A stretch of 64,000 nucleotides of DNA from Rhizaria sp. SCN 62-66 (taxonomy: Eukaryota), in assembly GCA_001724265.1 (NCBI GenBank), contig MEDY01000268.1, positions 1 to 64,000 of the forward strand, written 5' to 3'. Position 1 is the first letter of the stretch, and each line of letters begins with the position of its first letter. Shown here piece by piece: positions 1 to 64,000 of the stretch. A program made the translations under genes and the position numbers. Under the pieces are notes generated by a model. The model ran no database searches, had not been told where the DNA came from, and saw nothing but the letters and a program-made list of their open reading frames with translations.

Positions 1-1
1 T

Positions 2-706
2 ACCGACGCAGTCTCGCTCGTGGCGCTGCAGGCGGACGTCTACAACCCGGGCTCAGCTAAGCGCGCGCGGTTTTTGCTGCTGGTCGCGCCCGACGACGCG
101 CGGCTGCCGAGCCACGCGATGCACTTCCGCGCGGCCACTGCCCGCGGCGCCACGGGGTGGTACGTGCACCGCTGCTTCCGTCCGCCGGGGCAGCCCGCGG
201 GGGCCGCACTGCCGTATCTGACGCTTCACAGCAAGCACGCGCCCTGCGTTACGGGGCCCATCGCGCCGGTGCCCGACGACATCGTCTACGGCGAACACGC
301 ACCCGCGGCGGCGGACGCTGAGTATGCGCCCGGCACGGTGCTGGTGCGGCCGTGGGCCGTGCGGCCTGCGCCCCGCGTTGGCGGCTGGGGCGCGAGCGAT
401 CTGCCCACGTTCGTGGTGTACCGGCCGTGCGCGGCGCACCTGCTGCCGGGCGCGGTGCCCGTCGGCCACGTTGTGTCGTGCACAGGCGGAGATGATGGCG
501 ATTATGAGGAGGATTTTGATGAGCACGGAAACGGCCGTGACTGCGCGGGAAATAGCGCCGAGGGCTTGTTGTTTAACGACACTGCGCTTGCGTGCTTTGA
601 CGCGCTTGCCGCTGCGGACCACTGCGGCGGCAACGGCGAAGACAACCGCTCTAACCTTGAGTGCTGGGCTGCGATCGGGATCCCGTACTTTAAGCCCACT
701 CTATAA
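2..706 (+). CDS. 3' part of a hypothetical protein, open at the window edge
   Basis: GC-rich open frame from position 2 to TAA at 704-706, followed by an abrupt shift to AT-rich sequence. No family recognised. Confidence 0.55.
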   Translation, partial: TDAVSLVALQADVYNPGSAKRARFLLLVAPDDARLPSHAMHFRAATARGATGWYVHRCFRPPGQPAGAALPYLTLHSKHAPCVTGPIAPVPDDIVYGEHAPAAADAEYAPGTVLVRPWAVRPAPRVGGWGASDLPTFVVYRPCAAHLLPGAVPVGHVVSCTGGDDGDYEEDFDEHGNGRDCAGNSAEGLLFNDTALACFDALAAADHCGGNGEDNRSNLECWAAIGIPYFKPTL

Positions 707-1791
707 TATTAGAGTGCGCATTGTGTCTAGCCAGCTGTTCTATCGCTCAGCTTTAGTGTGCAAAGTATGTTGGCTTTCTCCTGCGCTTATCTATTTCGTG
801 CTGTTGGCTCTCGTGAACATTGAGCCTGACATCTTTTTTGCCGTGACAAGATATTCAACTGAATCACAATTATCAATGGCATTGCCTGCTTTTCAAAAGC
901 TGTTAATAGAGTCGATCATGCGACAATTTTAGAGCATTTTTTTCATCGACTTTTGTTCTAAGCGTAACAATCTTTGTGTGTCAAGTACATGTACCGTACG
1001 TACCTGTATATGAATTTACTCATCTACCCTCCAGCGCATTTAGTCGACATACTAGTATTCGTCTGGGAGAAAAGCTTTCAAAAGCGGTTAAATCCCTGTT
1101 ATGTTTATGAAATACAGCGTTAGCAGTGAAACACTACGTATAATCTCTTGGATAGTTTATTCCCTCATACTTAGCACACATGGAACACATCGAACGGTAA
1201 AGTCGATCAGAATTCGTAATTGTGTAGGATAGAGCTATAGGTATGCATTTTTTGTCATACTTCACCGAAAAAATATATAGCTTTAAAACAAATTTGTTCA
1301 TAATTGAACGTAAAAATGTGCTTTCAGTGTTTTGATGGACTGACAGTCAACATTTGGAAACCAAAATTGAGGAAACCAAAATTGATTCTATTGGGATCTC
1401 TCCCAAATCAGTGGGATGCGTACGTGTCACTCAGCGTACAGTACGATATGATTCTTCTCCAGTCCGGGGGCCATCATGTTCAGGCAACAAAACAGTATAT
1501 TCAAATCAGCATCGCGGCGGAGTACATAAATCTTGTTACTCACTCGCGTTCGTCTAATTAACGATCTGTACGAGTCTTTGACAATTGGGCCGTGGCCTGT
1601 AGCAACAGATTCGCGCCATATTGCATTACTTACATGGGATTACGAGTTAATTAGTATAATTATTGGTGCTACACGAGTATTCAGCGAACTCGCTTGGGAT
1701 CACAATACGGAGTAGCGGGAGCAGTGCGCCGCCAAAAGATTGGCAGCAGAAGTGGCATCAGTTCAGCGCATTGGTGGTGACTGAACGGCCC

Positions 1792-3481
1792 TCACACGGT
1801 GTAGACAACCTTCTGGTAGAGGCCGCCAAAGAAGAGCTCCTTGGTGCGGCCTGTAATGCGCGCGGCATCGACTGGCGCAATGAAGGCGTCGATCTCGTGC
1901 TCCCACAGGTCGTCCGCGAATGGCTCCAGGTGCTTGTTGACTGGGAGGAAATGCGAGGGGGCAGACGGTTCGACAGGATTGAACAAGAGCAGAGAAGGGA
2001 GAGAATGAGCGAGATAGCACAAGGACAAACATCGTTAGTTGAAAACACGTCAACAACCAATAGCAAAGCCACACATATACAAGATGAGGGAATGCTTGAA
2101 CAGATTTCGTCGAAAAACAGCGGGTTGTCCCTTAGGAGTCAAGACATACCAAGACGCATGATAGGCTTAACCGGGTTCACACTGCTGGGCTAGTGGTAGT
2201 CAACAAAGACAAGCTTGGCGCCCGGCTGTGCGACGCGGAAGGCCTCGGAGATGATGCGGCGGCGCACGTCCTCGGGCACCTCGTGCATCAGGAAGAAGGA
2301 CAGCACGAACCCGAACTCGCGGTCGCTGGCGAGGAAAACGAAGGCAAAGAGGCACAAAAACAGTGGCGTTTGACAAAAAAATCAAATAAAATTAGCCACA
2401 GTACCAAAAGAAGCTATTTCAAGCAAGAGAGTAGTCAGATAACCAAATCAGACGCGAGTCAATCAAGTGATAGAGCTGCATGGTACGAAACAGGTATGGC
2501 AGCATTCAAAAACATCGCACAATTGATACGGTAATGCGGCGCTCGCCGCGCGTGCATAACACCCGTCTCGCGCACGTACCCGTAGCAGCTCATGTTAACT
2601 GCATCACCCTGGCGCAGCGTGAACCGACGCGCGTCCTTAACCGTCGCAGAATTGGCGCCGCTGCCACCGCTGCTGCCGCTGCTGCTGCTGCTGCTGCTGG
2701 TGTAAGCGCGATCCATAAAGATCTTGCTCGTCTCTGCCTCAGCCGCCGTCGCTGCCGCCGCAGTGGCGGCGGGCGCGGCGAGCGGGGCCCGCGCGTGCTC
2801 TGCGTCAACCTTGCGCGCGACGATGTCGAGCTGCACGGTCGAGATGTCGACGATCTCCAGCCGCGCGCCGGGCTCGAGCGCGGAGAAGAGGGCGGGCGAC
2901 ACGCTGCCGTACGCGCATGCAATCTGCAGACAGTCCCCGTTTACCGCGGGCGCGGCAGTACCGGTCTTGGTAGCGGCGGCGTTTTTGGCCGCGTCGACGT
3001 GGGCGCGGTACTCGGCGACGGCGGCGTCGCGCAGGCGGTCATAGTTGCCCCAGAGGATCATGTTGACAACAAAAGGGTGATCAAAAACCTTGGGCGACCA
3101 GGGCTGCAGGTAGGCCCACCAGTAGACGCGCTTCATGTAGTCGGGCATGGCCGCCACGGGTGCGAAAGCCGGGTCAGCCAGCGGCGATGCGAAGTGCTCG
3201 AACGGCGTCGCCGGCATCGGGATAGACGAGGATGCCTTCGCCAGCGAGAGAAGTGGCGGCACGGCCGTCGCAGACAACGACGCGGCCGCGGAAGGGACGC
3301 CCGCGTGAGAGGCGGTCGCTGCGGGCGCGGCGGCGGCGGCGGGCGCGGCGGCAGCGGCAGCGAAGGCTGTGCGTGGGACACTGGCGACGCGCAGAGGAGC
3401 CACAGACAGTGCAGATGAGCTGCGCAGAGGCACAGCGCGCGCTAGACTGCCTAAAAGACGCCCCAAACCACGGCTCGCCAT
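1792..3481 (-). CDS. rquA: Rhodoquinone biosynthesis protein RquA with predicted mitochondrial presequence; 3 exons (3481-2580, 2325-2150, 1940-1792), about 408 aa, in-frame TAG at 2190-2192
   Basis: RquA-type motifs PDYMKRVYWWAY, VFDHPFVVNMILWGNY, LQIACAYG, FFLMHEVPED, VFVDYH*P, LEPFADDLW and GGLYQKVV. Splice phases join correctly (GG|C, G|TC). Arg/Ser/Ala/Leu-rich N-terminus without acidic residues. Ends in TGA. Confidence 0.9.
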
Positions 3482-3940
3482 GAGTCTATCTACAACAGTG
3501 AAGTGATAAAGAGGTAGACGGACAAATGCAAGTCAGTTGTGAAGACGCTGATGTTACTAGAGCGTATCTTCAGGAGTAGATATCACATGAGAAACAGACT
3601 TATATTACATAAAAAAATGTTAAGCAAAATATAAAAGCCAGGATGAAGTAGAATACGAAGATTGATTCGCTATTCACTGTCAGAGGACGCCACGCAACAA
3701 AGCAATTGGTCGACAATACGTCACCCTCCTCTGTCGCGACTGCAGTCCCCCTGTTTCCGCCAAGAAGGTGTGACCAGGAGGGTCAGGAAAAAGTAGAATC
3801 TGTGAAACAAATTGGTGTATTGTTGTTGTTGATCGTTTACAGTGTATTGCCAGCAAGGCCGTGGCCATCTAAACTTATTCACGACAGATTTAGCGCATAT
3901 ACTGCGATATTCCTGATTTGCGGCGCGGTTGTTTGTGTGC

Positions 3941-4522
3941 TCACTCAGACATCGCAACGGGCGCGGCGGCGGCGGGCTCGGCGAGCGTTACGAGGGTGAT
4001 GTTGTCGCCCTTGAGCATCATGCGCCCAATAGCCTTAGACGTGTCCTTTTTAGTGTTGATCTGCGCGGGCGAATGAGCGATGATATGGAAGAGTGATGGT
4101 GTGAGCTAGTAAAGAGGGAAAGATAGCAAATGAGGCGAGATGAAAGGGAAAGCTGCGTACCTCCTGCGCGTTGTCGAGGACGACATTCATGAACTCGTCA
4201 AAACCAATGATCACACCCTCGAGGTAGGTGTCCGTGTGCTCGACGAGCCAGATGCGGACGCGCGATTTCTAGGGAGGTGAAGAACGGGGCGAAAAGAGAT
4301 TGAGAGAGTGAGCAGGCCGTTAGAGAACAGAAGGGAGAGAGGCGCTGTGCAAGAAAGAGTCGTTAACAAAGCAGAGCATGCAGATATAGTAAAAAAACAA
4401 GCACAAGTACACATCACATGGGTAATTGGTTTACGTACAGCCTGGAGGAAGCGGAAGAGGACGTTGACAGGAAGGACGGTGGCCTTCTGCTTCTTAGTGG
4501 TGGCGGCAATGTCGACAGACAT
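3941..4522 (-). CDS. SNRPE: Small nuclear ribonucleoprotein E (SmE); 3 exons (4522-4439, 4268-4161, 4060-3941), 103 aa
   Basis: Spliced translation PVNVLFRFLQA-KSRVRIWLVEHTDTYLEGVIIGFDEFMNVVLDNAQE-INTKKDTSKAIGRMMLKGDNITLV gives the SmE Sm1/Sm2 motifs. Not present as a whole in the ORF track. Ends in TGA. Confidence 0.93.
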
Positions 4523-4983
4523 GGTGTGGCGTGCGATCGAGGCTTTGATTTAAATCCCTTTACAAATATAGCGCAGGTGAAAACGCAATGGAAACGCGCA
4601 AAGTGGCGAAATTACAATTGGCGAAGACAATCTCCCACAAATCAACCGACAAAATCAGCCCGCGGACCCAGCTGCTGCGTCCAGCAACTCGGCCTTTTTT
4701 CGGAACTGCTTCGGCAGACTGGCTGGACACCAACAGCAACCCTGCCTTTGGACGTCTCTAAGTCAATATATAGTCCGTCATTGAATATGTGACACATGCT
4801 TTCGAATTTAACATCACATCTATTTGCTACTCTGGAAATTGAGCTGTTTGGCATACTAATCCTGCAACATTGAAGGGCTTAGAACTGACGGCCGTTTTTC
4901 CCCCTTCCTCTCTTCTCTCTCGGCCTTTCCTTTTCTCCTTACAGACTCTTCAAAAAGCTTCCTCAACCATTTTCGGCGCGCCA

Positions 4984-7900
4984 ATGTTCCATCTTGGCGC
5001 CGCGGCGCGCGACATGGTGATGGTGCACGAGCAGATGACGATCTGGCAGCTTAAGCTGCGAATCCAGGACCGCGACGGATACGTGGCGCAGGAGTTCGAG
5101 CTGCACCGCCAGCTCTCCTCCACCTCCTCAGTCTCGACTTCTTCCGCGCTGCCGTCGTCCTCGCGCGGCCACGGGGCCGCGGCGAGCGAGCGGTTTACGA
5201 CTGGCTCGCTGACCGTGGTGTCTGTGATGGTGCACAACGACCAGACGCTGCGCGAACTTGGTATCACCGCCGAAACCCCTGAGCCGCTCTACATCGAGCT
5301 CATCCGTCCCCCTGTTGACGACACCATGCACGGCTCCGGCGCCGCGAGTGGCGCCGGAAGTGGCGGCGCGGGGCACGCGCGCAGGGACTCGCTGCAGTTC
5401 GCGGGACAACCATCGCAGCTTGGACAGTCTGGACAGTCTGGACAATCGCAGTCTCAGTCGCAGCGTTTGCAGGCGCAGTCGTCGCCGTCGCAGTTGTCGC
5501 AGGATCAGCTGCTCGAGGTGTACGGCGCGCGCTTTGACGAGAGCTCTGTGCCGCCGGACCAGCTTTTCCCGCTGCTCGTCACGCTCGCGCGCGAAGGCGA
5601 CATCACGCGCACCGCACTCGTGCACACACCTGCACTCACACACAGCGCGCACAACGCTGCGGGCGGCGGGGCCGACTACAGTCCGCCGGGCTCGGCCGCG
5701 TCCGGCGCCGCGGGGGCGGTCCGCAGGCTGCCCAACGGGCTCTCGAACGCCTCCGCCTCCGCAGGCAACAACGGCAACGGCGGCGGCAATGCCTCAGGCC
5801 AACAACAACAACAACAAAAACAACAACAACACCAACAGCAGGCGTTTCTGACTGCGTCTGCGGCGGACCCGTACGCGTCGCTGGCCGTGGTATCCGGCCA
5901 CTACACGCTTGTTGGCGTCGACGGCACGCCCTTGCTCGCCGCTCTCGCCACCCCCGGTGGCAGCGGCGGCTCTGGCGGCGCTGGCGGCAACGCGGGCGGC
6001 GTCGACTACGAGGCCGTGCTCGCGCGCTCCCGCAGCCGCGCCGCCGCCGAGCGAAGGACTGCCACATCATCTGCAGCTTACCACGGCGCCGGCGGTGGTG
6101 CGGGCGACGGCGAGCCATTGCCGCGCATGTCGCCCGCGCTCAGCGGCGTCAGCGGCTCTAGTGAAGGGCCGGGCAGCAGCTCGCGCCTCGCCTCCACGGC
6201 CCTCGCACCCGCCGTAGCCCCCGCCGTCGTAGCCGCCGGCGTGCCGCCTTACGGCGCAGGCGTGCTCGCGCCCTCATTGCGCGCTTCGACAGGCTCCAAC
6301 GCCAGCGCAAGCTCTGCTGTTGCTGATGCTGCTGCTGCTGCTGCGTCATCAAACTCTAGCTCTAGTGCGAGCGCCGCCGTCGCCGCCCGCCGCGCGACCG
6401 CCTCACCCGCCGCTCACACCACAGGCGCTCCCGCTAGTGCTCACACAGGCGCTGGCGCTGCGATGGGCGGCGGCTCTGCGCTGGACGCGGCGCTGGCCGC
6501 GCTGGGCGCCGCGGCAGCCGTGGCGGAGGTGGCGCAGCTGGAGCACCGACAGGCGCACCACTACGCACGCGTGCACTCCGAGGCGCTCGACGGGTACCGG
6601 CTGCTGGCCGCGGGCGACGCCGCAGTGCCCGAGCACGTGCACCGCGTGGTGCTCCTCGCGCAGACGCCCAAACTCGCCACCACGGGCCCCGTCGGCGATC
6701 TGGCGCTCTTCTCCAGTCTGTCGTTCCTCGACGTGAGCGGCAACGCGCTGCCGCTGGCGCCGCTGGGCACGCTGCCCGCGCTCGAGCATCTAATGCTCGC
6801 CTGCAACGGGCTACGCGGGGCGGACCTGGTGCCCATCCCGGCCTCGGAGCCCGGCGGCGCACAGGAGCACGACGACAACTACAACGCCGCCGCCGCCGTC
6901 GCCGCGCTCGCAGTCAGGAGCGGCGGCGGAGGCGCGCACACGGGCGCGGGCGCCTTCGCTGATGTCGCCGCAGACAGTGGCGGCGCGGCGGTGTCGGGCC
7001 GCGCCCGCCGCGCGCTGCGGCGCCAGCGGCGGCTGGTTCGACGTCGCGCCGCCGCGGCCGCGCTGGCGGAGGTGCGCGCACGCGTCGTCGCCCGCTCCGG
7101 CGGCACGTCCGAGGAGGTCGCCGCTGCTGCGGTGCCGGATCCCGTCTCCGGCGACGACATCGACCTCGACGCAGAAGCAGCAGCGCAAGGAACCGGGGGT
7201 GGCGGCGGCGTGCGCGGTACGCCTGGGCACGCGTTCGACGGGGACATGTCGCTCTACGGCGACTCGTCCACCGACTCTGAGCCTGAGGGCGACGCCGCTG
7301 GCGCGGGCGCTGGCGGCCCCGACGCGGGCGGCCTGAAGAAGGCCTAGAGCGTCGACGTGTCGGCCGCCGGTGCCACTGACGGCAGCGGCGGCGACGGGTT
7401 CGGACCGGAGGGCTCTGCGATTGCGGGTTCGGCGTCGGGCGCGGCCGGTCTGGGCGTCGCGGGCGCGGGCGGCGAGGAGGCCGGCGCCGCGCACTACGCG
7501 CTCTTCAGCTCCGACATCCGCCGCGATGAGCTCGAGCAGGCCCGCTCTGCCGCCGCGGCGGCCGCGGCCGCCGCGCGCGCCAAAGCCGGCGGCAATAACG
7601 ATGGCGACGGCGACGCGGAGGACGAGGCGGACGAGGAAGCGGTGGCGCTGCTGGCCGCGCGTAACGCGGCGGCGGCGGCGGTGCGGCGGCCCCGCGCGGC
7701 GCGGCGCGAGCGTTTGCACCGCGGGCGCGCGCGGCTCGCGGCGGCAGCGCTCTCGCTGTCGGCCGCGGCGAGCGCCGAGGAGGTCTGGGCCGTCACGCGC
7801 GACATCCGCGCCTCGGCCGAGCCCGCGGCGCTCGAGGCCGCGCTGCGCCTTGGCTGGCCTGACGTCGTGGCCGCGCGCACCGCGCACGGCGAGGGACTAT

Positions 7901-10353
7901 CGGTGCCCGCGCGCGGCGACGCGGGCGCCGAGGCGCTGCGGCAGCTGCGTGAGCTGCAGCGCGCAGAGGCGTTTCTTGCGGCATACCCACCCGCGACGCT
8001 CGCGCCCATGGTCGGCTTCGGCGCTTTGCTCTCGCTCGACCTCAGCTACAACGCGCTGCCGCCCGCGGCCGTGCTGCAGCTCGCAGCGCTGCCGCGTCTC
8101 CAGGAACTCAGGCTTGCCGGCAACGACTTGCGCTTTCTCCCGGCGGATTTAAGCGCTTTCCGCGCGCTTCGCAGGCTGTCATTGCGCCGGAACCTGCTCG
8201 GCGGCGCCTCGCTGCTCCAGTCAAACAACACCGGCGGCAGCAAGAGCGGCAGCTTCAGCGCCAGCGCGAGCGGCGCGCCCGCCGAGAGCGAGTCCGCGGT
8301 GTGGGAGCCCGACGCTGTGCAGCTGCAGCTGGCACTGTACCACTCGCTGGCGTCGCTGCCGGCGCTGGAAGAGCTCGACTTGAGCGAGAACAACCTCACT
8401 CTGTTCCCGTCGCCTGACGCGCTTGAGGCCTTCGCGCGCCGCGGGCGCCAGTCTGCGCTGACGTCAGCGCCCGCTGTGGCGCGCTTCGTGACGGCCGCGC
8501 TGGGCGCCGCGGCGGGCGCGGCCGTGCAGCAGCGCTTCGTGGCGAACCGGCGCGCACGCGAGGCTCGCCGCGCCGGTGCCGCGGGGCTGCCGCTCAAGGA
8601 GCCCTGGGAAGAGGCGCTGCCGCCCCACGCGTCCGGCGCAGAACGGCTACGGGCGAAGCGCGAGTACGAGCGCGACCAGCTCCGCAGCCACACCGCGGCC
8701 GCAAATGCTAACGCTAGCGCCAGCGGCAACGCTAGCGTTAAGGCGAGCATTCTCGTCCTGCGCTCTGCCGGGTCGGTGCTGGCGAGCACTGCCGAGGGAG
8801 TTGAGGAGGAGGAGAACAGCGGCAACTGCGGCGCCACGGCTGCTGAGGTGGACATGGGCATGCCCGTGTTCCCGCGGCTGAGCGTGCTGAACCTGTCGAT
8901 CAACCACATTGCGAGCGAGCACGCGCTCGTCGGACTGGGTGTACTGCGCGCGCTGCGCTGGGTCGACGTGCGCGGCAATGTCTTTAACGCCGCCATTAAC
9001 ACGCAGCTGCACTCGCGCCTCCCGCCGCTCGCCGTGGCATTTCCCGTGCTCGCGCGCTTCGTCGTGCAGCAGGCCGGTGCGTCACTCGTAGTGGCCAACC
9101 CGCGGCCCGCGCCCGCGCCCGGACAGGAGAACGACCACATCATGGTCCCCGGCCGCACATCGCGCACAGCGGCGCTGCCCGCGCAGTCGCGATCGCAGCA
9201 ACAGCAGCTGGTGCACGACGACTGGCTGGCGGCAGATCCCGGCTCCGCCCCGCTGACCGCCCCCGGCACTGCGGGCAGACGCGGGGGTTCCGCCGCCTCT
9301 GCCGCGGCGGCTCCAGCGGCGCCTGAAAACGCGCGGTGGACCGTGCCGGCGCAGTCCCGCGTGGGCACCACCGGCACCGTCACCGTCAGTTCTCACCCCA
9401 ACAACACTGGCGTTTTGACCAACTATGACTCGGGCCGCACCAGCGGCGTCGTCGCGGGCTCCGGCGCTGCGCACACCAAGGGGGGCGCGAGCGGCGCTGC
9501 GGATGAGCTGCGGTACATGCTGGCCGCGGGCAGCGCGGACGTGTCGGGCTTGCTGGCGGGCTCGCCCTACGCCGCAGTGCTGGTGCAAGCCGACGCCGAG
9601 GACGAGCAGCGCTGGCGCATGCAGCGCGCGGGCGCTCTACCGCCGCAGCCGCGCGGGGCGGTCACCACCGCGCAGCTGCGCGCCTCGCTGCGCCCGCACG
9701 TTCCGCCCGCCGTGCGCGGCGCGCGCGCGGCCGAGCGCCATCAGCGCCAGCAGCACAAGCAGCTGCAGCAGCAACGGCAACGGCAGCAGCAGCGGGGGTT
9801 GGCGACTGCGGGTGAGAACGCGCTCGCATTTACGCCCGCTGCCGGCCGCGCCGAGGCCACTGCGGCCGCCGTGGCCGCGCGTGCCGCCACCACGGGCCGC
9901 TTTGCTAACTCGGCGTCGATGTCGGCATCGACGGCGTCGCTGGGCTCTGGAGCGGGCCGCGCAGCGTTGTACGCGCGTGTTGACGCCGCCGTGGACTCGC
10001 TCGACGCCGCGCTGCGCAGTGCGGACACGGCGCAGGGCTACGTGGGCGGCAACGCGGCCGCCGCGGCGGTGCTCCCGCAGCACACGCAGACCGTCCGTGC
10101 GCGCGCCCGCGGCGTTGGAAGTGACCACGGTCACGGACAGCATGGCCACAGCCGGCTTGAGGCGCTGGGCCTGCGCGAGTCGGTTCAGTGTGCGGGCGGG
10201 GACCCGGCGGACAGCGGCGTGTTCGTGTCGCGGCAGATGGCGCGCGCGGAGGAACGCCGCGAGAAGGAGAAGCGCGCACACGACGTCGAGATCCTGCTGC
10301 GCACGGTCAATACGGCGCTCGCAGAGAGCCTCTGGGGACAGGACGCGCAGTGA
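4984..10353 (+). CDS. Large leucine-rich-repeat protein (possibly XRRA1-like) with a possible N-terminal ubiquitin-like segment; about 1789 aa if the TAG at 7345-7347 is read through
   Basis: ORFs 4870-7347 and 7357-10353 share a frame and are separated only by TAG AGC GTC GAC. LRR units lie on both sides (LSFLDVSGNAL, LEHLMLACNGL; LLSLDLSYNAL, LQELRLAGNDL, LEELDLSENNL, LSVLNLSINHI). The start codon is uncertain and an upstream exon is possible. Confidence 0.7.
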
Positions 10354-10805
10354 GATCTTGGCGGATATGCAGCGCTGATGAGCACTAACTGATTTATTTT
10401 TATAGTCATACTCTATATTTAGTATTAAAATACACATAGTTTCATATTTTCTCTGATTAGTCTCTGTTATCTCCTCTTTGCTGAACTCTCCCTGCTTTTC
10501 CACGTGCACGGCGTGTGCCTCGTAGGTGCGAGAGAGCTCGAATCAGACCACGATCAAGGCTTCAAAATTACATCGTTCAAATGGGGTAATTCTGCGTCAA
10601 TCAGCGGGCGCGGTCGATTTCTAGATTGATCTCTACATTTAATTTCTTTTTCTATTTTTACATTGCGAAAAGACTGTATAGAGTCCTCAGGCGAAGCGCT
10701 TAATATACACCCGCGACCACCCATCTCGAGCCGTTGTCCGTCCCGCGCTTTTCTGGCCCGAGCGGAGGCTTCCCCTTTTCCCAGCCCGCGTTTGCCCCGC
10801 GCAGA

Positions 10806-13800
10806 ATGTTTTCCCCGAGCCTGGCCGTGGGCCCCGCGTCCCCGTCGCAGGTGGCACTGCAGCGATCCGCGCAGATCCAGGCCGACGTGTTCAGCCAGAC
10901 GCAGGAGGACGTCATCACGGCCTGCATGGTGCGCCCGGGCGCCGCTGTCGCCGCGGACGGCTCTAAGGGCCACGAGAACCTCTTCGGCCGTGAGGCTCAG
11001 GCCGTGCCGGTGATGTTGGTACTTACGGTTACCCGCACACGCGGCGGGTACCGCGATCCGAAGCTGCACTACGTCAAGGTCAAGGGCCCCACCAAGTGGT
11101 CCGTCAAGAACTTCCGCTTGCTCAAGACGATCGACCGCGTGCTCATCTCGCAGACGGACTCGCACTCGTTTAACTACTTCACCGTCGGCGACGGGCGCCG
11201 CTACGACTGGCACGTCACGGGACAGGACGCCTCGATGCGCGACGAGTTCCTCTGGTGGATGCTGCATTCGATGCGCTTCTTCGCGTCGTCAAAGGCCAGC
11301 TCCGCCGCCGGCGCGCTCGCGCCACCGCTGCCCAACAACAACATCGAGGAGGCCGTGCTCAACAACCTCCTTGGCAAGTGGTCCCGCGTTATGATGGTAC
11401 GTCTGCTCCCCGCTTTCGACTCGGATAGCTAGCTAGCAACACGCTTCGCGCAGTGTCTTTGCAGTGTCTTCCGTGCTTCGTGCAGCTTCTAAAGCTACCC
11501 TCTCGACGTTGTATATTTGAATCATTGCTGCCCAATGTATAGTATCTGTGTTGCTATTAAATCTGCACCTCGCACGTTCAACCACAACCGTTTTCTTTCT
11601 TGTTCCTCACCGTATTCGTTTCCCTTTGCCCAGAACACGCCCGAGCCTGCCGAGATCGGCCTGGCGCTGTCAGCGGTGCAGCGTGCGATCGTGACGAGCG
11701 TGGTCTCCGCGGACCGCGCCGCGCACATCCAGCGCTCAGCCGCGCGTACCCAGGTTTCGGGTGAGAGCTCAGTGACTCTGCCGTCGCTCACTGCAGCCGA
11801 AGCCGAGGACATCGACTACTTCCTGCGCCAGTTCGGCATGGCTCCTGACGCTGACGCCGCCGCCTCTGCGGACGCGCTCTCCGACGCCGCGCTGCTCGCG
11901 GGGCTTAGCACTGACTCCATGGGCTCTGGCTCAGGCACAGTCTCCGGGTCCGGCTGGACTGATGTGGACAGGCTCGAGGCTGCGCTGCAGGCGCGGCTGG
12001 CGCAAGTCGAGCGCGAGTCGGCGCGGTGCGTTTTCCAGGGCGCGGTCTCCCCGCCGCACGAGGTCGCCGTGCGCATGCTGGGGCAGGCGATCGACTCACT
12101 CGAAGAGGTGGGCGTGTGGGCCGCCGCGCACGACGCGTCGCTCACGCGCATGGCCGTCGGCATGGAGAAGATTGAGGCGCGCTCCGAGGCGCTCGAGACG
12201 GAGGAGCGCAACTACGCGGCGCTGCGCGGCGTGCTCGAGTCGTTCCTTGACGAAGTTCTGCTTTCGGACCGCGTCGTCGCGATCCTGCAGAAACCGGACT
12301 TCGACGGGGACCTGGAGGGTGTTCTGGCGGCGGTGCAGCAGCTGACGACGGTGCTTCAGTCGAAGCGGCTCAACGACCCGCCCACGGCCGCCGTCGCCGC
12401 CGCGGCCGCCGCCGCCGTTGCCGCCGCCGCGGCCGCCGCCGCCGCGTCGGGCAAGAAGCAGAAGAAGGAGAAGAAAGAGAAGAAGGCGGACAAGAAGGAC
12501 AAGAAGAGCAAGGCGGGCGGTGCAGACGGCGACGCCAGCGAGCCTGATAATGACGACACCGGCGCCAAGACGGGCCCCGCCGCCGCGCTGGCAGCGCTGT
12601 CGCCGCTGGCGCAGACCGCGCTCATCGCCACCGCGCCCGCGCGCGCCGCCGCCGCCGCCGCCGAGGCCGCCAACGCCAGCGCGGGCGCGGGCGCGGGCGT
12701 TGGCAACGGCACTGTGGCCGCCGCAAGCAGTAGTGCGCAGACGGTGTCGCTGGCGGGGCTGGCGAGCATGACTGCGCTGCACAGCCAGCGGCTGCTGTAC
12801 CGCGAACTGCAGCTGTCCTTCACGGCGCGCGCCGACGCAATGCTGCGCGCCAAGATCGACGAGCTTGCTAAGTGGGGCGCGCAAAAGATCGTCTCGGAGG
12901 CACAGGTACGGCGAGAAATCGCAAATGATAGCTTTTTTAAAGCTATAACTTCTTGTTGACATCAACTCGGCTTTTTGAATTTCATTTTTATCTGGTAGCC
13001 CATGTCAACTCACATGTTCTCGCGCTGTCTTTTTCGTTCTATTTGTTGTTGTATTCTCACAGGCGCGCGTGATCGCGAACGGGAGCCTGAGCGAGGTTCT
13101 GAAGACGAAGCTCGAGTACAAGCTGAGCGAGACCAAGTACCGCACGATCCACTCGAAGCTCATCGCCTTCAAGCGCCTCGTCGCTTTGCTGGAGCAGCTA
13201 CAGCCCGGCTCGGCCGCGGCGCTGGCGGCGCACTACAGCGCCCGCATGAAGCCGGTCTACGACCACGACGTGGACTCCCTCATGCGCAAGCTCAAGGAAG
13301 CCGTCGTGGCGTCTTCGGTCGACTGCCGGCTGCGGTCGTGCCCCGAGGTTCCGCTCGCGAAGCTGCGCTCGTTCCAGCAGACGGCGGTGCAGCAGGCGCG
13401 TACGCGCTCCCACGCGGCGCCCGCGGCGGCCGGGCGGATGCTTTTCTCCGACGCCGTGGCTTTCGCGCTTGACCGGCTCTACGCAGTCACGATGGAGGAG
13501 CAGGCGTTCTTCGCGCACTGCTTTGGCATCGACGAGGACGCTGTCGCCGAGGTCGTCTCGCTGCCCGTCGACAAGATCCTTAAGGGCGGTGCCGCCAGTT
13601 CGGGCGCCAACGCGGCCCTGACCGGCGGCGGCGCCGGCGGTGGCAATGTGGTGGGCGGCGTCACGGACGCGTTCGCGCTCACAGTCACCCCGCCCTCTGT
13701 TGCAACGGCTGCAGCCGGCGGCGCCGCTGCGGCTGGGACGCCGGGGACGACGATCACAGGGGTCACGGCGTCGGGCTTGCCCTCGACGCTGCAGATGCAG

Positions 13801-14188
13801 TACCTCGAAGGCGACGCAACTTCCGCCGCGAGCGCCACTGCGCCTGCGGGTGTGAAGCCGAGCGACACAGCCGCGCCGGCGGCCGAGCGCGCAGCCGTGC
13901 GATCGTCCGTCCCTCTGGCCACGCAGGTGTCGCTGCTGCTGGCGCGCAAGCAGGGCAAGCTCACGGCGCTGGTCTCACGCACGCTCGCCGCGGCCGTCCC
14001 CGCGCTGACCGAGCTTGTGATGGTGGGCGCTAAGTCCGACGCGTTCAGCATCATCCGCGCGCTGGGCCTGTTTGAGGCCGTGGTGGCCAAGGCATCGCCC
14101 GCGGGCGCCGAGCTCAGTCTTGTCGCGCAGGGCGTGCACGTCGACGACGTCGAGGACGTCATCGCCGCGCTCGAGAGCGACCGCAAGC

Positions 14189-14222
<34 letters not shown>

Positions 14223-16459
14223 AGCGAGCGCGGGCGCCGGCACCGGCGCGGCCAAGGGGGCGGCGGGAAAGAAGCGCCGTGGCGGCAGCGACGACTTCGG
14301 TGACCTAAGCAACCTCTCGCTCTCGGGTTTCAGCGACGACAGCGACGACGACGACGATGGCAGGGGCCGCAAGGGCGGCGGCATCGACCTCGCGCGGTAC
14401 GTTTGTGTGGCGCAACTATCGAGCTTGAATTTGAAGTTAGAATCAGTCCCAATTTGTCGGTTTTAACGTGTTGACTTGTGTAAAGCGTGTATTAGCTGAA
14501 TTTGTACTTGTATTTTCAAACCGACTCATATAATGCTGTTTTTGATTGTATCTTTCTCTATCATAATTCAGACTGCCGCGTGCTCTGGCGGCGTCCCCTC
14601 CCCGCGGCAGCAGCGGCGGCGGGCGCAAGAGCTCAGTGCCGACCTCAGACCCGCGCGGTCTGGCCACGTCCGCGGGCGCGGACTTTGCGGCACTCTACCG
14701 CGGCGGCTTCAAAGTGCTCGCCGAGGACCGCTGGCGCGGGTCGGAGACGGTGGTCGCGGCGCTTTCGCGCGTGCAGACGCACCTCAAGGTGACGTGGAAC
14801 GCGTTCGTCGACGGAGAGGTTGCCTGGATCAACGACTACAAGGCCAACGTCAAGCAGAACGGCATTCTGGGCCCCATGGCGCGGCTGCCCAGCTTTGTCG
14901 AGATGCTCGAGGCCGCGATGGGATCCGCACGCTCAGAGGTACGCATTTTGAGAGCGAGAATATAACTTACTGAGAATTCCTTGAAATTGCTCGATATGGA
15001 GCGTGTAGCGTGTATTCAATGTACTTTTTGCAGTGTTTTTGAATGAATGTGTGATATGTAATCTTTTTTTTTTATCGTCTCACATTTTTGAATTGCCCTA
15101 TGTTTCTTTATTTCTTTGGCAGGCCGCCGACCTGACGTACAGCAAGCTCTCCGTGTGTTTGCTGCACTGGTTGGCGAAGCAAGCCGCTGCCAACCCTAAG
15201 TACGAGGCTGTGTGCACGATGGAGAACGCGCACTACTACTGCTGCGCCATCGGCGGCCGCGTTCCGCGTCTCACCGGGCTTACATCGTGTCTCCAGATGG
15301 CAAAGAAGATGTACCTCGAGAACCGTGCCAAATACGTGCAGGTACGTGTATCAATGCAGTGAAAACAAAACAATTTTTGCGCTAAAATTGGTTATTTCGA
15401 CAAAATAGCATACTATCTAGTCCCACATTGACCTCAATCTTTGTATTTCACTTGTTCCTTAATCTTTTCTTTGCAGTGGAACATCGAGTACGCGATGCCC
15501 GAGGCGACGGCCTTCTGGACCCGTCTGGCCGCAGAACTACGGACGAACCCGCGCGCGCCCACGGAGGCGGCCTTCTTCCCGGGGCTCTCCAAGGCGCACC
15601 TGCGCGCGGTGCTCAAGGACCACTATAACTACTCTAAAGTTCTCACGGCGGCGCAGCAGATGCACGCGCGCATCAAACGCCACCTGCCGACCAACGATTC
15701 GCTGGCCACAGACCTGTTCTTGCTGGTCAAGGACGCGTTCATGGCGACGGCGGAGGCGTTCGAGGCGACGGCGACCGCGGTGTACCCACACGAGAAGCTG
15801 GGGCTCACGCTGGCCGAGGTCAACAACGTCTTCGACCGCATCGTGCCTCCAGAGACGGGCGACGGCGACAGCGGGGACCCAGCGTCCCGGTTGTCGATGG
15901 CCTCTGCACTGCCCGAGGTGTCCATCTCGCGGTCCTCGCTCGCACCCCCACCCGCTACTATGGGCGCCGGCGCCGGGGTGGGCCCGCGCCCTGTCGCCGT
16001 CTCGGCCTCGGCCTTCTCGGGCTTCAACCGGCTCGGCGCTCTGGCGACGGCCACATCGGGCACGCCCGGTCGGCCGCCGCTGGGGCCCTCGGCCGCCGTC
16101 TCCGCCTCCGCGGGCGCGCGCACCAGCGGCGCACCGGTCACCGCCGCCGCTGCCGACCCGGGCGCTACTGGGTTCGGGAAAGTTAAGCCGCCAACGGGCA
16201 GCAGTGGGCCATCGGCGTCGAACGCTTTCTCCAAGCCCGCCTCCACGGCGTCTGGGTCCAGTGCGGGCCGCCGGCGGTTTGCTGGCAGCGACGACGACGA
16301 CGATGACGGCGCGCCGGTGGAGCGCAACGTGTCGGCGCGCAAGATGGGCGTTGGCGACGACGATGACAGCGACAGCGGCAGCGGCAGCGAGGAGAGCGAC
16401 GGTGCGGCCAAGATGCCGGTGTCGAGCTTCTTCAAGAAGGCCGCCAAGAAGGGCCGCGA

Positions 16460-16495
<36 letters not shown>

Positions 16496-16520
16496 GATGC
16501 CTAGTGAGCCCGACTGGTGA
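10806..16520 (+). CDS. SEC3: Exocyst subunit Sec3/EXOC1; 6 exons (10806-11396, 11634-12905, 13063-14396, 14572-14938, 15123-15341, 15477-16520), about 1608 aa
   Basis: N-terminal PH-like region, coiled coil MEKIEARSEALETEERNYAALRGVLESFL and C-terminal KYEAVCTMENAHYY resemble Sec3. All five introns are GTACG...AG and keep the frame. Ends in TGA. Confidence 0.75.
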
Positions 16521-17038
16521 AATGGGGACGCTGAAGGGAGCGCTTTAAGCGACGTTCGTGGTCTGTTTTAAGAGAAGTGAAGTGTATTGCGGCCGCACGG
16601 TCCGTTCGTGGTTGTGCAGGGTGCACTGTGCGAATGATACAAAAGTTTAATTTTGATTGCTAGCGGATCGTCTATCCCACGAAAAACGTCGAACTTCATG
16701 TATCACACACATATTCTCGTATTGGCGGATTAATTTTATCCCTCCATGTGACTCTTTTATGCTGGTTCTTGCTCAAAAGCCTCGGTGTCCACAGTCGGGG
16801 ACCTTCATCTGAAAAGGACTACTTATATCTCGATGTACAAACATAGTTAGAACATATTATAGCGCGAGGGTCCGTAAATATTGCTCAATTTACTATTCCC
16901 CTTGCTTTTGTTTCCCGTTCGCGGTTATTATCGTATCAAATTCAAAGTTTGCATTCAAGGCGCCCTCCTAGCTCGTCGGCCGGCCTTCTTGCGCAACCCG
17001 CTCTCCTCCCTCACAGCCCCCGCAGCTCTCGTCACGGC

Positions 17039-20000
17039 ATGAGCGCGCTTGCTTCCGCCGCGCCCGTTTCGGCGGAGGTCTTTTCCGTCGCCGCGAAGCC
17101 CGAGTCTATGTCCGCTGCGGCCGCCTTCCAGTCCCCCACACCCGTGCATTCGGCGCCGCCCTCGGCCCCCGACTCCGCGGCCAGCCTGCCCGCGTCCGAC
17201 GCCACCGCCGCTGACAACGCCGCCGCCGCCGCCGACGACGCCTCGGTTTCTGTTGCGACGTGCGCTTTTACGGCTGACGCCGCGGTTCTCAGCGCCCCGA
17301 CAGCGCTGCCGCAGCTGCCCAGCTCCCCTGGCGCCTCAGCTAGCTCAACAAGCGCTAGTACCATCCCCAGCGTCAATGCCAGCGGCAGCGAGAGTGCCGG
17401 TGCGGTCGCAGCCCCTGTGCCCGACAGCGCCGCCGCAGTGCATGTTGCCAGTACTGACGCTCTCACTGTGCCCGAGGTTCCCGCTCCCGCCCCCGCTCCC
17501 GCTCCCGCTCCTGCTGCGACGATTTCCGCTCCGGCTACGACGATGACTGCTCCCGCTGCGCCTGCCGCTATGACTGTGCCGGTGGCTGCGACTGCGGCCG
17601 TGAGCGCCCCCGCCGTGAACGCCCCCGCCCCCGCTGTGGCTGCGGCCGCTGTGGGCGCCCCCGCTGTGCCGGCTGCGACCGTGCCGGCTGTCACCGTGAC
17701 CGCGAGCTCAGCGCCCGCGAGCTCAGCGACCGTGAGCTCTGCCCGCTTGCCGCCACTGCACCCGCTGCCAGCAACTCTCTCTACCTCTGCAGCCACCGCG
17801 TTCAGCTCTGTCTCGAGCTCGAGCTCGAGCTCTGCAGCAGCGCCGGTCACTGTGTCGGCTGCCACGTTTGGCGGCGCCCCCGTCACCGCACTGTTCCCCA
17901 GCCTCTATAGCAACAACAACAACAACAACAGCAGCAGCAGCAGCTCTAGCTTTGGCGCCCCCGTCTCAAGCAACAGTCATAACAATAGTGCGAGCAGTGG
18001 CAGTGGCAGCGGCAGCGGCAGTGGCGCCGCCGTGAGCGGGAGCCTCAGCGGGGAAATCCCGTTGTCTGTGTTGCTGGCGAGCGAGCGACGATACCCCGCG
18101 CGCGGCTCGCGCCACCCGACCCCCGGGCCGCCCCATAGTCACCAGGCGGGGGGGTCTGCGGGGCCCGGCACGCCCACACTGGCCGCGGTAGGCGCTCTGA
18201 GCGGCCCCGGCATGGCTGTGGCCGCACTCGCAGTCAGCAGCAACAGCAACAACAGCAGCAACAGCAGCAGCATCGGCAGCAGCAGCAGCGCCGCCACACC
18301 AGTCGCAGGCGGCCCCGGCGGCTTCGGCTCGCTCGCCCCCGGCACAGGCCCTGTGGGCGCTGGCACTGCGGGCGCTGGCGCGGCGGGCACTGGAGTAAGC
18401 ACAACTGGGAGGAAGCGCCGCGCTGCGACCGCTGGCCCCGCGGGCGCCGAGGCCGCGGCGGCCGTCGCCAAGCGACTTTGCTTTGGTGGCAGCGGCAGCG
18501 GCAGTGTCAGTGCGGACTCCGGCGACTCCGGCGACAACGGCGACGGCGACGACGACGATGAGGAGGAGGACGGTCACGAAGCAGCTCATGTGCCGAGCAC
18601 GGGTGCTGCCGTTGTTGCTGCGACCGACCGCGCTGCGTTGCCCGCGCTCAGCGCCGCCGCCAGCGGCAGCAGCGCGAGCAGCACGAACAGCACCGAGACC
18701 GCTGGCGCCGACTCCGCCGCCGCCGTTGCCGCTGACGTCCCCGTGACTGCGGTCACGGCGAGCCAGTGCTGCCGCCGCGGGCAGTGTCTGCGCTTCTACC
18801 ACCAGCACGTATTCCCGGAAGACATGCGCGAGGCGTTCCGCTTCGAAACCACGCTCACGACCGAGTTCGCGGGCCGGTACCTGCGCTTCAAGGAGGAGGC
18901 CGGCACGCTCGCTAACGGGCGCATCTACGTGGCCGTGTCGTCGGTCGCTCCCATCCCCATGCTCGGGCTCTTTGCGGGCAAGGACTTCAACAAAGGTACG
19001 CTCATATCACACACTGTGAATGAAACAAGAAGATTTTTTGTCATTGTACACTCTTACACGAATCGTTCAATGTATAACATTATAATTTTGCCCCCAAACA
19101 CGTAATTATCACGATGTCTCACGTATTTCCTCACATTTTTTTCGCATTTCACGCACATCTGCGCATTTCACGCGAACCTGCGCCTATATCTAGGCGACGT
19201 GGTGACTCTGTACGGCGGCTCTCGCCGGTCCGCATCGGACGTGCTCGACGAGCCCGCCTCGCACCACACGCACACGCGGCGCATCCCGGGCTCGCTCTTC
19301 GTTATGGACGGCCGTCCCAACGCGCTGCTGTTTGACCGCGCCTCGGTGGATGAGGCAGCCGAGTACCTGCTCCCGCCGGGGCGGCGCGCGCACGTGGGGC
19401 TGGCCGCGGCCGCCGCGGGCGGCTCCCGCGACCTGCTGCAGTGGGTCGCCCACGGCGGGGCAGGGTACATGACCAACACGGGCCCGCGCGCGGCGCACAA
19501 CGTGCGCGTGGTGACCGTGGAGACGCGCAAGGACTCGACGCTGGCGCCGTCGCTATTCCTGCTGGCGACTAAGAGCATCGCCAAGGACGAGGAGATAATC
19601 TCGCCGTACAACAACCACGACCCGCTCAACGGGCGCATCGTCTTTGAGGAGGACGAGGACTCGAACAGTAGCAACGCGGGCGACGGCGACGGTGACGGCG
19701 ACAACAACGGCGACGACGATAACGAGGGCGCTTCGGCCGCCGATAGTAACAGCAACGCCGTCGCCGGCGCCCGGCGCGTGCGCTCCCGGGTCTCTGGCGG
19801 CGGGGCGAAACGCTCCGGCGGCGGCGCCAAGCGTTCCGGCGGTGTGAAGCGCACAGTCGCCAGCGCCGGTGCCGGTGCCAACGCCGGTGCCAGCGCCGGT
19901 GCCAGCTCCGGCTCTGTCGCTCCCGTGAGTGGCGCATCTGGGAGTGTGAAGCGTGGCCGCGGGCGTCCGCGTCTCAACCCTGCTGCTCCGAGCACTGCTG

Positions 20001-20476
20001 CTGCTGCTGCCGCGGCAGCGGCTGCGGCGGCGGGTGACGCTGTGGCGAAGCCGGCGGCGCGCGGCCGCGGCAGGCCCCCGACAGTCAGCACTGCCATCCC
20101 CGCTGTCTCCGGCGCCCCTGATGCCGCGACTGCAGCCCCTACGACTGTGCGCCGCGCGAGCAGCGGCGGCGTCCGCGGGCGCAGCGGCGGCCGCGGGGGC
20201 CGGGGCGGGCGTAGTGGGCGCAAGAGCGGCAGCGGGCGCGCGGGCGCTGGCGCTGAGGTCGCGCCCCAGGTGTCTGTGGCGCTGCTGATGGCGCAGGCCG
20301 AAGCCGAAGCCGCGGCCGCCAAGCGCAGGGACCGGCGCCCCCGCGGCGAGGCTGCTGCTGAGGCTGCTGCTGTTACGTGTGAGGCCGCTGCGGTTGCGCC
20401 AGAGACTGAGGCCGCGGTCGGTGAGCCGTCACCGCAACAGCAGCAGCAGCAGCAGATGGAGGACGGTGACAATTGA
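17039..20476 (+). CDS. SET-domain protein with AT-hook motifs and long low-complexity regions; 2 exons (17039-18995, 19194-20476), about 1079 aa
   Basis: LGLFAGKDFNK|GDVVTLYGG, GYMTNT...HNV and LFLLATKSIAKDEEIISPY follow the SET pattern. KRGRGRPR and RGRGRPP are AT-hook cores. The intron keeps the frame. Confidence 0.75.
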
Positions 20477-20956
20477 GGGCTTCTCAGAGTGACTGTGAGC
20501 GTATAATATGCTGACAGCTGACGAGATGCCGTTACGAAACGGCCGCGCGTCTATGAAGAGTGAATGAATCACCAGAATGATATTGACGTTTATAAAGCAA
20601 ATTGAAGTCTTGAGTATGTAACGTGCGTTTGATCGATAGATTCTTAAACCAATACACACAGTGATTTGATTTCTAGCAACGATATCTCTGTTTCGCTGAG
20701 CGCGTAACAAAAAGTTACATTCGGGTGCTTGTGAGAAAGAGACGAAAGTACGATGGATATATTACATTATTCGGGTTTTATTATTATTATATTATTATTA
20801 CTTTCGTCACCAGAAAAGGAACATTAAGTAAATCACCTTCTCATTCACTAGGCCAAAGCGCCGCAGAGCATTTGCCTCCTCGTACAAGATCACTCTCCAA
20901 TCAATAGAATAGACACAGAGTAATAGAACATGCGCATATTTACAAGGCCGGTCGGC

Positions 20957-22525
20957 TTAGAGGCGGGCGTTCTTGGGCATGTACTTCATGGTCTGCTTCA
21001 TGCCGAGGTCGAGCATGATCTCCTCAGAGCCTCCGAGGATAGCGGCGTACTTGACGGCGCGCTGGAAGCGCTCGATGACCTGGCCCATGCCGGTGCGCGT
21101 GATGGCGCGACCGCCGAAGACCTGGCACGCCTTCTCGGAGATGTCGAGCGCGACGCGCGTGGCCTGGTACTTGCACAGCGCGATGGGGCCCGCGAGGTAG
21201 CGCGTCTGCTCCGCGTAAGTCATCTTGCACATCTGGTACGTGATGTTCTCGGTCCAATTGTACACGGACTCGAGCTGCGCGACCATCTGGCCCAGCTTCT
21301 CGCGGATCACGGGCTGCGCGATGAGCGGGCGGCCGAAGACGATGCGCTGATGTGCCCACTTGAGGCACTCCTCGACAACAAGGCGCGCGCCGCGCAGCAC
21401 GCCGACGATGATCATCCAGCGCTCGTGGTTGAAGTTGGCCATGATGCACTTGAAGCCCTCGTTCTCCTTGCCGAGCAGGTTCTCGACGGGCACCTTGACG
21501 TTGTCGAAGGTGACGAACGCGGTGCCGGCAGAGGGCGAGTAGGACGTGATGATCTTCTCGGTGGCGAGGCCCTCGGAGCGCTCAATCATGAGCAGCGAGA
21601 CACCCTTGGCGCCGGCCTCGGCGGGGCCGGTGCGCACGGCAGTGACGAAGTAGTCGGCAAACGAGCCGTTGGTGATCCACTTCTTGGTGCCGTTGACGAT
21701 GTAGAACTTGCCACAGGGGGACTTGGTGGCCGTGGTGCGGATGGCGGCGACGTCGGAGCCAGCAAAGGCCTCGGAGATGGCGAGGCAGATGCGCTTGTCA
21801 CCGGCGAGCACGGGGGGGACGAACTTGGCGATCGTCTCGGGGGAGCCGAAGTGGATGACGGGGGGCAGACCGATAACAAGACCGGCGCCCAGACCGTCGG
21901 TGGCGCCGGGGCAGCCCAGCTTGGCGATCTCCTCGTGCACGATGAGCTCGTGGAAGAAGGAGAAGTCCTTGGGCGCGATGCCGCCGGGGAGGCCGTTGGG
22001 GGTGAGGGTGAGCGCGGGGCCGGGGCCGATGCGGCCGGCCCAAATACCGGCCTGGCCGAGCTTCTGGAAGAGCTCCAGCGAGGGCTCCTTGCCTGACTCC
22101 TCGAGCTGGAAGACCTGCTGGCCGATGATCTCCTCGAGCGTCTTACGCACGGCGGCGCGGAAGGCGACGTGGGACTCGGTGAAGTAGGCAGACTTCATGC
22201 CCATCCAGGCGGAGGACTCGGAGAAAGGAACGCCCGAGAAGGACGCGGGGGCAGGCCAGAGGTTGGCCGCGGCGGCCTTCTCCTCGCCGGCGATGACGCC
22301 GACGACGAGGCGCTCGTACTTGCGGAGCACGTCGACGCGGTGCATGGCGAGAAACTCCTTGGTGGCGTCCTTGCCGGCGAGCTCGACGAGCACGTGGCGG
22401 CCACCAGGGTGGAACTTGGCGAACGTCTTGAGCTGGTACACCTTGGCGTTGATGATCACGAGCAGGTCCTCCTTGCTCGCGGCGGCAACCTCCGCGCGGG
22501 TATAGGTCTTAAGCGGCTGACTCAT
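20957..22525 (-). CDS. Acyl-CoA dehydrogenase with N-terminal cytochrome b5-like heme-binding domain, 522 aa, C-terminal -ARL
   Basis: b5 motif FAKFHPGG...AGKDATKEF. ACAD motifs CLAISEAFAGSDV, YIVNGTKKWITNG, FNHERW, CQVFGGRA and ILGGSEEIM. Intronless, ends in TAA. Confidence 0.92.
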   Translation of the reverse strand: MSQPLKTYTRAEVAAASKEDLLVIINAKVYQLKTFAKFHPGGRHVLVELAGKDATKEFLAMHRVDVLRKYERLVVGVIAGEEKAAAANLWPAPASFSGVPFSESSAWMGMKSAYFTESHVAFRAAVRKTLEEIIGQQVFQLEESGKEPSLELFQKLGQAGIWAGRIGPGPALTLTPNGLPGGIAPKDFSFFHELIVHEEIAKLGCPGATDGLGAGLVIGLPPVIHFGSPETIAKFVPPVLAGDKRICLAISEAFAGSDVAAIRTTATKSPCGKFYIVNGTKKWITNGSFADYFVTAVRTGPAEAGAKGVSLLMIERSEGLATEKIITSYSPSAGTAFVTFDNVKVPVENLLGKENEGFKCIMANFNHERWMIIVGVLRGARLVVEECLKWAHQRIVFGRPLIAQPVIREKLGQMVAQLESVYNWTENITYQMCKMTYAEQTRYLAGPIALCKYQATRVALDISEKACQVFGGRAITRTGMGQVIERFQRAVKYAAILGGSEEIMLDLGMKQTMKYMPKNARL

Positions 22526-24577
22526 ACTACAAGTTCAAACGAGAGCAGAAAAGCGGGCGAATACCGGGCAAGAGTAAGTGTAATGGAGTTGTGAGAAACA
22601 TAAATGCACACATATAGATCATGAATTGTGATTGCAACTAGTAGATATTGAAACCTATGCTGAAATAATTGACTGCAGCAACAATTCTGGCAGTTCAAGC
22701 CCCCCTTCCAGCAATCGGAGGCACCAAGCAAAATATTCGGTCTGTTTGTTTGTACATATGCCGGGTTGTAAGAAGCAAGATGAAGTTGGAGTTATGTAAA
22801 CTAGTGCCCAGAGCGTCTGGATTCAGCGCGCTAACAACCGATGAACGTTCTCACCGTCTGATATTAAGGTGTGAAAGTGGCCGGCCTGCAAGGTTAGCGC
22901 GTCAACCGACGCCCGGTGAGTGTTTAGCGCTCCATGCACGTTAATAGCTGTCGAGCAGACTGGCACCAGTGAAAATAAAGAGAAACAACAATCGTTTATC
23001 GAATGTAACACCTTCCATGCACGCCGACGATCTCTGGCTGCTACAGTCGCTCCTGCAAGAGGGCGGCGACGGGAGCCTGTCGGTGGGCTTGTTGCCCCTC
23101 CGACGAGCCCAAAGTTAAGCCGCCTAAGCCCCCGGTACACACGCTTTATCTCAGTAGTACTAATGCCTTCAGGTTCAAATTTGTAGTATAACATTGTACT
23201 TAATATTTAAATTCGTAATCTCGACGTGATATTTGTCATTGTGGCTATCTGTGATGAGATATCTCGTAAATGCAAGCGTGGTGTCTCCTTAGAAGATTCA
23301 CCACAAACGCGATTAGACGTGCTTCTGACGTGACCCTTTAGTAGATTACGAAAATTACAACACTTCCACAATTTTGACGTACATTCCATTGATATACTTT
23401 TAAATAGTGCCGTTGGAGCTTGGATCCACTTCTACACACTGGTTCAAAAACAACAATATATCCACTGTCTGTTCGCACCCGCTGCGTTATCACAATGTTT
23501 CGATAAACACAGAAAGAATACTGTGTTCAGTGCCTGAAAAGTAGTTTCGCACATGATATATAATATTATGTATGTTTATAGGAAAACCCAATCCATCTTG
23601 ACTGCACTTCGTGTCGCTGCGGTTGCGACCACAAACGAAACTCAGGTAAACAAATATAAGTATAGAGACATGTATTCAAGTTAGTTTGAAAGCCCAATCG
23701 GTGTGGCAATATTTCCCTTGCAAGATTAGTCGATCAATCTTAGTAGTAATTTCATCCTGTGCATATTCAAGTTTGTATCACGCTCTATTTCAATTTGAGC
23801 CGAGCATGCAGGCCATGACTTGTAACACTCCTCCGTCGTCGGCGAACACGTTCCATAGCATACTGTACACATACGTCGCGCGTTATAGCATGTTTAAGGC
23901 ATTTTTTCAAACCGTTGCAACAATAGCTGATGCACCAGCTCTCTTATTCCTGGTCTGTGGCAAGCCTCGACATCAGAGTGACAGCTTAAACCACCTTGAA
24001 CACTCGCGTCCTGTTGCCGTGTCGTATCATGACATATGAATGAATAGATTTTGAACCGAGTATGATTTTTTCATTTGTTCTATCTTGTGCTTTAGTTGCA
24101 CGAGGGAAAATCTAGGTTTTTGGTGCCTCCAACATGAATATGGACACCTGTACAACACCTTATCGAGGCGATCTCACCCAGGTCTTTGCAGCATTTGCAA
24201 GTGATGACATATACCAGCGCTGCTAACAAAATAGTTATTTAGCGAGCGCAGTATCGGCGTATCTTGGCCGATGAGTCGATTACTTGGACATTCACATCAC
24301 TGTTGATATATACGTTGCATTCGTGGTTAAAAGTCTTGGCACTAGTTCGAACATAAATCCAATCTCACCACAAACAGCAAAAAATCATGACGTGAAGACC
24401 ACGCGAAAAGGAGAAAGGGTTCGATGTCGTATTCGCGTAATACTTCGTTGAAACATACGTAAACCAATTCATTATCGAATTATTTGTTGTGACACCTTAC
24501 ATCACAAAATAACGCTTCTTATTGCTGTGAGCTCACTCTGGTAACTACATTTTATTAACGGCTCTTGCTCCAGAGTG

Positions 24578-26374
24578 ATGTCGGAGCAAGTCACGCCGAA
24601 CACGGCGCTTGTGTCTGCTGTTCTTTGTGAATCCCCCAACTTGGGCTTGGTCCGCGCCATTCTCCTTGCGGGCGCTAACCCTGACGCACTTGCTGCGCTT
24701 TCTAATGCGTCCACATCTTCAGCCTCCGCTTCGCCTGCCCCAGCGATCGAGGTCCCTCTGCTCTGCGCGCTTGCTCAGCACTCTACGCCGTCGCTCGAGG
24801 CCGCGAAGCTCCTGCTCAGCGCTGGCGCCACGCCATCGCGCTTTGCACTGGTGACCGCACTGCAGAGCGGCAACGCGGACATGGCGTGGCTGCTGCTTGA
24901 GGCCGGCGCGCCCGCGTCTGCGCGCTCGCTTCACTGTCTGCTCATCTACGCAGCGCAGGTCAACGACCCCAACCTCGCAGTCATCAAGGCCACGAAGGTC
25001 ATTGCGCTCGGCGCCCCGCTCACCCCGCCGCCAGAGGACATTATCGCCGACACCGCAGATCTGACGCCGCCCACCATCGCTTCGGTGCCGGTCTCTGCCT
25101 CGGCCTCTTCCAAGTCGGTGTCGTCGTCGTCCTCGTCATTACTGGCAGTTCCCGTTGCAGCCGACAGCACCGGCGGCAACACCGACTTTGCGTGGAGCCC
25201 GTCGGGCGCGCTGGTGCCGCCCGTGCCGTTCCCGGAGCCCTCGCTGCTTGGCCTCCTGGGTCGCTGGCAGCGCCTGCCGACGCCGGTCGAGGCCGCGGCG
25301 GGCGCGCACAATGTCGGCGTGCTCGAGGTGCTCTTTGCCAACGGGGCGGAGCTCTCGCCTGCGATCACCTCCGCGGCTGCCGCCGCGCGCACCGCGGCGC
25401 GCGCGGGGGTGACCGCCGCGACGCCCACGAGAGGCAGCGCCGACAACAGCAATGGCAACGGCAACAACAACGGTAGCATCAATGGCAGCACTGGGAGTCC
25501 TCGTAGCGGGCCCGGCAGCGCGGACAGAGTGTCTCTGGGCGGGAGCGCGCTGTTTGCGGCGATTACGCGCGCGGTGCGGCGCGAGCACGCGAGCGAGGCC
25601 GCGCTGGCCACGGTCACCCTCCTGCTGTCGCGCGGCTGCGACGTGTTGGCGCAGGACGAGCGCGGCATGCGCGCGCTGGTCGTCGCGATGCGCGTCAAGA
25701 CCCCCCGCCTGTTCAATATGCTCGTAGACGCCATCAAGCGCCGCGCGGACGCCGCGCGCGCAGTGGTTAAAGCGCTAACCGCCGGTGAGCACAACGACAA
25801 GAGCGCGGCCGAGCGCGAGGCCCTTTGCGCTGCGGCGCGCGCCGACATTGACGAGTGCGCGGCGACGCTGTCGTCGGCGTTCGTGCACTGCGCGCGCAAC
25901 GGCTCCTGGGCCTCGGCCGAGAGCCTGCTGCAGGCGCGCGCGCGCGCTGACGCCGTGGAGGAGCCGCACCGGTGGACGGCGCTCATGTGCGCAGTGGCGA
26001 CTGCAGCGGGCGGCGGCGGCGTCGGCCGCGGCGCCGTCGGCCGCGGCGTGCGCATTGCGGCAGTCGGCCCCACGGGCGGCGAGCTGGTCAAGCGCATGCT
26101 CCTGTTGAGCGAGGCTGCCATCGCGCGCGACGTCGCAGAGGCGGCCGAGATCGACGAGGCCGCCGAGGCCGCTGCGGCCGCCAATGGGGTGGGCTGTAGC
26201 AGGCGCGGTGTCGCCGTGAACGGTGCGAGTGCCGATGCGGCGGCAAGTGCTGCCGCGGTGGTGGCTGATGTTGCCGTGAGTACGGCGACGGGTGCAGCCG
26301 CCAGTGTGGAGGCTGTGGCTGCTGTTGGCGAGGCAAAGACTGATGCCGCGGCGACTGCTGTCGATGTCAAGTGA
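24578..26374 (+). CDS. Ankyrin-repeat protein
   Basis: Ankyrin-like units (LVRAILLAGANPD, ALQSGNADMAWLLLEAGA, VTLLLSRGCDVLAQDERGMRAL, RWTALMCAV). Ends in TGA. Confidence 0.75.
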   Translation: MSEQVTPNTALVSAVLCESPNLGLVRAILLAGANPDALAALSNASTSSASASPAPAIEVPLLCALAQHSTPSLEAAKLLLSAGATPSRFALVTALQSGNADMAWLLLEAGAPASARSLHCLLIYAAQVNDPNLAVIKATKVIALGAPLTPPPEDIIADTADLTPPTIASVPVSASASSKSVSSSSSSLLAVPVAADSTGGNTDFAWSPSGALVPPVPFPEPSLLGLLGRWQRLPTPVEAAAGAHNVGVLEVLFANGAELSPAITSAAAAARTAARAGVTAATPTRGSADNSNGNGNNNGSINGSTGSPRSGPGSADRVSLGGSALFAAITRAVRREHASEAALATVTLLLSRGCDVLAQDERGMRALVVAMRVKTPRLFNMLVDAIKRRADAARAVVKALTAGEHNDKSAAEREALCAAARADIDECAATLSSAFVHCARNGSWASAESLLQARARADAVEEPHRWTALMCAVATAAGGGGVGRGAVGRGVRIAAVGPTGGELVKRMLLLSEAAIARDVAEAAEIDEAAEAAAAANGVGCSRRGVAVNGASADAAASAAAVVADVAVSTATGAAASVEAVAAVGEAKTDAAATAVDVK

Positions 26375-26904
26375 GTGCAGCTCTATGTGAGCGTACCATT
26401 CGCTTTGCCGTCATTATTCTTAAGCTTTGTTTTGTTGAAGATGTTGTGCGATTTAAAATTTGGTTATGTTTCAAGATGGCCATAGCGAATTCTCATATCA
26501 CATTAAGCACGGACATCGTCATTTTTGAAGGGTCGACGAAACCTTAGTGCAGTTGTTAATATGTGACACAATTCAACGCATGATTGATACCAATGCGTGT
26601 TGCTCCAATAGGCGCCCGTCAATTCAACTCGACGCGCATTTTTCTTTCTCTCCTGGGATGCAAGTTCGAGACGTGAATCTGAACGTAGCTGCCTATAATA
26701 TTGCTACAGATTAGAATAGAGTTTTGTATCTTTGTAACTATTCCGTACGATGACAAGTAAGTAAACGGAATAATATCATAACAATAAATTAAAGAGTGTT
26801 TTTCACTCCGCACACACCACACTAAACGACGAAATATCTAAGTACCGATCCACCTTCGGACCACATCACAGACAGCAACAAACAGGAAGAAGTATGCAGA
26901 CATC

Positions 26905-29181
26905 TCAGAGCTTGACGGCGCCGTTGAGCCACTGCGGCTTTGCGGCATAGTACTCCTGGAGCGAGGTGGCCACGAAGAGCGGCTGTGCCGAGAGCGAGTT
27001 GCGCTTGCCTTCGGTCACCAGTACTGCCACCCACTGGCCCGCGCCCGGAGCAACGAACGACCCCGCGTTGCCACGCTCCACAGCCGCCGCCACATCAGCA
27101 GCAACAGCAGCAGTGTCAGCAGCGTCGATAGCGTCGGTAGCGGCGGTGCTGGCGTTGCGGGCGACGGCAGCGAGGTCGATGGCGAGCGCCTCGATGTCAG
27201 CGGCCGAGTGCGCGACGGGTAGCGTGCGGATGGGGAAGTTGACCGTCTTGTTCGTATCCGTGCGACCGGAGAGGAACGCGTCCGACTTCTTCGACGTGCC
27301 CTCGACGAGCACGAGGTGCACGCGTCCGACTTCGGCGGCCTGAAGCTCGGCCAGCGTCGCCGCATGCGTCTTGATGATCTCGTCGAGCCGGGACGACTTA
27401 TCAGCCTCGGAGACGTCGTCCTTGAGCGCGCGGTGCGCGTGGGTGCGCTCGCGCTGCGAGTACTTGAACATGAACGCGTGCTCGTAGCGGGCCTCGCGCA
27501 TGACCGAGACCGAGTCGGCGTGGTCCGCGGGGGTCTCGCCGCAGAACCCGGCGATGATGTCGGTCGACAGCGCGATGTGCGGCACGCGCGCGCGGATGCT
27601 CTTGACCAGCGCCAAGTAGGCCTCGCGCGAATAGCCGCGGCGCATCGCCTCGAGTACGGCGGTGGAGCCCGACTGCACGGGCATGTGCAACTGCTTGCAC
27701 ACGTTGCTGCGGCCCGCCACGACGTCGATCACGTCGGGGCCGAAGTCCTTGGGGTGCGGCGACGTGAAGCGCACGCGCATCTCGGGCACGGCGGTCGACA
27801 CGCGGTCGAGCAGCTCCGCGAACGACACGCCGCGCACCGCGCGACGGGAGATGTTGCGGAAGCCAGGGCCCGCGGACGCCTCAAACGTGCTCTGCAGCGG
27901 CACGCGTGCAGGCGCAGCAGCAGCAGCAGCAGCAGCACTCGACTCAGTAGCAGCAGCAGCGACTGCGGTGTCGGTCTCTGTGAACGTGGATGTGTCGTTG
28001 TACGAGTTGACGTTCTGGCCGAGCAGCGTGACCTCCTTGAAGCCCGCTGCGGCGAGCTGCTGCACCTCCGCGAGGATTGAGTCTGCCTTGCGCGAGCGCT
28101 CGCGGCCACGCGTGTACGGCACGATGCAGTAGGAGCACATGTTATCGCAGCCGCGCGTGATAGAGACAAACGCGGCGACTTGGTTGCTCTCGCGGCGCAC
28201 GGGCGTGATGTCAGCGTAGGTCTCGTCGAGCGAAAGCTGGACGTTCATGCTCATCTGTCCGCCCTCGACCAGCTTGATGAGGCGGGGGAGGTCACGGTAA
28301 GCGTCGGGTCCGGCGACGAAGTCGACAACTTTGTCCGTCTCGAGCATCTTCGACTTGAGCCGCTCCGCCATGCAGCCCAGCACGCCGACGATAGGCGCGG
28401 CGGCCGCGGACGGACCGCGCACACGGCGCGGCCCCAGGTCGTCGACGATGGCCTTGCTGGCCGTGGCGCCCGTCGCGAAGGCCGACTCGACGGCCGCGGT
28501 CACCTCCTTCGCGGGCTGCCCCAGCGCGCTCTCACGGCGGATCATGCCCTTGAAGTCGCCCAGCCGGCCCCAGATGCGCTGCTCCGCGCCCTCGCGGATG
28601 GCGCACGTGTTGAGCAGCAGTACCGATGCGGCCGCCGGGTCAGTGGTGTGCTCCAGACCGGCGGAGGTCAGGATCGAGTGCACGAGCTCGGTGTCAGCGA
28701 CGTTCATCTGGCAGCCGTAGGTCTCAATGTAGTACGACGTGGAGCGCAGCGCGCGCGTCGCTGCCGCAGTCGCCGTGGCCGCAGCGGCGGTGTCGTCCGA
28801 CTCAGCCACGTAGGGGAACGGCGTCGACGCCATTGCAGAGAACGAAGACTCGGTGGGCACCTCCTCGCCTTCGTGGTCGCCCGCGGCAGCAGTCGCGCCG
28901 CTGCCGGCGATAAAGTTCTTGAGCGTAAGCCCGTCGGCAGGCAGGCGGCGACTGCCCGTTGCAGCGGCGGCGGCAGAGTCCGAAGCTGCAGCAGCGGCTG
29001 CGTTCACGGTGGTGGTCTTGAGCGGCATGGAACCGGTCGCAGGCGCCGCGCTGGTGCGGCATGAAGAATGATTCCTGTAGAGCGCGGTCAGCGCCGCGCG
29101 GGACAGCGCTGCCGGCACGGCCGGGTGCCGCAGCGAGCGGGTGAGTCCCGTCGAAGCGCGCCGCAAAGCAGAGCCGAGCAT
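26905..29181 (-). CDS. CDK5RAP1: Mitochondrial tRNA methylthiotransferase, MiaB/CDK5RAP1 family (UPF0004 + radical SAM + TRAM), 758 aa
   Basis: YIETYGCQMNVADTE, LLNTCAIRE, GVLGCMAERL, radical SAM CxxxCxxC (CDNMCSYC), RFTSPHPKD, STDIIAGFCGET. Arg/Ser-rich presequence. Ends in TGA. Confidence 0.93.
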   Translation of the reverse strand: MLGSALRRASTGLTRSLRHPAVPAALSRAALTALYRNHSSCRTSAAPATGSMPLKTTTVNAAAAAASDSAAAAATGSRRLPADGLTLKNFIAGSGATAAAGDHEGEEVPTESSFSAMASTPFPYVAESDDTAAAATATAAATRALRSTSYYIETYGCQMNVADTELVHSILTSAGLEHTTDPAAASVLLLNTCAIREGAEQRIWGRLGDFKGMIRRESALGQPAKEVTAAVESAFATGATASKAIVDDLGPRRVRGPSAAAAPIVGVLGCMAERLKSKMLETDKVVDFVAGPDAYRDLPRLIKLVEGGQMSMNVQLSLDETYADITPVRRESNQVAAFVSITRGCDNMCSYCIVPYTRGRERSRKADSILAEVQQLAAAGFKEVTLLGQNVNSYNDTSTFTETDTAVAAAATESSAAAAAAAAPARVPLQSTFEASAGPGFRNISRRAVRGVSFAELLDRVSTAVPEMRVRFTSPHPKDFGPDVIDVVAGRSNVCKQLHMPVQSGSTAVLEAMRRGYSREAYLALVKSIRARVPHIALSTDIIAGFCGETPADHADSVSVMREARYEHAFMFKYSQRERTHAHRALKDDVSEADKSSRLDEIIKTHAATLAELQAAEVGRVHLVLVEGTSKKSDAFLSGRTDTNKTVNFPIRTLPVAHSAADIEALAIDLAAVARNASTAATDAIDAADTAAVAADVAAAVERGNAGSFVAPGAGQWVAVLVTEGKRNSLSAQPLFVATSLQEYYAAKPQWLNGAVKL

Positions 29182-29447
29182 GGAGCGCTTCGGGAGTGCA
29201 GAGGAAGGACCAAATGAAGGATTGAATTGATGAGCATTTAGATTGAATGAGAAAATTTATGGGTATAGTGTTACGTCTTATTTTTACGTCTCTTGACGAT
29301 AGAAAACGAACACTAGGCAATGTGCGAAGTCTGCACTTTGACCAGAGTCCGTTCGGCAGCCGCTGGGCCGAAAAAAGACGCCGCGTGGGACAGAGACAGT
29401 ACGTGTCGAGGGCTTCAGAAAACGTGTTGCAAAGCATCGAAAGCACC

Positions 29448-30937
29448 ATGACGACGACATTGTCAGTCATTTCCAACGTTCTTGGTACGTGGCTGTTAAT
29501 GCGTTATTTTAAAACTTCTTGAATCCTCGCTCACGACCTTCATTTGAACGCGTCAAGTTGAGGGGTTGCAACGCGCTTTCCGAAGCAACGTCTTTCTTAA
29601 AAGTTGCAGACTGCACATGACTAACAGAGTCATGCGAATCATATATGTTGCGTAAAGATGTTTCGAATGTTTTTCGACATGTTATCTTGGGTTGTTTTTT
29701 TCGGTCGCAAGCCTACCTATCCCAGCTGCCTCGGCTGATCGGCTCGATGACGGGAGAAGACTTGTCTCGTCATAAACTGCAGTTTCCGTTTGCTCCCCAG
29801 CCTCTTGGTCACAATAATTGTGGCTGTAGCACCCAATTTTTTTGTCGTGTTGAGCGATATTTATCTTCTCAGCTGAATTATTCTTTGCCGCCTCTTACTG
29901 CTCCGCTCACATCCATTCCCATTTCGTTGCCTGTGTTCAATGCACACTTCTGTACGCTACTTAATTTCCGACCTGTAGGATGGTCGTATGTGTTCATGTG
30001 GGCGGCTTCAAACTACCCGCAGATTATCCTGCACTTCCGGAAGCGCTCTATTGACGGCTACTCTCTTGAGTATCAGCTTTGGAATATCTCTAGCTTTCTC
30101 TTTTATTCGACGTACACGATTGCAGGCTACTTCCAGCAACACTCTCGTCCCCATTTAAAGAATTCCATCAAAGTGAATGATATTGCGTTTGCTTGCCACA
30201 ACCTTATGACCAACATCATCCTTTCGACGCAGTGCCTGTACTGGCTCAAGACCCACACCAAGGGCATCAACAAGTACCACATCGTGGCCGTGGGCGCGCT
30301 CTGGCTCCTGGTCATCTACAACGTCTTCCTCTCGATCGGTGGCTTCATTCCCTGGTTCTCTGATTCGACCTCCGCCTACGCCTTTTCTACGATCCAGTTC
30401 CTGGGCTTTGCGAAGAGCTTCATCTCGTTCGTCAAGTACGTCCCGCAGGTGTACCTCAACTACTCGCTCAAGTCCACCGCCGGCTGGTCCATCCCCAACA
30501 CCATCATGGACTTCGGCGGCGGCGCGCTGTCCTTCGCGCAGATGATCGTGATCGCGTACGACAACGCGGACGCGGCGGGCAACCCGGACTGGTCGCAGGT
30601 GACGTCTAACCTGCCCAAGCTCATCCTCGCCATCGAGAGCATGATGTTCGACGTTATCCTCATGGTGCAGCATTTCGTCCTCTACGGCCCCGTGCCGCCG
30701 CGCGTGCAGCCGGGCGCCGGCAGCGGCGGGCTGCTCGACACGGGCGACTTCTCCGCCGCGCTGGTACTGTCGGACGACATCGGGTATGACTACTCCAGCG
30801 GCTCGGGCTCCAACTCGTCCGACCTCGACCGCCGCCGCGCGGCCGGTGCCGGCGGAGGCAACGGTTCCAAGAACCTCGGCTCCACTATGAGCGGCCACAG
30901 CATCCAGCGCAACAACTACGTCCGCTTTGACAACTAA
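29448..30937 (+). CDS. CTNS: Cystinosin-like PQ-loop lysosomal transporter; 2 exons (29448-29484, 29979-30937), 331 aa
   Basis: Spliced N-terminus MTTTLSVISNVL-G-WSYVFMWAASNYPQ, two PQ loops (NYPQ, KYVPQVYLNY..KSTAGWSI), DFGGGALSFAQ and FDVILMVQHFVLY. Ends in TAA. Confidence 0.88.
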
Positions 30938-31315
30938 GATTTTCGAAGAGTGATTTGTGTTAACAGTGATGTGTATAGTGTGAAGTTTACTGATTGCACG
31001 TAACGACTGTTGTACTTCAGTTTTGATTCTTTTGACAATGAATACATAGTAAGCTTATGATTTAGAACTGTTGAATACGGATACAAGTATGTGAGATATT
31101 CAAAAAATGCACTGCCTTTCTACACTTATATGGCATGATTTGATGGAACACTCACACGATACGTAGACAAATCGTTTTTATTTGTATTTCAGATTCATGT
31201 CATGAAAGCAAGTGTTGGCCTTAAGCGATGAAGCGCATACTTCACTAAGTGGACTGAAATTCAACTCAAAAAGAACGTGCGCAACACGGGTGATTGCTCA
31301 GTCTCAACTGTGTTT

Positions 31316-34300
31316 TCAGCCGCGCTGGCACTTCTCGAGGACCTTTTGGAAGTCCTTCTGGTGTACCTCGTCCATCGCGGCGCCGGCCTCCTGCACGAGC
31401 TCCGCGGGCAACGCGGCGACGAGGCCGAGCCCGAGCGACGCCGCGTCGGTGTGGAACAGCACGTCGTAGGCGTACTCGGGGAAGTCGTCCTCGTCCGCGC
31501 TCGTGTCGAACGCAGCGCCGTTGGTTCCCTGCATCTCGCTCGGGTCGTACTCGTCGAACGAAACGACGTCCTAAGTGAACAAGAGAGAAAACAAGAATGA
31601 AATTAAGTGAAAATGAGGAAGATTTGGTGGGAAAGTATGCAAAGCAGAGATATGAATCTTCACGAAATGAAGATGAGATTATCAAAGATAGATTACGAGA
31701 TTGCGTACCTGGAACCTGGCCATGTCGAAGTCGCCGGCGTCTGCAAAGGTGTTGTCGCCATTGTATCCGCGGAGCGACTGCTCGATCTTGCGCTTGAGCC
31801 TGCGCTCTGACTTGGAGTCCTTGCCGAGGCGCGCGGCGCGACCGCCCTCTTCTTCGTCGTCGTTGCCGCCGTCGTCCGCGCCGTCGTGGTCGTCGCCCGA
31901 GTCGTCGCTGCCGCCGTGGATCATTGCCAGATCGGCGAGGTCCTCGTCCTCATCTTCGTCGTCGCCCGAGACCTTCTCGCCGCGCAACCGCTGCAGCGCA
32001 CGCTCCTTGACGTCGACCACGCGCGCCGTCAGCGCGGCGACCACGGCGACGGCCTTGTGCAGTGCGCTCACGGTCGAGCACGCGCCCACGGTCACTCCCT
32101 CGGCCTTGGCGCCGGCACGCGTCAGGGGCTTCTTGCCGCTGCCGCTGCCGCCGCCGCCGCCGCCCACCGCGACGGGGAAGCCCTCGACGGGGATCTGCGC
32201 GAGCGCGGCAGCGAAGTTAGGCCGCGACAGCAGCGCGGAGAGCGCGGCGAGCGTGACCTGGCAGAGGTACTGCGAGTACAGGTCGCCCGCTGTGGTGAAC
32301 CAGAGGTTCAGCAGCGCGGAGAGCGCGGGGACCTGCGTCACGACGATCTTGACGCCACCACCGGAGCCCGCGGACTTGCCGCCCCTGCGGAGCGCGCCCT
32401 TCTTGCCGGCGACGCGCTTCTTCTTGGGCTCGACGACGGTGCTGCTGATCTCGACCGTGCCCATGGCCTGGAGGACCGTGAACACCCAGTCCGCGTTGGC
32501 CGCCGTCACGCGCGCAAAAGAGAGAAGGAACGCGATCTTGAGCGTCTGCAACTTCGCGGAGAGAAGCTTGCGCACAACCGTCTCCAGCAGCTCGCCAGCG
32601 GTCGTCTCGCCCAGGAGGTCCAGGTAGCCTGGGAAATAACAATGAACAATTGAGGCAAAGAAAAGAGGTGACATATCGTGAGAACGTCCGATTCTTGAGA
32701 AATGAAAGTAGCACATCACATACAATCAAACTTTAAAAGAAGAAATAACAAGTAAACCGTGCAAAACAGTCAAAGATAAGTTCGTTCGCACTTTGTTCGC
32801 ATCAATCTCAAGACGTACCGGTGAGGAGTTGAGTGACGAGACGGCCCGCGGGAGCAAGCGTCATCTCACTGACGCGCTCCGTGTCCTCGCCGACATCAAG
32901 CTCGGCGGCGACCACGACGTCCACCTCGGCGGGGTCCGTGGCGAGGATCAGCGCGCGTTGCAGCAGCTTGGCGGCGCCGTCGACGACGAGCCCGCGCGCG
33001 GCGTCAGGCGCGATCACCGCGCCGGGCTGCCCCGTGGCGGCGGCGCGCAGGTGGCCGCCGTAGAGCGCGAGGATGGTCGATGTGAGTGCCACGCAGCCGC
33101 GCACGAGGTGCGACTCGTCCGTGTGCAGCCCCATCTGCAGCGTCGCCGGCAGCACCGAGCCCAGCACCGTCGCGGGGGAGTACACGAGCCCGCTCGCGGT
33201 CGCCGCGGTCGACGGCGCGAACGCGGGCACGCGCGCGGCGGCCGCGGCCACGGCGGTGGGATCGCGCAGGGCGTCCTCAAGCCGGCCCCCCGCGGCGACG
33301 GCGGCCGCGGCGGCCGCGGCGAGCGCGGCGGAGGCGTTGGGCACGTTGTCGGCAACGTTGAGCACGTCGGCCTGCTGCGGCGCCGGCGCGGCGGAGCGCA
33401 GCAGGATCGAGACGAGGTTGAGCGCGACCATGCGGACTGTGACGGGCACGCCGTCAGCTTCGTCCGCGGCGACGATCGGCACCAGCATCGGGAGGACATT
33501 GGGCACGATCGTTGCCGCGGTGGCGGGGAGGCGGACGAGCGCCTGCACCGTGTCGAGCACGTGCTCGGCGACGACGTGGTCCATGGGGCAGCCCTGCCAG
33601 GCGGTGAGCACTGTCTGCGCGAGCGCGGCGGCGTGGCGCTGCACGGCGGGCACAGGGCCCTGGGGCAGCGTCGCGACGTGCGCCGTCACCGCGGCGTCGC
33701 ACCGCAGCGCGAACAGTGCCGCCGACTCGACACCGGAGACCGCGGCAAAACGGCCCTGCGCCGAGTCGACCTGCTTTGCGGCCGTGTGCAGCAGCGCGGC
33801 GTCCCACTCTGCGCCCGCGTAGCACGCCCAGGCGACGGCGGCAAGCACCGTGTGTAGCGAAGAGCTGCCGGAGCCCGCGGCGTCGGCCACGGCGGGGTCC
33901 GCGGCCAGCGCGCACAGCGCAGGCAGCCAGGCGTCGAAGGCGCCGCCCTGCAGCGACGCCAGGTGCGCGTGCAGCCCGCTGGCTAGCACGGCGGCGTCGA
34001 CCTCGCCCACGGCCACGCCAGCGGGGCGCACGGAGCGGGCTGCGGAGAGGCGCAGGTGCGGGCGCGCGGAGGCGTCGGCCAGGCACTGGCCCAGCAGACC
34101 GCAGACCTGCGCCAACATGCCGTGGCCCTGCGCAGCCGTGGCGAGAGCGGCCGACGCGGCGGCGGGGCCCGCGGCGCCCTCGGCCACGGCGGCGACGGCG
34201 GCAGACACGCCCGCGCTGAGCATCTCGGTCAGCGGGCCTGCGAGCCAGGCGACGCGCGCGCGCAGCAGCAGCCCGCCCGCCGCGGCCGAGTTTTGGGCGG

Positions 34301-36152
34301 CAGTGGCGACGCAGGCGGGCGCGGGCTGGTTGATGCCCTGCAGCACAAACGAGTTGATCACGGCGTCGAGCGAGAGCTCGGTTTGGCGCGAGAACACCTC
34401 GAGCAGCCGGCCGACGAGCAGGGTCGCTGCCTCGCGCGGCTTCCACCAGTTGCACGCCACAGACCCCGCGTCGGCCACGGCCGCGCCGTTGCCAGTGGCA
34501 GCGGCCACGGCGTCGCCCAGCGCGGCCAGCCCCGTGGCGGCGCGGAAAAAGGCTGTCGCCGCGGTCACAGGCCAGCGGTCAACAATGGTATTGAGCAGCG
34601 CGATAGTGTCGTTGCGCACGCACGCAAGTCCGCCAGCGCCCGCGCCCGCGCCACCCAGCGCGCCGTCGTCGGCGCCGCCCGCGCCGCCGTCTTCGCCGTG
34701 ACCGGCGCCCTCGCTGCCGTCGCCGGCGCCGAGCCCGTCCTCGGCCTCGGCAAACACGCCCGCGTCCGTCTCGAACGTCTCGCAGTCGCTGGCGGTCGTC
34801 ATGAGCAGCGCGGAGAGAGACGGCGCGAGCTGAGGCAGCGCGGCGCGCAGCAGCTTGTAGCCCGCGGACCGCGTGTCCTCGGTGATCGTCGTGACGAAGG
34901 CCAGACAGGCGCGAATGAACGCGGTGAGCCCGTAATGGGGTTCCGCGGCGTCGGATGCGTCGTCGGTGACCTGCATTGTGTCCCCGAACAGCACGTACTC
35001 GGCGTAGTGCGGCACCGCGGCCGTGAGAGCGTTGAGCACGGCCGCCACCAGCGTCTCCATGTGCGGCTTGACGAGCTTCGGGAAGAAGGCGCACAGCTGA
35101 GTCAGCACGCGCACCGCCGCGGCGCGCACGGCGAACATCGTCGCAGCCGCGGTGGCGCTGCTGAGGCCGCCCGCGGAGTCGCAGCCGGGTGGGAAAGCGC
35201 CCAGAGGCAGCGCCGCGGCAGCGGGGTCGCAGGCGGCGAGCGCGGGGGCGAAAGCCGAGGCGGGCAGCGGCTGCGCGAGGATCGCCGCGGCGAGCTCGAG
35301 GTACTGCGGCAGCGTCGGCGTGAGGTACCCGGCGTAGGCCGTCTGGAACATCTTCGACGCGGCATCCTCGGTGTAGCTGAGCCCCGTAAGGCAGGTGACG
35401 TAGACGACAAGCGCCTGCGCGCGGACAGCAGGCGTGGCCGTCGCGGTGGCCTCGGGCGCGAAGACGGTGAGCAGGATCGGGAAGAGACGCGGGATGACCG
35501 AGCAAATGCGTTCGTCGGCCAAGTCCTCCGCGAGCAGGAGCAGGCATCGCATCGCGCCGTGCAGCACGTGGGGCGTGGCGCGCGCGGCGACGAGCTCGGC
35601 GAGGCCCTCGAGCACGCCGGGCCACGCGTCCGGGTAGTCGAACCCGGCGATGGCGGCGATGCAGTTGCCCGCCAGAGTGCGGATCTGCAGCACGGGGTCG
35701 CCCAACAGCTGCGGGAGCAGGCTGCGGACGATTTCTTTGTCGGCCTCGGGGACCGTGATGGGGTTCAGCGCGTCGAAGCGCGCCATGTATGACATGTGCG
35801 CGTCGTTGAGCGTGGCGGAAGCGAGCGCGTTGGCCGAGATGGTGGTGGTGCGCATGACGTTGCCTTGTGCGTCGTAACCGACCTCGACCGAGCCCAGCGC
35901 GCCCGAGGCATCGGCGTCGGCCTCGTCGTCGTCATCACCGAGCCAGTTGTCGCGGATCATGTCCTTGAGCACCACGGCGGCCCACTGGCGCGCGCCAATC
36001 GGGGCGGCCGGAGTGGCGAGGACCGTGGCCAGGTGCGCGCACAGACCGGGGTACTGCGCCCACTCGTAGAGCTGGAACTCGGCCGCCTGATGCTCGGACA
36101 TGTTGGAGCTAGACAGCGCCTGAAGCGCCGCGAGAACGGAGTTCACGTCCAT
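31316..36152 (-). CDS. IPO9: Importin-9-like karyopherin; 3 exons (36152-32819, 32628-31709, 31570-31316), about 1502 aa
   Basis: IBN_N-like start (AAEFQL...ARQWAAVVLK...NW), IAAIAGFDYPDAWP, LHGAMRCL, WWKPREAA and acidic C-terminal region. Introns keep the frame. Ends in TGA. Confidence 0.78.
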
Positions 36153-36665
36153 GCAGCACTGTTAAACCAGCGCGTGCAGAGCGAAGGGGTGGAAGTGAGG
36201 TGCGCAGCAGCGAAAGAGGGTGAGCGCACCGAAGAAATTTACACGGCTAGTGACACATTCAAGGTGCATTATTATTGAATTAATAGAATTATGTTCGTAT
36301 AGTAACGTATCATAGCAATAACTTGCTGCTGTACGTTTGAGCCGCAGAGATATTGACGTCGCTATGTCGGGCGCCTTCACGCATCAGGCAGTCCGCGAAG
36401 ACTGTGGGCGAGACGAATGGCTTGACTCGAGCAAACAGAAAGTTAGGATATCTTAACAGTCCGAACGTCAGAAGCCACAGAGGTAGTTTTTTCGGAGTTT
36501 AATTGTATGTTTGTACCTGGATTTCTTATTATATCACTCCATCTTCTCTCTAGCCCCCTCTTTCCATCACTAGCTCATCACGCTTCGACCGCTCTCAACA
36601 GCTCCATTCCAAGTTGACCTGCAGCAACCCAAGCTGTTGACTCTCGACAGCTGCGTCGCTCAGTC

Positions 36666-39600
36666 ATGCCTCGCATCGTTTTTCACGCGCGGCTCCTGGC
36701 TTTGACAGCGGGCGCAGCTCTTCTGACACTCATCTCCGCTCCCTGGGCTTTCGTGACTGCCACCCATGTAGCTGGCTCAAGCTCGACGACCGCTGCCGCC
36801 GCGCCTATTGGTCTCGAGGGTGAGTCATTTCACGAGAGCGTCGTGCTTGACCCGCTCCCCGACCACAACACGCTTACCTTGTTCCAGTTTACCATGACGC
36901 ACCCCGTCTCCGACCGTAGCAGTGCAGGTACCAGTGCTTCTTCTTCTTCTTCTTCGTCCTCGTCTTACTCCGCGTTCCCGCGCGCGCTGGGCGAGCTGCT
37001 GGATGCGGCGGGGCCCGCATACGTGCGCCTGACGCTCACACAGGGCCGTTGGCACTCCGACCGCTGGGGACCGCGCTACGTCTCGAGCTACAACCCCGCG
37101 CCTCCAGTCACAGGCAACAGCAGCAATGCGACGGAGCAGAGGGACTCGGTCCTGCCGGCGCCGCTGGACGGGCTTGACACGCGTCCCGCCCCGCCGGGCG
37201 CGGTGCTCGACGTTGCGTTCCCTCCTTTGTTCACCCCCAGTAACAGCAGCAGTGCGGGAGCGCAGCAGAGTGCGCGCAACGGCGGTGATCTGCGGCCGCA
37301 GATGACGGCACGCGAGGGCCAGGCGTACGCCGCGCTCACGGGCGGACTCGCGGGGCTGTTTTGCACCTCGCTGACTGTGCTGTCCACTGGTAAAGATGTC
37401 GCTGCTGTCCTCACGCCCTCTGCAGCCGCCCACGGTCACTCTGCTGCTCACAGTCACTCTGCTCACGGTCATTCGCCGGCGTGGGTGTTCCGCGCGAGTC
37501 TCCCGACCGAGGCCGTGTGCACCGAGAACCTCTCCGCGGCGACGCGTCTGCTGCCGTGCCGCGCGCACTCCGGACTGGCTGCGCTTGTCAAGGCCGCGAA
37601 CGTGCTCGCCGCAAACAGCTATCTCTCCATCGCACTCACGGCCTCGCGCCAGCAGGGCTTCTCGCACCGGCAGGACTCGCAACGCCAGCAGGCGGCGCTG
37701 TCGCTTTGGCGTGTGAGTGTGACGGTGGCCGCGGTCGTGCCCACGGTTACGCTCGTGTCGCCCACGCTCGGCTACACGCCCGCTGGCGGGCTCGCGAAAG
37801 CCGCTGCGGCCACGGCCGGCTCCGACGGCTCCGTCATCTCCCTCCTCGAAGCCTGGTCCCGCACCACCCGCGCTAGCGGCAGCAAAGGCGCGAACTCCGC
37901 GTCGTTTGCAGTGGAGCGCTGCCCCGTTGCGGCGGCGTCGGCCGTGTGGTTCCACCTCAACCCGTGGCTAGTGGCCCACGCGGCTGCGCGCCGCGACGGA
38001 TACGTCGCGCTGCCCGCCGCGCCCACCGCGGCCTACATTACTGCGGGCGCAGGTGCGGACGTCAGCGCTGACGTCAGCAAGGCGAGCTTGACGTGGGGCG
38101 TTCCCTTGCACACTCTGCCGTTCAGCGCTCTGCAGTCCGGCGCTGGCGTCATCAGTGCGCAGCAGTCGATCACGCTGTCGATGGCCCGCGGCAGCGGCGG
38201 CGGCCTTGTGATCGGCCCTCCGCAGACGGCACCAGCGGCTGCGAGCGGCATTAACGCGGTGGCAGTGTGCTCGCTGTGGGCGCAGTACGATCTCCTTACG
38301 CACGCAAACAACGACAACAGCAGCGCCGCTGCTGCGGGGGTTGGTGTTCCTGTGTTCGCTGTCAACCACCGCGCCGTCCGCGTCGCGCCCCCCATGGCCA
38401 CCGCGGCCGTCGTTGCGCGCGCCGCCGCTCTCCCGGGCACCGCCGGCTCTAGCGCAAGCACTAGCGCAGGCGCCAACACAGGCGCGGTCGCGGACGCTGG
38501 CTTGACTGTGGGCGGCGACAATATCAACATCGCTGTGGAGGCCTCGAAGCGGCTTAACTTTGACTCGCAACTGCAGCACCAGGGCCCGCCCGTGGTGGCG
38601 TCGGCCGCGGTTACGGGGACGAGTCTGCGCCACAGCAGCCTCAAAATCCGCTTTGAGACCGACGCCCGCGCCAGTCAGTACTTGGGCGCCGCGGGCAGTG
38701 CGACCGCGGAAGTCGACGGCGGGTTTGTGGTACAGGCGACAGTGGTGCTGCCCTGGTGGGTGGGCGCCGTGTTCACGCACGAGATCTCCACTTCCGTCTC
38801 TGTCGCCACGGCGTCCACCGCGAAGCCAGCTTCTGTTGCTTCTGATGCTGCTGGTGCTGCTGCTGCGGTCAAGACAGCGCCGGCTGTGTCCGAGCAGCAG
38901 CACCGCGGTGGCGTGGCGTTGTACTACCACAACCCGTTCTTGCGCGCGCTGACGGTCCGCGACCGCGCGCACAGCGCGGCGTGGCGCGCGGCGGCGACGT
39001 TCCTGTCCGAGGAGAGCGGGACGCCACCCAACACCGCGCTGGTGCGCCAGTTGGGCCGCTCGCGTCCCGCCGCCGCCGAGGCCGTGCCAGTCAACTGGGC
39101 AGAGCTGTTGGTGAGCAAGAAAAACGAGCAGCGCCGCAGCGATGAGGCTGACCAGCTGCGCACCGCGCGCCGCGTCGCGCTACACGAGCAACAACAACAG
39201 TAGCAGCAGCAGCAGCGACAACAACAACAGGAAAAGAAGAAGGGCGGTGCAGGCAGCTCAAGCGACGCGGCTCGTGGGACGCTGGGCCGGATTGGCTCGC
39301 TAGATACGGTCGCAGAGAGCCAGGTCGTCGCCGTGTGGATCCAGCGGCCCGAGCCCGCGCCCGTGTTGTCGAGTCTGCTCGCGCGCGCCGTACTCGCACT
39401 GCTGCCCGAGAGCAATCTCAGCGCGCTAAGTACCCCCTTAGACAGCGCGCGCGCGCCGACCGTGGTGCACATCTTCGCGACCGTGCCCTTCGTCTCCCAG
39501 CGCATTCTGGCGGCTGCCGACGACGACAACAGCATTGGCGCCACTGTGCGCGCGGCAGTGGAGGTCGAGGTGCCGTTCGAGAAGGCACTGCTGACGTTGG

Positions 39601-40271
39601 ACGCGTATCCGCCCGACGTTTCGCGCGGTTTCGACCTGCCGCCAGTCGCAACTGCAGTGCTGGGCACGTTCGCACTCGGGCCCTTGGCTGCTTCGCCGTT
39701 CACGGCCGCGTCCGCGAACGAGGGCTTCGACCAGGACGCCCTGGTGGTCGCCGCGGCCGCGCGCGTGCCTGGCGCGTGGCAACGCTACGCGTTCGCGCCC
39801 TTTGCGGGCGACGTTGTGGAGAGCTTCGTGGGCGGGCTGATCGTGCAGCTGCCGTATCCGGACGCGAGCATGCCATTTAACGCCATCGCAGTTGTGTGCA
39901 CCGTCATCGCCTTCTTCTTCGGCTCGCTCTTCAACCTGCTGTACAACTCTGACGACGACTTCGTGCTGTTGCAGCGCAGCAACAAGCTCATCCGCAAATG
40001 CGCCAAGCGGCCTGACACGGCCGCCGCAGCCGCGACTGCGACTGGTGGCTGTGAGAGCGGCGGCGAGAGTGACGGCGACGGCGCCTGTGAGCCGGACAAA
40101 GACGAGGCGGTGGGTGTGGCCATCAGTGAGGCAGCGCTTGCGGCACGCCGGACCGCGGCTGCCGCGACAGCCGCAGTCACCGGGTCCGCAGTCGCCGGGG
40201 CTGTGCCCAGCGCCGCCGAGGACAACGTCAAAGTGGCGGTGGAGGCTGTCTCAAAGACTGTGGATGCTTGA
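36666..40271 (+). CDS. PIGT: GPI transamidase component PIG-T/Gpi16, about 1201 aa, in-frame TAG at 39201-39203
   Basis: Signal peptide, FPRALGE, LTLTQGRW, LAGLFCTSL and EAVCTENL...LLPC lie before the TAG. YPPDVSRGFDL and LPYPDASMPFNAIAVVCTVIAFFFGSLFNLL (membrane anchor) lie after it in the same frame. Ends in TGA. Confidence 0.88.
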
Positions 40272-43200
40272 ACTGCGCTGAGTTAAGGACGCTTGTGTGA
40301 GCGCGTAGATCGCTTCAAATGTGAAAGGGTCTTTTCTTGTTCAAAATCGTAATAATTTGGCATCTTCGGTCCATATTTTATGTTTACTACTTATGGGGCC
40401 TTCAAAGCATGATCGAGAGTATATCATATGATATCAATACAATGAAACAACTGAAAGAAATTCGGAATTTTGTGGCGGGATGGCGCTGTATTGAGGCATA
40501 TTAGAACGGAATAGAGTTACCTAAACGTGTTCGCGACGCGTCAACGTGAAACAGCGGCCATCTGGGTTCTGAAAGTGCAACTTCAGAACGAAGCGGAATT
40601 TTCGTGGTGATACACGCAGCTGTCAACATGACGAGTACCTAGCGTGCGAATTGAGTGACTGCATATCAAGATAAGAGTGACATTTAAACAGTGACAGGAC
40701 ATTTGATTTGACAAACATTGGGAAAACGCGATCCCGCGACAGAACCCTGCGGACAGAGATTTCGCTTATATCATAAACCACCAGCAAGAAAGAGCTTAAG
40801 GGCACATGACAGCGAAAAGTGAGGGTCCGCAGAGACATCGACGTAGGGAAAGGCAGAGTGCGGGAGCAGGGCTAGTTGGCAACCACAGCCACAGAAACGT
40901 GCGGACGCGCTGGGGTGGGTTAGCAAGGAGGCATAAAAGAACAAACAAGCAACAAATCAAAGGAATGAAGACTAAACACGTCTATCTTTGATTTTGCTAT
41001 TGACAATACATAAACACTTTAAAACAATTCTGCAAATGTGTGTTGATGTTTTGAGCTAGTTAAACGAGACTAATGTTAGTGAAACAGGAGTACTATGATT
41101 AAGGATGTTGGTGTCAACCAGTCGACAGAATGATGTTAGAGCTATTATGCTCACATGAACATGAAAAATCGACATACTTGACATGAGAAATGTTGTTGCT
41201 GAGTGAGCAAAACTTGTGTCACAAAAAAATAAAAAAAACTGTTGAAGCGAACGCACGGCGATTCCTTGCTATTGATGCAGCATGCATGCAACAATGGCGT
41301 CACTGTGAGAGTGCGAGGGCAGGGTGTCACAAATCAAAAGTACAGAGAAGAATGGACTAACATAGAGAGAATGAATTCAAGAATTGGTTACAACCAGGCA
41401 CATAAGAGACGTGTCAAGTTGCAAACGACTCGATGCAAACTTGAGTTCAAGTTCAACCTCCTTGTGAAGCTTGAACTTTAAAGAGCAGTTAGCACAGAGG
41501 CAGAAGAAAGGGATGTGGGGGGGGAGAGTCACGCAGGGGTAACAGTGCCTTAACAGTTGATCACAATAGCATCATTAAAGACTGTGCTACAACAGCGAAT
41601 GAATATCATTAACATATCACTAACAAACAAGTTAACAAGAACAAGCATAAAACGATACATGACAAACACAAACACCAAAAAGAGAAAAGTAAAGTGCATC
41701 ATAAACAACACAGCAAAGTGAATAAAGAATACCAACAAGACAACGTATCTTTTTCATGTGATGCATGTATCAACTGTGACACGCGACGAACGCGACTCGC
41801 AGCATACTTGCATGTACACACAGAGAGACGGAGACGCGGAGAGAGATGTGCAGAGGCAAACATATGAGCCAAAGCACTGAAACCACGCAGTCAAAGATAT
41901 CAGGAGGAATTGCATCTACGGGCACAAAAACACCTACACAGAGAAAATTAAAGAGATCTCACAACACGATGGACGATGCAATAATACAACGTGTAATACG
42001 ACAGGTAAATTAAGCACAGAAGTGCGAAGCAGTAGGCGCAAGAAACAGTGAAAAAGCAACACAGAAGGGGTGACATGAAACATCACACAATGAGACACAT
42101 ATTCAAATTAAAAAAATACATCACATCACAACATACTACATGACTAAAACATCGCCTCATGTACGTGTGAGAGGAGCTATCTGCTCCCGCCACTCACACG
42201 TAAAACGAGGCTTACTGTGGGAGCAGCAGCCGCGATAGGGCAGGGAGATGACTGAAAATAACTCAGCACCGCGAGTCTGGACGCGGTCAAGTGACAAAAG
42301 CACCCGAGCGCACGCGAAAGCACGGTTACCGGTGTCAGTGACAGCGAGAACAGCAACAATAACGCGTGCCTACAGCAGCAGTTGGAGTGGCAGCGGACTC
42401 AAGCAAGGCGCATAAGAGAAAGGAACAGTCAGCTCAAGAAAGTGAGCACATATTTGCACAGGAAAGCACACCGGTCGTCCGGTTGAAACAAGCCAGGCAG
42501 TTGCTTCACCCCAATCGTATTGCCGACCGTGGAAATCAAGTGAACGCAACATGCATGTGAATCGGTGCGACGTATTGGGAAGAAAAAAATGTTGCTGAAA
42601 ATGAGAACAATATCGACAAACATAAAAACACATACCAGTGCGCCGCGCGACAACAATAATCGCGGACCAGGCGTGAGATATATCAGATACGCGTCACAAA
42701 TACACTGTTGAAAGCCAGGGCCGCAGGGAATCACAACCTGCGGGTGCCGACTTCTCACAAAGCAAGAGAAAAAAATGTCCAATAGACGTGAGGATGACAC
42801 GGGCGTGGCGCACATCCATCGTGGAGGATTCAACTTGCTGAGTAACTTAACACGCAAAAGACTGACAAACAATAGTCAGTCTTGATGATATCTTGGGATG
42901 ACACAACTCTGTAAGACAACAAAGCAACGATGACTATGATGACGAGGGATGGTGTTACATTCAGGGCGCGCAGTAGAGATCAGGGTTAGCAGCAGCGTCG
43001 GCGAACGAAGAGCTCTCAGAATACAGGAAGAATCATGAGTTGTTGTGTGACGGCAAGGAACAACACATAACAAACATCGGGGGTCTCACAAATTACACAG
43101 GATGTGTGGACAGCAACTGTACAAATGTACATAGATTCACAAGGACGACCAGGAACAGCAGGTGCATCTACGAGTGAAGTGTACGTGGAGGCGAGGAAAC

Positions 43201-43547
43201 ACACAGAACAAGAGCGCTAATGCGCGCCGACAAAAAGACGTTACAAACATTCCTAGTCGCCGGGCAAGCACAGGAGACTATAGACAAAGGTCGAGGACCA
43301 TGCAGAGGAGTCAACCTCACCGAGCACGCGCAAGCACTAGCGCGGCTAAACTTCCCAGCTCCACTGCGGACAGCAAGGATACCGGCACCAGCAGGACCCA
43401 AACGGGTACCTTTCAAAGACGCTGTTCCAAGTGCGATTAGTGAAATAAAAGTATGGAGCACCATGTTGATCATACAAATAAATGTACGAGAATAAAGAGC
43501 GCATGGAACAGTGAAATGGCGTTGAACCCGAGCAAAACAGAAAAGTG

Positions 43548-43581
<34 letters not shown>
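43548..43581 (+). repeat. Poly(A) tract, about 34 nt
   Basis: Uninterrupted A run read directly from the sequence. Confidence 0.9.
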
Positions 43582-43582
<1 letters not shown>

Positions 43583-44326
43583 GAGTGAAGCACCAGCATA
43601 TTCAAATCAACGCGTGTGCGGAGACTAACCCAATTAAAAGAAACCGACACAATCCTATATTTGAAAAGAGATAATTTTGTCACGGTGGAGTAAACGTTGA
43701 GCAGGATCGCGAGTCATTAAGCTAGACATGAGCTACATACATGAAACAAATAATTGAGGGTCAGCAACAGCGAGGAATTTGTGTCTCCATGAAGAGTGCT
43801 ATGTGCAGCGAAAGGCGTCATAAAAGACGGCGTGTAAAGAAAGAAACACGAGTTCGACACATGTACAATTGATGGTACACATGGCGAACAACGACTAAAA
43901 ACGCATATCAACCTCTCATTGAGTGGCGTAACGACCACAAAAAAAAGGCGACATACAGATGAGAAAGAGTAATAACTTGATAACCTAATTGAAGGATATG
44001 ACCGTTGATAAAAAATTATTGGAGCATCTGCTTTAAGACAGCTGCGCGTCTCGGTATCAGGGTAATCACACACCCTTGATCTGCTTCCCCAAGGTATCAC
44101 AGAGACACGAAACACACAGCTGGCAACGGAAAAACGGCAAAAAGCTCCACAGACAACAAACTTGAATCAAAAAAAATGTAGGATGAAGAGTAGGAGGACT
44201 GTGACATAAAAAAGAGGAGCTATACAAGAAATAATGCGACATAACAGCAACTCTCAAAGAAAACTAAGAACATTGTCCGAACATGCAAGTGCAGATTGCA
44301 CATCGGCCAATGATACACGGATGCGC

Positions 44327-47300
44327 TTATTTGTGCTTAGACCACAATTGATCAGCGATGGCGTGGTTCGGCTCTGCGTCCGAGCCGGAGCTCGAGTTGG
44401 CACTGAAGTCAAAACTTGCAGTCGAACACCCGTCGGGTGCAGGTGTCGCAGCCATGTTCACGGTGCTGCCTCCCAGAGCTCTCACAACATTCGCGTCGGT
44501 GGAAACCACGGTCGCCGCCGTAGAGTTAGCGCACATCGCACCGCTGATACGGAGAGCACCAGTGTCCGCGCTCGCGGCAGCGCCAGCGTCGGTGTTGATG
44601 TGCGTGTAGCTCTTCCGCCGGGGGACCTCGATGCCCATCGCACCGCCCCACCAGGCCCCAGTGCCAATGTCTTGGCACCGAAACAACCCGCCATTTCGCC
44701 TACCCAGGTTTGCGCATATCTCCACGCTCGGAGCCGCGCCCGAAAACGCGCCGCCGGTCGCGTGGACGTCGTCGACGATGCGCGGCGGGAGCAGTAGTGG
44801 CGACTGCGGCTGCCCTGCGGGCGGCTGCGTCGGCGCGATCGCCAACTGCTGCAAAGCGTCCGACTCGTTCGAGGGCGAGGCAGGGTGCGAATGGAAAAAG
44901 ATGCCGTACTCGACCGCGAGCTCCGACTCCGGCAGCGCAAGGCTGACGTTGCTGCTGTTCTGGCTGATGCCATTACCGCTACTCACGGCTGTGCTCGCGG
45001 GCAGCGCGGGGTGCCGCTCGCTCTGATCGCGCGGCTGCAGCATGACCCGCTGCAGCAACTGCTGCTGCTCCAGTTGGAGCTCCAGCTGCAGCTGAATCAG
45101 CGCCGGGGACGGCGAGATGTTGATAGGGGGGCCAAACATAAGCGGCGACAGCGACTGCGACTGCTTCTGTGCATGAGCCTGGTGCAAGTTGAGCGCCACC
45201 GGCGGCCGACCAACCGAGCGCGTCCAACCGACCGAGAGCGGCTGCGCCTGCGAGATAGACTGCGTCGGCAGCGCTTGACCGGAGAGCGAGAGCGTTGCCT
45301 TAACGTCGACGGGCTGCGGGGGCCAGGGTGAGAGCGTGAGTGAAAGCGAGCTCGTGAGCGCCTGCGAGAGCGACTGTGCGCGCGCCTCGGTGGCCACGGT
45401 CATCACCGCCGGCCCCTGCTGCTGCCGCGCCAGCCGCTCCTGCTCGCGCTCGCGCTCGCGCTCGGTTCCGGCCGCGTCGCCGCCCGTGGCTACGCTCGCG
45501 TCGACAGCGCAGAAGTCGGTGGCCCTGGAGTTGGCGCTCGCGAAGAGTGCCCACGCGGGCGACGTCGACGCGGACGAGTCAGCCGACGACGACGAGGACG
45601 TCGGTGACGACAGCAGCGACGACGCGGAGTACAGCTCGGGCGCAGACAGTCCGCCGGCGGGCGATCCCGGCGGCGCTGTCGTCAGGACCGAAGCCTGTTC
45701 CGGGGGTGTCACGGTCAAAATAACCTGTGACGACTGCGCGATGCACTGTTGCAGCTGCAGCTGTGGCTGTTGCTGTTGCGCCATGGGTAACAAGGACAGG
45801 GTCACGCCCGCGGCCTGCTGGAGCAAGAACGGCTTCGCAAGCGGCGCGGCCGCGGCGGCGGCTGTGGCGGGAGAGTGCGCCGGCGTAACCGTTGCGGGGG
45901 CGAAACTGAAGCCGCAGCCGGGCGCAGCGTTGGGAGACTTCCCAAGAGCCGTGCAAAACACGCCGGCAGCGTCAGTGGCAACGCGGGCACCGACAACGTT
46001 GGCGGAGACGCTGTTGTTGGCGTCGTCGTTCTTGCAGTCGGTCATCAGTGTCGCGCCGCCGGCAGCAGCGGAGGCGCTGGCGGGCGCTGAGGAGAGCACG
46101 CACAGCCTGCGCGCTGCTTGCGCCCGCACTGCGTCGTCGGCAGCAGCAGTACTACCAGTAACGGCTGGAACAGAGATACATGTAGTCATGGACACGGGCA
46201 CGTCGTCGTCGCGAATGACATCTGCACCGTCACTCTCATTGTCACTAGCACCGTCGCCGTCGCTGCCACCGTCGCAGTCGCTGTCGCCGCCGCTGTCATC
46301 GCCACGTTGGACGCCACGATGAAAGCCGCGCTGATAGCCGCCAGCAGGGACGTGCGCCGCGTGCGCCGCCAGCGGCTGTGGCGACCGCACATGGGCGGAC
46401 CTGCCCAAGACGGGCACCCGCAGCGCGTGCACGCCGTCGTCGTCTCTGCTGTCGTCTCTGCAGTCGTCGTCGCTGTCATTGGGGAGGGCACGCTTGTGCG
46501 AGCGACCCCGGTCGCGACGACCCCGGTCGCGGTCGCGGTGGGTCGTGCAGTGGGCAGGGACGTCACCGCCGGCGGCGCAGAGCGCGGCTCGGCGGCTCGG
46601 CGGCTGGCTCGTGTCGGTCGCGTTTTCGGCGCCATCAGCAGTAGCTGCAGCAGCAGCAGTGAAGCTGCTCTGCAGCGAGAGATTGATAGCGCGCGCCGAG
46701 GTGAGGCCAGTAAAGGGCTCGGTCTCCGAGTCCGACGCAGCGCCGTTGTCGTTGCTGTTGCCCGCGCGGTCGTCGGTGGCCGCGATGTGCGCGACGGCCG
46801 CCGCGTCGAAGTCGGCGTCGGTCGTCCCGACGACCACAGCCCCCGCGGTGGGGGTCGTGGGGTCCGCGGCCACACTTCCAACGTCAATCATAATCTCAGT
46901 CGCTACGACTGCTGCCGCGGCAGCGATGGTTGCGTTCTGAGGCGGGGACGAATCAGTCGTGGGGAGTTCAGTGGGGGTTGAGACCATGGCGGACCGGCAG
47001 AGACCAGCAGTCCTAACAAATCAAACGCAACATATATGAAGATTAACATTAGCGGCGAATGAAAATAAATTACCAAAATATTGCTATATCGTGAATATAC
47101 ATAGAATTAAAACCTGATTTTGAAGTATATCGTGAGAATTCTTCGGTTAAGTTTGTCGAACCGTGTGTTCTGTGATTGTCGTACCTGGCTCGAGAGCTGG
47201 GCCGCGAAAGAGCGCCCCACTTCTGCTGTTGTTCCTGTTGCTGCTGCTGTTGCGCCGCGGCGCGCGGAGCCGGCGAAACCTCAAACGCGCTGGCGGCGTC

Positions 47301-48194
47301 GCTGGCGCTGGACCCGCTGAGCGCCGAGTCGCTGTGGTCGTCGCCGTGGCTATCTCCGCGCTGCCACTCCTCCTGCAGCGCGGCCAGAGCGAGCGACGAC
47401 TTGTGCGTCGGCCACCGCAGGCTCAAGACGCCCGCCGCCGCGGCCAAAGAGTCCGTGTGGGCGGGGGCGTCGGTGGCGTTTGCGGCGGCGGCGGGGGCCG
47501 CGTGCGCGCCGCTGCTGGGAGGCGCAGATGGGCAGTGCGCGATGGTTACGTCGCAGGAGATATTATCGGCGGGACGCGGAACCGGCGCGGACGGCTTCGA
47601 GTGCGCGTGAAGACTGGGTTGCATGCTCGGGGAATAAACCCGCACCGCTGCGGCAACTCGGACGATGCTATGCTCTGAAGGAGGCGCGGTGTAGGCAGAG
47701 TGCGGTTGAGTCAACGGGAGCGGGGTGGCAGTTGTGATGGGAGGCACGTCCTGATCTTCGCGAAGTGACCTGGAAACGAGGCACGGTGACGGATCGTTGG
47801 CATGTATTTCCTTGAGCACGGCCGCGCCTGTGAGGTACATGCTCTTGGTAAACGTTCCGGGGGTCGTACCGTTGAAACTGGGGCGGCAGGGCGGGAGGAC
47901 GCCACGGCCAAGGAGAGCAGGCGAAGGCGTAACCAGGGTGGAAGTCGAGCAGGCAGCACATTTCCCACAGTTCTGCCCTGCACATGCACCTACATTAGGA
48001 ATAAACGGAACTCCTGTCGTACCGTCGTGCGTGTGCATGGACTTATGCTGGTTTTTGAGCACAGAACTGTCAACGGGAAGTGGGGGCGTCTCCGAGGAGG
48101 TTCGCCATTCGTTGGCGGACGCGAATCTGGACTGCAGAGCCGACGAGGAAATTACGGCGCTCGCCGACGCATCTGTGGCATTAGAATCAGCCAT
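44327..48194 (-). CDS. Hypothetical low-complexity (Ala/Ser/Gln/Pro/Asp-rich) protein; 2 exons (48194-47185, 47012-44327), about 1231 aa
   Basis: Two long minus-strand ORFs joined in frame by a 172-nt AT-rich GTACG...TAG intron (AG|G). No domain recognised. Ends in TAA. Confidence 0.6.
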
Positions 48195-48559
48195 CTGCAA
48201 AACTCGTATCTGTGACACTCCTATCACCTAATAGATTATGCAAAATACCAAGTATGGATGTCTAAAAGTGCGAATCAAAAGAGATGCAAGCAGGGGTTAG
48301 GGAGGTGGGCGAGGAATTTGAAAGAGGAGTTAACACAATGCCCAGTCACTGTTCGGGCGTAATTGTGCAGTATAATATGAAAAACAAGCCATAGTATCTA
48401 ATTTAATCAAATGCACTAGTTTTCACTCAAACAAAATCACCTAACGACTCATTTCCTTATGGGCAGGAACGGATCTGAAGCGGCCTAACTTTGGCGACAA
48501 GCCTGATATCATGATAGGTCTCCTTATCGGAGACAAAATCAGGAATTCGGCTACTCTAT

Positions 48560-48597
48560 AGCGCCATGTGGGCACTTTAGCGCCATGTGGGCACTTT
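48560..48597. repeat. Perfect 19-bp tandem duplication (agcgccatgtgggcacttt x2)
   Basis: Direct reading of the sequence. Confidence 0.85.
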
Positions 48598-49435
48598 GCA
48601 ACGGCACGTTTCTGATTAATCTAGCATTTCCGCGTTAACTATTATATTCTTGCACCAATAATTATTCATACATTGCTTATTTTATCCTGATTTCAGACTA
48701 ATATGCATTCTCCCTACTTGGCAAAGCAGCTGGGCTCATTATCAGCCGAACAAAAAGTGATCGTTTTAGCAGACGACGCAACTCCTAGCATCATGCTCAC
48801 TGATGACGTTCTCCATTGCCACATCAACCTTGCTCTCAACCTCGCCATCAAAGTTGGCTTGATGTGGTATTACGGTGAGATTCTTCCCGACAATTCTTAA
48901 GTACTTTTCTCACTGATAACCATTTCAATCTGAAACAAAATTCAGATAACTGTTTTGATTGTAATTCTTGTATTTTAATATATTTTTTTCGTTTTTCAAT
49001 TCTTTGTTGTTCAATTACTTTTTTTTTTCTTTAAGACATTCCTCTTTCAGCCGTTACCATAATCGACCATCTAATTTTTTTAATGAAACTGTTGACTTAC
49101 ACCTCCAAAACATGAGGACAAACATTACAAATAAAACAGAGAAATAAGAGAATGAATGATATGCTTTATTGAACTCAAGAAGAGCGAATATATATCGCGA
49201 ATAAAAAGCTTCACGCTAACGAAAACTAGAAAATGTGAACGTCAAAGTCACCTGTAATCACACACAATGATACTTATACGAACATTAAAAAAGGCTATAC
49301 ATTAATGGTGCTACAAAACACAAATATGGAACCGTATTCACCGATTTGCAGCGCTCAACGCGGTTCAGAACATGTTTCTGATGGCACGTTCCGATGCGAC
49401 ACAGCATCTCAGCATCATATCGCTGCCTCTGCTGC

Positions 49436-50972
49436 TCAGATGTCCCCGATACCGATCATGGACTTCATGATCTTGGACAGCGACGGGTAGTTTGTGAGCA
49501 TGTGCTTGGGGTTGTTTTGCATCGCGCTCATAATCACGCCCATCGCAAGCGCGAAAAATCCGTAATCGATGTAGTGGATCTTGGGGAGCCAGCCCCACTT
49601 GCGGACGCACTTGTACGCCGACTGCAGCGCGGGTGACATGCAATAGATGGCGAGCTCGAGCCTGCGCGCCTTGCTCTCGAGCAGCACGGCCAGCCCAGCC
49701 ATCGGTCCGACCGTGATCCACGTGCTCGGGCCCGAGAGCATGTTAAGCCGCATCAACAGACAGCACATGGCCCAGGCGTTGGCGCAGTAGAGCGCGAGGA
49801 AAGCGGCGGAGCGAACGCACGAGCGAAGCAGCGCACGCATCGCGGCGACGGGGTCCTTGAGGAACGCGTGCCAGCGGAAGAGCACGACGGAGGTGAAGTT
49901 AAGCGGGAAGTAGAAGCGCAACGAGAGCTGGAAGAAGTGTTTGATCACGAAGCTGAAGTAGTGCGCCACGCAGCCCTGGCCCGGGTGCAGCACCGCGCAC
50001 GCGGGATGGCATTGCGCCTGAATAGACGGGTACAACGCAGCAGAATCAGCCGCAGAGTCAGGCACGGAGTCAGGCACAGAGTCAGAAGGTCGTTGTCGCA
50101 TCAAATACATACAGAGAGATAAAATGAGAGATATATGGGCTCAACATTAAGAAAACAGCAGTGTAACAATATATCATAGCAGAGTATATGCGTTTTTAAG
50201 AGAAAAACAACAGCTAAAGGAAGATATGCATGGCGATTTGGAGCGTACCTTGACAGTCTTGGTCTCTGGGTTGAGGAACTTGCTCCACTCGATCGCGCCG
50301 AGCCCGCGCGCGCGGCGGCACGCGTCAATGGCCGCGGTGTCCACGGGCAGCCCGCGGCCGGCGCTGGCGACCATGTTGATCGTCGGCTTCGTCTTCCAGC
50401 CGGCCATGAGCAGGAACTTAAGATACGAAGGCGGGAGTGTGTCCTGCTCGTAGATGTACGCGAAGAGGATGTGACACGCCGACAGACACAGCAGCGCCGT
50501 GTCGCCGTGACGGAAGCGCTTAAGCGGCGCGGGGTACCACGGCTGGTGGGTCGTGCCGTGGGCGAGGATGGCCATGGCGCGCACGAAGAGGTACACCGCG
50601 ATCGACGGCCGGTCCGCGGGCTTGAGCGCGGCGATGCTGCCTGCCGCGATAGCGCCCGAGAGGAACGACGGAAGGTGGCCCTTCTCCTGCGGCAGCACGG
50701 CGTGGATGAGCCCCAGCATCGCCTTGTACGTCCCCGCGAAGCCGCCCAGGAAGAGACCGAACCGCAGCGACTGCTCGTTGAGCAGGGCCGACACCGATCG
50801 CGGGCGGCGCATAGAGATGATGTGACCAAGAAGCGCGACGACAACCTTAAGCCCCACGCCAATGCCAAAGTTGCGCACGGCGGAGACCAGCGCGTCCACC
50901 ACGGGGTGCCGGCGCGGGGACGAGGAGGCTGCGGCGGCGGCGTCGCTGCATTTGCGGGATGGGCCCTGCTGC

Positions 50973-51004
<32 letters not shown>

Positions 51005-51400
51005 TTGCTGCTGCTGTTGCTGCTGGGACGAGCTGTAAGGCGTAAGGGTAACGCCACTAGCCGAGGTAAACGTGGCGCGGGGGCCGCTGCCATTGCTGGA
51101 GTCGGTGAAGGCGGACGCGGCGCCAGGGGCGGCTGGGGAGGCAGTGTTTGAGTTGCTCGTTTGAGTGGCGACTCGGTGGAGATCGGAGAAAGGGTTGTTC
51201 GCTGCAGTTGCAAGCATGCGCTCAGCCGGTGGAGTATCAGGGTTGGACGAGGCGGAAGCAAGAACCGCGGAACTGGGGACGCGACCGCCAATCGGGGAGG
51301 GCTCGATATCCAACGCACCGCAGAACGAGCAGACGTGTGCGAGGGGCGCAGCGGAGGGCTGCTCTTTCACGGGGATAGACAGCCCGAGGGTTGAACTCAT
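49436..51400 (-). CDS. TMEM135: TMEM135-like (Tim17/PMP24 superfamily) membrane protein; 2 exons (51400-50249, 50017-49436), about 577 aa
   Basis: SLRFGLFLGGFAGTYK, IAVYLFVRA, ILFAYIYEQDTLPPSYLKFL, CAVLHPGQGC, SCVRSAAFLALY and LLESKARRLELAIYC. Ends in TGA. Confidence 0.8.
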
Positions 51401-52608
51401 TTTGTACGAATGTCAATCTTTTCACAAAAGTATGGGCTGCCAAAAGTGGGAGTTTGAAGACGAATATTGACGCCGGATATGAACGTTTTGCAATCGTGAC
51501 GAAGCAACCCCGACCAACAGTTTTGAGATCTGACGAGCACCAACACATATTCAAAGATATTCAGCGCCCTATAACGTAGTTAAGAAAGTTTGTTCAGGAT
51601 TACTTTATTTGCGTATGCATGATTTACGAATACTTGCATAATTTTTCTTAAAATAACGAATTTACGACAAGAAGTGCCATTTTATGCCGGACTACCTCGT
51701 TTTTTCACTCCACCGCGCAAACACATGTGTTGATTAATGCGATTGTTTGGGCCACATTTATATTTTTGAACAATTTCATAGAACTTTTGCAATTTAAAAA
51801 CATTCGTAATATGTAAAACCTTGCGTAATTTTAGTTGGCAGTGTATATTTGTACTATCAGATAGAAAAATCACTCCCCCTCCAAAGCCTATGAGGTGTTT
51901 GACCTATGGTATCTGCAGCTGCCAGTCATACGGACTTCGCAATAAGAGGAGCTGGTGCTCCCCACTCACCCGACTACACCGACATGCGTGGGATCGAACT
52001 TCTGCGTTGTCAAACAGGGACTCCATCACACCAAACACAGCATCCGTCACGGGTTACACATGGTGTATTAATACACTTGTTGTCGCCACGTGTTTGCTGA
52101 GCTTGGTACTCGCGCTCTTCGACGCCTTCGCGATGCTCGTGGCGATGCTCGCGTTTCTCAGCCTCGCGTAGTCGATCTACAACGCCGCCTTGCTCTGGCC
52201 CTCGGTGCCGCATTGAACCTGACCTGATCAGGGAGGGTAGGCATTGGCACCTACGACAGATGACATACAAAATCTTACACATAAGCATGAGAACAAACGA
52301 AGAATCCGATTTAAACGATGTATTTTGCGCCAGAAAGTATCGCAAAAATTCTCGACATCTCTCAAGTTGGTCCCACCACGAGCGCAACTCAGACCACCGA
52401 ATTGATAACAGGGTAAGTTGCGTGAAACACCGCTGGACTGCGTCGCCGTCGCCAAATGGGGACGACATCTTCGTAAAGCATCGTGTTAATGTCGAAAAAA
52501 ACGTTGTGTTTATATTAATCCTATGATTATGATATAAAATTTTATGGAAAATTTACGTCATTTCCAATCCGCACATCGTTACGGTGGTAAGCAGAGCACT
52601 ACACAGCC

Positions 52609-55600
52609 TCAAGCCGTGCCCTCACGCCTCTCATCAGTGAGTGTCATCAGCACTGCGACCTGTCCATCACCAATACTCACCGTCTGCGCGACGTGCTGCA
52701 TGAGTACCGCGCTGCGCAGCACGGTCGGCGTCGTGCGGTCGCTGCCTTCGCCGCCGCCCCAGCGCCAGACCTCGCCGCGCGGCGTGAGCCCCAGCGTGAA
52801 GCCCGCGCCGGCGACGAAATCGACGAGGCGCCGCCACGGCTGCAGCGGCCGGAAGCCCGACGTCAGCTCCACGGGCGCCGCCGTGAGCCCGCCGGAAGTG
52901 GTCGCAGCCAGCGTACTGTATCGGCGCCGCCCCGCCGCGCCCGCCGCGGCCAGCGCGGCGGAGTTGAACGCAGCGCTGCCACCACCACCGGCGGCAGCGT
53001 CGGCGGCGTCGGGCGGCAGGTGGCCGAGACTGAGGGCGCCAAAGCGGCCGCCCGCGGATCGCAGCAGCAGACCGGCGGCGCGGGCCGCGATGCTGCCGGA
53101 CGCCACGGGCGACGGCGACAGCGGGTCCTTGCTGCCGTCGGCGTGGCCGCGAGACTGGCCGGAGACGGGAACAGCGAGCGTTTGCGACTGCGAGAGAGGG
53201 AAGTTGGTGCGCCCAGTCGTCGTCGTCGTCGTCGGCGTCGCCGTCGTCAAACTAGCGCTGTTGCTGTGGCCGATGCCGTGCAGCTGGGCCTGCGAGTGCG
53301 ACGGTGTGATGAGTGGCGAAGGCAGCGGCGACAGCTCAACATGCTTCGAGTTTGAGCTTATCGACGGCGTAGTCACCGTAGTTGGCATTGTACCACTGTT
53401 TGCGCTTGTGTCGATGACGGGCGGCCGCTGGAGGAGCGAGAATGAGGCGCCGGGAGCAAAAATAGACTTGCGGTCGCGCATCGGCCCGGCTAAGGGAGTG
53501 CTGACATTGCTGTCCGGCGGCGCAGTGGCGGAGTTGTGCTTCGCGGGCTTGCAAGGTGTCTGCGTAAACGGACTAAGTTCGTCGCAATTTTCGCTGATAT
53601 TCTTGCGTTGCGTGCTACCGTTATTGCCCGCACTCGCCTCAGCGCCTTCCGCAATACTTGACGTCTGCAGTGAAGAGCTCGCCGCTGCACCGCTGCCAGT
53701 GCTGCTTCTGTTTCTGCTCGCGGTTGCTGTGTTCGCGTGCGTGTTAGTGCGCACGGTCGAGTACAGCCGACCTTCTTCACTGAGCACCGCGGCGTGGTCC
53801 ATGCCCGCGCTGACCTTAAAGGCCTGCACGCGGAACAGCGACATCACCAGCTGCGGCTCCGCGATCACGCGGTCGCTGCGCGCGTGGCCCAGCTGTCCGT
53901 TGTCGTTGAGTCCCCAGGAGTAGACGTTGCCGTCGCGGCCGACCGCGTAGGTGAACCCGTGTCCGCACGAGACCTGTGTCCACCACTCGACCCACTGCGG
54001 CCGGCTCAGCTTGCGCGGCTTGACTACGACAGGCGGCACCGCGCGCGACGGGTCGTCGGTCGGGTGTCCCAGCTGGCCCTGCAGCGATACGCCCCACGTG
54101 TAGAGCGCGCCTGTCGACGTCACGGCCGCGGCGTGCGTCAGGCCGACCGAGATGGCGGCCACGGCGCGCCCGCTGAGGTCCGGCACGGGGAACGGCAGCA
54201 GGGCGTCGTACTCGCCCGCGGCCGGCGGCGCCGTCGGCAGCGTGAGGAACGGCACCGTGTGCGCGGTCGCGATGCGGCGACGCAGCTGCGACGGACTCCC
54301 GCCCATCGGCGACGACGACGACAACATGGCGGAGATGCCCGCGGGGCTACGGGGCGAGAACGGCGACTGCGGGCCCTGTGACTGCGACTGCTGCTGCTGC
54401 TGCTGCTGCTGCTGTTGACGCGAGGGCGAGTGCAGCATGCGACGCGCCTCGGCCAGCGCGGCCGCAGAGAAGTTAGGCCGCCCGTTGCTGTAATTGTGGT
54501 TCGCTCCCATCGCGGACGACTCAGCAATGAGACTCAGCGCGCCGCCGCTCGGAGCGTCGTTCTGCGCGGCGGCCGCGGCAGCCTGGTCCATGAGACGCAG
54601 CAAGTCGGTCGCAATTGTGCCGCGCTTCACCAACGCCGGCGGCTGCTGTGAGCCCCCCGCGCCGCCAGAGCCCACGGTGGCGCCGGCAACAATACTGCTG
54701 ACACTGGTCGAGAGCTGGCGTGCAAACGGAGACATGGGCGTGCCGGGGGACATGCCGCCAGACGCACTGTCGCTGCCACTCTGCTGCTGCTGCTGCTGTT
54801 GCTGTTGCTGTCCAGTACTGACGACGCCACCCTCGCCGAAGTGCCGCGCCGCGGCGAAAGCGGCTGCGGCTGCGGCGGCGTTGCGCGAGAGCACGCGCAC
54901 GATCTCCTCGTTGGGGCCCGCGCCCTTGGCGGCAGCGCGGCGGGCCTTCTCGCGAGTGCGCCGCGCGGCCTCGTTCGCGCGCCGCGCCGCCGGGTCGGCG
55001 CTGTCGATGCCGAGCACGCCGAACGCGCCGGAGCCGCAGGAGAAGACGCTGTCGTCGTCAGTGATGAAGAACGACCAGTGCCGGCCCGCGGCGACGGCGA
55101 CGACGACGGCGCGCGCGAGCAGCGACGAGCCATGGTGCAGCGAGCACGGCCGCGGGCGAGGCGCGCGGTCGCCCAGCCCGAGCTGGCCGTAGGCGTTGTC
55201 GCCACAAGAGAAGGCCTGGCCGCGGTCCGTCAGCAGCAGCGTGTGGCGCCCGCCCAGCGCGATGCTGGCCACGGACTCGCGCAGCCGCAGTAGCGTCGGC
55301 GTAGCCACAGGAGGGATCCCCGCAAAGGCCTTGACAATAAACGTATGCGACGGCGCTGGCGCGGCGATGGTCGGCGCCGCTGCGCCGGTGAGCGCGGGCG
55401 GCGCGGACTTGCTGTCGAGCGGTCCCAGACCGATCTGCGCGGTGCCGGCCTCGCCCCAGACGAAGGGCAGCGTGACGGTGCTGACGAGCGCGGCGGAGCG
55501 GTTCTGCTGCTGCTGCACCATCAGCGGCGACGACGACAGCGAAAACACAGACGGACGCGCCTGCCGCAGCGGGCCCAACGACGGCGACGGAGCCGTCACC

Positions 55601-58600
55601 GGCGTGCGCTGCAGAGTGCGCAGTAGACGCTTGTGGCCCGCGACAAGGCGGTCGACGGAGAAGCCGATGTCGAAGGCCTCGTCCGTCTCATCTGCATCGC
55701 TTTGGCCCGCCGCCCTGGCAGAGGGCTTGCCACTGGATTTGCTGTCATCGCCACTGACGTCGTCGGCGTCGCTAGTTGTTGTGTCCATGCGTCTGTCGGC
55801 GCCAGACTCGGATTCGTTCTCGTGATCGTTAGCGTCGTCATCGTCGCTGTCGCTTTGGTCCTTGAGGTTGAACGTGCGCACGCCGTCGACCTTCGCTCTC
55901 AGCTTGCCGCCGCCAGCGTCACCGCCATGCGCGAGGGACGGCGGCAGCATCACGTGCGGCAGCGCGTACGCGTGCTTCTTCTTCTTCTTGCCGGTGCCGC
56001 TCTTGTGACTCGGACTCTCAGTTTCATCGTCTTCGAGCGCGTTGAGTGCGGTGGCAACGCGGTTGAGATCCTCCAGCGTCGGCCTATGCGCCAGCGCAAG
56101 AAGCAGACTGTGCGCCGTCTTCTCGTACGCACCGCGCCGCACGCCGCCGCTGTTGACGCTAAGGCGCCGCGCGCCCGCCTCACCGTCCCCCTGCTGCTGT
56201 TGCTGCTGTTGCTGGAGGTGGCTCTGCGCGAGCGCGAGCGCGGGGTCGGCCTCGGTGGTGTGCGACAGCACCGCCGCCGACTCGGGCGCGGGCCGGCGCT
56301 GTAGGAAAGACGACAGCAGGAACTCTTTCTCCTTCTTGGCCGCCGCGCTGAGCTGCACGCTGTCCAGGTCGCGGCGCAGGCGCTCCAGTAGCATCGCGTC
56401 CGCCTTGCCCGCCAGCACGCTGCCGCGGTGGCCGCCCGCGCCCGGGCCCGCGCCGGGGCCGCCGCCGCCCGTCATCGCGGCAGCTGCCGCGTGCGCCGGC
56501 AGAAGCAGCGGGCGCACGGCGAGGCTTGCTTCGAGCGTCTTGGCAGCGGCCTCGCGCGCGGCCGCCGTCTGCGGCGCCACGATGCGCCGCAGCGCGGCGA
56601 GCGTCGCCGCATCGACGTTGCCCGCGCCGCTGGCCGCGTTCATCACCGGCGACGTGGCCGATGACGGCTGCGATCCAGAGCCAGTGCCAGAGTCAAAGCC
56701 GTGTACACTGGAGCCCTTTGCGGAGATGCTAAAGCCGGGGCGCCCGATGCGGCCGCGCTCGCCCACCCCGGGCTGCGTGCCGACCGTGGGCACCTCGAAG
56801 TTAAGCCGCGGACGCTGGGCGAGCAGCGCTGCGAGCTGCGAGATGCGGGCCGCCGCGAGCGCGTGGCCGCCGCCGCGCGACTGTTGCTGCGCCAAGAGCT
56901 CCGACGTGAGCGTCTGTGTATGGTGGCGGTGCCGCGCGAGAACTGAGCTGCGGTCGCGCGCGCCTGGGCTGCCCATCGCGCCATTCGCGCCGTTGCGCGT
57001 CGGCGAGTGCGCGGCTGCAACGGCTGCGGCAGCGGCGGCGGCCGCGGCGGCTGCGGCTGCGGCGTTGGTGGCGTCCTTACTGCTGACCGGCGCCGCTGTC
57101 GCCGCCGCAGCGGGCACGGGGGCGCTGACCGTGGGCGCGGCGGTGGCGAGCCGGCGCGTCGTCGAGTTCGAGCTGCTGGCTGCGGCGGCCGCGGCGGCAA
57201 CGGCGGCGGCGGGCCCCGGCAGCAGCGTCACCAGCCCCAGCCCCGCGGCGGCGCCGGAGCGTTCGCGCGCGAGGCCAGAAGGCGTGCGGATCTTGCGTAG
57301 CGGGCACAGCAGCGCGCCGTCGGCCGCGGAGGCGTCGCCGTCGCCGATAGCTGCGTCGCCACCGAGGTCGGAATCCGGGCCGAGGCTGCGGTGGCCCGGA
57401 AGACTGCCAGTCAGACTGGGTGCAACACGTGTCGACGCCGTCGCAAGTGCGCTGGCGCCGGAACTTTTCCCGTTGTGAGGAGGCGGCCGGCGCGGCGAAG
57501 CTTGCGAGTGCGGCCGCGGCACCGTGTCGCCGTGGTGTTGCTGTTGCTGTGGTTGCGGAGGCGCGTTCCACGTGTACTCACTGCGGTTCCCGCCGTTGGC
57601 GTTGCCGCTGTGTGCGGAGGCGGGGCGCACGAACGACGCCGTGTCGGTGGGACCCAGCGCGCGCGCGCTCAGCGGCGGCGGGTGCGGCCGTAGCGCCACG
57701 GCCGCAGCGCCGCCGCCACTGCTTTTGCTGTTGCCGTTCACGCCGCCGTGCGAGACGTTCGCCGCGCTCGATCCCGCGTGACCCGCTGTACCTGTGGCGT
57801 GCGCGCCGGAGTTGCTGTGTGCGGCGATGGCGGCGGAAAGGCTTTGCGGCGCCGCACTGGCGACGCTCCAGCGCGCGCTCGCGGCTACCGCGGCCGCGGC
57901 CGTGTGGCCGCGGATGCGCGCTTCGCTCGCGCTTTCATCCGCGCCGGGCAGCGGCAGCGGCAGCGCCAGTGCGGCGCCGGGGCCGGGGCCAGCGGCGGTC
58001 AAGCTGAGACCGAGGCCGAGAAGGGCGGAGGATGGGAGTGATGTGATTATGTTACTCGACGCGTCCGCCGCGCCGTTGGCCGTTGCAAGGAGCTGCATCG
58101 GGGGCTTGAAGTGGCCGGGCAACGGCGCCGTGAGCCGGAAGCTGCTGTTGGCCGCCCCCGCCCCTGCGCTCTGCTGCCGCCGCTGCAGTCGGTCGTCCAC
58201 GCTCGCGCGCCCACCGACGTTAATATGATGCTGTTGCTGTTGATGAAGAGGAAGCGAGGGCGCCGCGCGAGGGCTGGAGAACAGGCTCGCGAAATGCGAC
58301 GCTTGCGTCATCGACATCGACGGCGACTGCGACTGCGGGCCGCCGCGGGCAACCACGGCGCTAGTGTGCGGCCGCTGCAGAGGTGTGGTGTGTGCGCCGC
58401 GCTTGTTGTCACCGGTAGCAAACCCGTTCGCGTGTGCGAGCACGAGCGTGGCCTTGCGCAGGGCCGCCGCGCTGCCGCCGCCCGTTGTTGGTGTTGTCGC
58501 CGCAGTGGCCGAGGATGCTGTCGCAAGTGCGCCTTTGCTCGGCAGCGACGAGACGGCGGAGTCAGCGAAGCACGCCACGGTGCCGCCGCTGCTGCGCGTG

Positions 58601-59673
58601 ACGACGACGTCCGCGGCGACAGCGTCCGCGGCGGCGCGGACGGCGGCGTCCATGCGCGGCGAGTGCAAGTACCCCGCGTGGCTTTGCACCGCGAGCTGAC
58701 CGCCGCCGCCATTGACCGAAGAGTGACTGTGCGCTGCAGAGAAGCCGCCACGGGCCGAGCGGAAGCCGGAGGACTGCATATGCGCGTAGCCCGCGCTGGC
58801 GAAAGAGCCGCCGCCGTGGTGGCGGGCAGACTGGCCGCGCGCTGAGTGGCTGGTGTGCGCAGGGGCAGCGGTGGCGACAGGGTTGCCCCAACCGACTGCG
58901 CCGCTGCTGCTGGAGCTGGTGGACATGTTGTATCCGTTGACGTCCGCGCCTGGGACGTCGTCGTCGAACACGGGGTCTGTGGCCGATACCCAGCCACGCG
59001 CGCGCTGCGCCGCTGGTCGGGGCGCAGTCGCAGGCGAGAGCGCGGGAACGTAACCCGTGGCTGTAGGACTCATGAGTACGGGGCCTGCAATGCTTCCTGC
59101 GGCGCAGCCGTCAGCCGAGGGGAGACTGGCCGTGCGGGCCAGAGCGGGGCCGGCGACCACAGACTGCTGTTGTTGGTTCTGAATCTGCTGTTGCTGTGAG
59201 AGCGCTGCGGATAGCGAGAGCGGTGAGACGAGCGAGTGACCGCGGGCGCCGCCGTGGTTGGGGTTGTGTGGGTACGCAGTGCCGGCGCGGGACCGGGAGC
59301 GCGCCGACAGCAACGGCGACACAGCCGTCGTCACAGTCGCGTTGTTGCTGCTGTTGCTGCTGCTGCTGTTGCTGGCGTAGCTGGCGTTGTTGGCGATTGC
59401 GTTGGCGTGGGCGTGGTTGGCCGTGTGGGGGCGCGATAGCTGCGGCGGGGGCGGGTTCGCGCCCGAGCTTGCGGTGGGCAGCGCGGGCGAGTCGACGCCG
59501 CCGGGGCCTGAGCCAGGAGCGAATGCCGACGAACCAGAGACGTAACTGGAGGACGGGGGGCCGGAGGGGGCGACTCCGCTGCACAGAGTTGTGGAGAGGT
59601 GCGCAGTGGCAACTGTGGGGGCGGAGAATGGGTCTGCAAAGCTCGGCAAAAGTGCCGGGAGGGTAGGCTCCAT
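52609..59673 (-). CDS. Very large RCC1-repeat protein with a low-complexity N-terminal half, 2354 aa
   Basis: RCC1 repeats: IALGGRHTLLLTDRGQAFSCGDNAYGQLG, VAAGRHWSFFITDDDSVFSCGSGAFGVLG, VSCGHGFTYAVGRDGNVYSWGLNDNGQLG. Ends in TGA. Confidence 0.85.
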   Translation of the reverse strand: MEPTLPALLPSFADPFSAPTVATAHLSTTLCSGVAPSGPPSSSYVSGSSAFAPGSGPGGVDSPALPTASSGANPPPPQLSRPHTANHAHANAIANNASYASNSSSSNSSNNATVTTAVSPLLSARSRSRAGTAYPHNPNHGGARGHSLVSPLSLSAALSQQQQIQNQQQQSVVAGPALARTASLPSADGCAAGSIAGPVLMSPTATGYVPALSPATAPRPAAQRARGWVSATDPVFDDDVPGADVNGYNMSTSSSSSGAVGWGNPVATAAPAHTSHSARGQSARHHGGGSFASAGYAHMQSSGFRSARGGFSAAHSHSSVNGGGGQLAVQSHAGYLHSPRMDAAVRAAADAVAADVVVTRSSGGTVACFADSAVSSLPSKGALATASSATAATTPTTGGGSAAALRKATLVLAHANGFATGDNKRGAHTTPLQRPHTSAVVARGGPQSQSPSMSMTQASHFASLFSSPRAAPSLPLHQQQQHHINVGGRASVDDRLQRRQQSAGAGAANSSFRLTAPLPGHFKPPMQLLATANGAADASSNIITSLPSSALLGLGLSLTAAGPGPGAALALPLPLPGADESASEARIRGHTAAAAVAASARWSVASAAPQSLSAAIAAHSNSGAHATGTAGHAGSSAANVSHGGVNGNSKSSGGGAAAVALRPHPPPLSARALGPTDTASFVRPASAHSGNANGGNRSEYTWNAPPQPQQQQHHGDTVPRPHSQASPRRPPPHNGKSSGASALATASTRVAPSLTGSLPGHRSLGPDSDLGGDAAIGDGDASAADGALLCPLRKIRTPSGLARERSGAAAGLGLVTLLPGPAAAVAAAAAAASSSNSTTRRLATAAPTVSAPVPAAAATAAPVSSKDATNAAAAAAAAAAAAAAVAAAHSPTRNGANGAMGSPGARDRSSVLARHRHHTQTLTSELLAQQQSRGGGHALAAARISQLAALLAQRPRLNFEVPTVGTQPGVGERGRIGRPGFSISAKGSSVHGFDSGTGSGSQPSSATSPVMNAASGAGNVDAATLAALRRIVAPQTAAAREAAAKTLEASLAVRPLLLPAHAAAAAMTGGGGPGAGPGAGGHRGSVLAGKADAMLLERLRRDLDSVQLSAAAKKEKEFLLSSFLQRRPAPESAAVLSHTTEADPALALAQSHLQQQQQQQQGDGEAGARRLSVNSGGVRRGAYEKTAHSLLLALAHRPTLEDLNRVATALNALEDDETESPSHKSGTGKKKKKHAYALPHVMLPPSLAHGGDAGGGKLRAKVDGVRTFNLKDQSDSDDDDANDHENESESGADRRMDTTTSDADDVSGDDSKSSGKPSARAAGQSDADETDEAFDIGFSVDRLVAGHKRLLRTLQRTPVTAPSPSLGPLRQARPSVFSLSSSPLMVQQQQNRSAALVSTVTLPFVWGEAGTAQIGLGPLDSKSAPPALTGAAAPTIAAPAPSHTFIVKAFAGIPPVATPTLLRLRESVASIALGGRHTLLLTDRGQAFSCGDNAYGQLGLGDRAPRPRPCSLHHGSSLLARAVVVAVAAGRHWSFFITDDDSVFSCGSGAFGVLGIDSADPAARRANEAARRTREKARRAAAKGAGPNEEIVRVLSRNAAAAAAAFAAARHFGEGGVVSTGQQQQQQQQQQSGSDSASGGMSPGTPMSPFARQLSTSVSSIVAGATVGSGGAGGSQQPPALVKRGTIATDLLRLMDQAAAAAAQNDAPSGGALSLIAESSAMGANHNYSNGRPNFSAAALAEARRMLHSPSRQQQQQQQQQQSQSQGPQSPFSPRSPAGISAMLSSSSPMGGSPSQLRRRIATAHTVPFLTLPTAPPAAGEYDALLPFPVPDLSGRAVAAISVGLTHAAAVTSTGALYTWGVSLQGQLGHPTDDPSRAVPPVVVKPRKLSRPQWVEWWTQVSCGHGFTYAVGRDGNVYSWGLNDNGQLGHARSDRVIAEPQLVMSLFRVQAFKVSAGMDHAAVLSEEGRLYSTVRTNTHANTATASRNRSSTGSGAAASSSLQTSSIAEGAEASAGNNGSTQRKNISENCDELSPFTQTPCKPAKHNSATAPPDSNVSTPLAGPMRDRKSIFAPGASFSLLQRPPVIDTSANSGTMPTTVTTPSISSNSKHVELSPLPSPLITPSHSQAQLHGIGHSNSASLTTATPTTTTTTGRTNFPLSQSQTLAVPVSGQSRGHADGSKDPLSPSPVASGSIAARAAGLLLRSAGGRFGALSLGHLPPDAADAAAGGGGSAAFNSAALAAAGAAGRRRYSTLAATTSGGLTAAPVELTSGFRPLQPWRRLVDFVAGAGFTLGLTPRGEVWRWGGGEGSDRTTPTVLRSAVLMQHVAQTVSIGDGQVAVLMTLTDERREGTA

Positions 59674-60364
59674 CAGAGTCCGCAGCTGTTGCTTGGAGCA
59701 GGAGTGTCGCGAGCTGGAACGCCAAGGCTTGACGTTGCGAGGCAGGCTTATTCAAGTCGCTCTAGTGAGCTTTCCTAAAGCCAGGTAGTGTACTAGCCAG
59801 ACAATTTCGAAATTAAACAGTACTTCGAACCGACTCTCCGTCTTATATGTCCAATAATCTAAGTGATATGCGTTGCGAGTGGCGCGTGCGAGGGAAGTCG
59901 TCGACGAGTTGATGGGTGAGCTAGTGTAACGGAAGGAGCGCTGAAAGGAGTTATATAAAGAGATAGAACAATGTGATTTTAAGTACAGCGAGGTGTAATC
60001 GTAAATTGCCGATCATTGCGACCGCTAGATCTCCGCACGGATTATAAGTCTCTTGTCAGGTCCTTTCGTTATGACCGTTTCGTCACTGTTCCCAACCTCG
60101 CGCCTGGCCACTGTTGTGACGCAAACTCATAACATCGATTGGACTTGACCAGATCAATACCGCTACAACCGATGTAAAGGTATGTTGATTTATTGTTGCT
60201 ATAAAACTTAAACACTGCAATTTTAATACAGCTGCGCGTCACTCTGGCCACGAATCATATTATTATCAGATCATATCCATCGCAGAGAGATGTGTCCACT
60301 CCTTCACATTTCTCTTCGCACAAATCGCTCACACGCTCTTACACCCATACGCTTTCACGCTCAC

Positions 60365-62607
60365 TCACTGGTAGAACGCGCTGCGCGCAGGCGCCTTAAT
60401 GCCCGCGACCCGGCGCGGCGGCGCGCGCTCCAAGTACGCCAGAGTGTCGTACCACTCGCACTTGGCCGCGGCCTCTTCCGTCATTCCACGAGCACTGCCG
60501 TTCTCGCTGTTGCTATCACTGGCAGCCTTGCAAGTGCGTGCTGCAATGCGGGCGCTGCGGGCGACGTAGGGCAGCATGGGTAGCCCGTCGGGCCCCAGTT
60601 CCTCCTTGCCCTCCGCACTCGCACTCGCCTTCGGACTGGCACTGGCGTTACATTCAGCGCTGTTCGTGACACAACGCGCCTTGTTGACCGCGACGCCGTC
60701 GCGCATGCCAATGCTGACGCAGTAGTGCCCCTGAATGAGGTGCCACTCCTCGAACTCGTCGAAGATCTCGATCCGCTCCGTCCGCTGCAGCACCCCCCGC
60801 TCGATGTAGTAGCCGTACACGTCGTTCATGCTCCACGCGCCGTGCCGCGCGAAGCCCAGCTCGAGGAAGCGTCGCCGCTGCGCCTTGAGGTCCGGGTAGG
60901 CAGGCAGCCCAAGCAGCGGGCAGCCGCGCGCCGCGAGGTTGGCCATCATGGTGCGCCCGAACGGGTCGTTGGGGTGGATCTGTTCGTATGTGGCCAGCAC
61001 CACGGGCCCCGTAAACGCGCCAACGACGCCCGAGCCCAGGACCGTGGCGGTGACTGGCGCGCCGTTGCTGTTGCTGGTGTCGGCGCTGGCCACGGTCGTC
61101 GTCTTGAGCACCGTCTCCGTCTCCGCGTCAGCAGCTGCGCTGTTGCTGTTGCTGTTGCTGTTGTCGGTCTCGCTCGCGCTCGCAGCCGCCGCAGCCGCTG
61201 CTGCAGCGGGAGTGGGCAGGGAGGCGACGTACGACAGCACGCCGGCGCTATCGTGCGGCTTCATGTACACGAGCACACACTCGGACAGAAACAGCGTCGG
61301 AGCCGCGAAGTTAAGCCGCGTGTGCTGAGTCAACAAAGCGTGGAGCGCGGGGATGTCGCGCAAGTCGGCGCCCACGAGCGCAAAGTCGCGCCAGCGGCCG
61401 CGCGCCGCGCCGAGCTCAGGCAACTGCGACTATGACGGTGTCGAGGAGGAGGACGACGACGACGACGATGACGAGGCAGATCCGCTACTGCATGAGTCGG
61501 CGTATGCAATGTTGAAGCAGTTGGGGTTGGGCGCGGCGAGGTGTGTCTGGAGCTCAGGCGTGGCGGCGATGATCGCGAGCTTCTGCGCCACAGACGACTC
61601 GAAGTCGATCTCGACGTAGTAGTCTGGGGTCTGCCGGGGGTCACCGGTGGCCTTGAGGCGCCAGTAGGTGGTGTCAAAGCCCGCGCCCAGAGACACAACC
61701 TGAGAAGTCAAACAAAACAACACAACATAGCAGAACAGAAAATGGTTGTGAGAAGCGAGATGTGAGCATGTGAGAGTACAACTTATCTGATGGATGAGAA
61801 GCACTTAAACACGTGCAAGATATAAACGGTCAGTGAATGGTCAAGGTTTCGCGCTTAACGCGGGCGGCGTACCTGTGCAGGAAGCCCGTGCGCGCGCGAG
61901 ACGGCGACGAACTCCTGGAGCAGCTGGTCGAGCGCCTGCACGCGGGAGAAGTACCCGCGGTTGATGAGCGGGGACCGCCGCACGAAGGCTGGCGGGAGAA
62001 GTGTCGCGGGCGCGGGCGCGGGGGCCGGCGCGGGCACAGTGGTGGCCGCGGATGAGGAGGACGACGCCGTGGCGGCGGAGCCGCCCAGGGGAGCGGGCTG
62101 GACCGGGGCGGGCTGCGCCGGGGCAGCATCAGTCTCGGGAGCGGCAGCAGAGGCAGCGGCGGGGGTTGGGGTCTGAGGTGCGCGGGGGCGGGTGTTGGGC
62201 AGCGCCGGGTGGGCAAAAAAGGTGATAAAGTCGTCCTTGAAGTAGCCCAGCTGCGCCGCGGACCTGTGGCGGGACAGCGAAACAGCGGAGCGCGTGTGAC
62301 GAGATGAGCGAAGAAGCAAGGAAAGATGACGAATTGCGGCGTGACAAGAGGACAGAGAGTGAGCGCGGCCGAGGAGATATATATAAAATAGGCAAGATAA
62401 CCGATGTTGACAAAAATGATGGCTCGGCGGACATTGAAACGGTCGGCGCAGTGTGCAAGGGGAGGATTGCAAGAAGAGGGATGATGCGACTAGAGGATTG
62501 ACATACAGCTTTGAGAGAATAGCATCGTTGGCGGTCTTGCGGACCTCGAGGCCAGCATTGACACCGGCAGCGGCGTCCTCCAAACCCATGGGGCCGGTGG
62601 CTTGCAT
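60365..62607 (-). CDS. LCMT1: Leucine carboxyl methyltransferase (LCMT1/Ppm1); 3 exons (62607-62507, 62263-61873, 61699-60365), about 608 aa, in-frame TAG at 61430-61432
   Basis: TANDAILSKLSAAQLGYFKDDF, RRSPLINRGYFSRV, QVVSLGAGFDT and YVEIDF lie before the TAG. ALVGADLRD, PTLFLSECVLVYM, YEQIHPNDPFG and EIFDEFEEWHLIQGHYC lie after it. Ends in TGA. Confidence 0.9.
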
Positions 62608-62922
62608 TGCAGAGCGCGCGCTGAAGACCGATGTGAGATTTGAAAGACATTACGAAGTCAAGTGGTTGGGGGACAGGGGTGGGAGTCGGTGTGAGTGAAG
62701 GGTTGCCCGAAAAGATCATTAGAGAGAGACAGCAAGCAGTTCAAGACATATAATAGAAAGAAATTGCTTTTTATATCAGATCCCGTATTGAGTTATTTGG
62801 AAAGTCGCAGGTGACGGATATTTAGCGAGAGTGAGCATCCGATTCTTGAACCCTCGCGCACTCACTCATCAACCACGACTGCACCTCGCCCCACGCACTT
62901 CGCTCTTTCGCTCCAGACCGGC

Positions 62923-63645
62923 ATGAGTTCATTCTGTCCGCTGTGCGGCAACGGTCTTCAGATCAAGGAAGACGCTCAGCTACGTTATATCTGCCGCACG
63001 TGCCCTTATACGTGCTCTATCGTCCGCGACCAGATTTTCCCCCTCAACCTCAAGAAGAAGCAGGTTGACGATGTCCTCGGCGGCTCCGAGGCCTGGGAGA
63101 ACGTCGACAAGACCCAGGGTACGCATACATGCTACAATACGTTTGTATCACCTCTGTTTTATCCCCACAGCGCGTGTGTTTATCCTCCAGTACTTATCGT
63201 GCCGACCGTTTTCCCACTCTTTCACGCGCGCTTACTCACACTCTCTCTTTTTTTCTCTCTGTTCCCCGTTCGATGTTTTGTTGCGACTCTACAGTCACGT
63301 GCCCCAAGTGCGGCAACCAAGAAGCCTATTTCATGCAGATTCAGACGCGCTCTGCCGACGAGGTACGCCTTTTTTGCACTCTTCCAACTCTCTCACTCTC
63401 CCATACCAACACACACGCTTGGCTTGACGCTCTTAACTAACACACGCCTCAGGACTTGACTCACTCATGTTATATCTCTATCTATACTATACTCACTTTT
63501 TCATGTTTATCTTTTATTTCAAATTTCACCACTTGTTGTTTGTCATTCCTGCTGCCGCTATTCTCATAATCACCCACAGCCGATGACGACGTTCTACAAG
63601 TGCACCAACATGCGCGAGTGCGGCGCCCGCTGGAAGGAAGGTTAA
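62923..63645 (+). CDS. POLR3K: RNA polymerase III subunit RPC11/C11; 3 exons (62923-63118, 63295-63362, 63580-63645), 109 aa
   Basis: FCPLCGNGL...CRTCPY, KKQVDDVLGG..AWENVD, TCPKCGNQEAYFMQIQTRSADE-PMTTFYKC...RWKE. Ends in TAA. Confidence 0.95.
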
Positions 63646-64000
63646 AGCTTGGCAACAGCGCTCAAGCAAGCGTACGCCACGCCACGCAGCTTGCTTGTAT
63701 TGCATTTTGCTTTTCCTCAGCCTTGCGATGGTCATTTATTGGTGACAGGTGGCCACGCGCCGCACCGCAGGCGCCACAGACAAGCGTCTCATCAGCGCGT
63801 ACTGTCTTTGCGTCTGCTCTGAGGCGCTCAAGCAGCCCGGCGTCCCGTCAGTGATGTCAGACGCAGTGCGGTGCGCGCGTATGCAGTGCTAGAGCGTGGC
63901 CGATGCGCGCCGTTGCAACCGCCGTCTTTAGCTACGTCTGCGTGTAACCGCAGTCGTTGGCCACTACTCTCATTTCCACCCCCGTAGATACCACTTGTTA

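What the first reader, a model, noticed from the sequence alone, without database searches (positions are those of the whole stretch)
2190..61432. Probable non-standard nuclear genetic code: UAG read as an amino acid (likely Gln) while UAA and UGA stay stops
Seen: four unrelated genes (rquA 2190-2192, LRR 7345-7347, PIG-T 39201-39203, LCMT1 61430-61432) each have exactly one in-frame TAG with intact coding sequence continuing in frame. I saw no internal TAA/TGA or frameshift in any model. All 17 models end in TGA (12) or TAA (5). Established: most nuclear stop reassignments (ciliate/hexamitid type) change UAA and UAG together, and UAG-only reassignment is known from very few lineages (e.g. Iotanema spirale, UAG=Gln). 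Inference: this lineage decodes UAG as Gln, which would need a CUA-anticodon tRNA and an eRF1 that ignores UAG. TAG is rare next to CAG/CAA, which fits GC-biased codon usage or a young reassignment. I cannot tell from the window whether this organism is already described.
Basis: partly seen in the sequence, partly recalled or inferred. Interest (0 to 1): 0.95.

Follow-up and report, generated by a model that had tools for sequence, protein, structure and literature searches.

The report
UAG read as amino acid, wastewater protist
A stretch of genome from an uncultured wastewater protist, probably a rhizarian amoeba or flagellate, has the stop codon TAG inside several essential genes and never at a gene end, so this organism most likely reads UAG as an amino acid, a rare kind of genetic-code change.

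Summary
All four in-frame TAGs are at the stated coordinates, in GC-rich exons. Three lie between consecutive parts of the same protein-family profile (RquA, Gpi16/PIG-T, LCM). In rquA the TAG takes the place of exactly one residue in an ungapped alignment with the closest relatives.

In 14,382 hand-modelled coding codons I count TAG 4, TAA 0, TGA 0. Sixteen gene ends use TGA (11) or TAA (5), none TAG. Independent assemblies carry the same TAG at the two sites I could lay.

UAG decoded as an amino acid, with UAA and UGA as stops, is the best reading (about 0.78). Gln is not shown. The only alignable site has Glu in 3 of 3 closest relatives, another sits in a polyQ run, and the rest are in variable loops.

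Two single-gene trees place the organism with Rhizaria (Guttulinopsis; Amorphochlora). The nearest precedent is therefore the sainouroid "rhizarian exLh" (UAG=Leu), not Iotanema.

No tRNA or eRF1 gene is in the window and no whole genome was available, so the mechanism is inferred. I rate it a new member of a known, rare kind, notable for very low TAG usage (0.03% of codons).

The parts
2190..2192 (-). In-frame TAG in rquA exon 2, 13 codons (plus one base of a split codon) before the GTATGT donor
   Evidence: Sequence. Exon 2 matches RquA profile 115-170 across the TAG. The three closest relatives align without a gap and have Glu here.
1792..3492 (-). rquA gene: exon 1 within 2519-3492, exon 2 at 2150-2325, exon 3 at 1795-1940, stop TGA at 1792-1794
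   Evidence: NCBIfam NF038261 hits of 99.4, 70.9 and 44.4 bits to profile 1-115, 115-170 and 174-217. Splice sites were read from the sequence.
7345..7347 (+). In-frame TAG in the long LRR-protein exon
   Evidence: 834 and 1001 open codons on either side. Coding periodicity is continuous. There is no AT-rich spacer. Contigs of X1 and X3 bridge it with 0 differences.
4843..10353 (+). LRR-protein reading frame (stop to stop if TAG is read through), ending in TGA at 10351-10353
   Evidence: The LRR_8/LRR_4 hits lie downstream of the TAG.
39201..39203 (+). In-frame TAG in PIG-T, inside a CAA/CAG run (QQQQ-TAG-QQQQRQQQQ)
   Evidence: Sequence. Gpi16 profile parts 114-216 lie before it and 459-545 after it.
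36666..40271 (+). PIG-T (Gpi16) single-exon gene, stop TGA at 40269-40271
61430..61432 (-). In-frame TAG in LCMT1, in a poly-Ser loop about 20 codons before the conserved VGADLRD motif
   Evidence: Sequence. LCM profile 85-130 lies before it and 125-186 after it. Relatives P0278 and P0279 have one uninterrupted ORF through this loop.
60365..61699 (-). Last exon of LCMT1, stop TGA at 60365-60367. The C-terminus matches that of relatives.
52169..52171 (+). Candidate fifth in-frame TAG, in a short hydrophobic GC3-rich frame (about 52073-52213) that ends in TGA. The gene is unidentified.
   Evidence: GC3 is 0.93 both before the TAG and over the 14 codons after it, higher than after any of the 16 true stops as computed (0.21-0.71; the rquA row was computed in a wrong frame). 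No Pfam family. If the TAG were the real end of this frame, it would count against the main reading.
20957..22534 (-). Acyl-CoA dehydrogenase with cytochrome b5 domain, single exon, stop TAA. Used for taxonomic placement.
   Evidence: Pfam, homologues, trees.

Best explanation
The window is nuclear DNA of an uncultured, GC-rich eukaryote from wastewater and bioreactor communities, probably a rhizarian (Cercozoa, perhaps near Sainouroidea). [quoted passage not shown]

Shown here:
- TAG sits inside the coding sequence of at least three conserved genes, and in rquA it occupies one residue position.
- It is fixed in several assemblies.
- It is absent from all modelled gene ends.
- No TAA or TGA is in frame.

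Inferred, not shown:
- Decoding is by a tRNA with anticodon CUA, which pairs with UAG but not UAA.
- eRF1 has weakened recognition of UAG.

The amino acid is unresolved. My odds are Gln about 0.4, Glu about 0.2, Leu about 0.2, other about 0.2.

TAG is very rare (4 of 14,382 codons) and all sites are at variable or disordered positions. This fits a young or weakly used reassignment.
For: 1. Homology across the TAG. RquA profile 115-170 covers exon 2, and the relatives P0125, P0127 and P0128 read VDYH-E-P..NPVKPIM with no gap at the TAG. The Gpi16 and LCM profiles are split across the TAG in correct order. The LCMT1 relatives have one continuous ORF through the loop.

2. Codon census: TAG 4, TAA 0, TGA 0 in 14,382 codons of 24 exon segments.

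3. Gene ends: 0 TAG among 16 (11 TGA, 5 TAA). If TAG made up 20-30% of stops, the chance of this is 0.028-0.003. That 20-30% range is my own recalled estimate. C-termini agree with relatives for ACAD, LCMT1 and rquA.

4. Not an assembly error. Contigs of other runs bridge the rquA TAG (X1, X4, X5) and the LRR TAG (X1, X3) with no difference there. The 55-aa ORF that stops at the rquA TAG is on record from 4 contigs. The ORF starting 2 codons after the LCMT1 TAG is on record from 2 contigs.

5. Not an intron. All four TAGs lie in blocks with 60-nt GC of 50% or more, whereas the recognised introns are AT-rich with GTAYGT donors.

6. Sequence context. 15 of 16 true stops are followed by a purine. 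The in-frame TAGs are followed by C, A, C, T.

7. Precedent in the probable lineage. The rhizarian exLh (Sainouroidea) reads UAG as Leu and stops at UAA or UGA (PMC5304391, passages read).
Against: - Only four (perhaps five) sites in one 64-kb window; no genome-wide test was possible.
- No tRNA gene in the window and no eRF1.
- No spliced RNA evidence. The contigs of the RNA library X5 that lie on the window include intron sequence, so they may be DNA carry-over or pre-mRNA.
- TAG usage of 0.03% of codons is far below the one described case whose counts I read (exLh: 384 UAG in 71 genes, PMC5304391).
- No TAG lies at a strongly conserved residue, so the sites would also be the ones most tolerant of inefficient read-through.
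- The gene models and stop tally are hand-made.
- The short frame at 52169 could be a gene that ends in TAG.
- The upstream half of the LRR gene has no family match.
Confidence: 0.78

Rival explanations
1. UAG is still a stop codon genome-wide. These few TAGs are leaky stops read through by near-cognate tRNAs (for example tRNA-Gln) often enough to give working protein. That would be ambiguous decoding, not a reassignment.
For: TAG is very rare and found only at variable or disordered positions. 3 of 4 sites have a pyrimidine at +4, which I recall as a weak termination context. The PIG-T site reads CAG-TAG-CAG, partly like the known leaky UAG-CAR context (recalled, not from a call).
Against: The domains after the TAG are indispensable parts of RquA, PIG-T and LCMT1, so low-level read-through would waste most product in 4 of about 17 genes. 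0 of 16 gene ends use TAG. There is no shared context or local RNA structure at the sites (z-scores 0.82, -0.13, -2.38, 0.41, 0.70).
Confidence: 0.09
2. The mRNA is edited at these codons, for example A-to-I turning UAG into UGG (Trp) as in filamentous ascomycetes, or another change. The genome would then carry TAG but the ribosome would never meet it.
For: In fungi restorative editing acts mainly on UAG and rescues genes with premature stops (PMC4817773, PMC10776026, PMC11156358: abstracts seen in search listing). That would explain why all in-frame stops are TAG.
Against: Fungal editing is tied to sexual development and favours hairpin loops. Here the genes are housekeeping and the five sites show no common hairpin. 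Editing does not explain 0 TAG among 16 gene ends. Trp would be odd in polyQ, poly-Ser and charged-loop contexts. The one contig from the RNA library that covers a site keeps TAG, but it is unspliced and so weak evidence. The organism groups with Rhizaria, not fungi.
Confidence: 0.06
3. The TAGs are real nonsense mutations or assembly errors: the genes are pseudogenes or the consensus is wrong.
For: In a genome with GC-rich third positions, most single-base routes to a stop give TAG. So 'all four are TAG' is only weak evidence by itself (my reasoning from the codon counts).
Against: There are no frameshifts and no TAA or TGA in 14,382 codons. Coding periodicity and family matches continue after each TAG. 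The same letters appear in contigs of runs from three studies dated 2015-2025 and in 4 and 2 database contigs. Four essential single-copy-type genes broken within 64 kb is implausible.
Confidence: 0.04
4. Small or unusual introns remove the TAG codons.
For: Introns are common here, and two other in-frame stops (TAG 11430, TAA 19103) do lie in introns.
Against: The recognised introns are more than 100 nt, AT-rich and start with GTAYGT. None of the four TAGs is in or near such a block. In rquA the alignment with relatives needs exactly one residue at the TAG. LCMT1 relatives translate the same loop.
Confidence: 0.03

Closest known systems
Rhizarian exLh (Sainouroidea, Cercozoa): UAG = Leu, UAA and UGA stops (Panek et al. 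2017, PMC5304391)
   Same: Only UAG is reassigned and termination is by UAA or UGA. It is probably the same broad lineage. In the ACAD tree the window groups with Guttulinopsis vulgaris and with a protein from the Lygus hesperus transcriptome, the data set in which exLh was found. In the LCMT1 tree it groups with the rhizarian Amorphochlora. Sainouroids are common in sewage (PMC8827150, passages read), which matches the run labels.
   Different: exLh has 384 UAG in 71 genes, at conserved Leu positions. Here there are 4 in 14,382 codons, none at a conserved Leu. I did not show that P0091 is from exLh. The sequenced sainouroid Rosculus vilicus has 37.7% GC (PMC10770858, passages read), whereas this window has exons of 65-74% GC. 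It is therefore not that species, and placement inside Sainouroidea is uncertain.
Iotanema spirale (Fornicata), and the ciliates Hartmannula sinica and Trochilia petrani: UAG = Gln, UAA stop (PMC5304391; PMC11687900)
   Same: UAG-only stop-to-sense change with a predicted tRNA(CUA). Gln is the commonest outcome. One site here lies in a polyQ run.
   Different: These are unrelated lineages. Gln is not demonstrated here, since the alignable site has Glu in relatives. In the ciliates UAA is the preferred stop (PMC11687900 abstract), whereas here TGA dominates (11 of 16).
Codes reading UAG (or UAR) as Glu: peritrich ciliates, Blastocrithidia, Oligohymenophorea sp. PL0344 (PMC11687900 introduction; PMC10553269 and PMC12153298 abstracts seen in listings)
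   Same: Glu is what 3 of 3 closest RquA relatives have at the TAG position.
   Different: In peritrichs and Blastocrithidia, UAA is reassigned too. Here UAA is used only as a stop (5 gene ends, 0 in frame).

Membership tests
Nuclear code with UAG-only stop-to-sense reassignment | In-frame UAG inside conserved protein-coding genes, taking the place of a residue | tested here: met
   rquA, PIG-T and LCMT1 have family matches on both sides. The rquA alignment is ungapped at the TAG.
Nuclear code with UAG-only stop-to-sense reassignment | UAG not used as a bona fide termination codon | tested here: met
   0 of 16 modelled gene ends in this window. This is window-wide only, and one ambiguous short frame at 52169 remains.
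Nuclear code with UAG-only stop-to-sense reassignment | UAA and UGA never in frame, and used as stops | tested here: met
   0 TAA and 0 TGA in 14,382 codons. 5 TAA and 11 TGA at gene ends.
Nuclear code with UAG-only stop-to-sense reassignment | A tRNA gene with anticodon CUA | not testable with these tools
   ARAGORN found 0 tRNA genes and Rfam gave 0 matches in the window. No genome is held.
Nuclear code with UAG-only stop-to-sense reassignment | eRF1 with altered stop-recognition region | not testable with these tools
   eRF1 is not in the window. Other contigs of the organism could not be reached.
UAG = Gln (NCBI table 15 type; Iotanema type) | UAG aligned to conserved Gln in orthologues | tested here: inconclusive
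   1 site lies in a polyQ run. 1 site is aligned to Glu in 3 of 3 close relatives, and Gln is not among the five commonest residues of that column. 2 sites are in unalignable loops.
UAG = Leu (rhizarian exLh type) | UAG aligned to conserved Leu; UAG frequent | tested here: not met
   None of the 4 sites is at a conserved Leu. Leu is 8 of 152 in the rquA column. TAG is 4 against 1,200+ Leu codons. With so few sites this lowers the Leu reading but does not exclude it.
RquA (rhodoquinone biosynthesis methyltransferase, NCBIfam NF038261) | Match to the equivalog profile over its full length | tested here: met
   The three exons cover profile 1-115, 115-170 and 174-217 of 218 with 99.4 + 70.9 + 44.4 bits. 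Each exon alone is below the 175-bit cut-off. The sum is a rough one, because the spliced protein was not scanned as one sequence.
Fungal-type restorative A-to-I editing of UAG | Edited A in a hairpin loop; UAG also used as an ordinary stop; RNA differs from DNA | tested here: inconclusive
   There is no common hairpin at the five sites and no TAG stops. An RNA-versus-DNA comparison was not possible, because the contigs from the RNA library are unspliced.

The most novel reading that the evidence does not exclude
This is an independent and very young UAG reassignment in a GC-rich, uncultured rhizarian clade that is widespread in wastewater. It would have been caught at the stage where the codon is already decoded and purged from gene ends but has hardly spread (0.03% of codons, only at tolerant positions). 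Its meaning (Gln or Glu) would differ from the UAG=Leu of the sainouroid exLh. Related rhizarians would then have given the same codon two different meanings, and the several related species seen in metagenomes (ACAD relatives at 87, 75, 73, 72% identity) would let the steps of a stop-codon capture be ordered.
Probability: 0.3. Interest if true: 0.85.

Novelty: new member of a known kind. Interest (0 to 1): 0.68.

Why it matters
Nuclear codes in which UAG and UAA mean different things are rare. They bear directly on how a stop codon can be captured while its near-twin keeps terminating. Most known cases are ciliates or come from transcriptomes alone.

This would be a genomic case in a free-living, environmentally abundant non-ciliate. 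TAG usage is unusually low and relatives are available in public metagenomes. That makes the early phase of a reassignment directly testable: loss from gene ends first, spread into coding sequence later.

There is also a practical point. Standard gene callers split this organism's genes at TAG, as the database ORFs P0126 and P0277 show. Its proteome in metagenome catalogues is therefore fragmented.

Tried and rejected
- Whole genome of the window: none held.
- tRNA and other RNA genes in the window: none found.
- Metagenome scan with the ACAD protein to fetch relatives' loci: only one close locus, L001 (87% identity, 2.2 kb, the gene alone, also ending in TAA). The other 79 of 80 loci were 59% identical or less.
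- Prokaryote-genome scan with relative P0005, hoping its 74-kb contig sat in a mis-binned MAG: only 5 distant bacterial hits.
- Third word-indexed protein search, with rquA exon 2: returned only P0125 again.
- Names for the close relatives: none on record.
- RNA evidence: the pieces of run X5 shown for 1-20000 include several that carry intron sequence (for example 2142-2426 and 11542-11784), and no intron joints were listed. So there is no information on splicing or editing. Cover of the LRR site by X4 or X5 was not shown by a listed piece.
- Only window:1-20000 could be laid (one call), so the PIG-T and LCMT1 sites were not checked against runs. They are supported only by database ORFs that start or stop at the TAG.
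- A GC3-based screen for stops flanked by coding-like sequence failed as a test, because one antisense frame of every gene also has high GC3 (59 hits, mostly antisense).
- IQ-TREE with bootstraps timed out. FastTree SH-like supports were used instead.
- My first frame for rquA exon 3 was wrong. It was corrected, so the rquA row of the control is invalid.
- Local RNA folds: no shared structure.
- Literature searches found no paper describing this organism or a GC-rich wastewater eukaryote with UAG reassigned.


Full report
WHAT THE WINDOW IS. The 64-kb window is eukaryotic nuclear DNA with a sharp compositional mosaic. Exons are 65-74% GC. Introns of about 100-240 nt and the spacers between genes are 30-45% GC. 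Introns start with GTAYGT-like donors and end in CAG. No whole genome is held for it. A run search found the PIG-T stretch (36600-40300) complete in bioreactor and wastewater metagenome runs of two studies, which may be its source. It found the stretch partly in an activated-sludge study of 2025 that also holds poly(A) metatranscriptomes. ARAGORN and Rfam find no RNA gene in the window.

Genes recognised by Pfam or NCBIfam:
- RquA
- an LRR protein
- Sec3
- a SET-like gene
- a cytochrome-b5/acyl-CoA dehydrogenase fusion (ACAD)
- an ankyrin protein
- a CDKAL1-like radical-SAM enzyme
- a PQ-loop protein
- an importin-beta-like protein
- PIG-T (Gpi16)
- a TMEM135-like protein
- a 2,380-codon RCC1-repeat protein
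- LCMT1
- an RPB9/C11-type small RNA-polymerase subunit

THE OBSERVATION. All four in-frame TAGs are at the stated places.

- rquA (minus strand). The TAG lies in exon 2, 13 codons (plus one base of a split codon) before a GTATGT donor. The three exons match the NCBIfam RquA equivalog at profile positions 1-115, 115-170 and 174-217 of 218 (99.4, 70.9 and 44.4 bits). A search of 1.84 billion cluster representatives with exon 2 (TAG as X) found 211 proteins at E up to 0.001. The three closest (73-79% identical) read VFVDYH-E-P..NPVKPIM. They have exactly one residue where the window has TAG.
- PIG-T. The half before the TAG matches Gpi16 positions 114-216 (125 bits) and the half after it matches 459-545 (78 bits).
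- LCMT1. The halves match LCM 85-130 and 125-186. The relatives P0278 and P0279 carry one uninterrupted ORF through the loop that holds the TAG.
- LRR gene. Only the downstream half has family hits. However, 834 and 1001 open codons flank the TAG, there is no AT-rich spacer, and the GC3>GC1>GC2 coding pattern is continuous in frame through the codon.

CENSUS. In 24 exon segments that I modelled by hand (14,382 codons), TAG occurs 4 times in frame and TAA and TGA never. For scale, the same segments hold CAG 428, CAA 78, GAG 460, GAA 66.

Two other long-ORF junctions are explained by introns. The TAA at 19103 lies in an AT-rich intron of the SET-like gene. A TAG at 11430 lies after the GTACGT donor of Sec3 intron 1.

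I could place 16 gene ends: 11 TGA and 5 TAA, none TAG. If TAG made up 20-30% of stops, 0 of 16 has a probability of 0.028-0.003. That 20-30% range is my recollection for GC-rich eukaryotes, not a call result. The C-termini of ACAD, LCMT1 and RquA coincide with those of relatives. True stops are followed by a purine in 15 of 16 cases. The in-frame TAGs are followed by C, A, C, T.

IS THE DNA RIGHT? I could lay runs on one stretch only and chose 1-20000.
- Contigs of X1 (1189-2656), of the independent 2025 run X4 (1189-2446) and of the RNA-library run X5 (2142-2426) bridge the rquA TAG with no difference at it.
- Contigs of X1 (5846-12376) and X3 (7001-8295) bridge the LRR TAG.
- Differences between runs were listed only at 100-1090, 2025, 4776 and 15064.
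- In the protein collection, the 55-residue ORF that ends at the rquA TAG is on record from 4 contigs.
- The ORF that begins two codons after the LCMT1 TAG is on record from 2 contigs.

Assembly error is therefore unlikely.

The X5 pieces give no evidence on splicing or editing. They include intron sequence (2326-2426, 11542-11633), so they may be DNA carry-over or pre-mRNA.

WHICH AMINO ACID? This is not settled.
- The rquA site is the only one in an alignable column. The 3 closest relatives have Glu. Across 152 aligned family members the column is Arg 57, Lys 28, Glu 9, Gly 8, Leu 8.
- The PIG-T site sits in CAA-CAA-CAA-CAG-TAG-CAG-CAG-CAG-CAG. This suggests a CAG-to-TAG change, but a Gln-to-anything change would also be tolerated in such a tract.
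- The LCMT1 site is in a TCG/TCC run and aligns to Ser/Ser/Ala/Ala in relatives, in a poorly aligned loop.
- The LRR site is in low-complexity sequence.

All contexts are polar or disordered. That argues mildly against Trp, Tyr or Leu, but four sites cannot decide.

A POSSIBLE FIFTH SITE. On the + strand at about 52073-52213 a short hydrophobic frame has GC3 of 0.93 both before a TAG (52169-52171) and over the 14 codons after it. The pattern stops at a TGA. After the 16 true stops as computed, the same measure is 0.21-0.71. The rquA row of that control used a wrong frame and is invalid. No family matches the frame. It is either a fifth sense TAG or, less likely on the periodicity, a small gene ending in TAG. 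I report it as open.

WHO IS IT? Close relatives exist only as unnamed metagenome proteins (ACAD at 87, 75, 73, 72, 67, 65% identity).
- ACAD tree. In a FastTree of 48 ACAD sequences chosen from the 120 listed hits, the window and these relatives form a clade (SH-like support 0.94). The clade also holds EP00461 Guttulinopsis vulgaris and a UniRef protein filed under the bug Lygus hesperus.
- LCMT1 tree. In a FastTree of 36 LCMT1 sequences, the window's clade is sister (0.93) to the only named rhizarian, Amorphochlora, together with one unnamed protein. Alveolates, dictyostelids and green plants fall outside.

These are two single-gene trees with hand-picked taxa, so I put Rhizaria at roughly 0.55-0.6 and Sainouroidea at about 0.3.

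The link matters because the Lygus hesperus transcriptome is where the sainouroid 'rhizarian exLh' was found. That organism reads UAG as Leu and terminates at UAA (56) or UGA (15) (PMC5304391, passages read). I have not shown that the Lygus-labelled ACAD comes from it.

Sainouroids such as Rosculus and Guttulinopsis are prominent in sewage works (PMC8827150, passages read). The one sequenced sainouroid, Rosculus vilicus, has 37.7% GC (PMC10770858, passages read), so the window is not that species.

RIVALS.
- Leaky read-through without reassignment would waste most product of essential enzymes. It does not explain the lack of TAG gene ends, and no common context or structure marks the sites.
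- mRNA editing of UAG, as in ascomycete sexual development (PMC4817773, PMC10776026, PMC11156358, abstracts seen), would explain the exclusive use of TAG. It does not explain the absence of TAG at gene ends, and the genes here are housekeeping genes.
- Pseudogenes or errors are contradicted by the intact frames and by the other assemblies.
- Hidden introns are contradicted by composition and by the ungapped rquA alignment.

VERDICT. The reading 'UAG is a sense codon, UAA and UGA are stops' is well supported within the limits of one window (confidence about 0.78). 'Gln' is a reasonable prior but not shown here.

The kind of change is already known: exLh, Iotanema and phyllopharyngean ciliates (PMC5304391; PMC11687900, abstract and introduction read). 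My four literature searches found no description of this organism. I therefore file it as a new member of a known, rare kind. It is made more interesting by its probable kinship with exLh, its very low TAG usage and its abundance in public wastewater data.

Noticed in passing
window 52073-52216 (+): A short hydrophobic frame (TLVVATCLLSLVLALFDAFAMLVAMLAFLSLA-TAG-SIYNAALLWPSVPH-TGA) with a strong GC3 signal on both sides of a TAG. It lies between the RCC1 and TMEM135-like genes. No family match, and the exon structure is unknown.
   Followed up: partly
window 40306-44341: About 4 kb of gene-poor sequence at 46% GC, strongly A-rich on the + strand (AT skew 0.31), with a run of 34 A at 43548-43581. 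The three ORFs of 148-181 aa there have no Pfam match.
   Followed up: partly
whole window, e.g. 2660-2700, 39190-39235, 61440-61470: Nearly every protein carries long homopolymer or low-complexity inserts (poly-Ala, poly-Ser, poly-Gln) made of CAG/GCA/AGC-type and TCG repeats. These repeats also attract many foreign contigs when runs are laid.
   Followed up: no
window 1792-3492 (-): A complete rquA gene suggests the organism makes rhodoquinone, that is, it can run an anaerobic-type respiratory chain. This fits a low-oxygen sludge habitat. The closest relatives share the position of intron 2, but P0125 lacks that intron.
   Followed up: partly
window 20957-22534 (-): The cytochrome-b5/acyl-CoA dehydrogenase fusion ends in -ARL, and its relatives end in -ARL, -SRL or -AKL. 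This looks like a peroxisomal targeting signal type 1 (motif recalled, not tested).
   Followed up: no
window 100-1090: A cluster of 25 single-base differences between the window and contigs of X1, X3, X4 and X5. The remaining 19 kb that was laid shows only three listed differences. This may be strain variation at the end of the first gene and its 3' spacer.
   Followed up: no
16 gene ends: The base after the stop codon is a purine in 15 of 16 genes (G 11, A 4). TGA outnumbers TAA 11 to 5.
   Followed up: partly
window 2142-2426, 11542-11784, 14336-14678: Contigs from the poly(A) RNA library X5 run through intron sequence. For this organism the library therefore holds DNA or unspliced transcripts at low depth.
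   Followed up: no

Follow-up and report, generated by a model that had tools for sequence, protein, structure and literature searches.

An in-frame TAG within a conserved motif of an environmental rquA gene is probably read as an amino acid

The second exon of the rquA gene described here reads V-F-V-D-Y-H, TAG, P-S-S-V-N-P-V-K-P-I-M-R-L in a single frame. This raises the question of whether the TAG ends the protein, marks a broken gene, or is translated. We therefore analyzed the whole stretch of DNA in which the gene lies (64,000 nucleotides; hereafter, the window). The TAG in the RquA motif, together with the same triplet in three neighboring genes, makes translation of TAG as an amino acid the most likely reading for this organism. 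The evidence comes from one 64-kb contig and from four or five codons, which makes the case interesting but not yet established.

Throughout the window, exons of 60–76% G+C alternate with introns and spacers of low G+C content. The introns are A+T-rich, measure 200–250 bases, and follow the consensus GTAYGT...YAG. The rquA gene occupies positions 3481–1792 of the minus strand and consists of three exons (1,227 bases in total), which hold 408 codons and a TGA stop (Table 1). The exons were scanned singly against the RquA profile of NCBIfam (NF038261, 218 positions), which showed collinear matches to profile positions 1–115 (99.8 bits), 115–170 (72.1 bits), and 174–217 (44.4 bits). No exon alone reaches the curated cut-off of 175, and the rough sum over the exons is 216 bits. 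Pfam returned weak generic methyltransferase matches only. In an alignment with 120 homologs, the fixed positions of the motif-I block L-Q-x-A-C-x-Y-G and of Y-W-W-A-Y, which are present in 120/120 homologs, are all kept in the window, as is F-F-L-x-H-E-x-P, which occurs in 119 of them. A divergent motif I is described in the main text of a survey of eukaryotic RquA as the feature that separates RquA from UbiE-type methyltransferases (Stairs et al., 2018; PMC5953543).

Table 1. Positions in the window of the rquA gene parts, the in-frame TAG triplets, and the homolog-checked TAA terminator.
Feature	Position	Strand	Remarks
rquA exon 1	2580..3481	-	ATG at 3481; Arg-rich, acid-free putative presequence of ~94 residues, then RquA core to profile position 115
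rquA intron 1	2326..2579	-	GTACGT...CAG, low G+C
rquA exon 2	2150..2325	-	RquA profile 115-170; bounded by CAG acceptor and GTATGT donor
rquA in-frame TAG	2190..2192	-	Codon 346 of 408, between D-Y-H and P
rquA intron 2	1941..2149	-	GTATGT...CAG, low G+C
rquA exon 3	1792..1940	-	RquA profile 174-217; TGA stop at 1794..1792
LRR gene TAG	7345..7347	+	Codon 835 of the 1836-codon ORF 4843-10350
Gpi16 (GPI transamidase subunit) TAG	39201..39203	+	Codon 862 of the 1,217-codon ORF 36618-40268; within a CAA/CAG poly-Gln run
LCM (leucine carboxyl methyltransferase) TAG	61430..61432	-	Codon 125 of a 479-codon exon, ORF 60368-61804; Ser-rich insert within the LCM domain
Possible fifth in-frame TAG	52169..52171	+	Short ORF; 14 GC3-rich codons follow, then TGA; candidate
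Cytochrome b5 / acyl-CoA dehydrogenase (ACAD) gene, TAA terminator	20957..20959	-	Coincides with homolog ends

The first acidic residue (D/E) of the predicted protein is residue 95, and seven R/K residues occur within the first 94. Judged by eye, this N-terminus looks like a mitochondrial presequence, a feature that the main text of the same survey reports for all full-length eukaryotic RquA proteins (Stairs et al., 2018; PMC5953543). The window gene resembles the eukaryotic RquA described there in its Class I SAM-methyltransferase-like character, divergent motif I, presequence-like N-terminus, spliceosomal introns, and occurrence in a microbe of low-oxygen habitats, but differs from it in the long Ala/Ser-rich inserts of its protein. 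With the TAG as a sense codon, the full-length product would comprise 408 residues and be a probably mitochondrion-targeted RquA, predicted to be the enzyme that converts ubiquinone to rhodoquinone. A product halted at the TAG would be without 62 well-conserved residues. A metagenome scan for rquA yielded 11 loci, the best of which (L001) was 46% identical and none of which came from the organism of the window or a sister species, and a protein search with exon 2 matched only the window's own ORF.

The first-pass annotation, made from the sequence alone, had placed the TAG in exon 2 within a folded domain, collinear with RquA, with no room for an intron and with an intact exon downstream. All of this was borne out. 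Exon 2 aligns to the RquA profile without gaps, and the TAG therefore occupies a match column rather than a low-complexity insert. The family calls for exactly one residue at the TAG, and collinearity with it continues over the 13 codons that follow. Its neighbors are nearly invariant among the 120 homologs (D in 119, Y in 116, H in 114, and P in 118). Compared with the closest full-length homolog (P0007), 43 of 55 residues are identical in exon 2 and 34 of 48 in exon 3, and the TGA end coincides with the ends of relatives. The column itself holds R in 94 homologs, K in 9, L in 6, Q in 6, E in 2, and C and H in one each, with one gap. Thus, it was rightly described as polar or basic, whereas the residue with which the annotation had called it compatible, Gln, is a minority. 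The two closest homologs (P0006 and P0007) have Glu at this position, and in L001, the sole relative in which DNA could be read at the site, the codon is GAG.

As GAG and CAG each lie one step from TAG, a nonsense mutation might have turned rquA, and likewise the other TAG-bearing genes, into pseudogenes or null alleles. The GAG of close relatives fits this explanation, and a GC3-rich genome arrives at TAG more easily than at any other nonsense codon. However, a search for lesions in rquA found none: its splice sites are intact, and neither a frameshift nor a TAA or TGA interrupts its 408 codons or the TAG-bearing ORFs of 1836, 1217, and 479 codons. Of the columns conserved in at least 90% of the 120 homologs, 15 follow the TAG and 66 precede it; the gene keeps 14 and 50 of these, respectively. 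Furthermore, exon 3 retains the codon bias of the window (LLR 35.9 over 69 codons), and the same TAG is present in contigs from another study. Inactivation would have to have struck four of ~17 neighboring genes, one of which encodes a GPI transamidase subunit. We therefore consider inactivation of these genes very improbable.

The letters themselves were examined in independent data. A contig of 1,337 bases from metagenome run X4, which belongs to a study other than the likely source, covers positions 1189–2446 and carries the TAG; it departs from the window only once, at position 2025 within intron 2. A contig of 285 bases from a polyA RNA library (X5) covers 2142–2426 with the TAG present and zero differences. 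This contig is the only one from an RNA library that covers the codon and is unspliced, so it may represent DNA or pre-mRNA. Both contigs read through intron sequence, and they corroborate the letters of the DNA rather than those of the mature mRNA. In addition, the ORF that ends at the rquA TAG under translation table 11 (P0245, 55 residues) is recorded on four contigs, and no differing letter was listed at 2190–2192 or at 7345–7347 in the four runs aligned to the window; two of these runs (X2 and X3) yielded the same tables and are possibly a single data set. An error of sequencing or assembly is thus a negligible prospect. Most of the sequence pieces aligned to the window stem from other G+C-rich organisms. 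The window sequence occurs in metagenomes from bioreactors, wastewater, and activated sludge.

A correction at the RNA level, for example by U-to-C editing of UAG to CAG or by removal of the codon through unconventional processing, would also reconcile the TAG with a full-length protein. Spliced rquA mRNA was not among the sequences seen, and among the 15 joints listed of the 143 in the aligned runs, no GT..AG joint fell at the rquA introns, which gives such a correction some room. However, the RNA-library contig keeps the TAG, though unspliced, and we know of no nuclear mRNA editing system of this kind. Removal is countered by the family alignment, in which the column is filled in all 119 homologs that extend over it, and deletion of more than the codon would take conserved residues with it. 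Taken together, an RNA-level correction appears extremely unlikely.

Stop triplets embedded in coding sequence were sought with a codon log-likelihood score, for which 13 long window ORFs that lack TAG served as the training set. Apart from the rquA gene, one in-frame TAG each was seen in three long ORFs, where G+C-rich coding sequence adjoins it on either side (Table 1). In two of them, Gpi16 and LCM, one Pfam domain spans the TAG in the same frame, and both halves exceed the gathering cut-off. Scanned separately, the halves of Gpi16 scored 125.3 bits before the TAG and 77.6 bits after it (profile 459–545), and those of the LCM ORF matched LCM profile positions 85–130 upstream and 125–186 downstream of the TAG. 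In the LRR gene, the next Met lies ~215 codons beyond the TAG, but the coding signal resumes immediately. Three of the four TAGs sit in low-complexity inserts, and that of rquA sits in a folded domain. The best coding segments of the window, 14,909 codons in all, contain 4 TAG, 0 TAA, and 0 TGA, and the window showed no TAA or TGA that coding sequence adjoins on either side.

When composition alone was tested, with flanks of 30 codons, only the TAG at 7345 was flagged. The rquA TAG cannot pass this test because only 13 exon codons follow it; its support is homology. Several other triplets were set aside. The TAGs at 11430, at 31573, and in an Sm-like gene (3944–4549) are intronic or lie at acceptors and so are not coding. 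A lenient flank test flagged the TAA at 19103, which lies in an intron-like gap between a coding segment that ends at 19003 and the next, which starts at 19118, and it flagged several TAG and TGA triplets on strands opposite genes, which reflect the mirror effect of GC3-rich codons. ORF lengths obtained with each stop in turn made sense were uninformative, since many frames stay open in G+C-rich DNA.

We then asked which triplets end genes. Seventeen gene ends could be defined, comprising 13 TGA, 4 TAA, and 0 TAG; two of these terminators (the rquA TGA and the ACAD TAA) were checked against homologs, and the others were set by the end of the ORF together with loss of the coding signal. Of the 3,114 stop triplets that the window contains, 657 are TAG, and the absence of TAG from 17 ends would thus occur by chance with a probability of ~0.79^17 = 0.02, as a crude yardstick. 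The TAA of the cytochrome b5 / acyl-CoA dehydrogenase (ACAD) gene falls exactly where its homologs end: the tail pattern A/S-R/K-L closes the window protein and 10/10 homologs inspected, five of which end in ARL as the window protein does. This result indicates that TAA is still a real stop, and therefore that the case is distinct from the common codes in which UAR is Gln.

Based on the intact rquA gene, the further TAGs, and the terminators, we consider it likely that the organism uses a nuclear code in which UAG alone has passed from stop to sense, with UAA and UGA still serving as stops, and that the TAG of rquA is an ordinary sense codon. By analogy with known cases, a tRNA with the anticodon CUA would decode UAG, and eRF1 would have ceased to recognize it. 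No eRF1 was noticed among the window ORFs scanned, and neither a tRNA nor any Rfam family was found in the 64-kb window.

A milder explanation is that UAG formally remains a stop that is read through or is ambiguous in a context-dependent manner, through a near-cognate tRNA and without a dedicated tRNA(CUA). The lack of a suppressor tRNA in the window fits this explanation, as does the scarcity of TAG (4 of 14,909 codons, less than 1% of the number of CAG), which would be expected if reading it were costly. However, no 3' context is shared by the sites, the codons that follow TAG being CCC, AGC, CAG, and TCG, and the domains interrupted are presumably essential, as in Gpi16. Moreover, TAG ends none of the 17 window genes, and four mid-ORF TAGs in ~17 genes far exceed programmed readthrough as it is known, which counts against it. 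Readthrough therefore seems quite improbable.

We next considered the identity of the amino acid. Only the TAG of rquA falls in an alignable column, and this column is variable and mostly Arg; it tolerates Gln (6/120) and equally Leu (6/120). The one site-specific pointer is the TAG of Gpi16, which favors Gln. It stands in the context CAA CAA CAA CAG TAG CAG CAG CAG CAG. Coding positions of the window with four Q on each side are held by Q in 16 cases, R in one, and TAG in one. Expressed by residue, this context takes in 16 of 537 Gln but not a single one of the 1,276 Leu and 552 Glu. Given that TAG is a sense codon, Gln is a good candidate and the one we expect, which would match NCBI translation table 15, as in Iotanema spirale. 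Of the first-pass view of the rquA TAG, translation in a predicted functional gene was upheld by the intact gene, three more TAGs, and the lack of TAG ends, whereas Gln in particular is favored only.

We regard it as unlikely that TAG is a sense codon for Leu or Glu rather than Gln, yet both have points in their favor. Glu, which is the meaning in some ciliates, is the residue of the two closest RquA homologs at this column, and GAG is one step from TAG. Leu is the meaning in exLh, a sainouroid rhizarian found in the transcriptome of the insect Lygus hesperus, in which UAG is reported as Leu while UAA and UGA still terminate (Panek et al., 2017; PMC5304391). A maximum-likelihood tree of ACAD groups the window with its environmental relatives in a clade of 13 rows (99/99 support), and a UniRef protein labeled Lygus hesperus belongs to this clade as well. 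We infer that this protein derives from exLh, and if the organism of the window is related to exLh, Leu has to be taken seriously. However, the tree is that of a single gene, and the Lygus-labeled protein is not the window's nearest neighbor in it. The density of the codon is also very different, as 384 in-frame UAGs in 71 genes, mostly at conserved Leu, are given for exLh, and Guttulinopsis, described as the closest sampled relative of exLh, likely retains the standard code (PMC5304391). The poly-Gln context of Gpi16, free of both Leu and Glu elsewhere in the window, stands against either residue. Among named sequences, none exceeds ~63% identity to the ACAD protein of the window, and scans with this protein of genome contigs and of viral contigs gave zero matches.

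We also compared the window with known systems. For Iotanema spirale, UAG is described as Gln with UAA and UGA as stops, and UAG accounts for ~8% of Gln codons (Panek et al., 2017; PMC5304391). The window shares with it a proposed code in which UAG alone is sense and UAA is kept as stop, with Gln as the likely meaning and UAG as a minor Gln codon. Unlike in Iotanema, UAG would make up less than 1% of Gln codons (4 against 455 CAG and 82 CAA), the main stop is TGA (13/17) rather than TAA, the organism is G+C-rich and intron-bearing, and the Gln meaning does not come from conserved columns. With exLh, the window shares a proposed reassignment of UAG only and UAA and UGA as stops, and its ACAD falls in a well-supported clade with the Lygus-labeled protein. 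In contrast to exLh, which has about five UAGs per gene, the window has 4–5 TAGs in ~17 genes, one of them in a poly-Gln run.

Codes in which both UAA and UAG are Gln are listed for many ciliates, hexamitin diplomonads, Ulvophyceae, Streblomastix, and Amoeboaphelidium (PMC5304391, PMC11687900). They share with the window the likely step from UAG to Gln, but in the window TAA is a stop and never occurs in frame. Some phyllopharyngean ciliates are described as having reassigned UAG only, to Gln or Leu (PMC11687900). As in these ciliates, UAG would be decoupled from UAA in the window. Ciliate macronuclear genomes are A+T-rich and have very short introns, whereas the window has exons of 60–75% G+C and introns of 200–250 bases.

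The scarcity of the codon deserves consideration in its own right. In the 14,909 coding codons, the ratio of TAG to CAG is 4/455 and that of TTG to CTG is 96/540, which shows that UAG is strongly avoided and much less frequent than expected of a neutral synonym for CAG. The codon may be newly captured, poorly decoded, or merely a leaky stop. One reading, somewhat less probable than not, takes up the first of these: an early and independent capture of UAG alone in an unsampled lineage of G+C-rich wastewater protists, possibly rhizarian, that falls in the ACAD clade of a probable exLh transcript. UAG would then have left the set of stops while making up less than 1% of Gln codons, mostly in tolerant low-complexity inserts. 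If this reading is true, the window offers a rare view of a nuclear code in the act of changing. Should the lineage prove sainouroid, a single loss of assignment for UAG may have been followed by captures that differ in amino acid between sister lineages.

Few nuclear codes reassign UAG and keep UAA as a stop, the examples given being Iotanema, exLh, and some phyllopharyngean ciliates (PMC5304391, PMC11687900). The kind of code proposed for the window is thus already known. What is new is an organism without a close named relative whose UAG frequency profile and stop usage are unusual: the case comes from a G+C-rich, intron-bearing environmental eukaryote, its use of TGA as the main stop differs from the known UAG-only cases, and the rarity of its UAG would inform ideas on stop-codon capture. 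A literature search that combined RquA with genetic-code terms found no paper joining the two among those listed, and the survey of eukaryotic RquA has in its main text no mention of "stop codon", "genetic code", or "in-frame" (PMC5953543).

The reading of TAG also has a practical consequence. Gene calling with the standard code cuts the RquA of the window at residue 345 of 408, as seen in the 55-residue database ORF that ends at the TAG, and splits the Gpi16, LCM, and LRR genes. Surveys of wastewater metagenomes for rhodoquinone metabolism or protist gene content would therefore miscount such organisms.

Besides rquA, three genes in the window (Gpi16, LRR and LCM) each carry a single in-frame TAG, that of the Gpi16 gene lying within a poly-Gln run. 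Analysis of the Pfam domains showed that both Gpi16 and LCM extend past the TAG in their respective genes. A short candidate ORF contains a further TAG, at position 52169, beyond which 14 GC3-rich codons lead to a TGA; the opposite strand offers a competing frame across this ORF. The TAG at 52169 may be either the fifth TAG read as sense or a genuine stop codon.

Features of the window and of L001, the contig carrying the closest full-length RquA homologue
Feature	Sequence	Coordinates	Strand	Remarks
Sm/LSm-like gene	window	3944-4549	-	small, three exons; directly upstream of rquA
TAG, LRR gene	window	7345-7347	+	single, in frame
Cytochrome b5 / acyl-CoA dehydrogenase fusion gene	window	20960-22534	-
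TAG, Gpi16 gene	window	39201-39203	+	single, in frame; within CAA/CAG poly-Gln run
A-skewed region	window	40300-44300	+	~4 kb, 46% G+C; strong A-over-T skew
Short hydrophobic ORF	window	51770-52213	+	candidate; TAG at 52169
TAG, LCM gene	window	61430-61432	-	single, in frame
2,220-codon ORF	L001	13870-20529	-	ends in TAG

The gene for P0007, the closest full-length RquA homologue, is without introns on L001. No internal TAG was found in the long ORFs of this contig, and TAG is probably still a stop in the organism from which it derives.

Introns of the Sm/LSm-like gene, which provided a useful splice-site reference for this part of the window, begin with GTACGT or GTACGC and end with TAG or CAG.

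In the fusion protein tree, the window protein was placed in a 13-row clade (support 99/99) composed of environmental sequences, a single entry from EukProt, UN01312, and one Lygus hesperus-labelled protein, and this placement hints at a rhizarian affinity. The three-residue C-terminal pattern A/S-R/K-L is shared by the window protein and each of the 10 homologues inspected, with ARL in the window protein and 5 of the 10; this tail resembles a peroxisomal PTS1.

Over window positions 1-20000, the DNA sequencing runs X2 and X3 do not differ in their record tables or depths; the two may be a single data set filed twice. Much of the sequence matched to the G+C-rich exons there came from other organisms, and 96% of matched pieces continued into sequence unlike the window.

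The A-skewed region holds no long coding ORF and includes an (A)34 run at 43548-43581. As a spacer or an intron, it is exceptionally long for the contig.

Follow-up and report, generated by a model that had tools for sequence, protein, structure and literature searches.

An in-frame TAG in a PIG-T gene and UAG as a probable rare glutamate codon in a cercozoan grouping with Sainouroidea

Introduction

When stop codons are reassigned, UAA and UAG are nearly always affected as a pair. A conserved gene read through a lone TAG raises the question of what this codon means to the cell. Such a gene is found in the window, a stretch of 64,000 nucleotides of Rhizaria sp. SCN 62-66 (GCA_001724265.1, MEDY01000268.1:1-64000), where a frame for PIG-T (Gpi16), a subunit of the GPI transamidase, continues through a TAG lying inside a run of glutamine codons. 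From the sequence of this locus it had been proposed that the TAG is a synonymous variant of CAG, and therefore that UAG would stand for Gln rather than Leu. The reading favoured here, to which we assign a probability of roughly three in four, is that the organism is an uncultured sainouroid cercozoan whose nuclear code uses UAG as a rare Glu codon and both UAA and UGA as stops.

The TAG of the PIG-T gene

A 1217-codon frame at 36618-40271 (+) is interrupted by one stop only, the TAG at 39201-39203 (Table 1), and the codons of the original prediction were indeed found at 39186-39230, which reads GAG CAA CAA CAA CAG TAG CAG CAG CAG CAG CGA CAA CAA CAA CAG. The two halves of the Gpi16 profile (PF04113) were each matched alone, collinear and in the same frame, on either side of the TAG, and the whole gene reached 194.2 bits against a cut-off of 27, with its C-terminal motif and anchor present. 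As had been stated, a stop at this codon would cut off the PD.SMP.N motif together with the anchor, since PDASMPFN starts 3′ of the TAG, at 39858, and the anchor begins within the second Pfam stretch.

Table 1. Coordinates of the features discussed (positions of the window unless a contig is given)
Feature	Position	Strand	Remark
PIG-T/Gpi16 GPI transamidase subunit gene	36666..40271	+	ATG to TGA in a single frame that includes the TAG
Sense TAG of the PIG-T frame, Glu being most likely	39201..39203	+	only stop in the frame
Poly-Gln low-complexity run in lineage-specific PIG-T insert	39186..39230	+	uninformative on the residue
Best Gpi16 Pfam stretch 5′ of the TAG, profile 114-216	37317..37655	+	125.4 bits
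Gpi16 Pfam stretch 3′ of the TAG, profile 459-545	39552..39944	+	77.6 bits; PDASMPFN and start of hydrophobic anchor
In-frame TAG, RquA (rhodoquinone synthesis) gene	2190..2192	-	Glu in the 3 closest homologues
In-frame TAG, leucine-rich-repeat protein gene	7345..7347	+	frame 4843-10353
In-frame TAG, leucine carboxyl methyltransferase gene	61430..61432	-	within Pfam LCM stretch, Ser-rich insert
In-frame TAG, eRF1 stop-recognition domain	G000:C63:103463-103465	-	gene ends in TAA
tRNA, anticodon CUA, tRNA-Glu-type body	G000:C84:76008-76080	-	ARAGORN and Rfam, 58 bits

A proposed check of the base at 39201 returned T and no C. One contig (X3, which may be the source itself) covers 38500-40300, and another from a different study (X4) covers 39056-39822, both with 0 differences; the base is thus real and an assembly error is ruled out. 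Moreover, an 845-residue fragment ending at this TAG occurs in 6 contigs from JGI/IMG, Logan and ENA, whose samples are perhaps not independent. Pieces of a polyA RNA run (X5) lie close by, at 38736-39055 and 39206-39449, leaving 39201 uncovered, and a DNA run (X6) did not bridge it.

Under the standard code, the TAG could be the 3′ acceptor of a 93-base intron, or such sites could be nonsense alleles or pseudogenes. A donor-like GTGAGC at 39111 would give an intron of that length which preserves the frame, 11 seemingly in-domain TAGs elsewhere in the genome are intron acceptors, and the RNA cover is absent over 39056-39205, as over several other stretches. However, no splice joint is listed at 39201 in the RNA run, and the 60 bases 5′ of it (T 0.08, GC 0.67, 4 AGs) match none of the values that the same measure gives for those 11 true acceptors (T 0.33-0.60, GC 0.23-0.45, 0-1 AG), so that the sequence context disfavours splicing at this site. 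The standard code as such is very improbable, given that conserved protein flanks the TAG on both sides in eRF1, UBE2J, kinases and RquA, that TAA and TGA never continue as TAG does, and that a tRNA with a CUA anticodon exists.

The poly-glutamine context

Searching the genome for stop-like codons within runs of CAR codons gave 110 matches; among the 100 listed, a count by eye yielded 61 TAG, 25 TAA, 11 TGG and 3 TGA. This excess of TAG over TAA, a comparison suggested as a check on the Gln reading, is confounded by frame. In the best-scoring frame, the first 40 TAG sites were divided into 7 Gln, 25 Ser/Asn and 8 reverse-strand cases, and a strict threshold left 4 in the Gln frame, 19 in Ser/Asn frames, 2 on the reverse strand and 15 unclear. 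In-frame TAGs in CAR runs can be extrapolated to about 12, to be compared with 29 GAG, 19 AAG, 11 AAA and 6 GAA as non-synonymous interruptions of the same runs (reading frames unfiltered), and with some 430 windows for the synonymous CAA, extrapolated from 11 in about 885 kb. TAG in poly-Gln runs is therefore at the level of a non-synonymous interruption, and the proposal that the context makes it synonymous with CAG did not stand. Because only 7 of the 40 TAGs were in the Gln frame, the context fails to name the residue; in addition, CAG>TAG is a single transition that a low-complexity insert would tolerate whatever the residue, which deprives the run of force as evidence for UAG=Gln. The in-frame poly-Gln TAGs comprise the one at 39201, two further loci (L148 and L206) and those 7 sites. 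The counterpart, TAG in acidic runs, was found in none of 3 matches, with under one expected, so this pattern had no power.

TAG as a sense codon across the genome

The genome comprises 34.9 Mb in 714 contigs. Stops were surveyed in the window and in 220 records (979,894 bases with overlaps, about 0.9 Mb) picked around tRNAs and conserved families, a small and non-random sample, and each stop scored was preceded by 30 coding-like codons. Coding continued after 12 of 28 TAGs in this survey of about 0.9 Mb, and after 0 of 79 TAAs and 0 of 70 TGAs. Of the remaining 16 TAGs, inspection placed 6 in introns and showed 3 to be antisense or out of frame; another 6 were in frame with coding going on beyond them, and 1 was unclear. 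TAGs inside exons were found in the genes for eRF1, UBE2J, a DEAD helicase, a Ski2-like helicase, an ABCA transporter and RquA, as well as in four kinase domains and one kinase insert. That TAG is a sense codon, as originally proposed for PIG-T, was thus borne out both there and elsewhere in the genome, and we hold it with great confidence. Its use is very low, with 3 TAGs in 11,622 codons of 13 long frames of the window, where GAG occurs 385 and GAA 56 times (441 GAR), CAG 380 and CAA 74 times.

Such rarity would also fit a codon of ambiguous meaning, one that ends some genes or terminates partly, with the tRNA suppressing termination efficiently at internal positions. This possibility is compatible with an inserted Glu and overlaps the favoured reading; the single-copy tRNA, the conservative nature of the change in eRF1 described below and the TAG in the eRF1 gene itself are likewise in its favour. 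Against it, in this small and non-random sample none of the 28 TAGs following coding-like sequence was clearly terminal, compared with 50 TAA and 47 TGA after a rough removal of donor-like cases, and we consider it decidedly unlikely.

Several searches were less productive. The raw number of Pfam matches with a lone TAG overstates the case, as 4 of the 9 among 142 kinase matches were splice acceptors; in total, 11 acceptor TAGs were excluded from the in-domain set. In the stretches of dynein heavy chain, the screen retained no TAG within an exon, and in the searches for WD40, ABC, myosin, SNF2 and Ras there was either no TAG among the matches listed or the listed TAGs were outside the set examined. 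Six-frame blastp comparisons against paralogues gave mostly antisense noise. Standard gene callers cut such proteins at the TAG, and the protein collection holds PIG-T, UBE2J and RquA fragments that end there; in protein clusters, 6 of 10 truncated fragments were on record, without read-through members.

Further in-frame TAGs were observed at eight loci that offer no usable columns of homologues (L137, L204, L143, L098, L128, L056, L069 and L106), two of them directly after acidic residues. A TAG at 52169-52171 (+) of the window, in a short GC-rich stretch coding for hydrophobic residues, may be a fifth in-frame site there.

Conserved columns and the identity of the residue

If UAG is sense, Glu is probably the amino acid, a preference in which we have good confidence. 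The column of the TAG in eRF1 holds E 101 and D 11 times among 120 homologues, with V once and 7 unscored; the Val belongs to the closest relative and counts against Glu. In UBE2J, the corresponding column (48 of 52 homologues) reads D 27, E 7, S 6, G 4, T 2, K 1 and Q 1, and the PDB matches, which came from one query, the other PDB queries giving nothing, have Asp or Ser. The three closest homologues of RquA (80, 75 and 71% identical) carry Glu at the TAG, and the column of the whole family (49 of 53 rows) is R 18, K 10, E 5, G 5, Q 5 and 6 others, so that Glu and Gln are equal across the family at 5 each of 49, which counts against Glu. Two kinase columns, examined in 39 paralogues, favour E over Q by 9 to 1 and 8 to 1, and two others, in 36 paralogues, do not discriminate (E 1, Q 1).

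Profile scores give a complementary view. Nine residues were tried with the best family for each site, and the Pfam bits summed over 6 conserved sites were 464.6 for E, 463.2 for K, 462.9 for Q, 461.4 for D, 459.9 for S, 458.1 for A, 455.1 for Y, 452.3 for L and 450.9 for W. These sums exclude Leu, Trp and Tyr, and barely separate Glu, Lys and Gln, with Glu leading Gln by just 1.7 bits and Lys by 1.4. A meaning of Leu, as in the rhizarian exLh, which is likewise described as a sainouroid in the accessible text of its report (PMC5304391), can practically be set aside together with Tyr, Trp and Ser: their sums are below that of Glu by 12.3 (Leu), 13.7 (Trp), 9.5 (Tyr) and 4.7 (Ser) bits, the short variable loop of the CUA tRNA speaks against this reading, and neither conserved Leu columns under the TAG nor a Leu-type tRNA was found. 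The original choice of Gln over Leu was therefore half right, as Leu is excluded, but both the tRNA and the columns point to Glu instead of Gln.

The case for Gln, either through charging of the CUA tRNA by GlnRS or through a further undetected tRNA-Gln(CUA), draws on the in-frame TAGs in poly-Gln runs, on the narrow Pfam margin, on a ubiquitin-like domain (L231) whose TAG aligns to a Gln of the genome's own ubiquitin and counts against Glu, and on the precedent of UAG alone being reassigned to Gln in Iotanema, Hartmannula, Trochilia and Protocruzia, as the accessible text of one report has it (PMC11687900). We regard it as unlikely. The columns in eRF1, UBE2J and the close relatives of RquA are acidic, and a rough sum over four columns, the ubiquitin one included, gives Glu +5.7 and Gln -3.6 bits, with homologues that are not independent and eRF1 dominating; the poly-Gln TAGs are no commoner than non-synonymous interruptions, as shown above. 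Of the two traits of a UAG=Gln code, a CUA tRNA derived from tRNA-Gln and TAG at conserved Gln columns, neither was found beyond this one Gln-aligned site, and the only CUA tRNA found is of Glu type and least like the Gln tRNAs. Glu is thus better supported than Gln, because of the tRNA-Glu body of the CUA tRNA and the Glu/Asp columns.

A candidate tRNA for UAG

The CUA tRNA, one of 3 pattern matches and present as a single copy in the genome, has GC-rich genes on either side and a run of T after its end. Of two other tRNA patterns, one was too loose and one missed this tRNA. Over 73 positions it shares 47 with the organism's own tRNA-Glu(CTC), 40 with Glu(TTC), 39 with Asp, 33 with Gln(CTG) and 27 with Gln(TTG), and 50-54 with four bacterial tRNA-Glu genes; a looser, gapped alignment gives 48 for a Thr tRNA and 47 for a His tRNA, level with the ungapped 47 of Glu(CTC). 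Its first five acceptor pairs are those of both own tRNA-Glu genes, its D and T arms differ very little from those of bacterial tRNA-Glu, and its variable loop is short. We infer from these features that the tRNA would be charged as a Glu type. In the accessible text of one report, C36 is a determinant of GluRS in E. coli, where amber tRNAs are charged with Gln (PMC9976931), and the A36 of the CUA tRNA departs from this determinant, which counts against Glu charging.

Regarding the origin of this tRNA, among 30 of 130 matches listed from a phage collection 17 were tRNA-Glu, 2 Sup, 1 Phe, 1 other and 9 unannotated, with 0 Gln, and there was no match in viral contigs. cox1 was looked for in the assembly and none was found, so the comparison did not include a mitochondrial tRNA-Glu. 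Two bacterial MAG contigs in GTDB (L278 and L279) were seen to carry CUA tRNAs with a similar D arm, only 45-46 of 73 positions being alike. No UUA-anticodon tRNA occurred among 63 scored Rfam matches; of 3 UUA-like pattern matches, the 1 examined further was no tRNA.

The release factor and a proposed mechanism

The eRF1 of this genome (G000:C63) reads GSS in place of the GTS motif (T32S), where Thr is found in all 118 scored homologues, an 84%-identical relative included. Before ASNIKS it has Ser-Lys for Gly-Thr (G57S, T58K), a Lys in common with that relative, and L69 is kept. The TAG in its gene was also seen in a JGI contig, identical at 100% over 1626 bases, which may be the same sample. 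According to the accessible text of two reports, Thr32 bonds the third-position G of UAG, and it is Gly in Iotanema and intact in its standard-code relatives (PMC5304391, PMC9161772). T32S is conservative and retains the hydroxyl, which counts against a weakened recognition of UAG. A UAG within the gene for eRF1 could also give feedback on the level of this factor.

In the mechanism that we propose for UAG as Glu, the GluRS of the cell would charge the CUA tRNA through its Glu-type acceptor stem, and the CUA anticodon would pair with UAG, not with UAA. T32S may loosen the grip of eRF1 on the third-position G, so that the tRNA would win at UAG, perhaps with some residual termination. In PIG-T, the transition of CAG to TAG at 39201 would then have exchanged a Gln of the poly-Gln insert for a tolerated Glu and left the protein at full length.

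A more speculative version, which we put forward tentatively and with low confidence, is that the reassignment is at an early stage and that an acquired tRNA-Glu, of a type found in bacteria, phages or mitochondria, drives it. In the nucleus, the anticodon of this tRNA would have become CUA and its acceptor stem host-like, and the tRNA would compete with a mildly altered eRF1 (T32S); termination at the UAG in the eRF1 gene would limit the synthesis of eRF1 itself. The event would be a second, independent change of UAG only in Sainouroidea, to an amino acid other than that of exLh. As far as its accessible text goes, the literature gave no clear example of a transferred tRNA having brought about a reassignment in a eukaryote.

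Comparison with known codes

What follows relies on the accessible text of the cited reports. The nearest precedent is exLh, a sainouroid with UAG=Leu and UAA and UGA as stops (PMC5304391). It belongs to the same clade as our organism by the GRP94 tree described below, and in both UAG alone is reassigned. However, Leu is excluded here, and the eRF1 of exLh has L69A with intact motifs, whereas L69 is kept and T32S is found in the present one. Since UAG is reported still to serve as a stop in Guttulinopsis and in a gene of Rosculus (PMC5304391), the two events would appear to be independent.

Among ciliates and other groups, UAG=Gln with UAA as a stop has been described in Iotanema spirale, Hartmannula, Trochilia and Protocruzia (PMC5304391, PMC9161772, PMC11687900). 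These are also UAG-only changes, and in Iotanema Thr32 of eRF1 is changed too, to Gly, but the decoder of our organism is of Glu type and not derived from tRNA-Gln, and its use of TAG is very low compared with the widespread use in the phyllopharyngean report (PMC11687900). Oligohymenophorea sp. PL0344 has UAG=Glu and UAA=Lys (PMC10553269), and there, as we propose here, UAG is read as Glu by a CUA type of tRNA most similar to tRNA-Glu. In contrast, PL0344 has UAA as sense and ten CUA tRNA genes, 69-93% identical to its own tRNA-Glu, whereas in our case UAA is a stop, and the only CUA tRNA resembles bacterial tRNA-Glu more than the own Glu(CTC), with which it shares 64% identity. Peritrich ciliates and Blastocrithidia, with UAR=Glu (PMC11687900, PMC12153298), share Glu at UAG, but UAA is reassigned as well. 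Finally, Scotinosphaera (UAG=Ser) and the TARA phyllopharyngean MAGs (UAG=Leu; PMC11687900) are UAG-only codes that keep the UAA stop, as here, with another amino acid and in other lineages.

In the accessible literature, which covers few of the subscription journals, neither a code with UAG=Glu that keeps the UAA and UGA stops nor a second sainouroid code was found, and by term search the accessible text of the Rosculus vilicus genome paper and of a 2026 rhizarian preprint does not mention the genetic code. The combination seems not to have been described. If the favoured reading is true, a code that assigns Glu to UAG and retains the other two stops would call for a translation table of its own, a new one, and a second UAG-only change in one small rhizarian clade would make Sainouroidea a test of predisposition to such changes. 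In this case a candidate tRNA and a change in eRF1 are both known, unlike in exLh and Iotanema when they were described, which makes the mechanism testable. Moreover, TAG is used very little and only one gene encodes the tRNA, which may reflect an early stage and would bear on the codon-capture and ambiguous-intermediate models.

The organism and other features of its genome

In a tree of GRP94 with 22 rows, the sequence falls in an 8-row clade with Guttulinopsis vulgaris, with a support of 100/100 in this single gene and with one named sainouroid, and with 119 rows the grouping has a local support of 100. By this one gene, the organism groups with Sainouroidea (Cercozoa, Rhizaria). Its ubiquitin begins with Met-Ser-Met-Gln, as a one-residue rhizarian insertion would give, although seen without an assembled monomer junction; such an insertion in rhizarian polyubiquitin is recorded in the accessible text of a previous report (PMC6133090). 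Cytosolic RPL1 was not recovered over the region of the cercozoan diagnostic insertion. The best-matching runs were labelled as bioreactor or wastewater metagenomes, a habitat reading that leaves out runs with small word shares, and a metagenome scan for relatives found the same organism only. Dynein heavy-chain matches, 18 on 10 contigs, suggest a flagellate.

The ubiquitin sequences (L224, L229-L233) are unusually divergent, and their repeats look collapsed in the assembly. One of them (L231, G000:C681:2500-3800) joins a Peptidase_S74 chaperone domain to a ubiquitin that has diverged from the host copy; it contains an in-frame TAG, and this fusion is possibly of viral origin. A very divergent SSU rRNA gene (L034, G000:C706) of 4445 bases with four group I introns is a candidate for this organism; its first insert contains a His/Cys-rich stretch that, we presume, recalls a homing endonuclease.

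Within the window, the intron-containing RquA gene, at about 1700-3532 (-), was recognized by NCBIfam NF038261, which matches its first frame and also close homologues, and it carries the most informative TAG. Its presence suggests a rhodoquinone-based respiration at low oxygen. Also in the window, a gene at 20957-22534 (-) encodes a cytochrome b5 domain fused to an acyl-CoA dehydrogenase.
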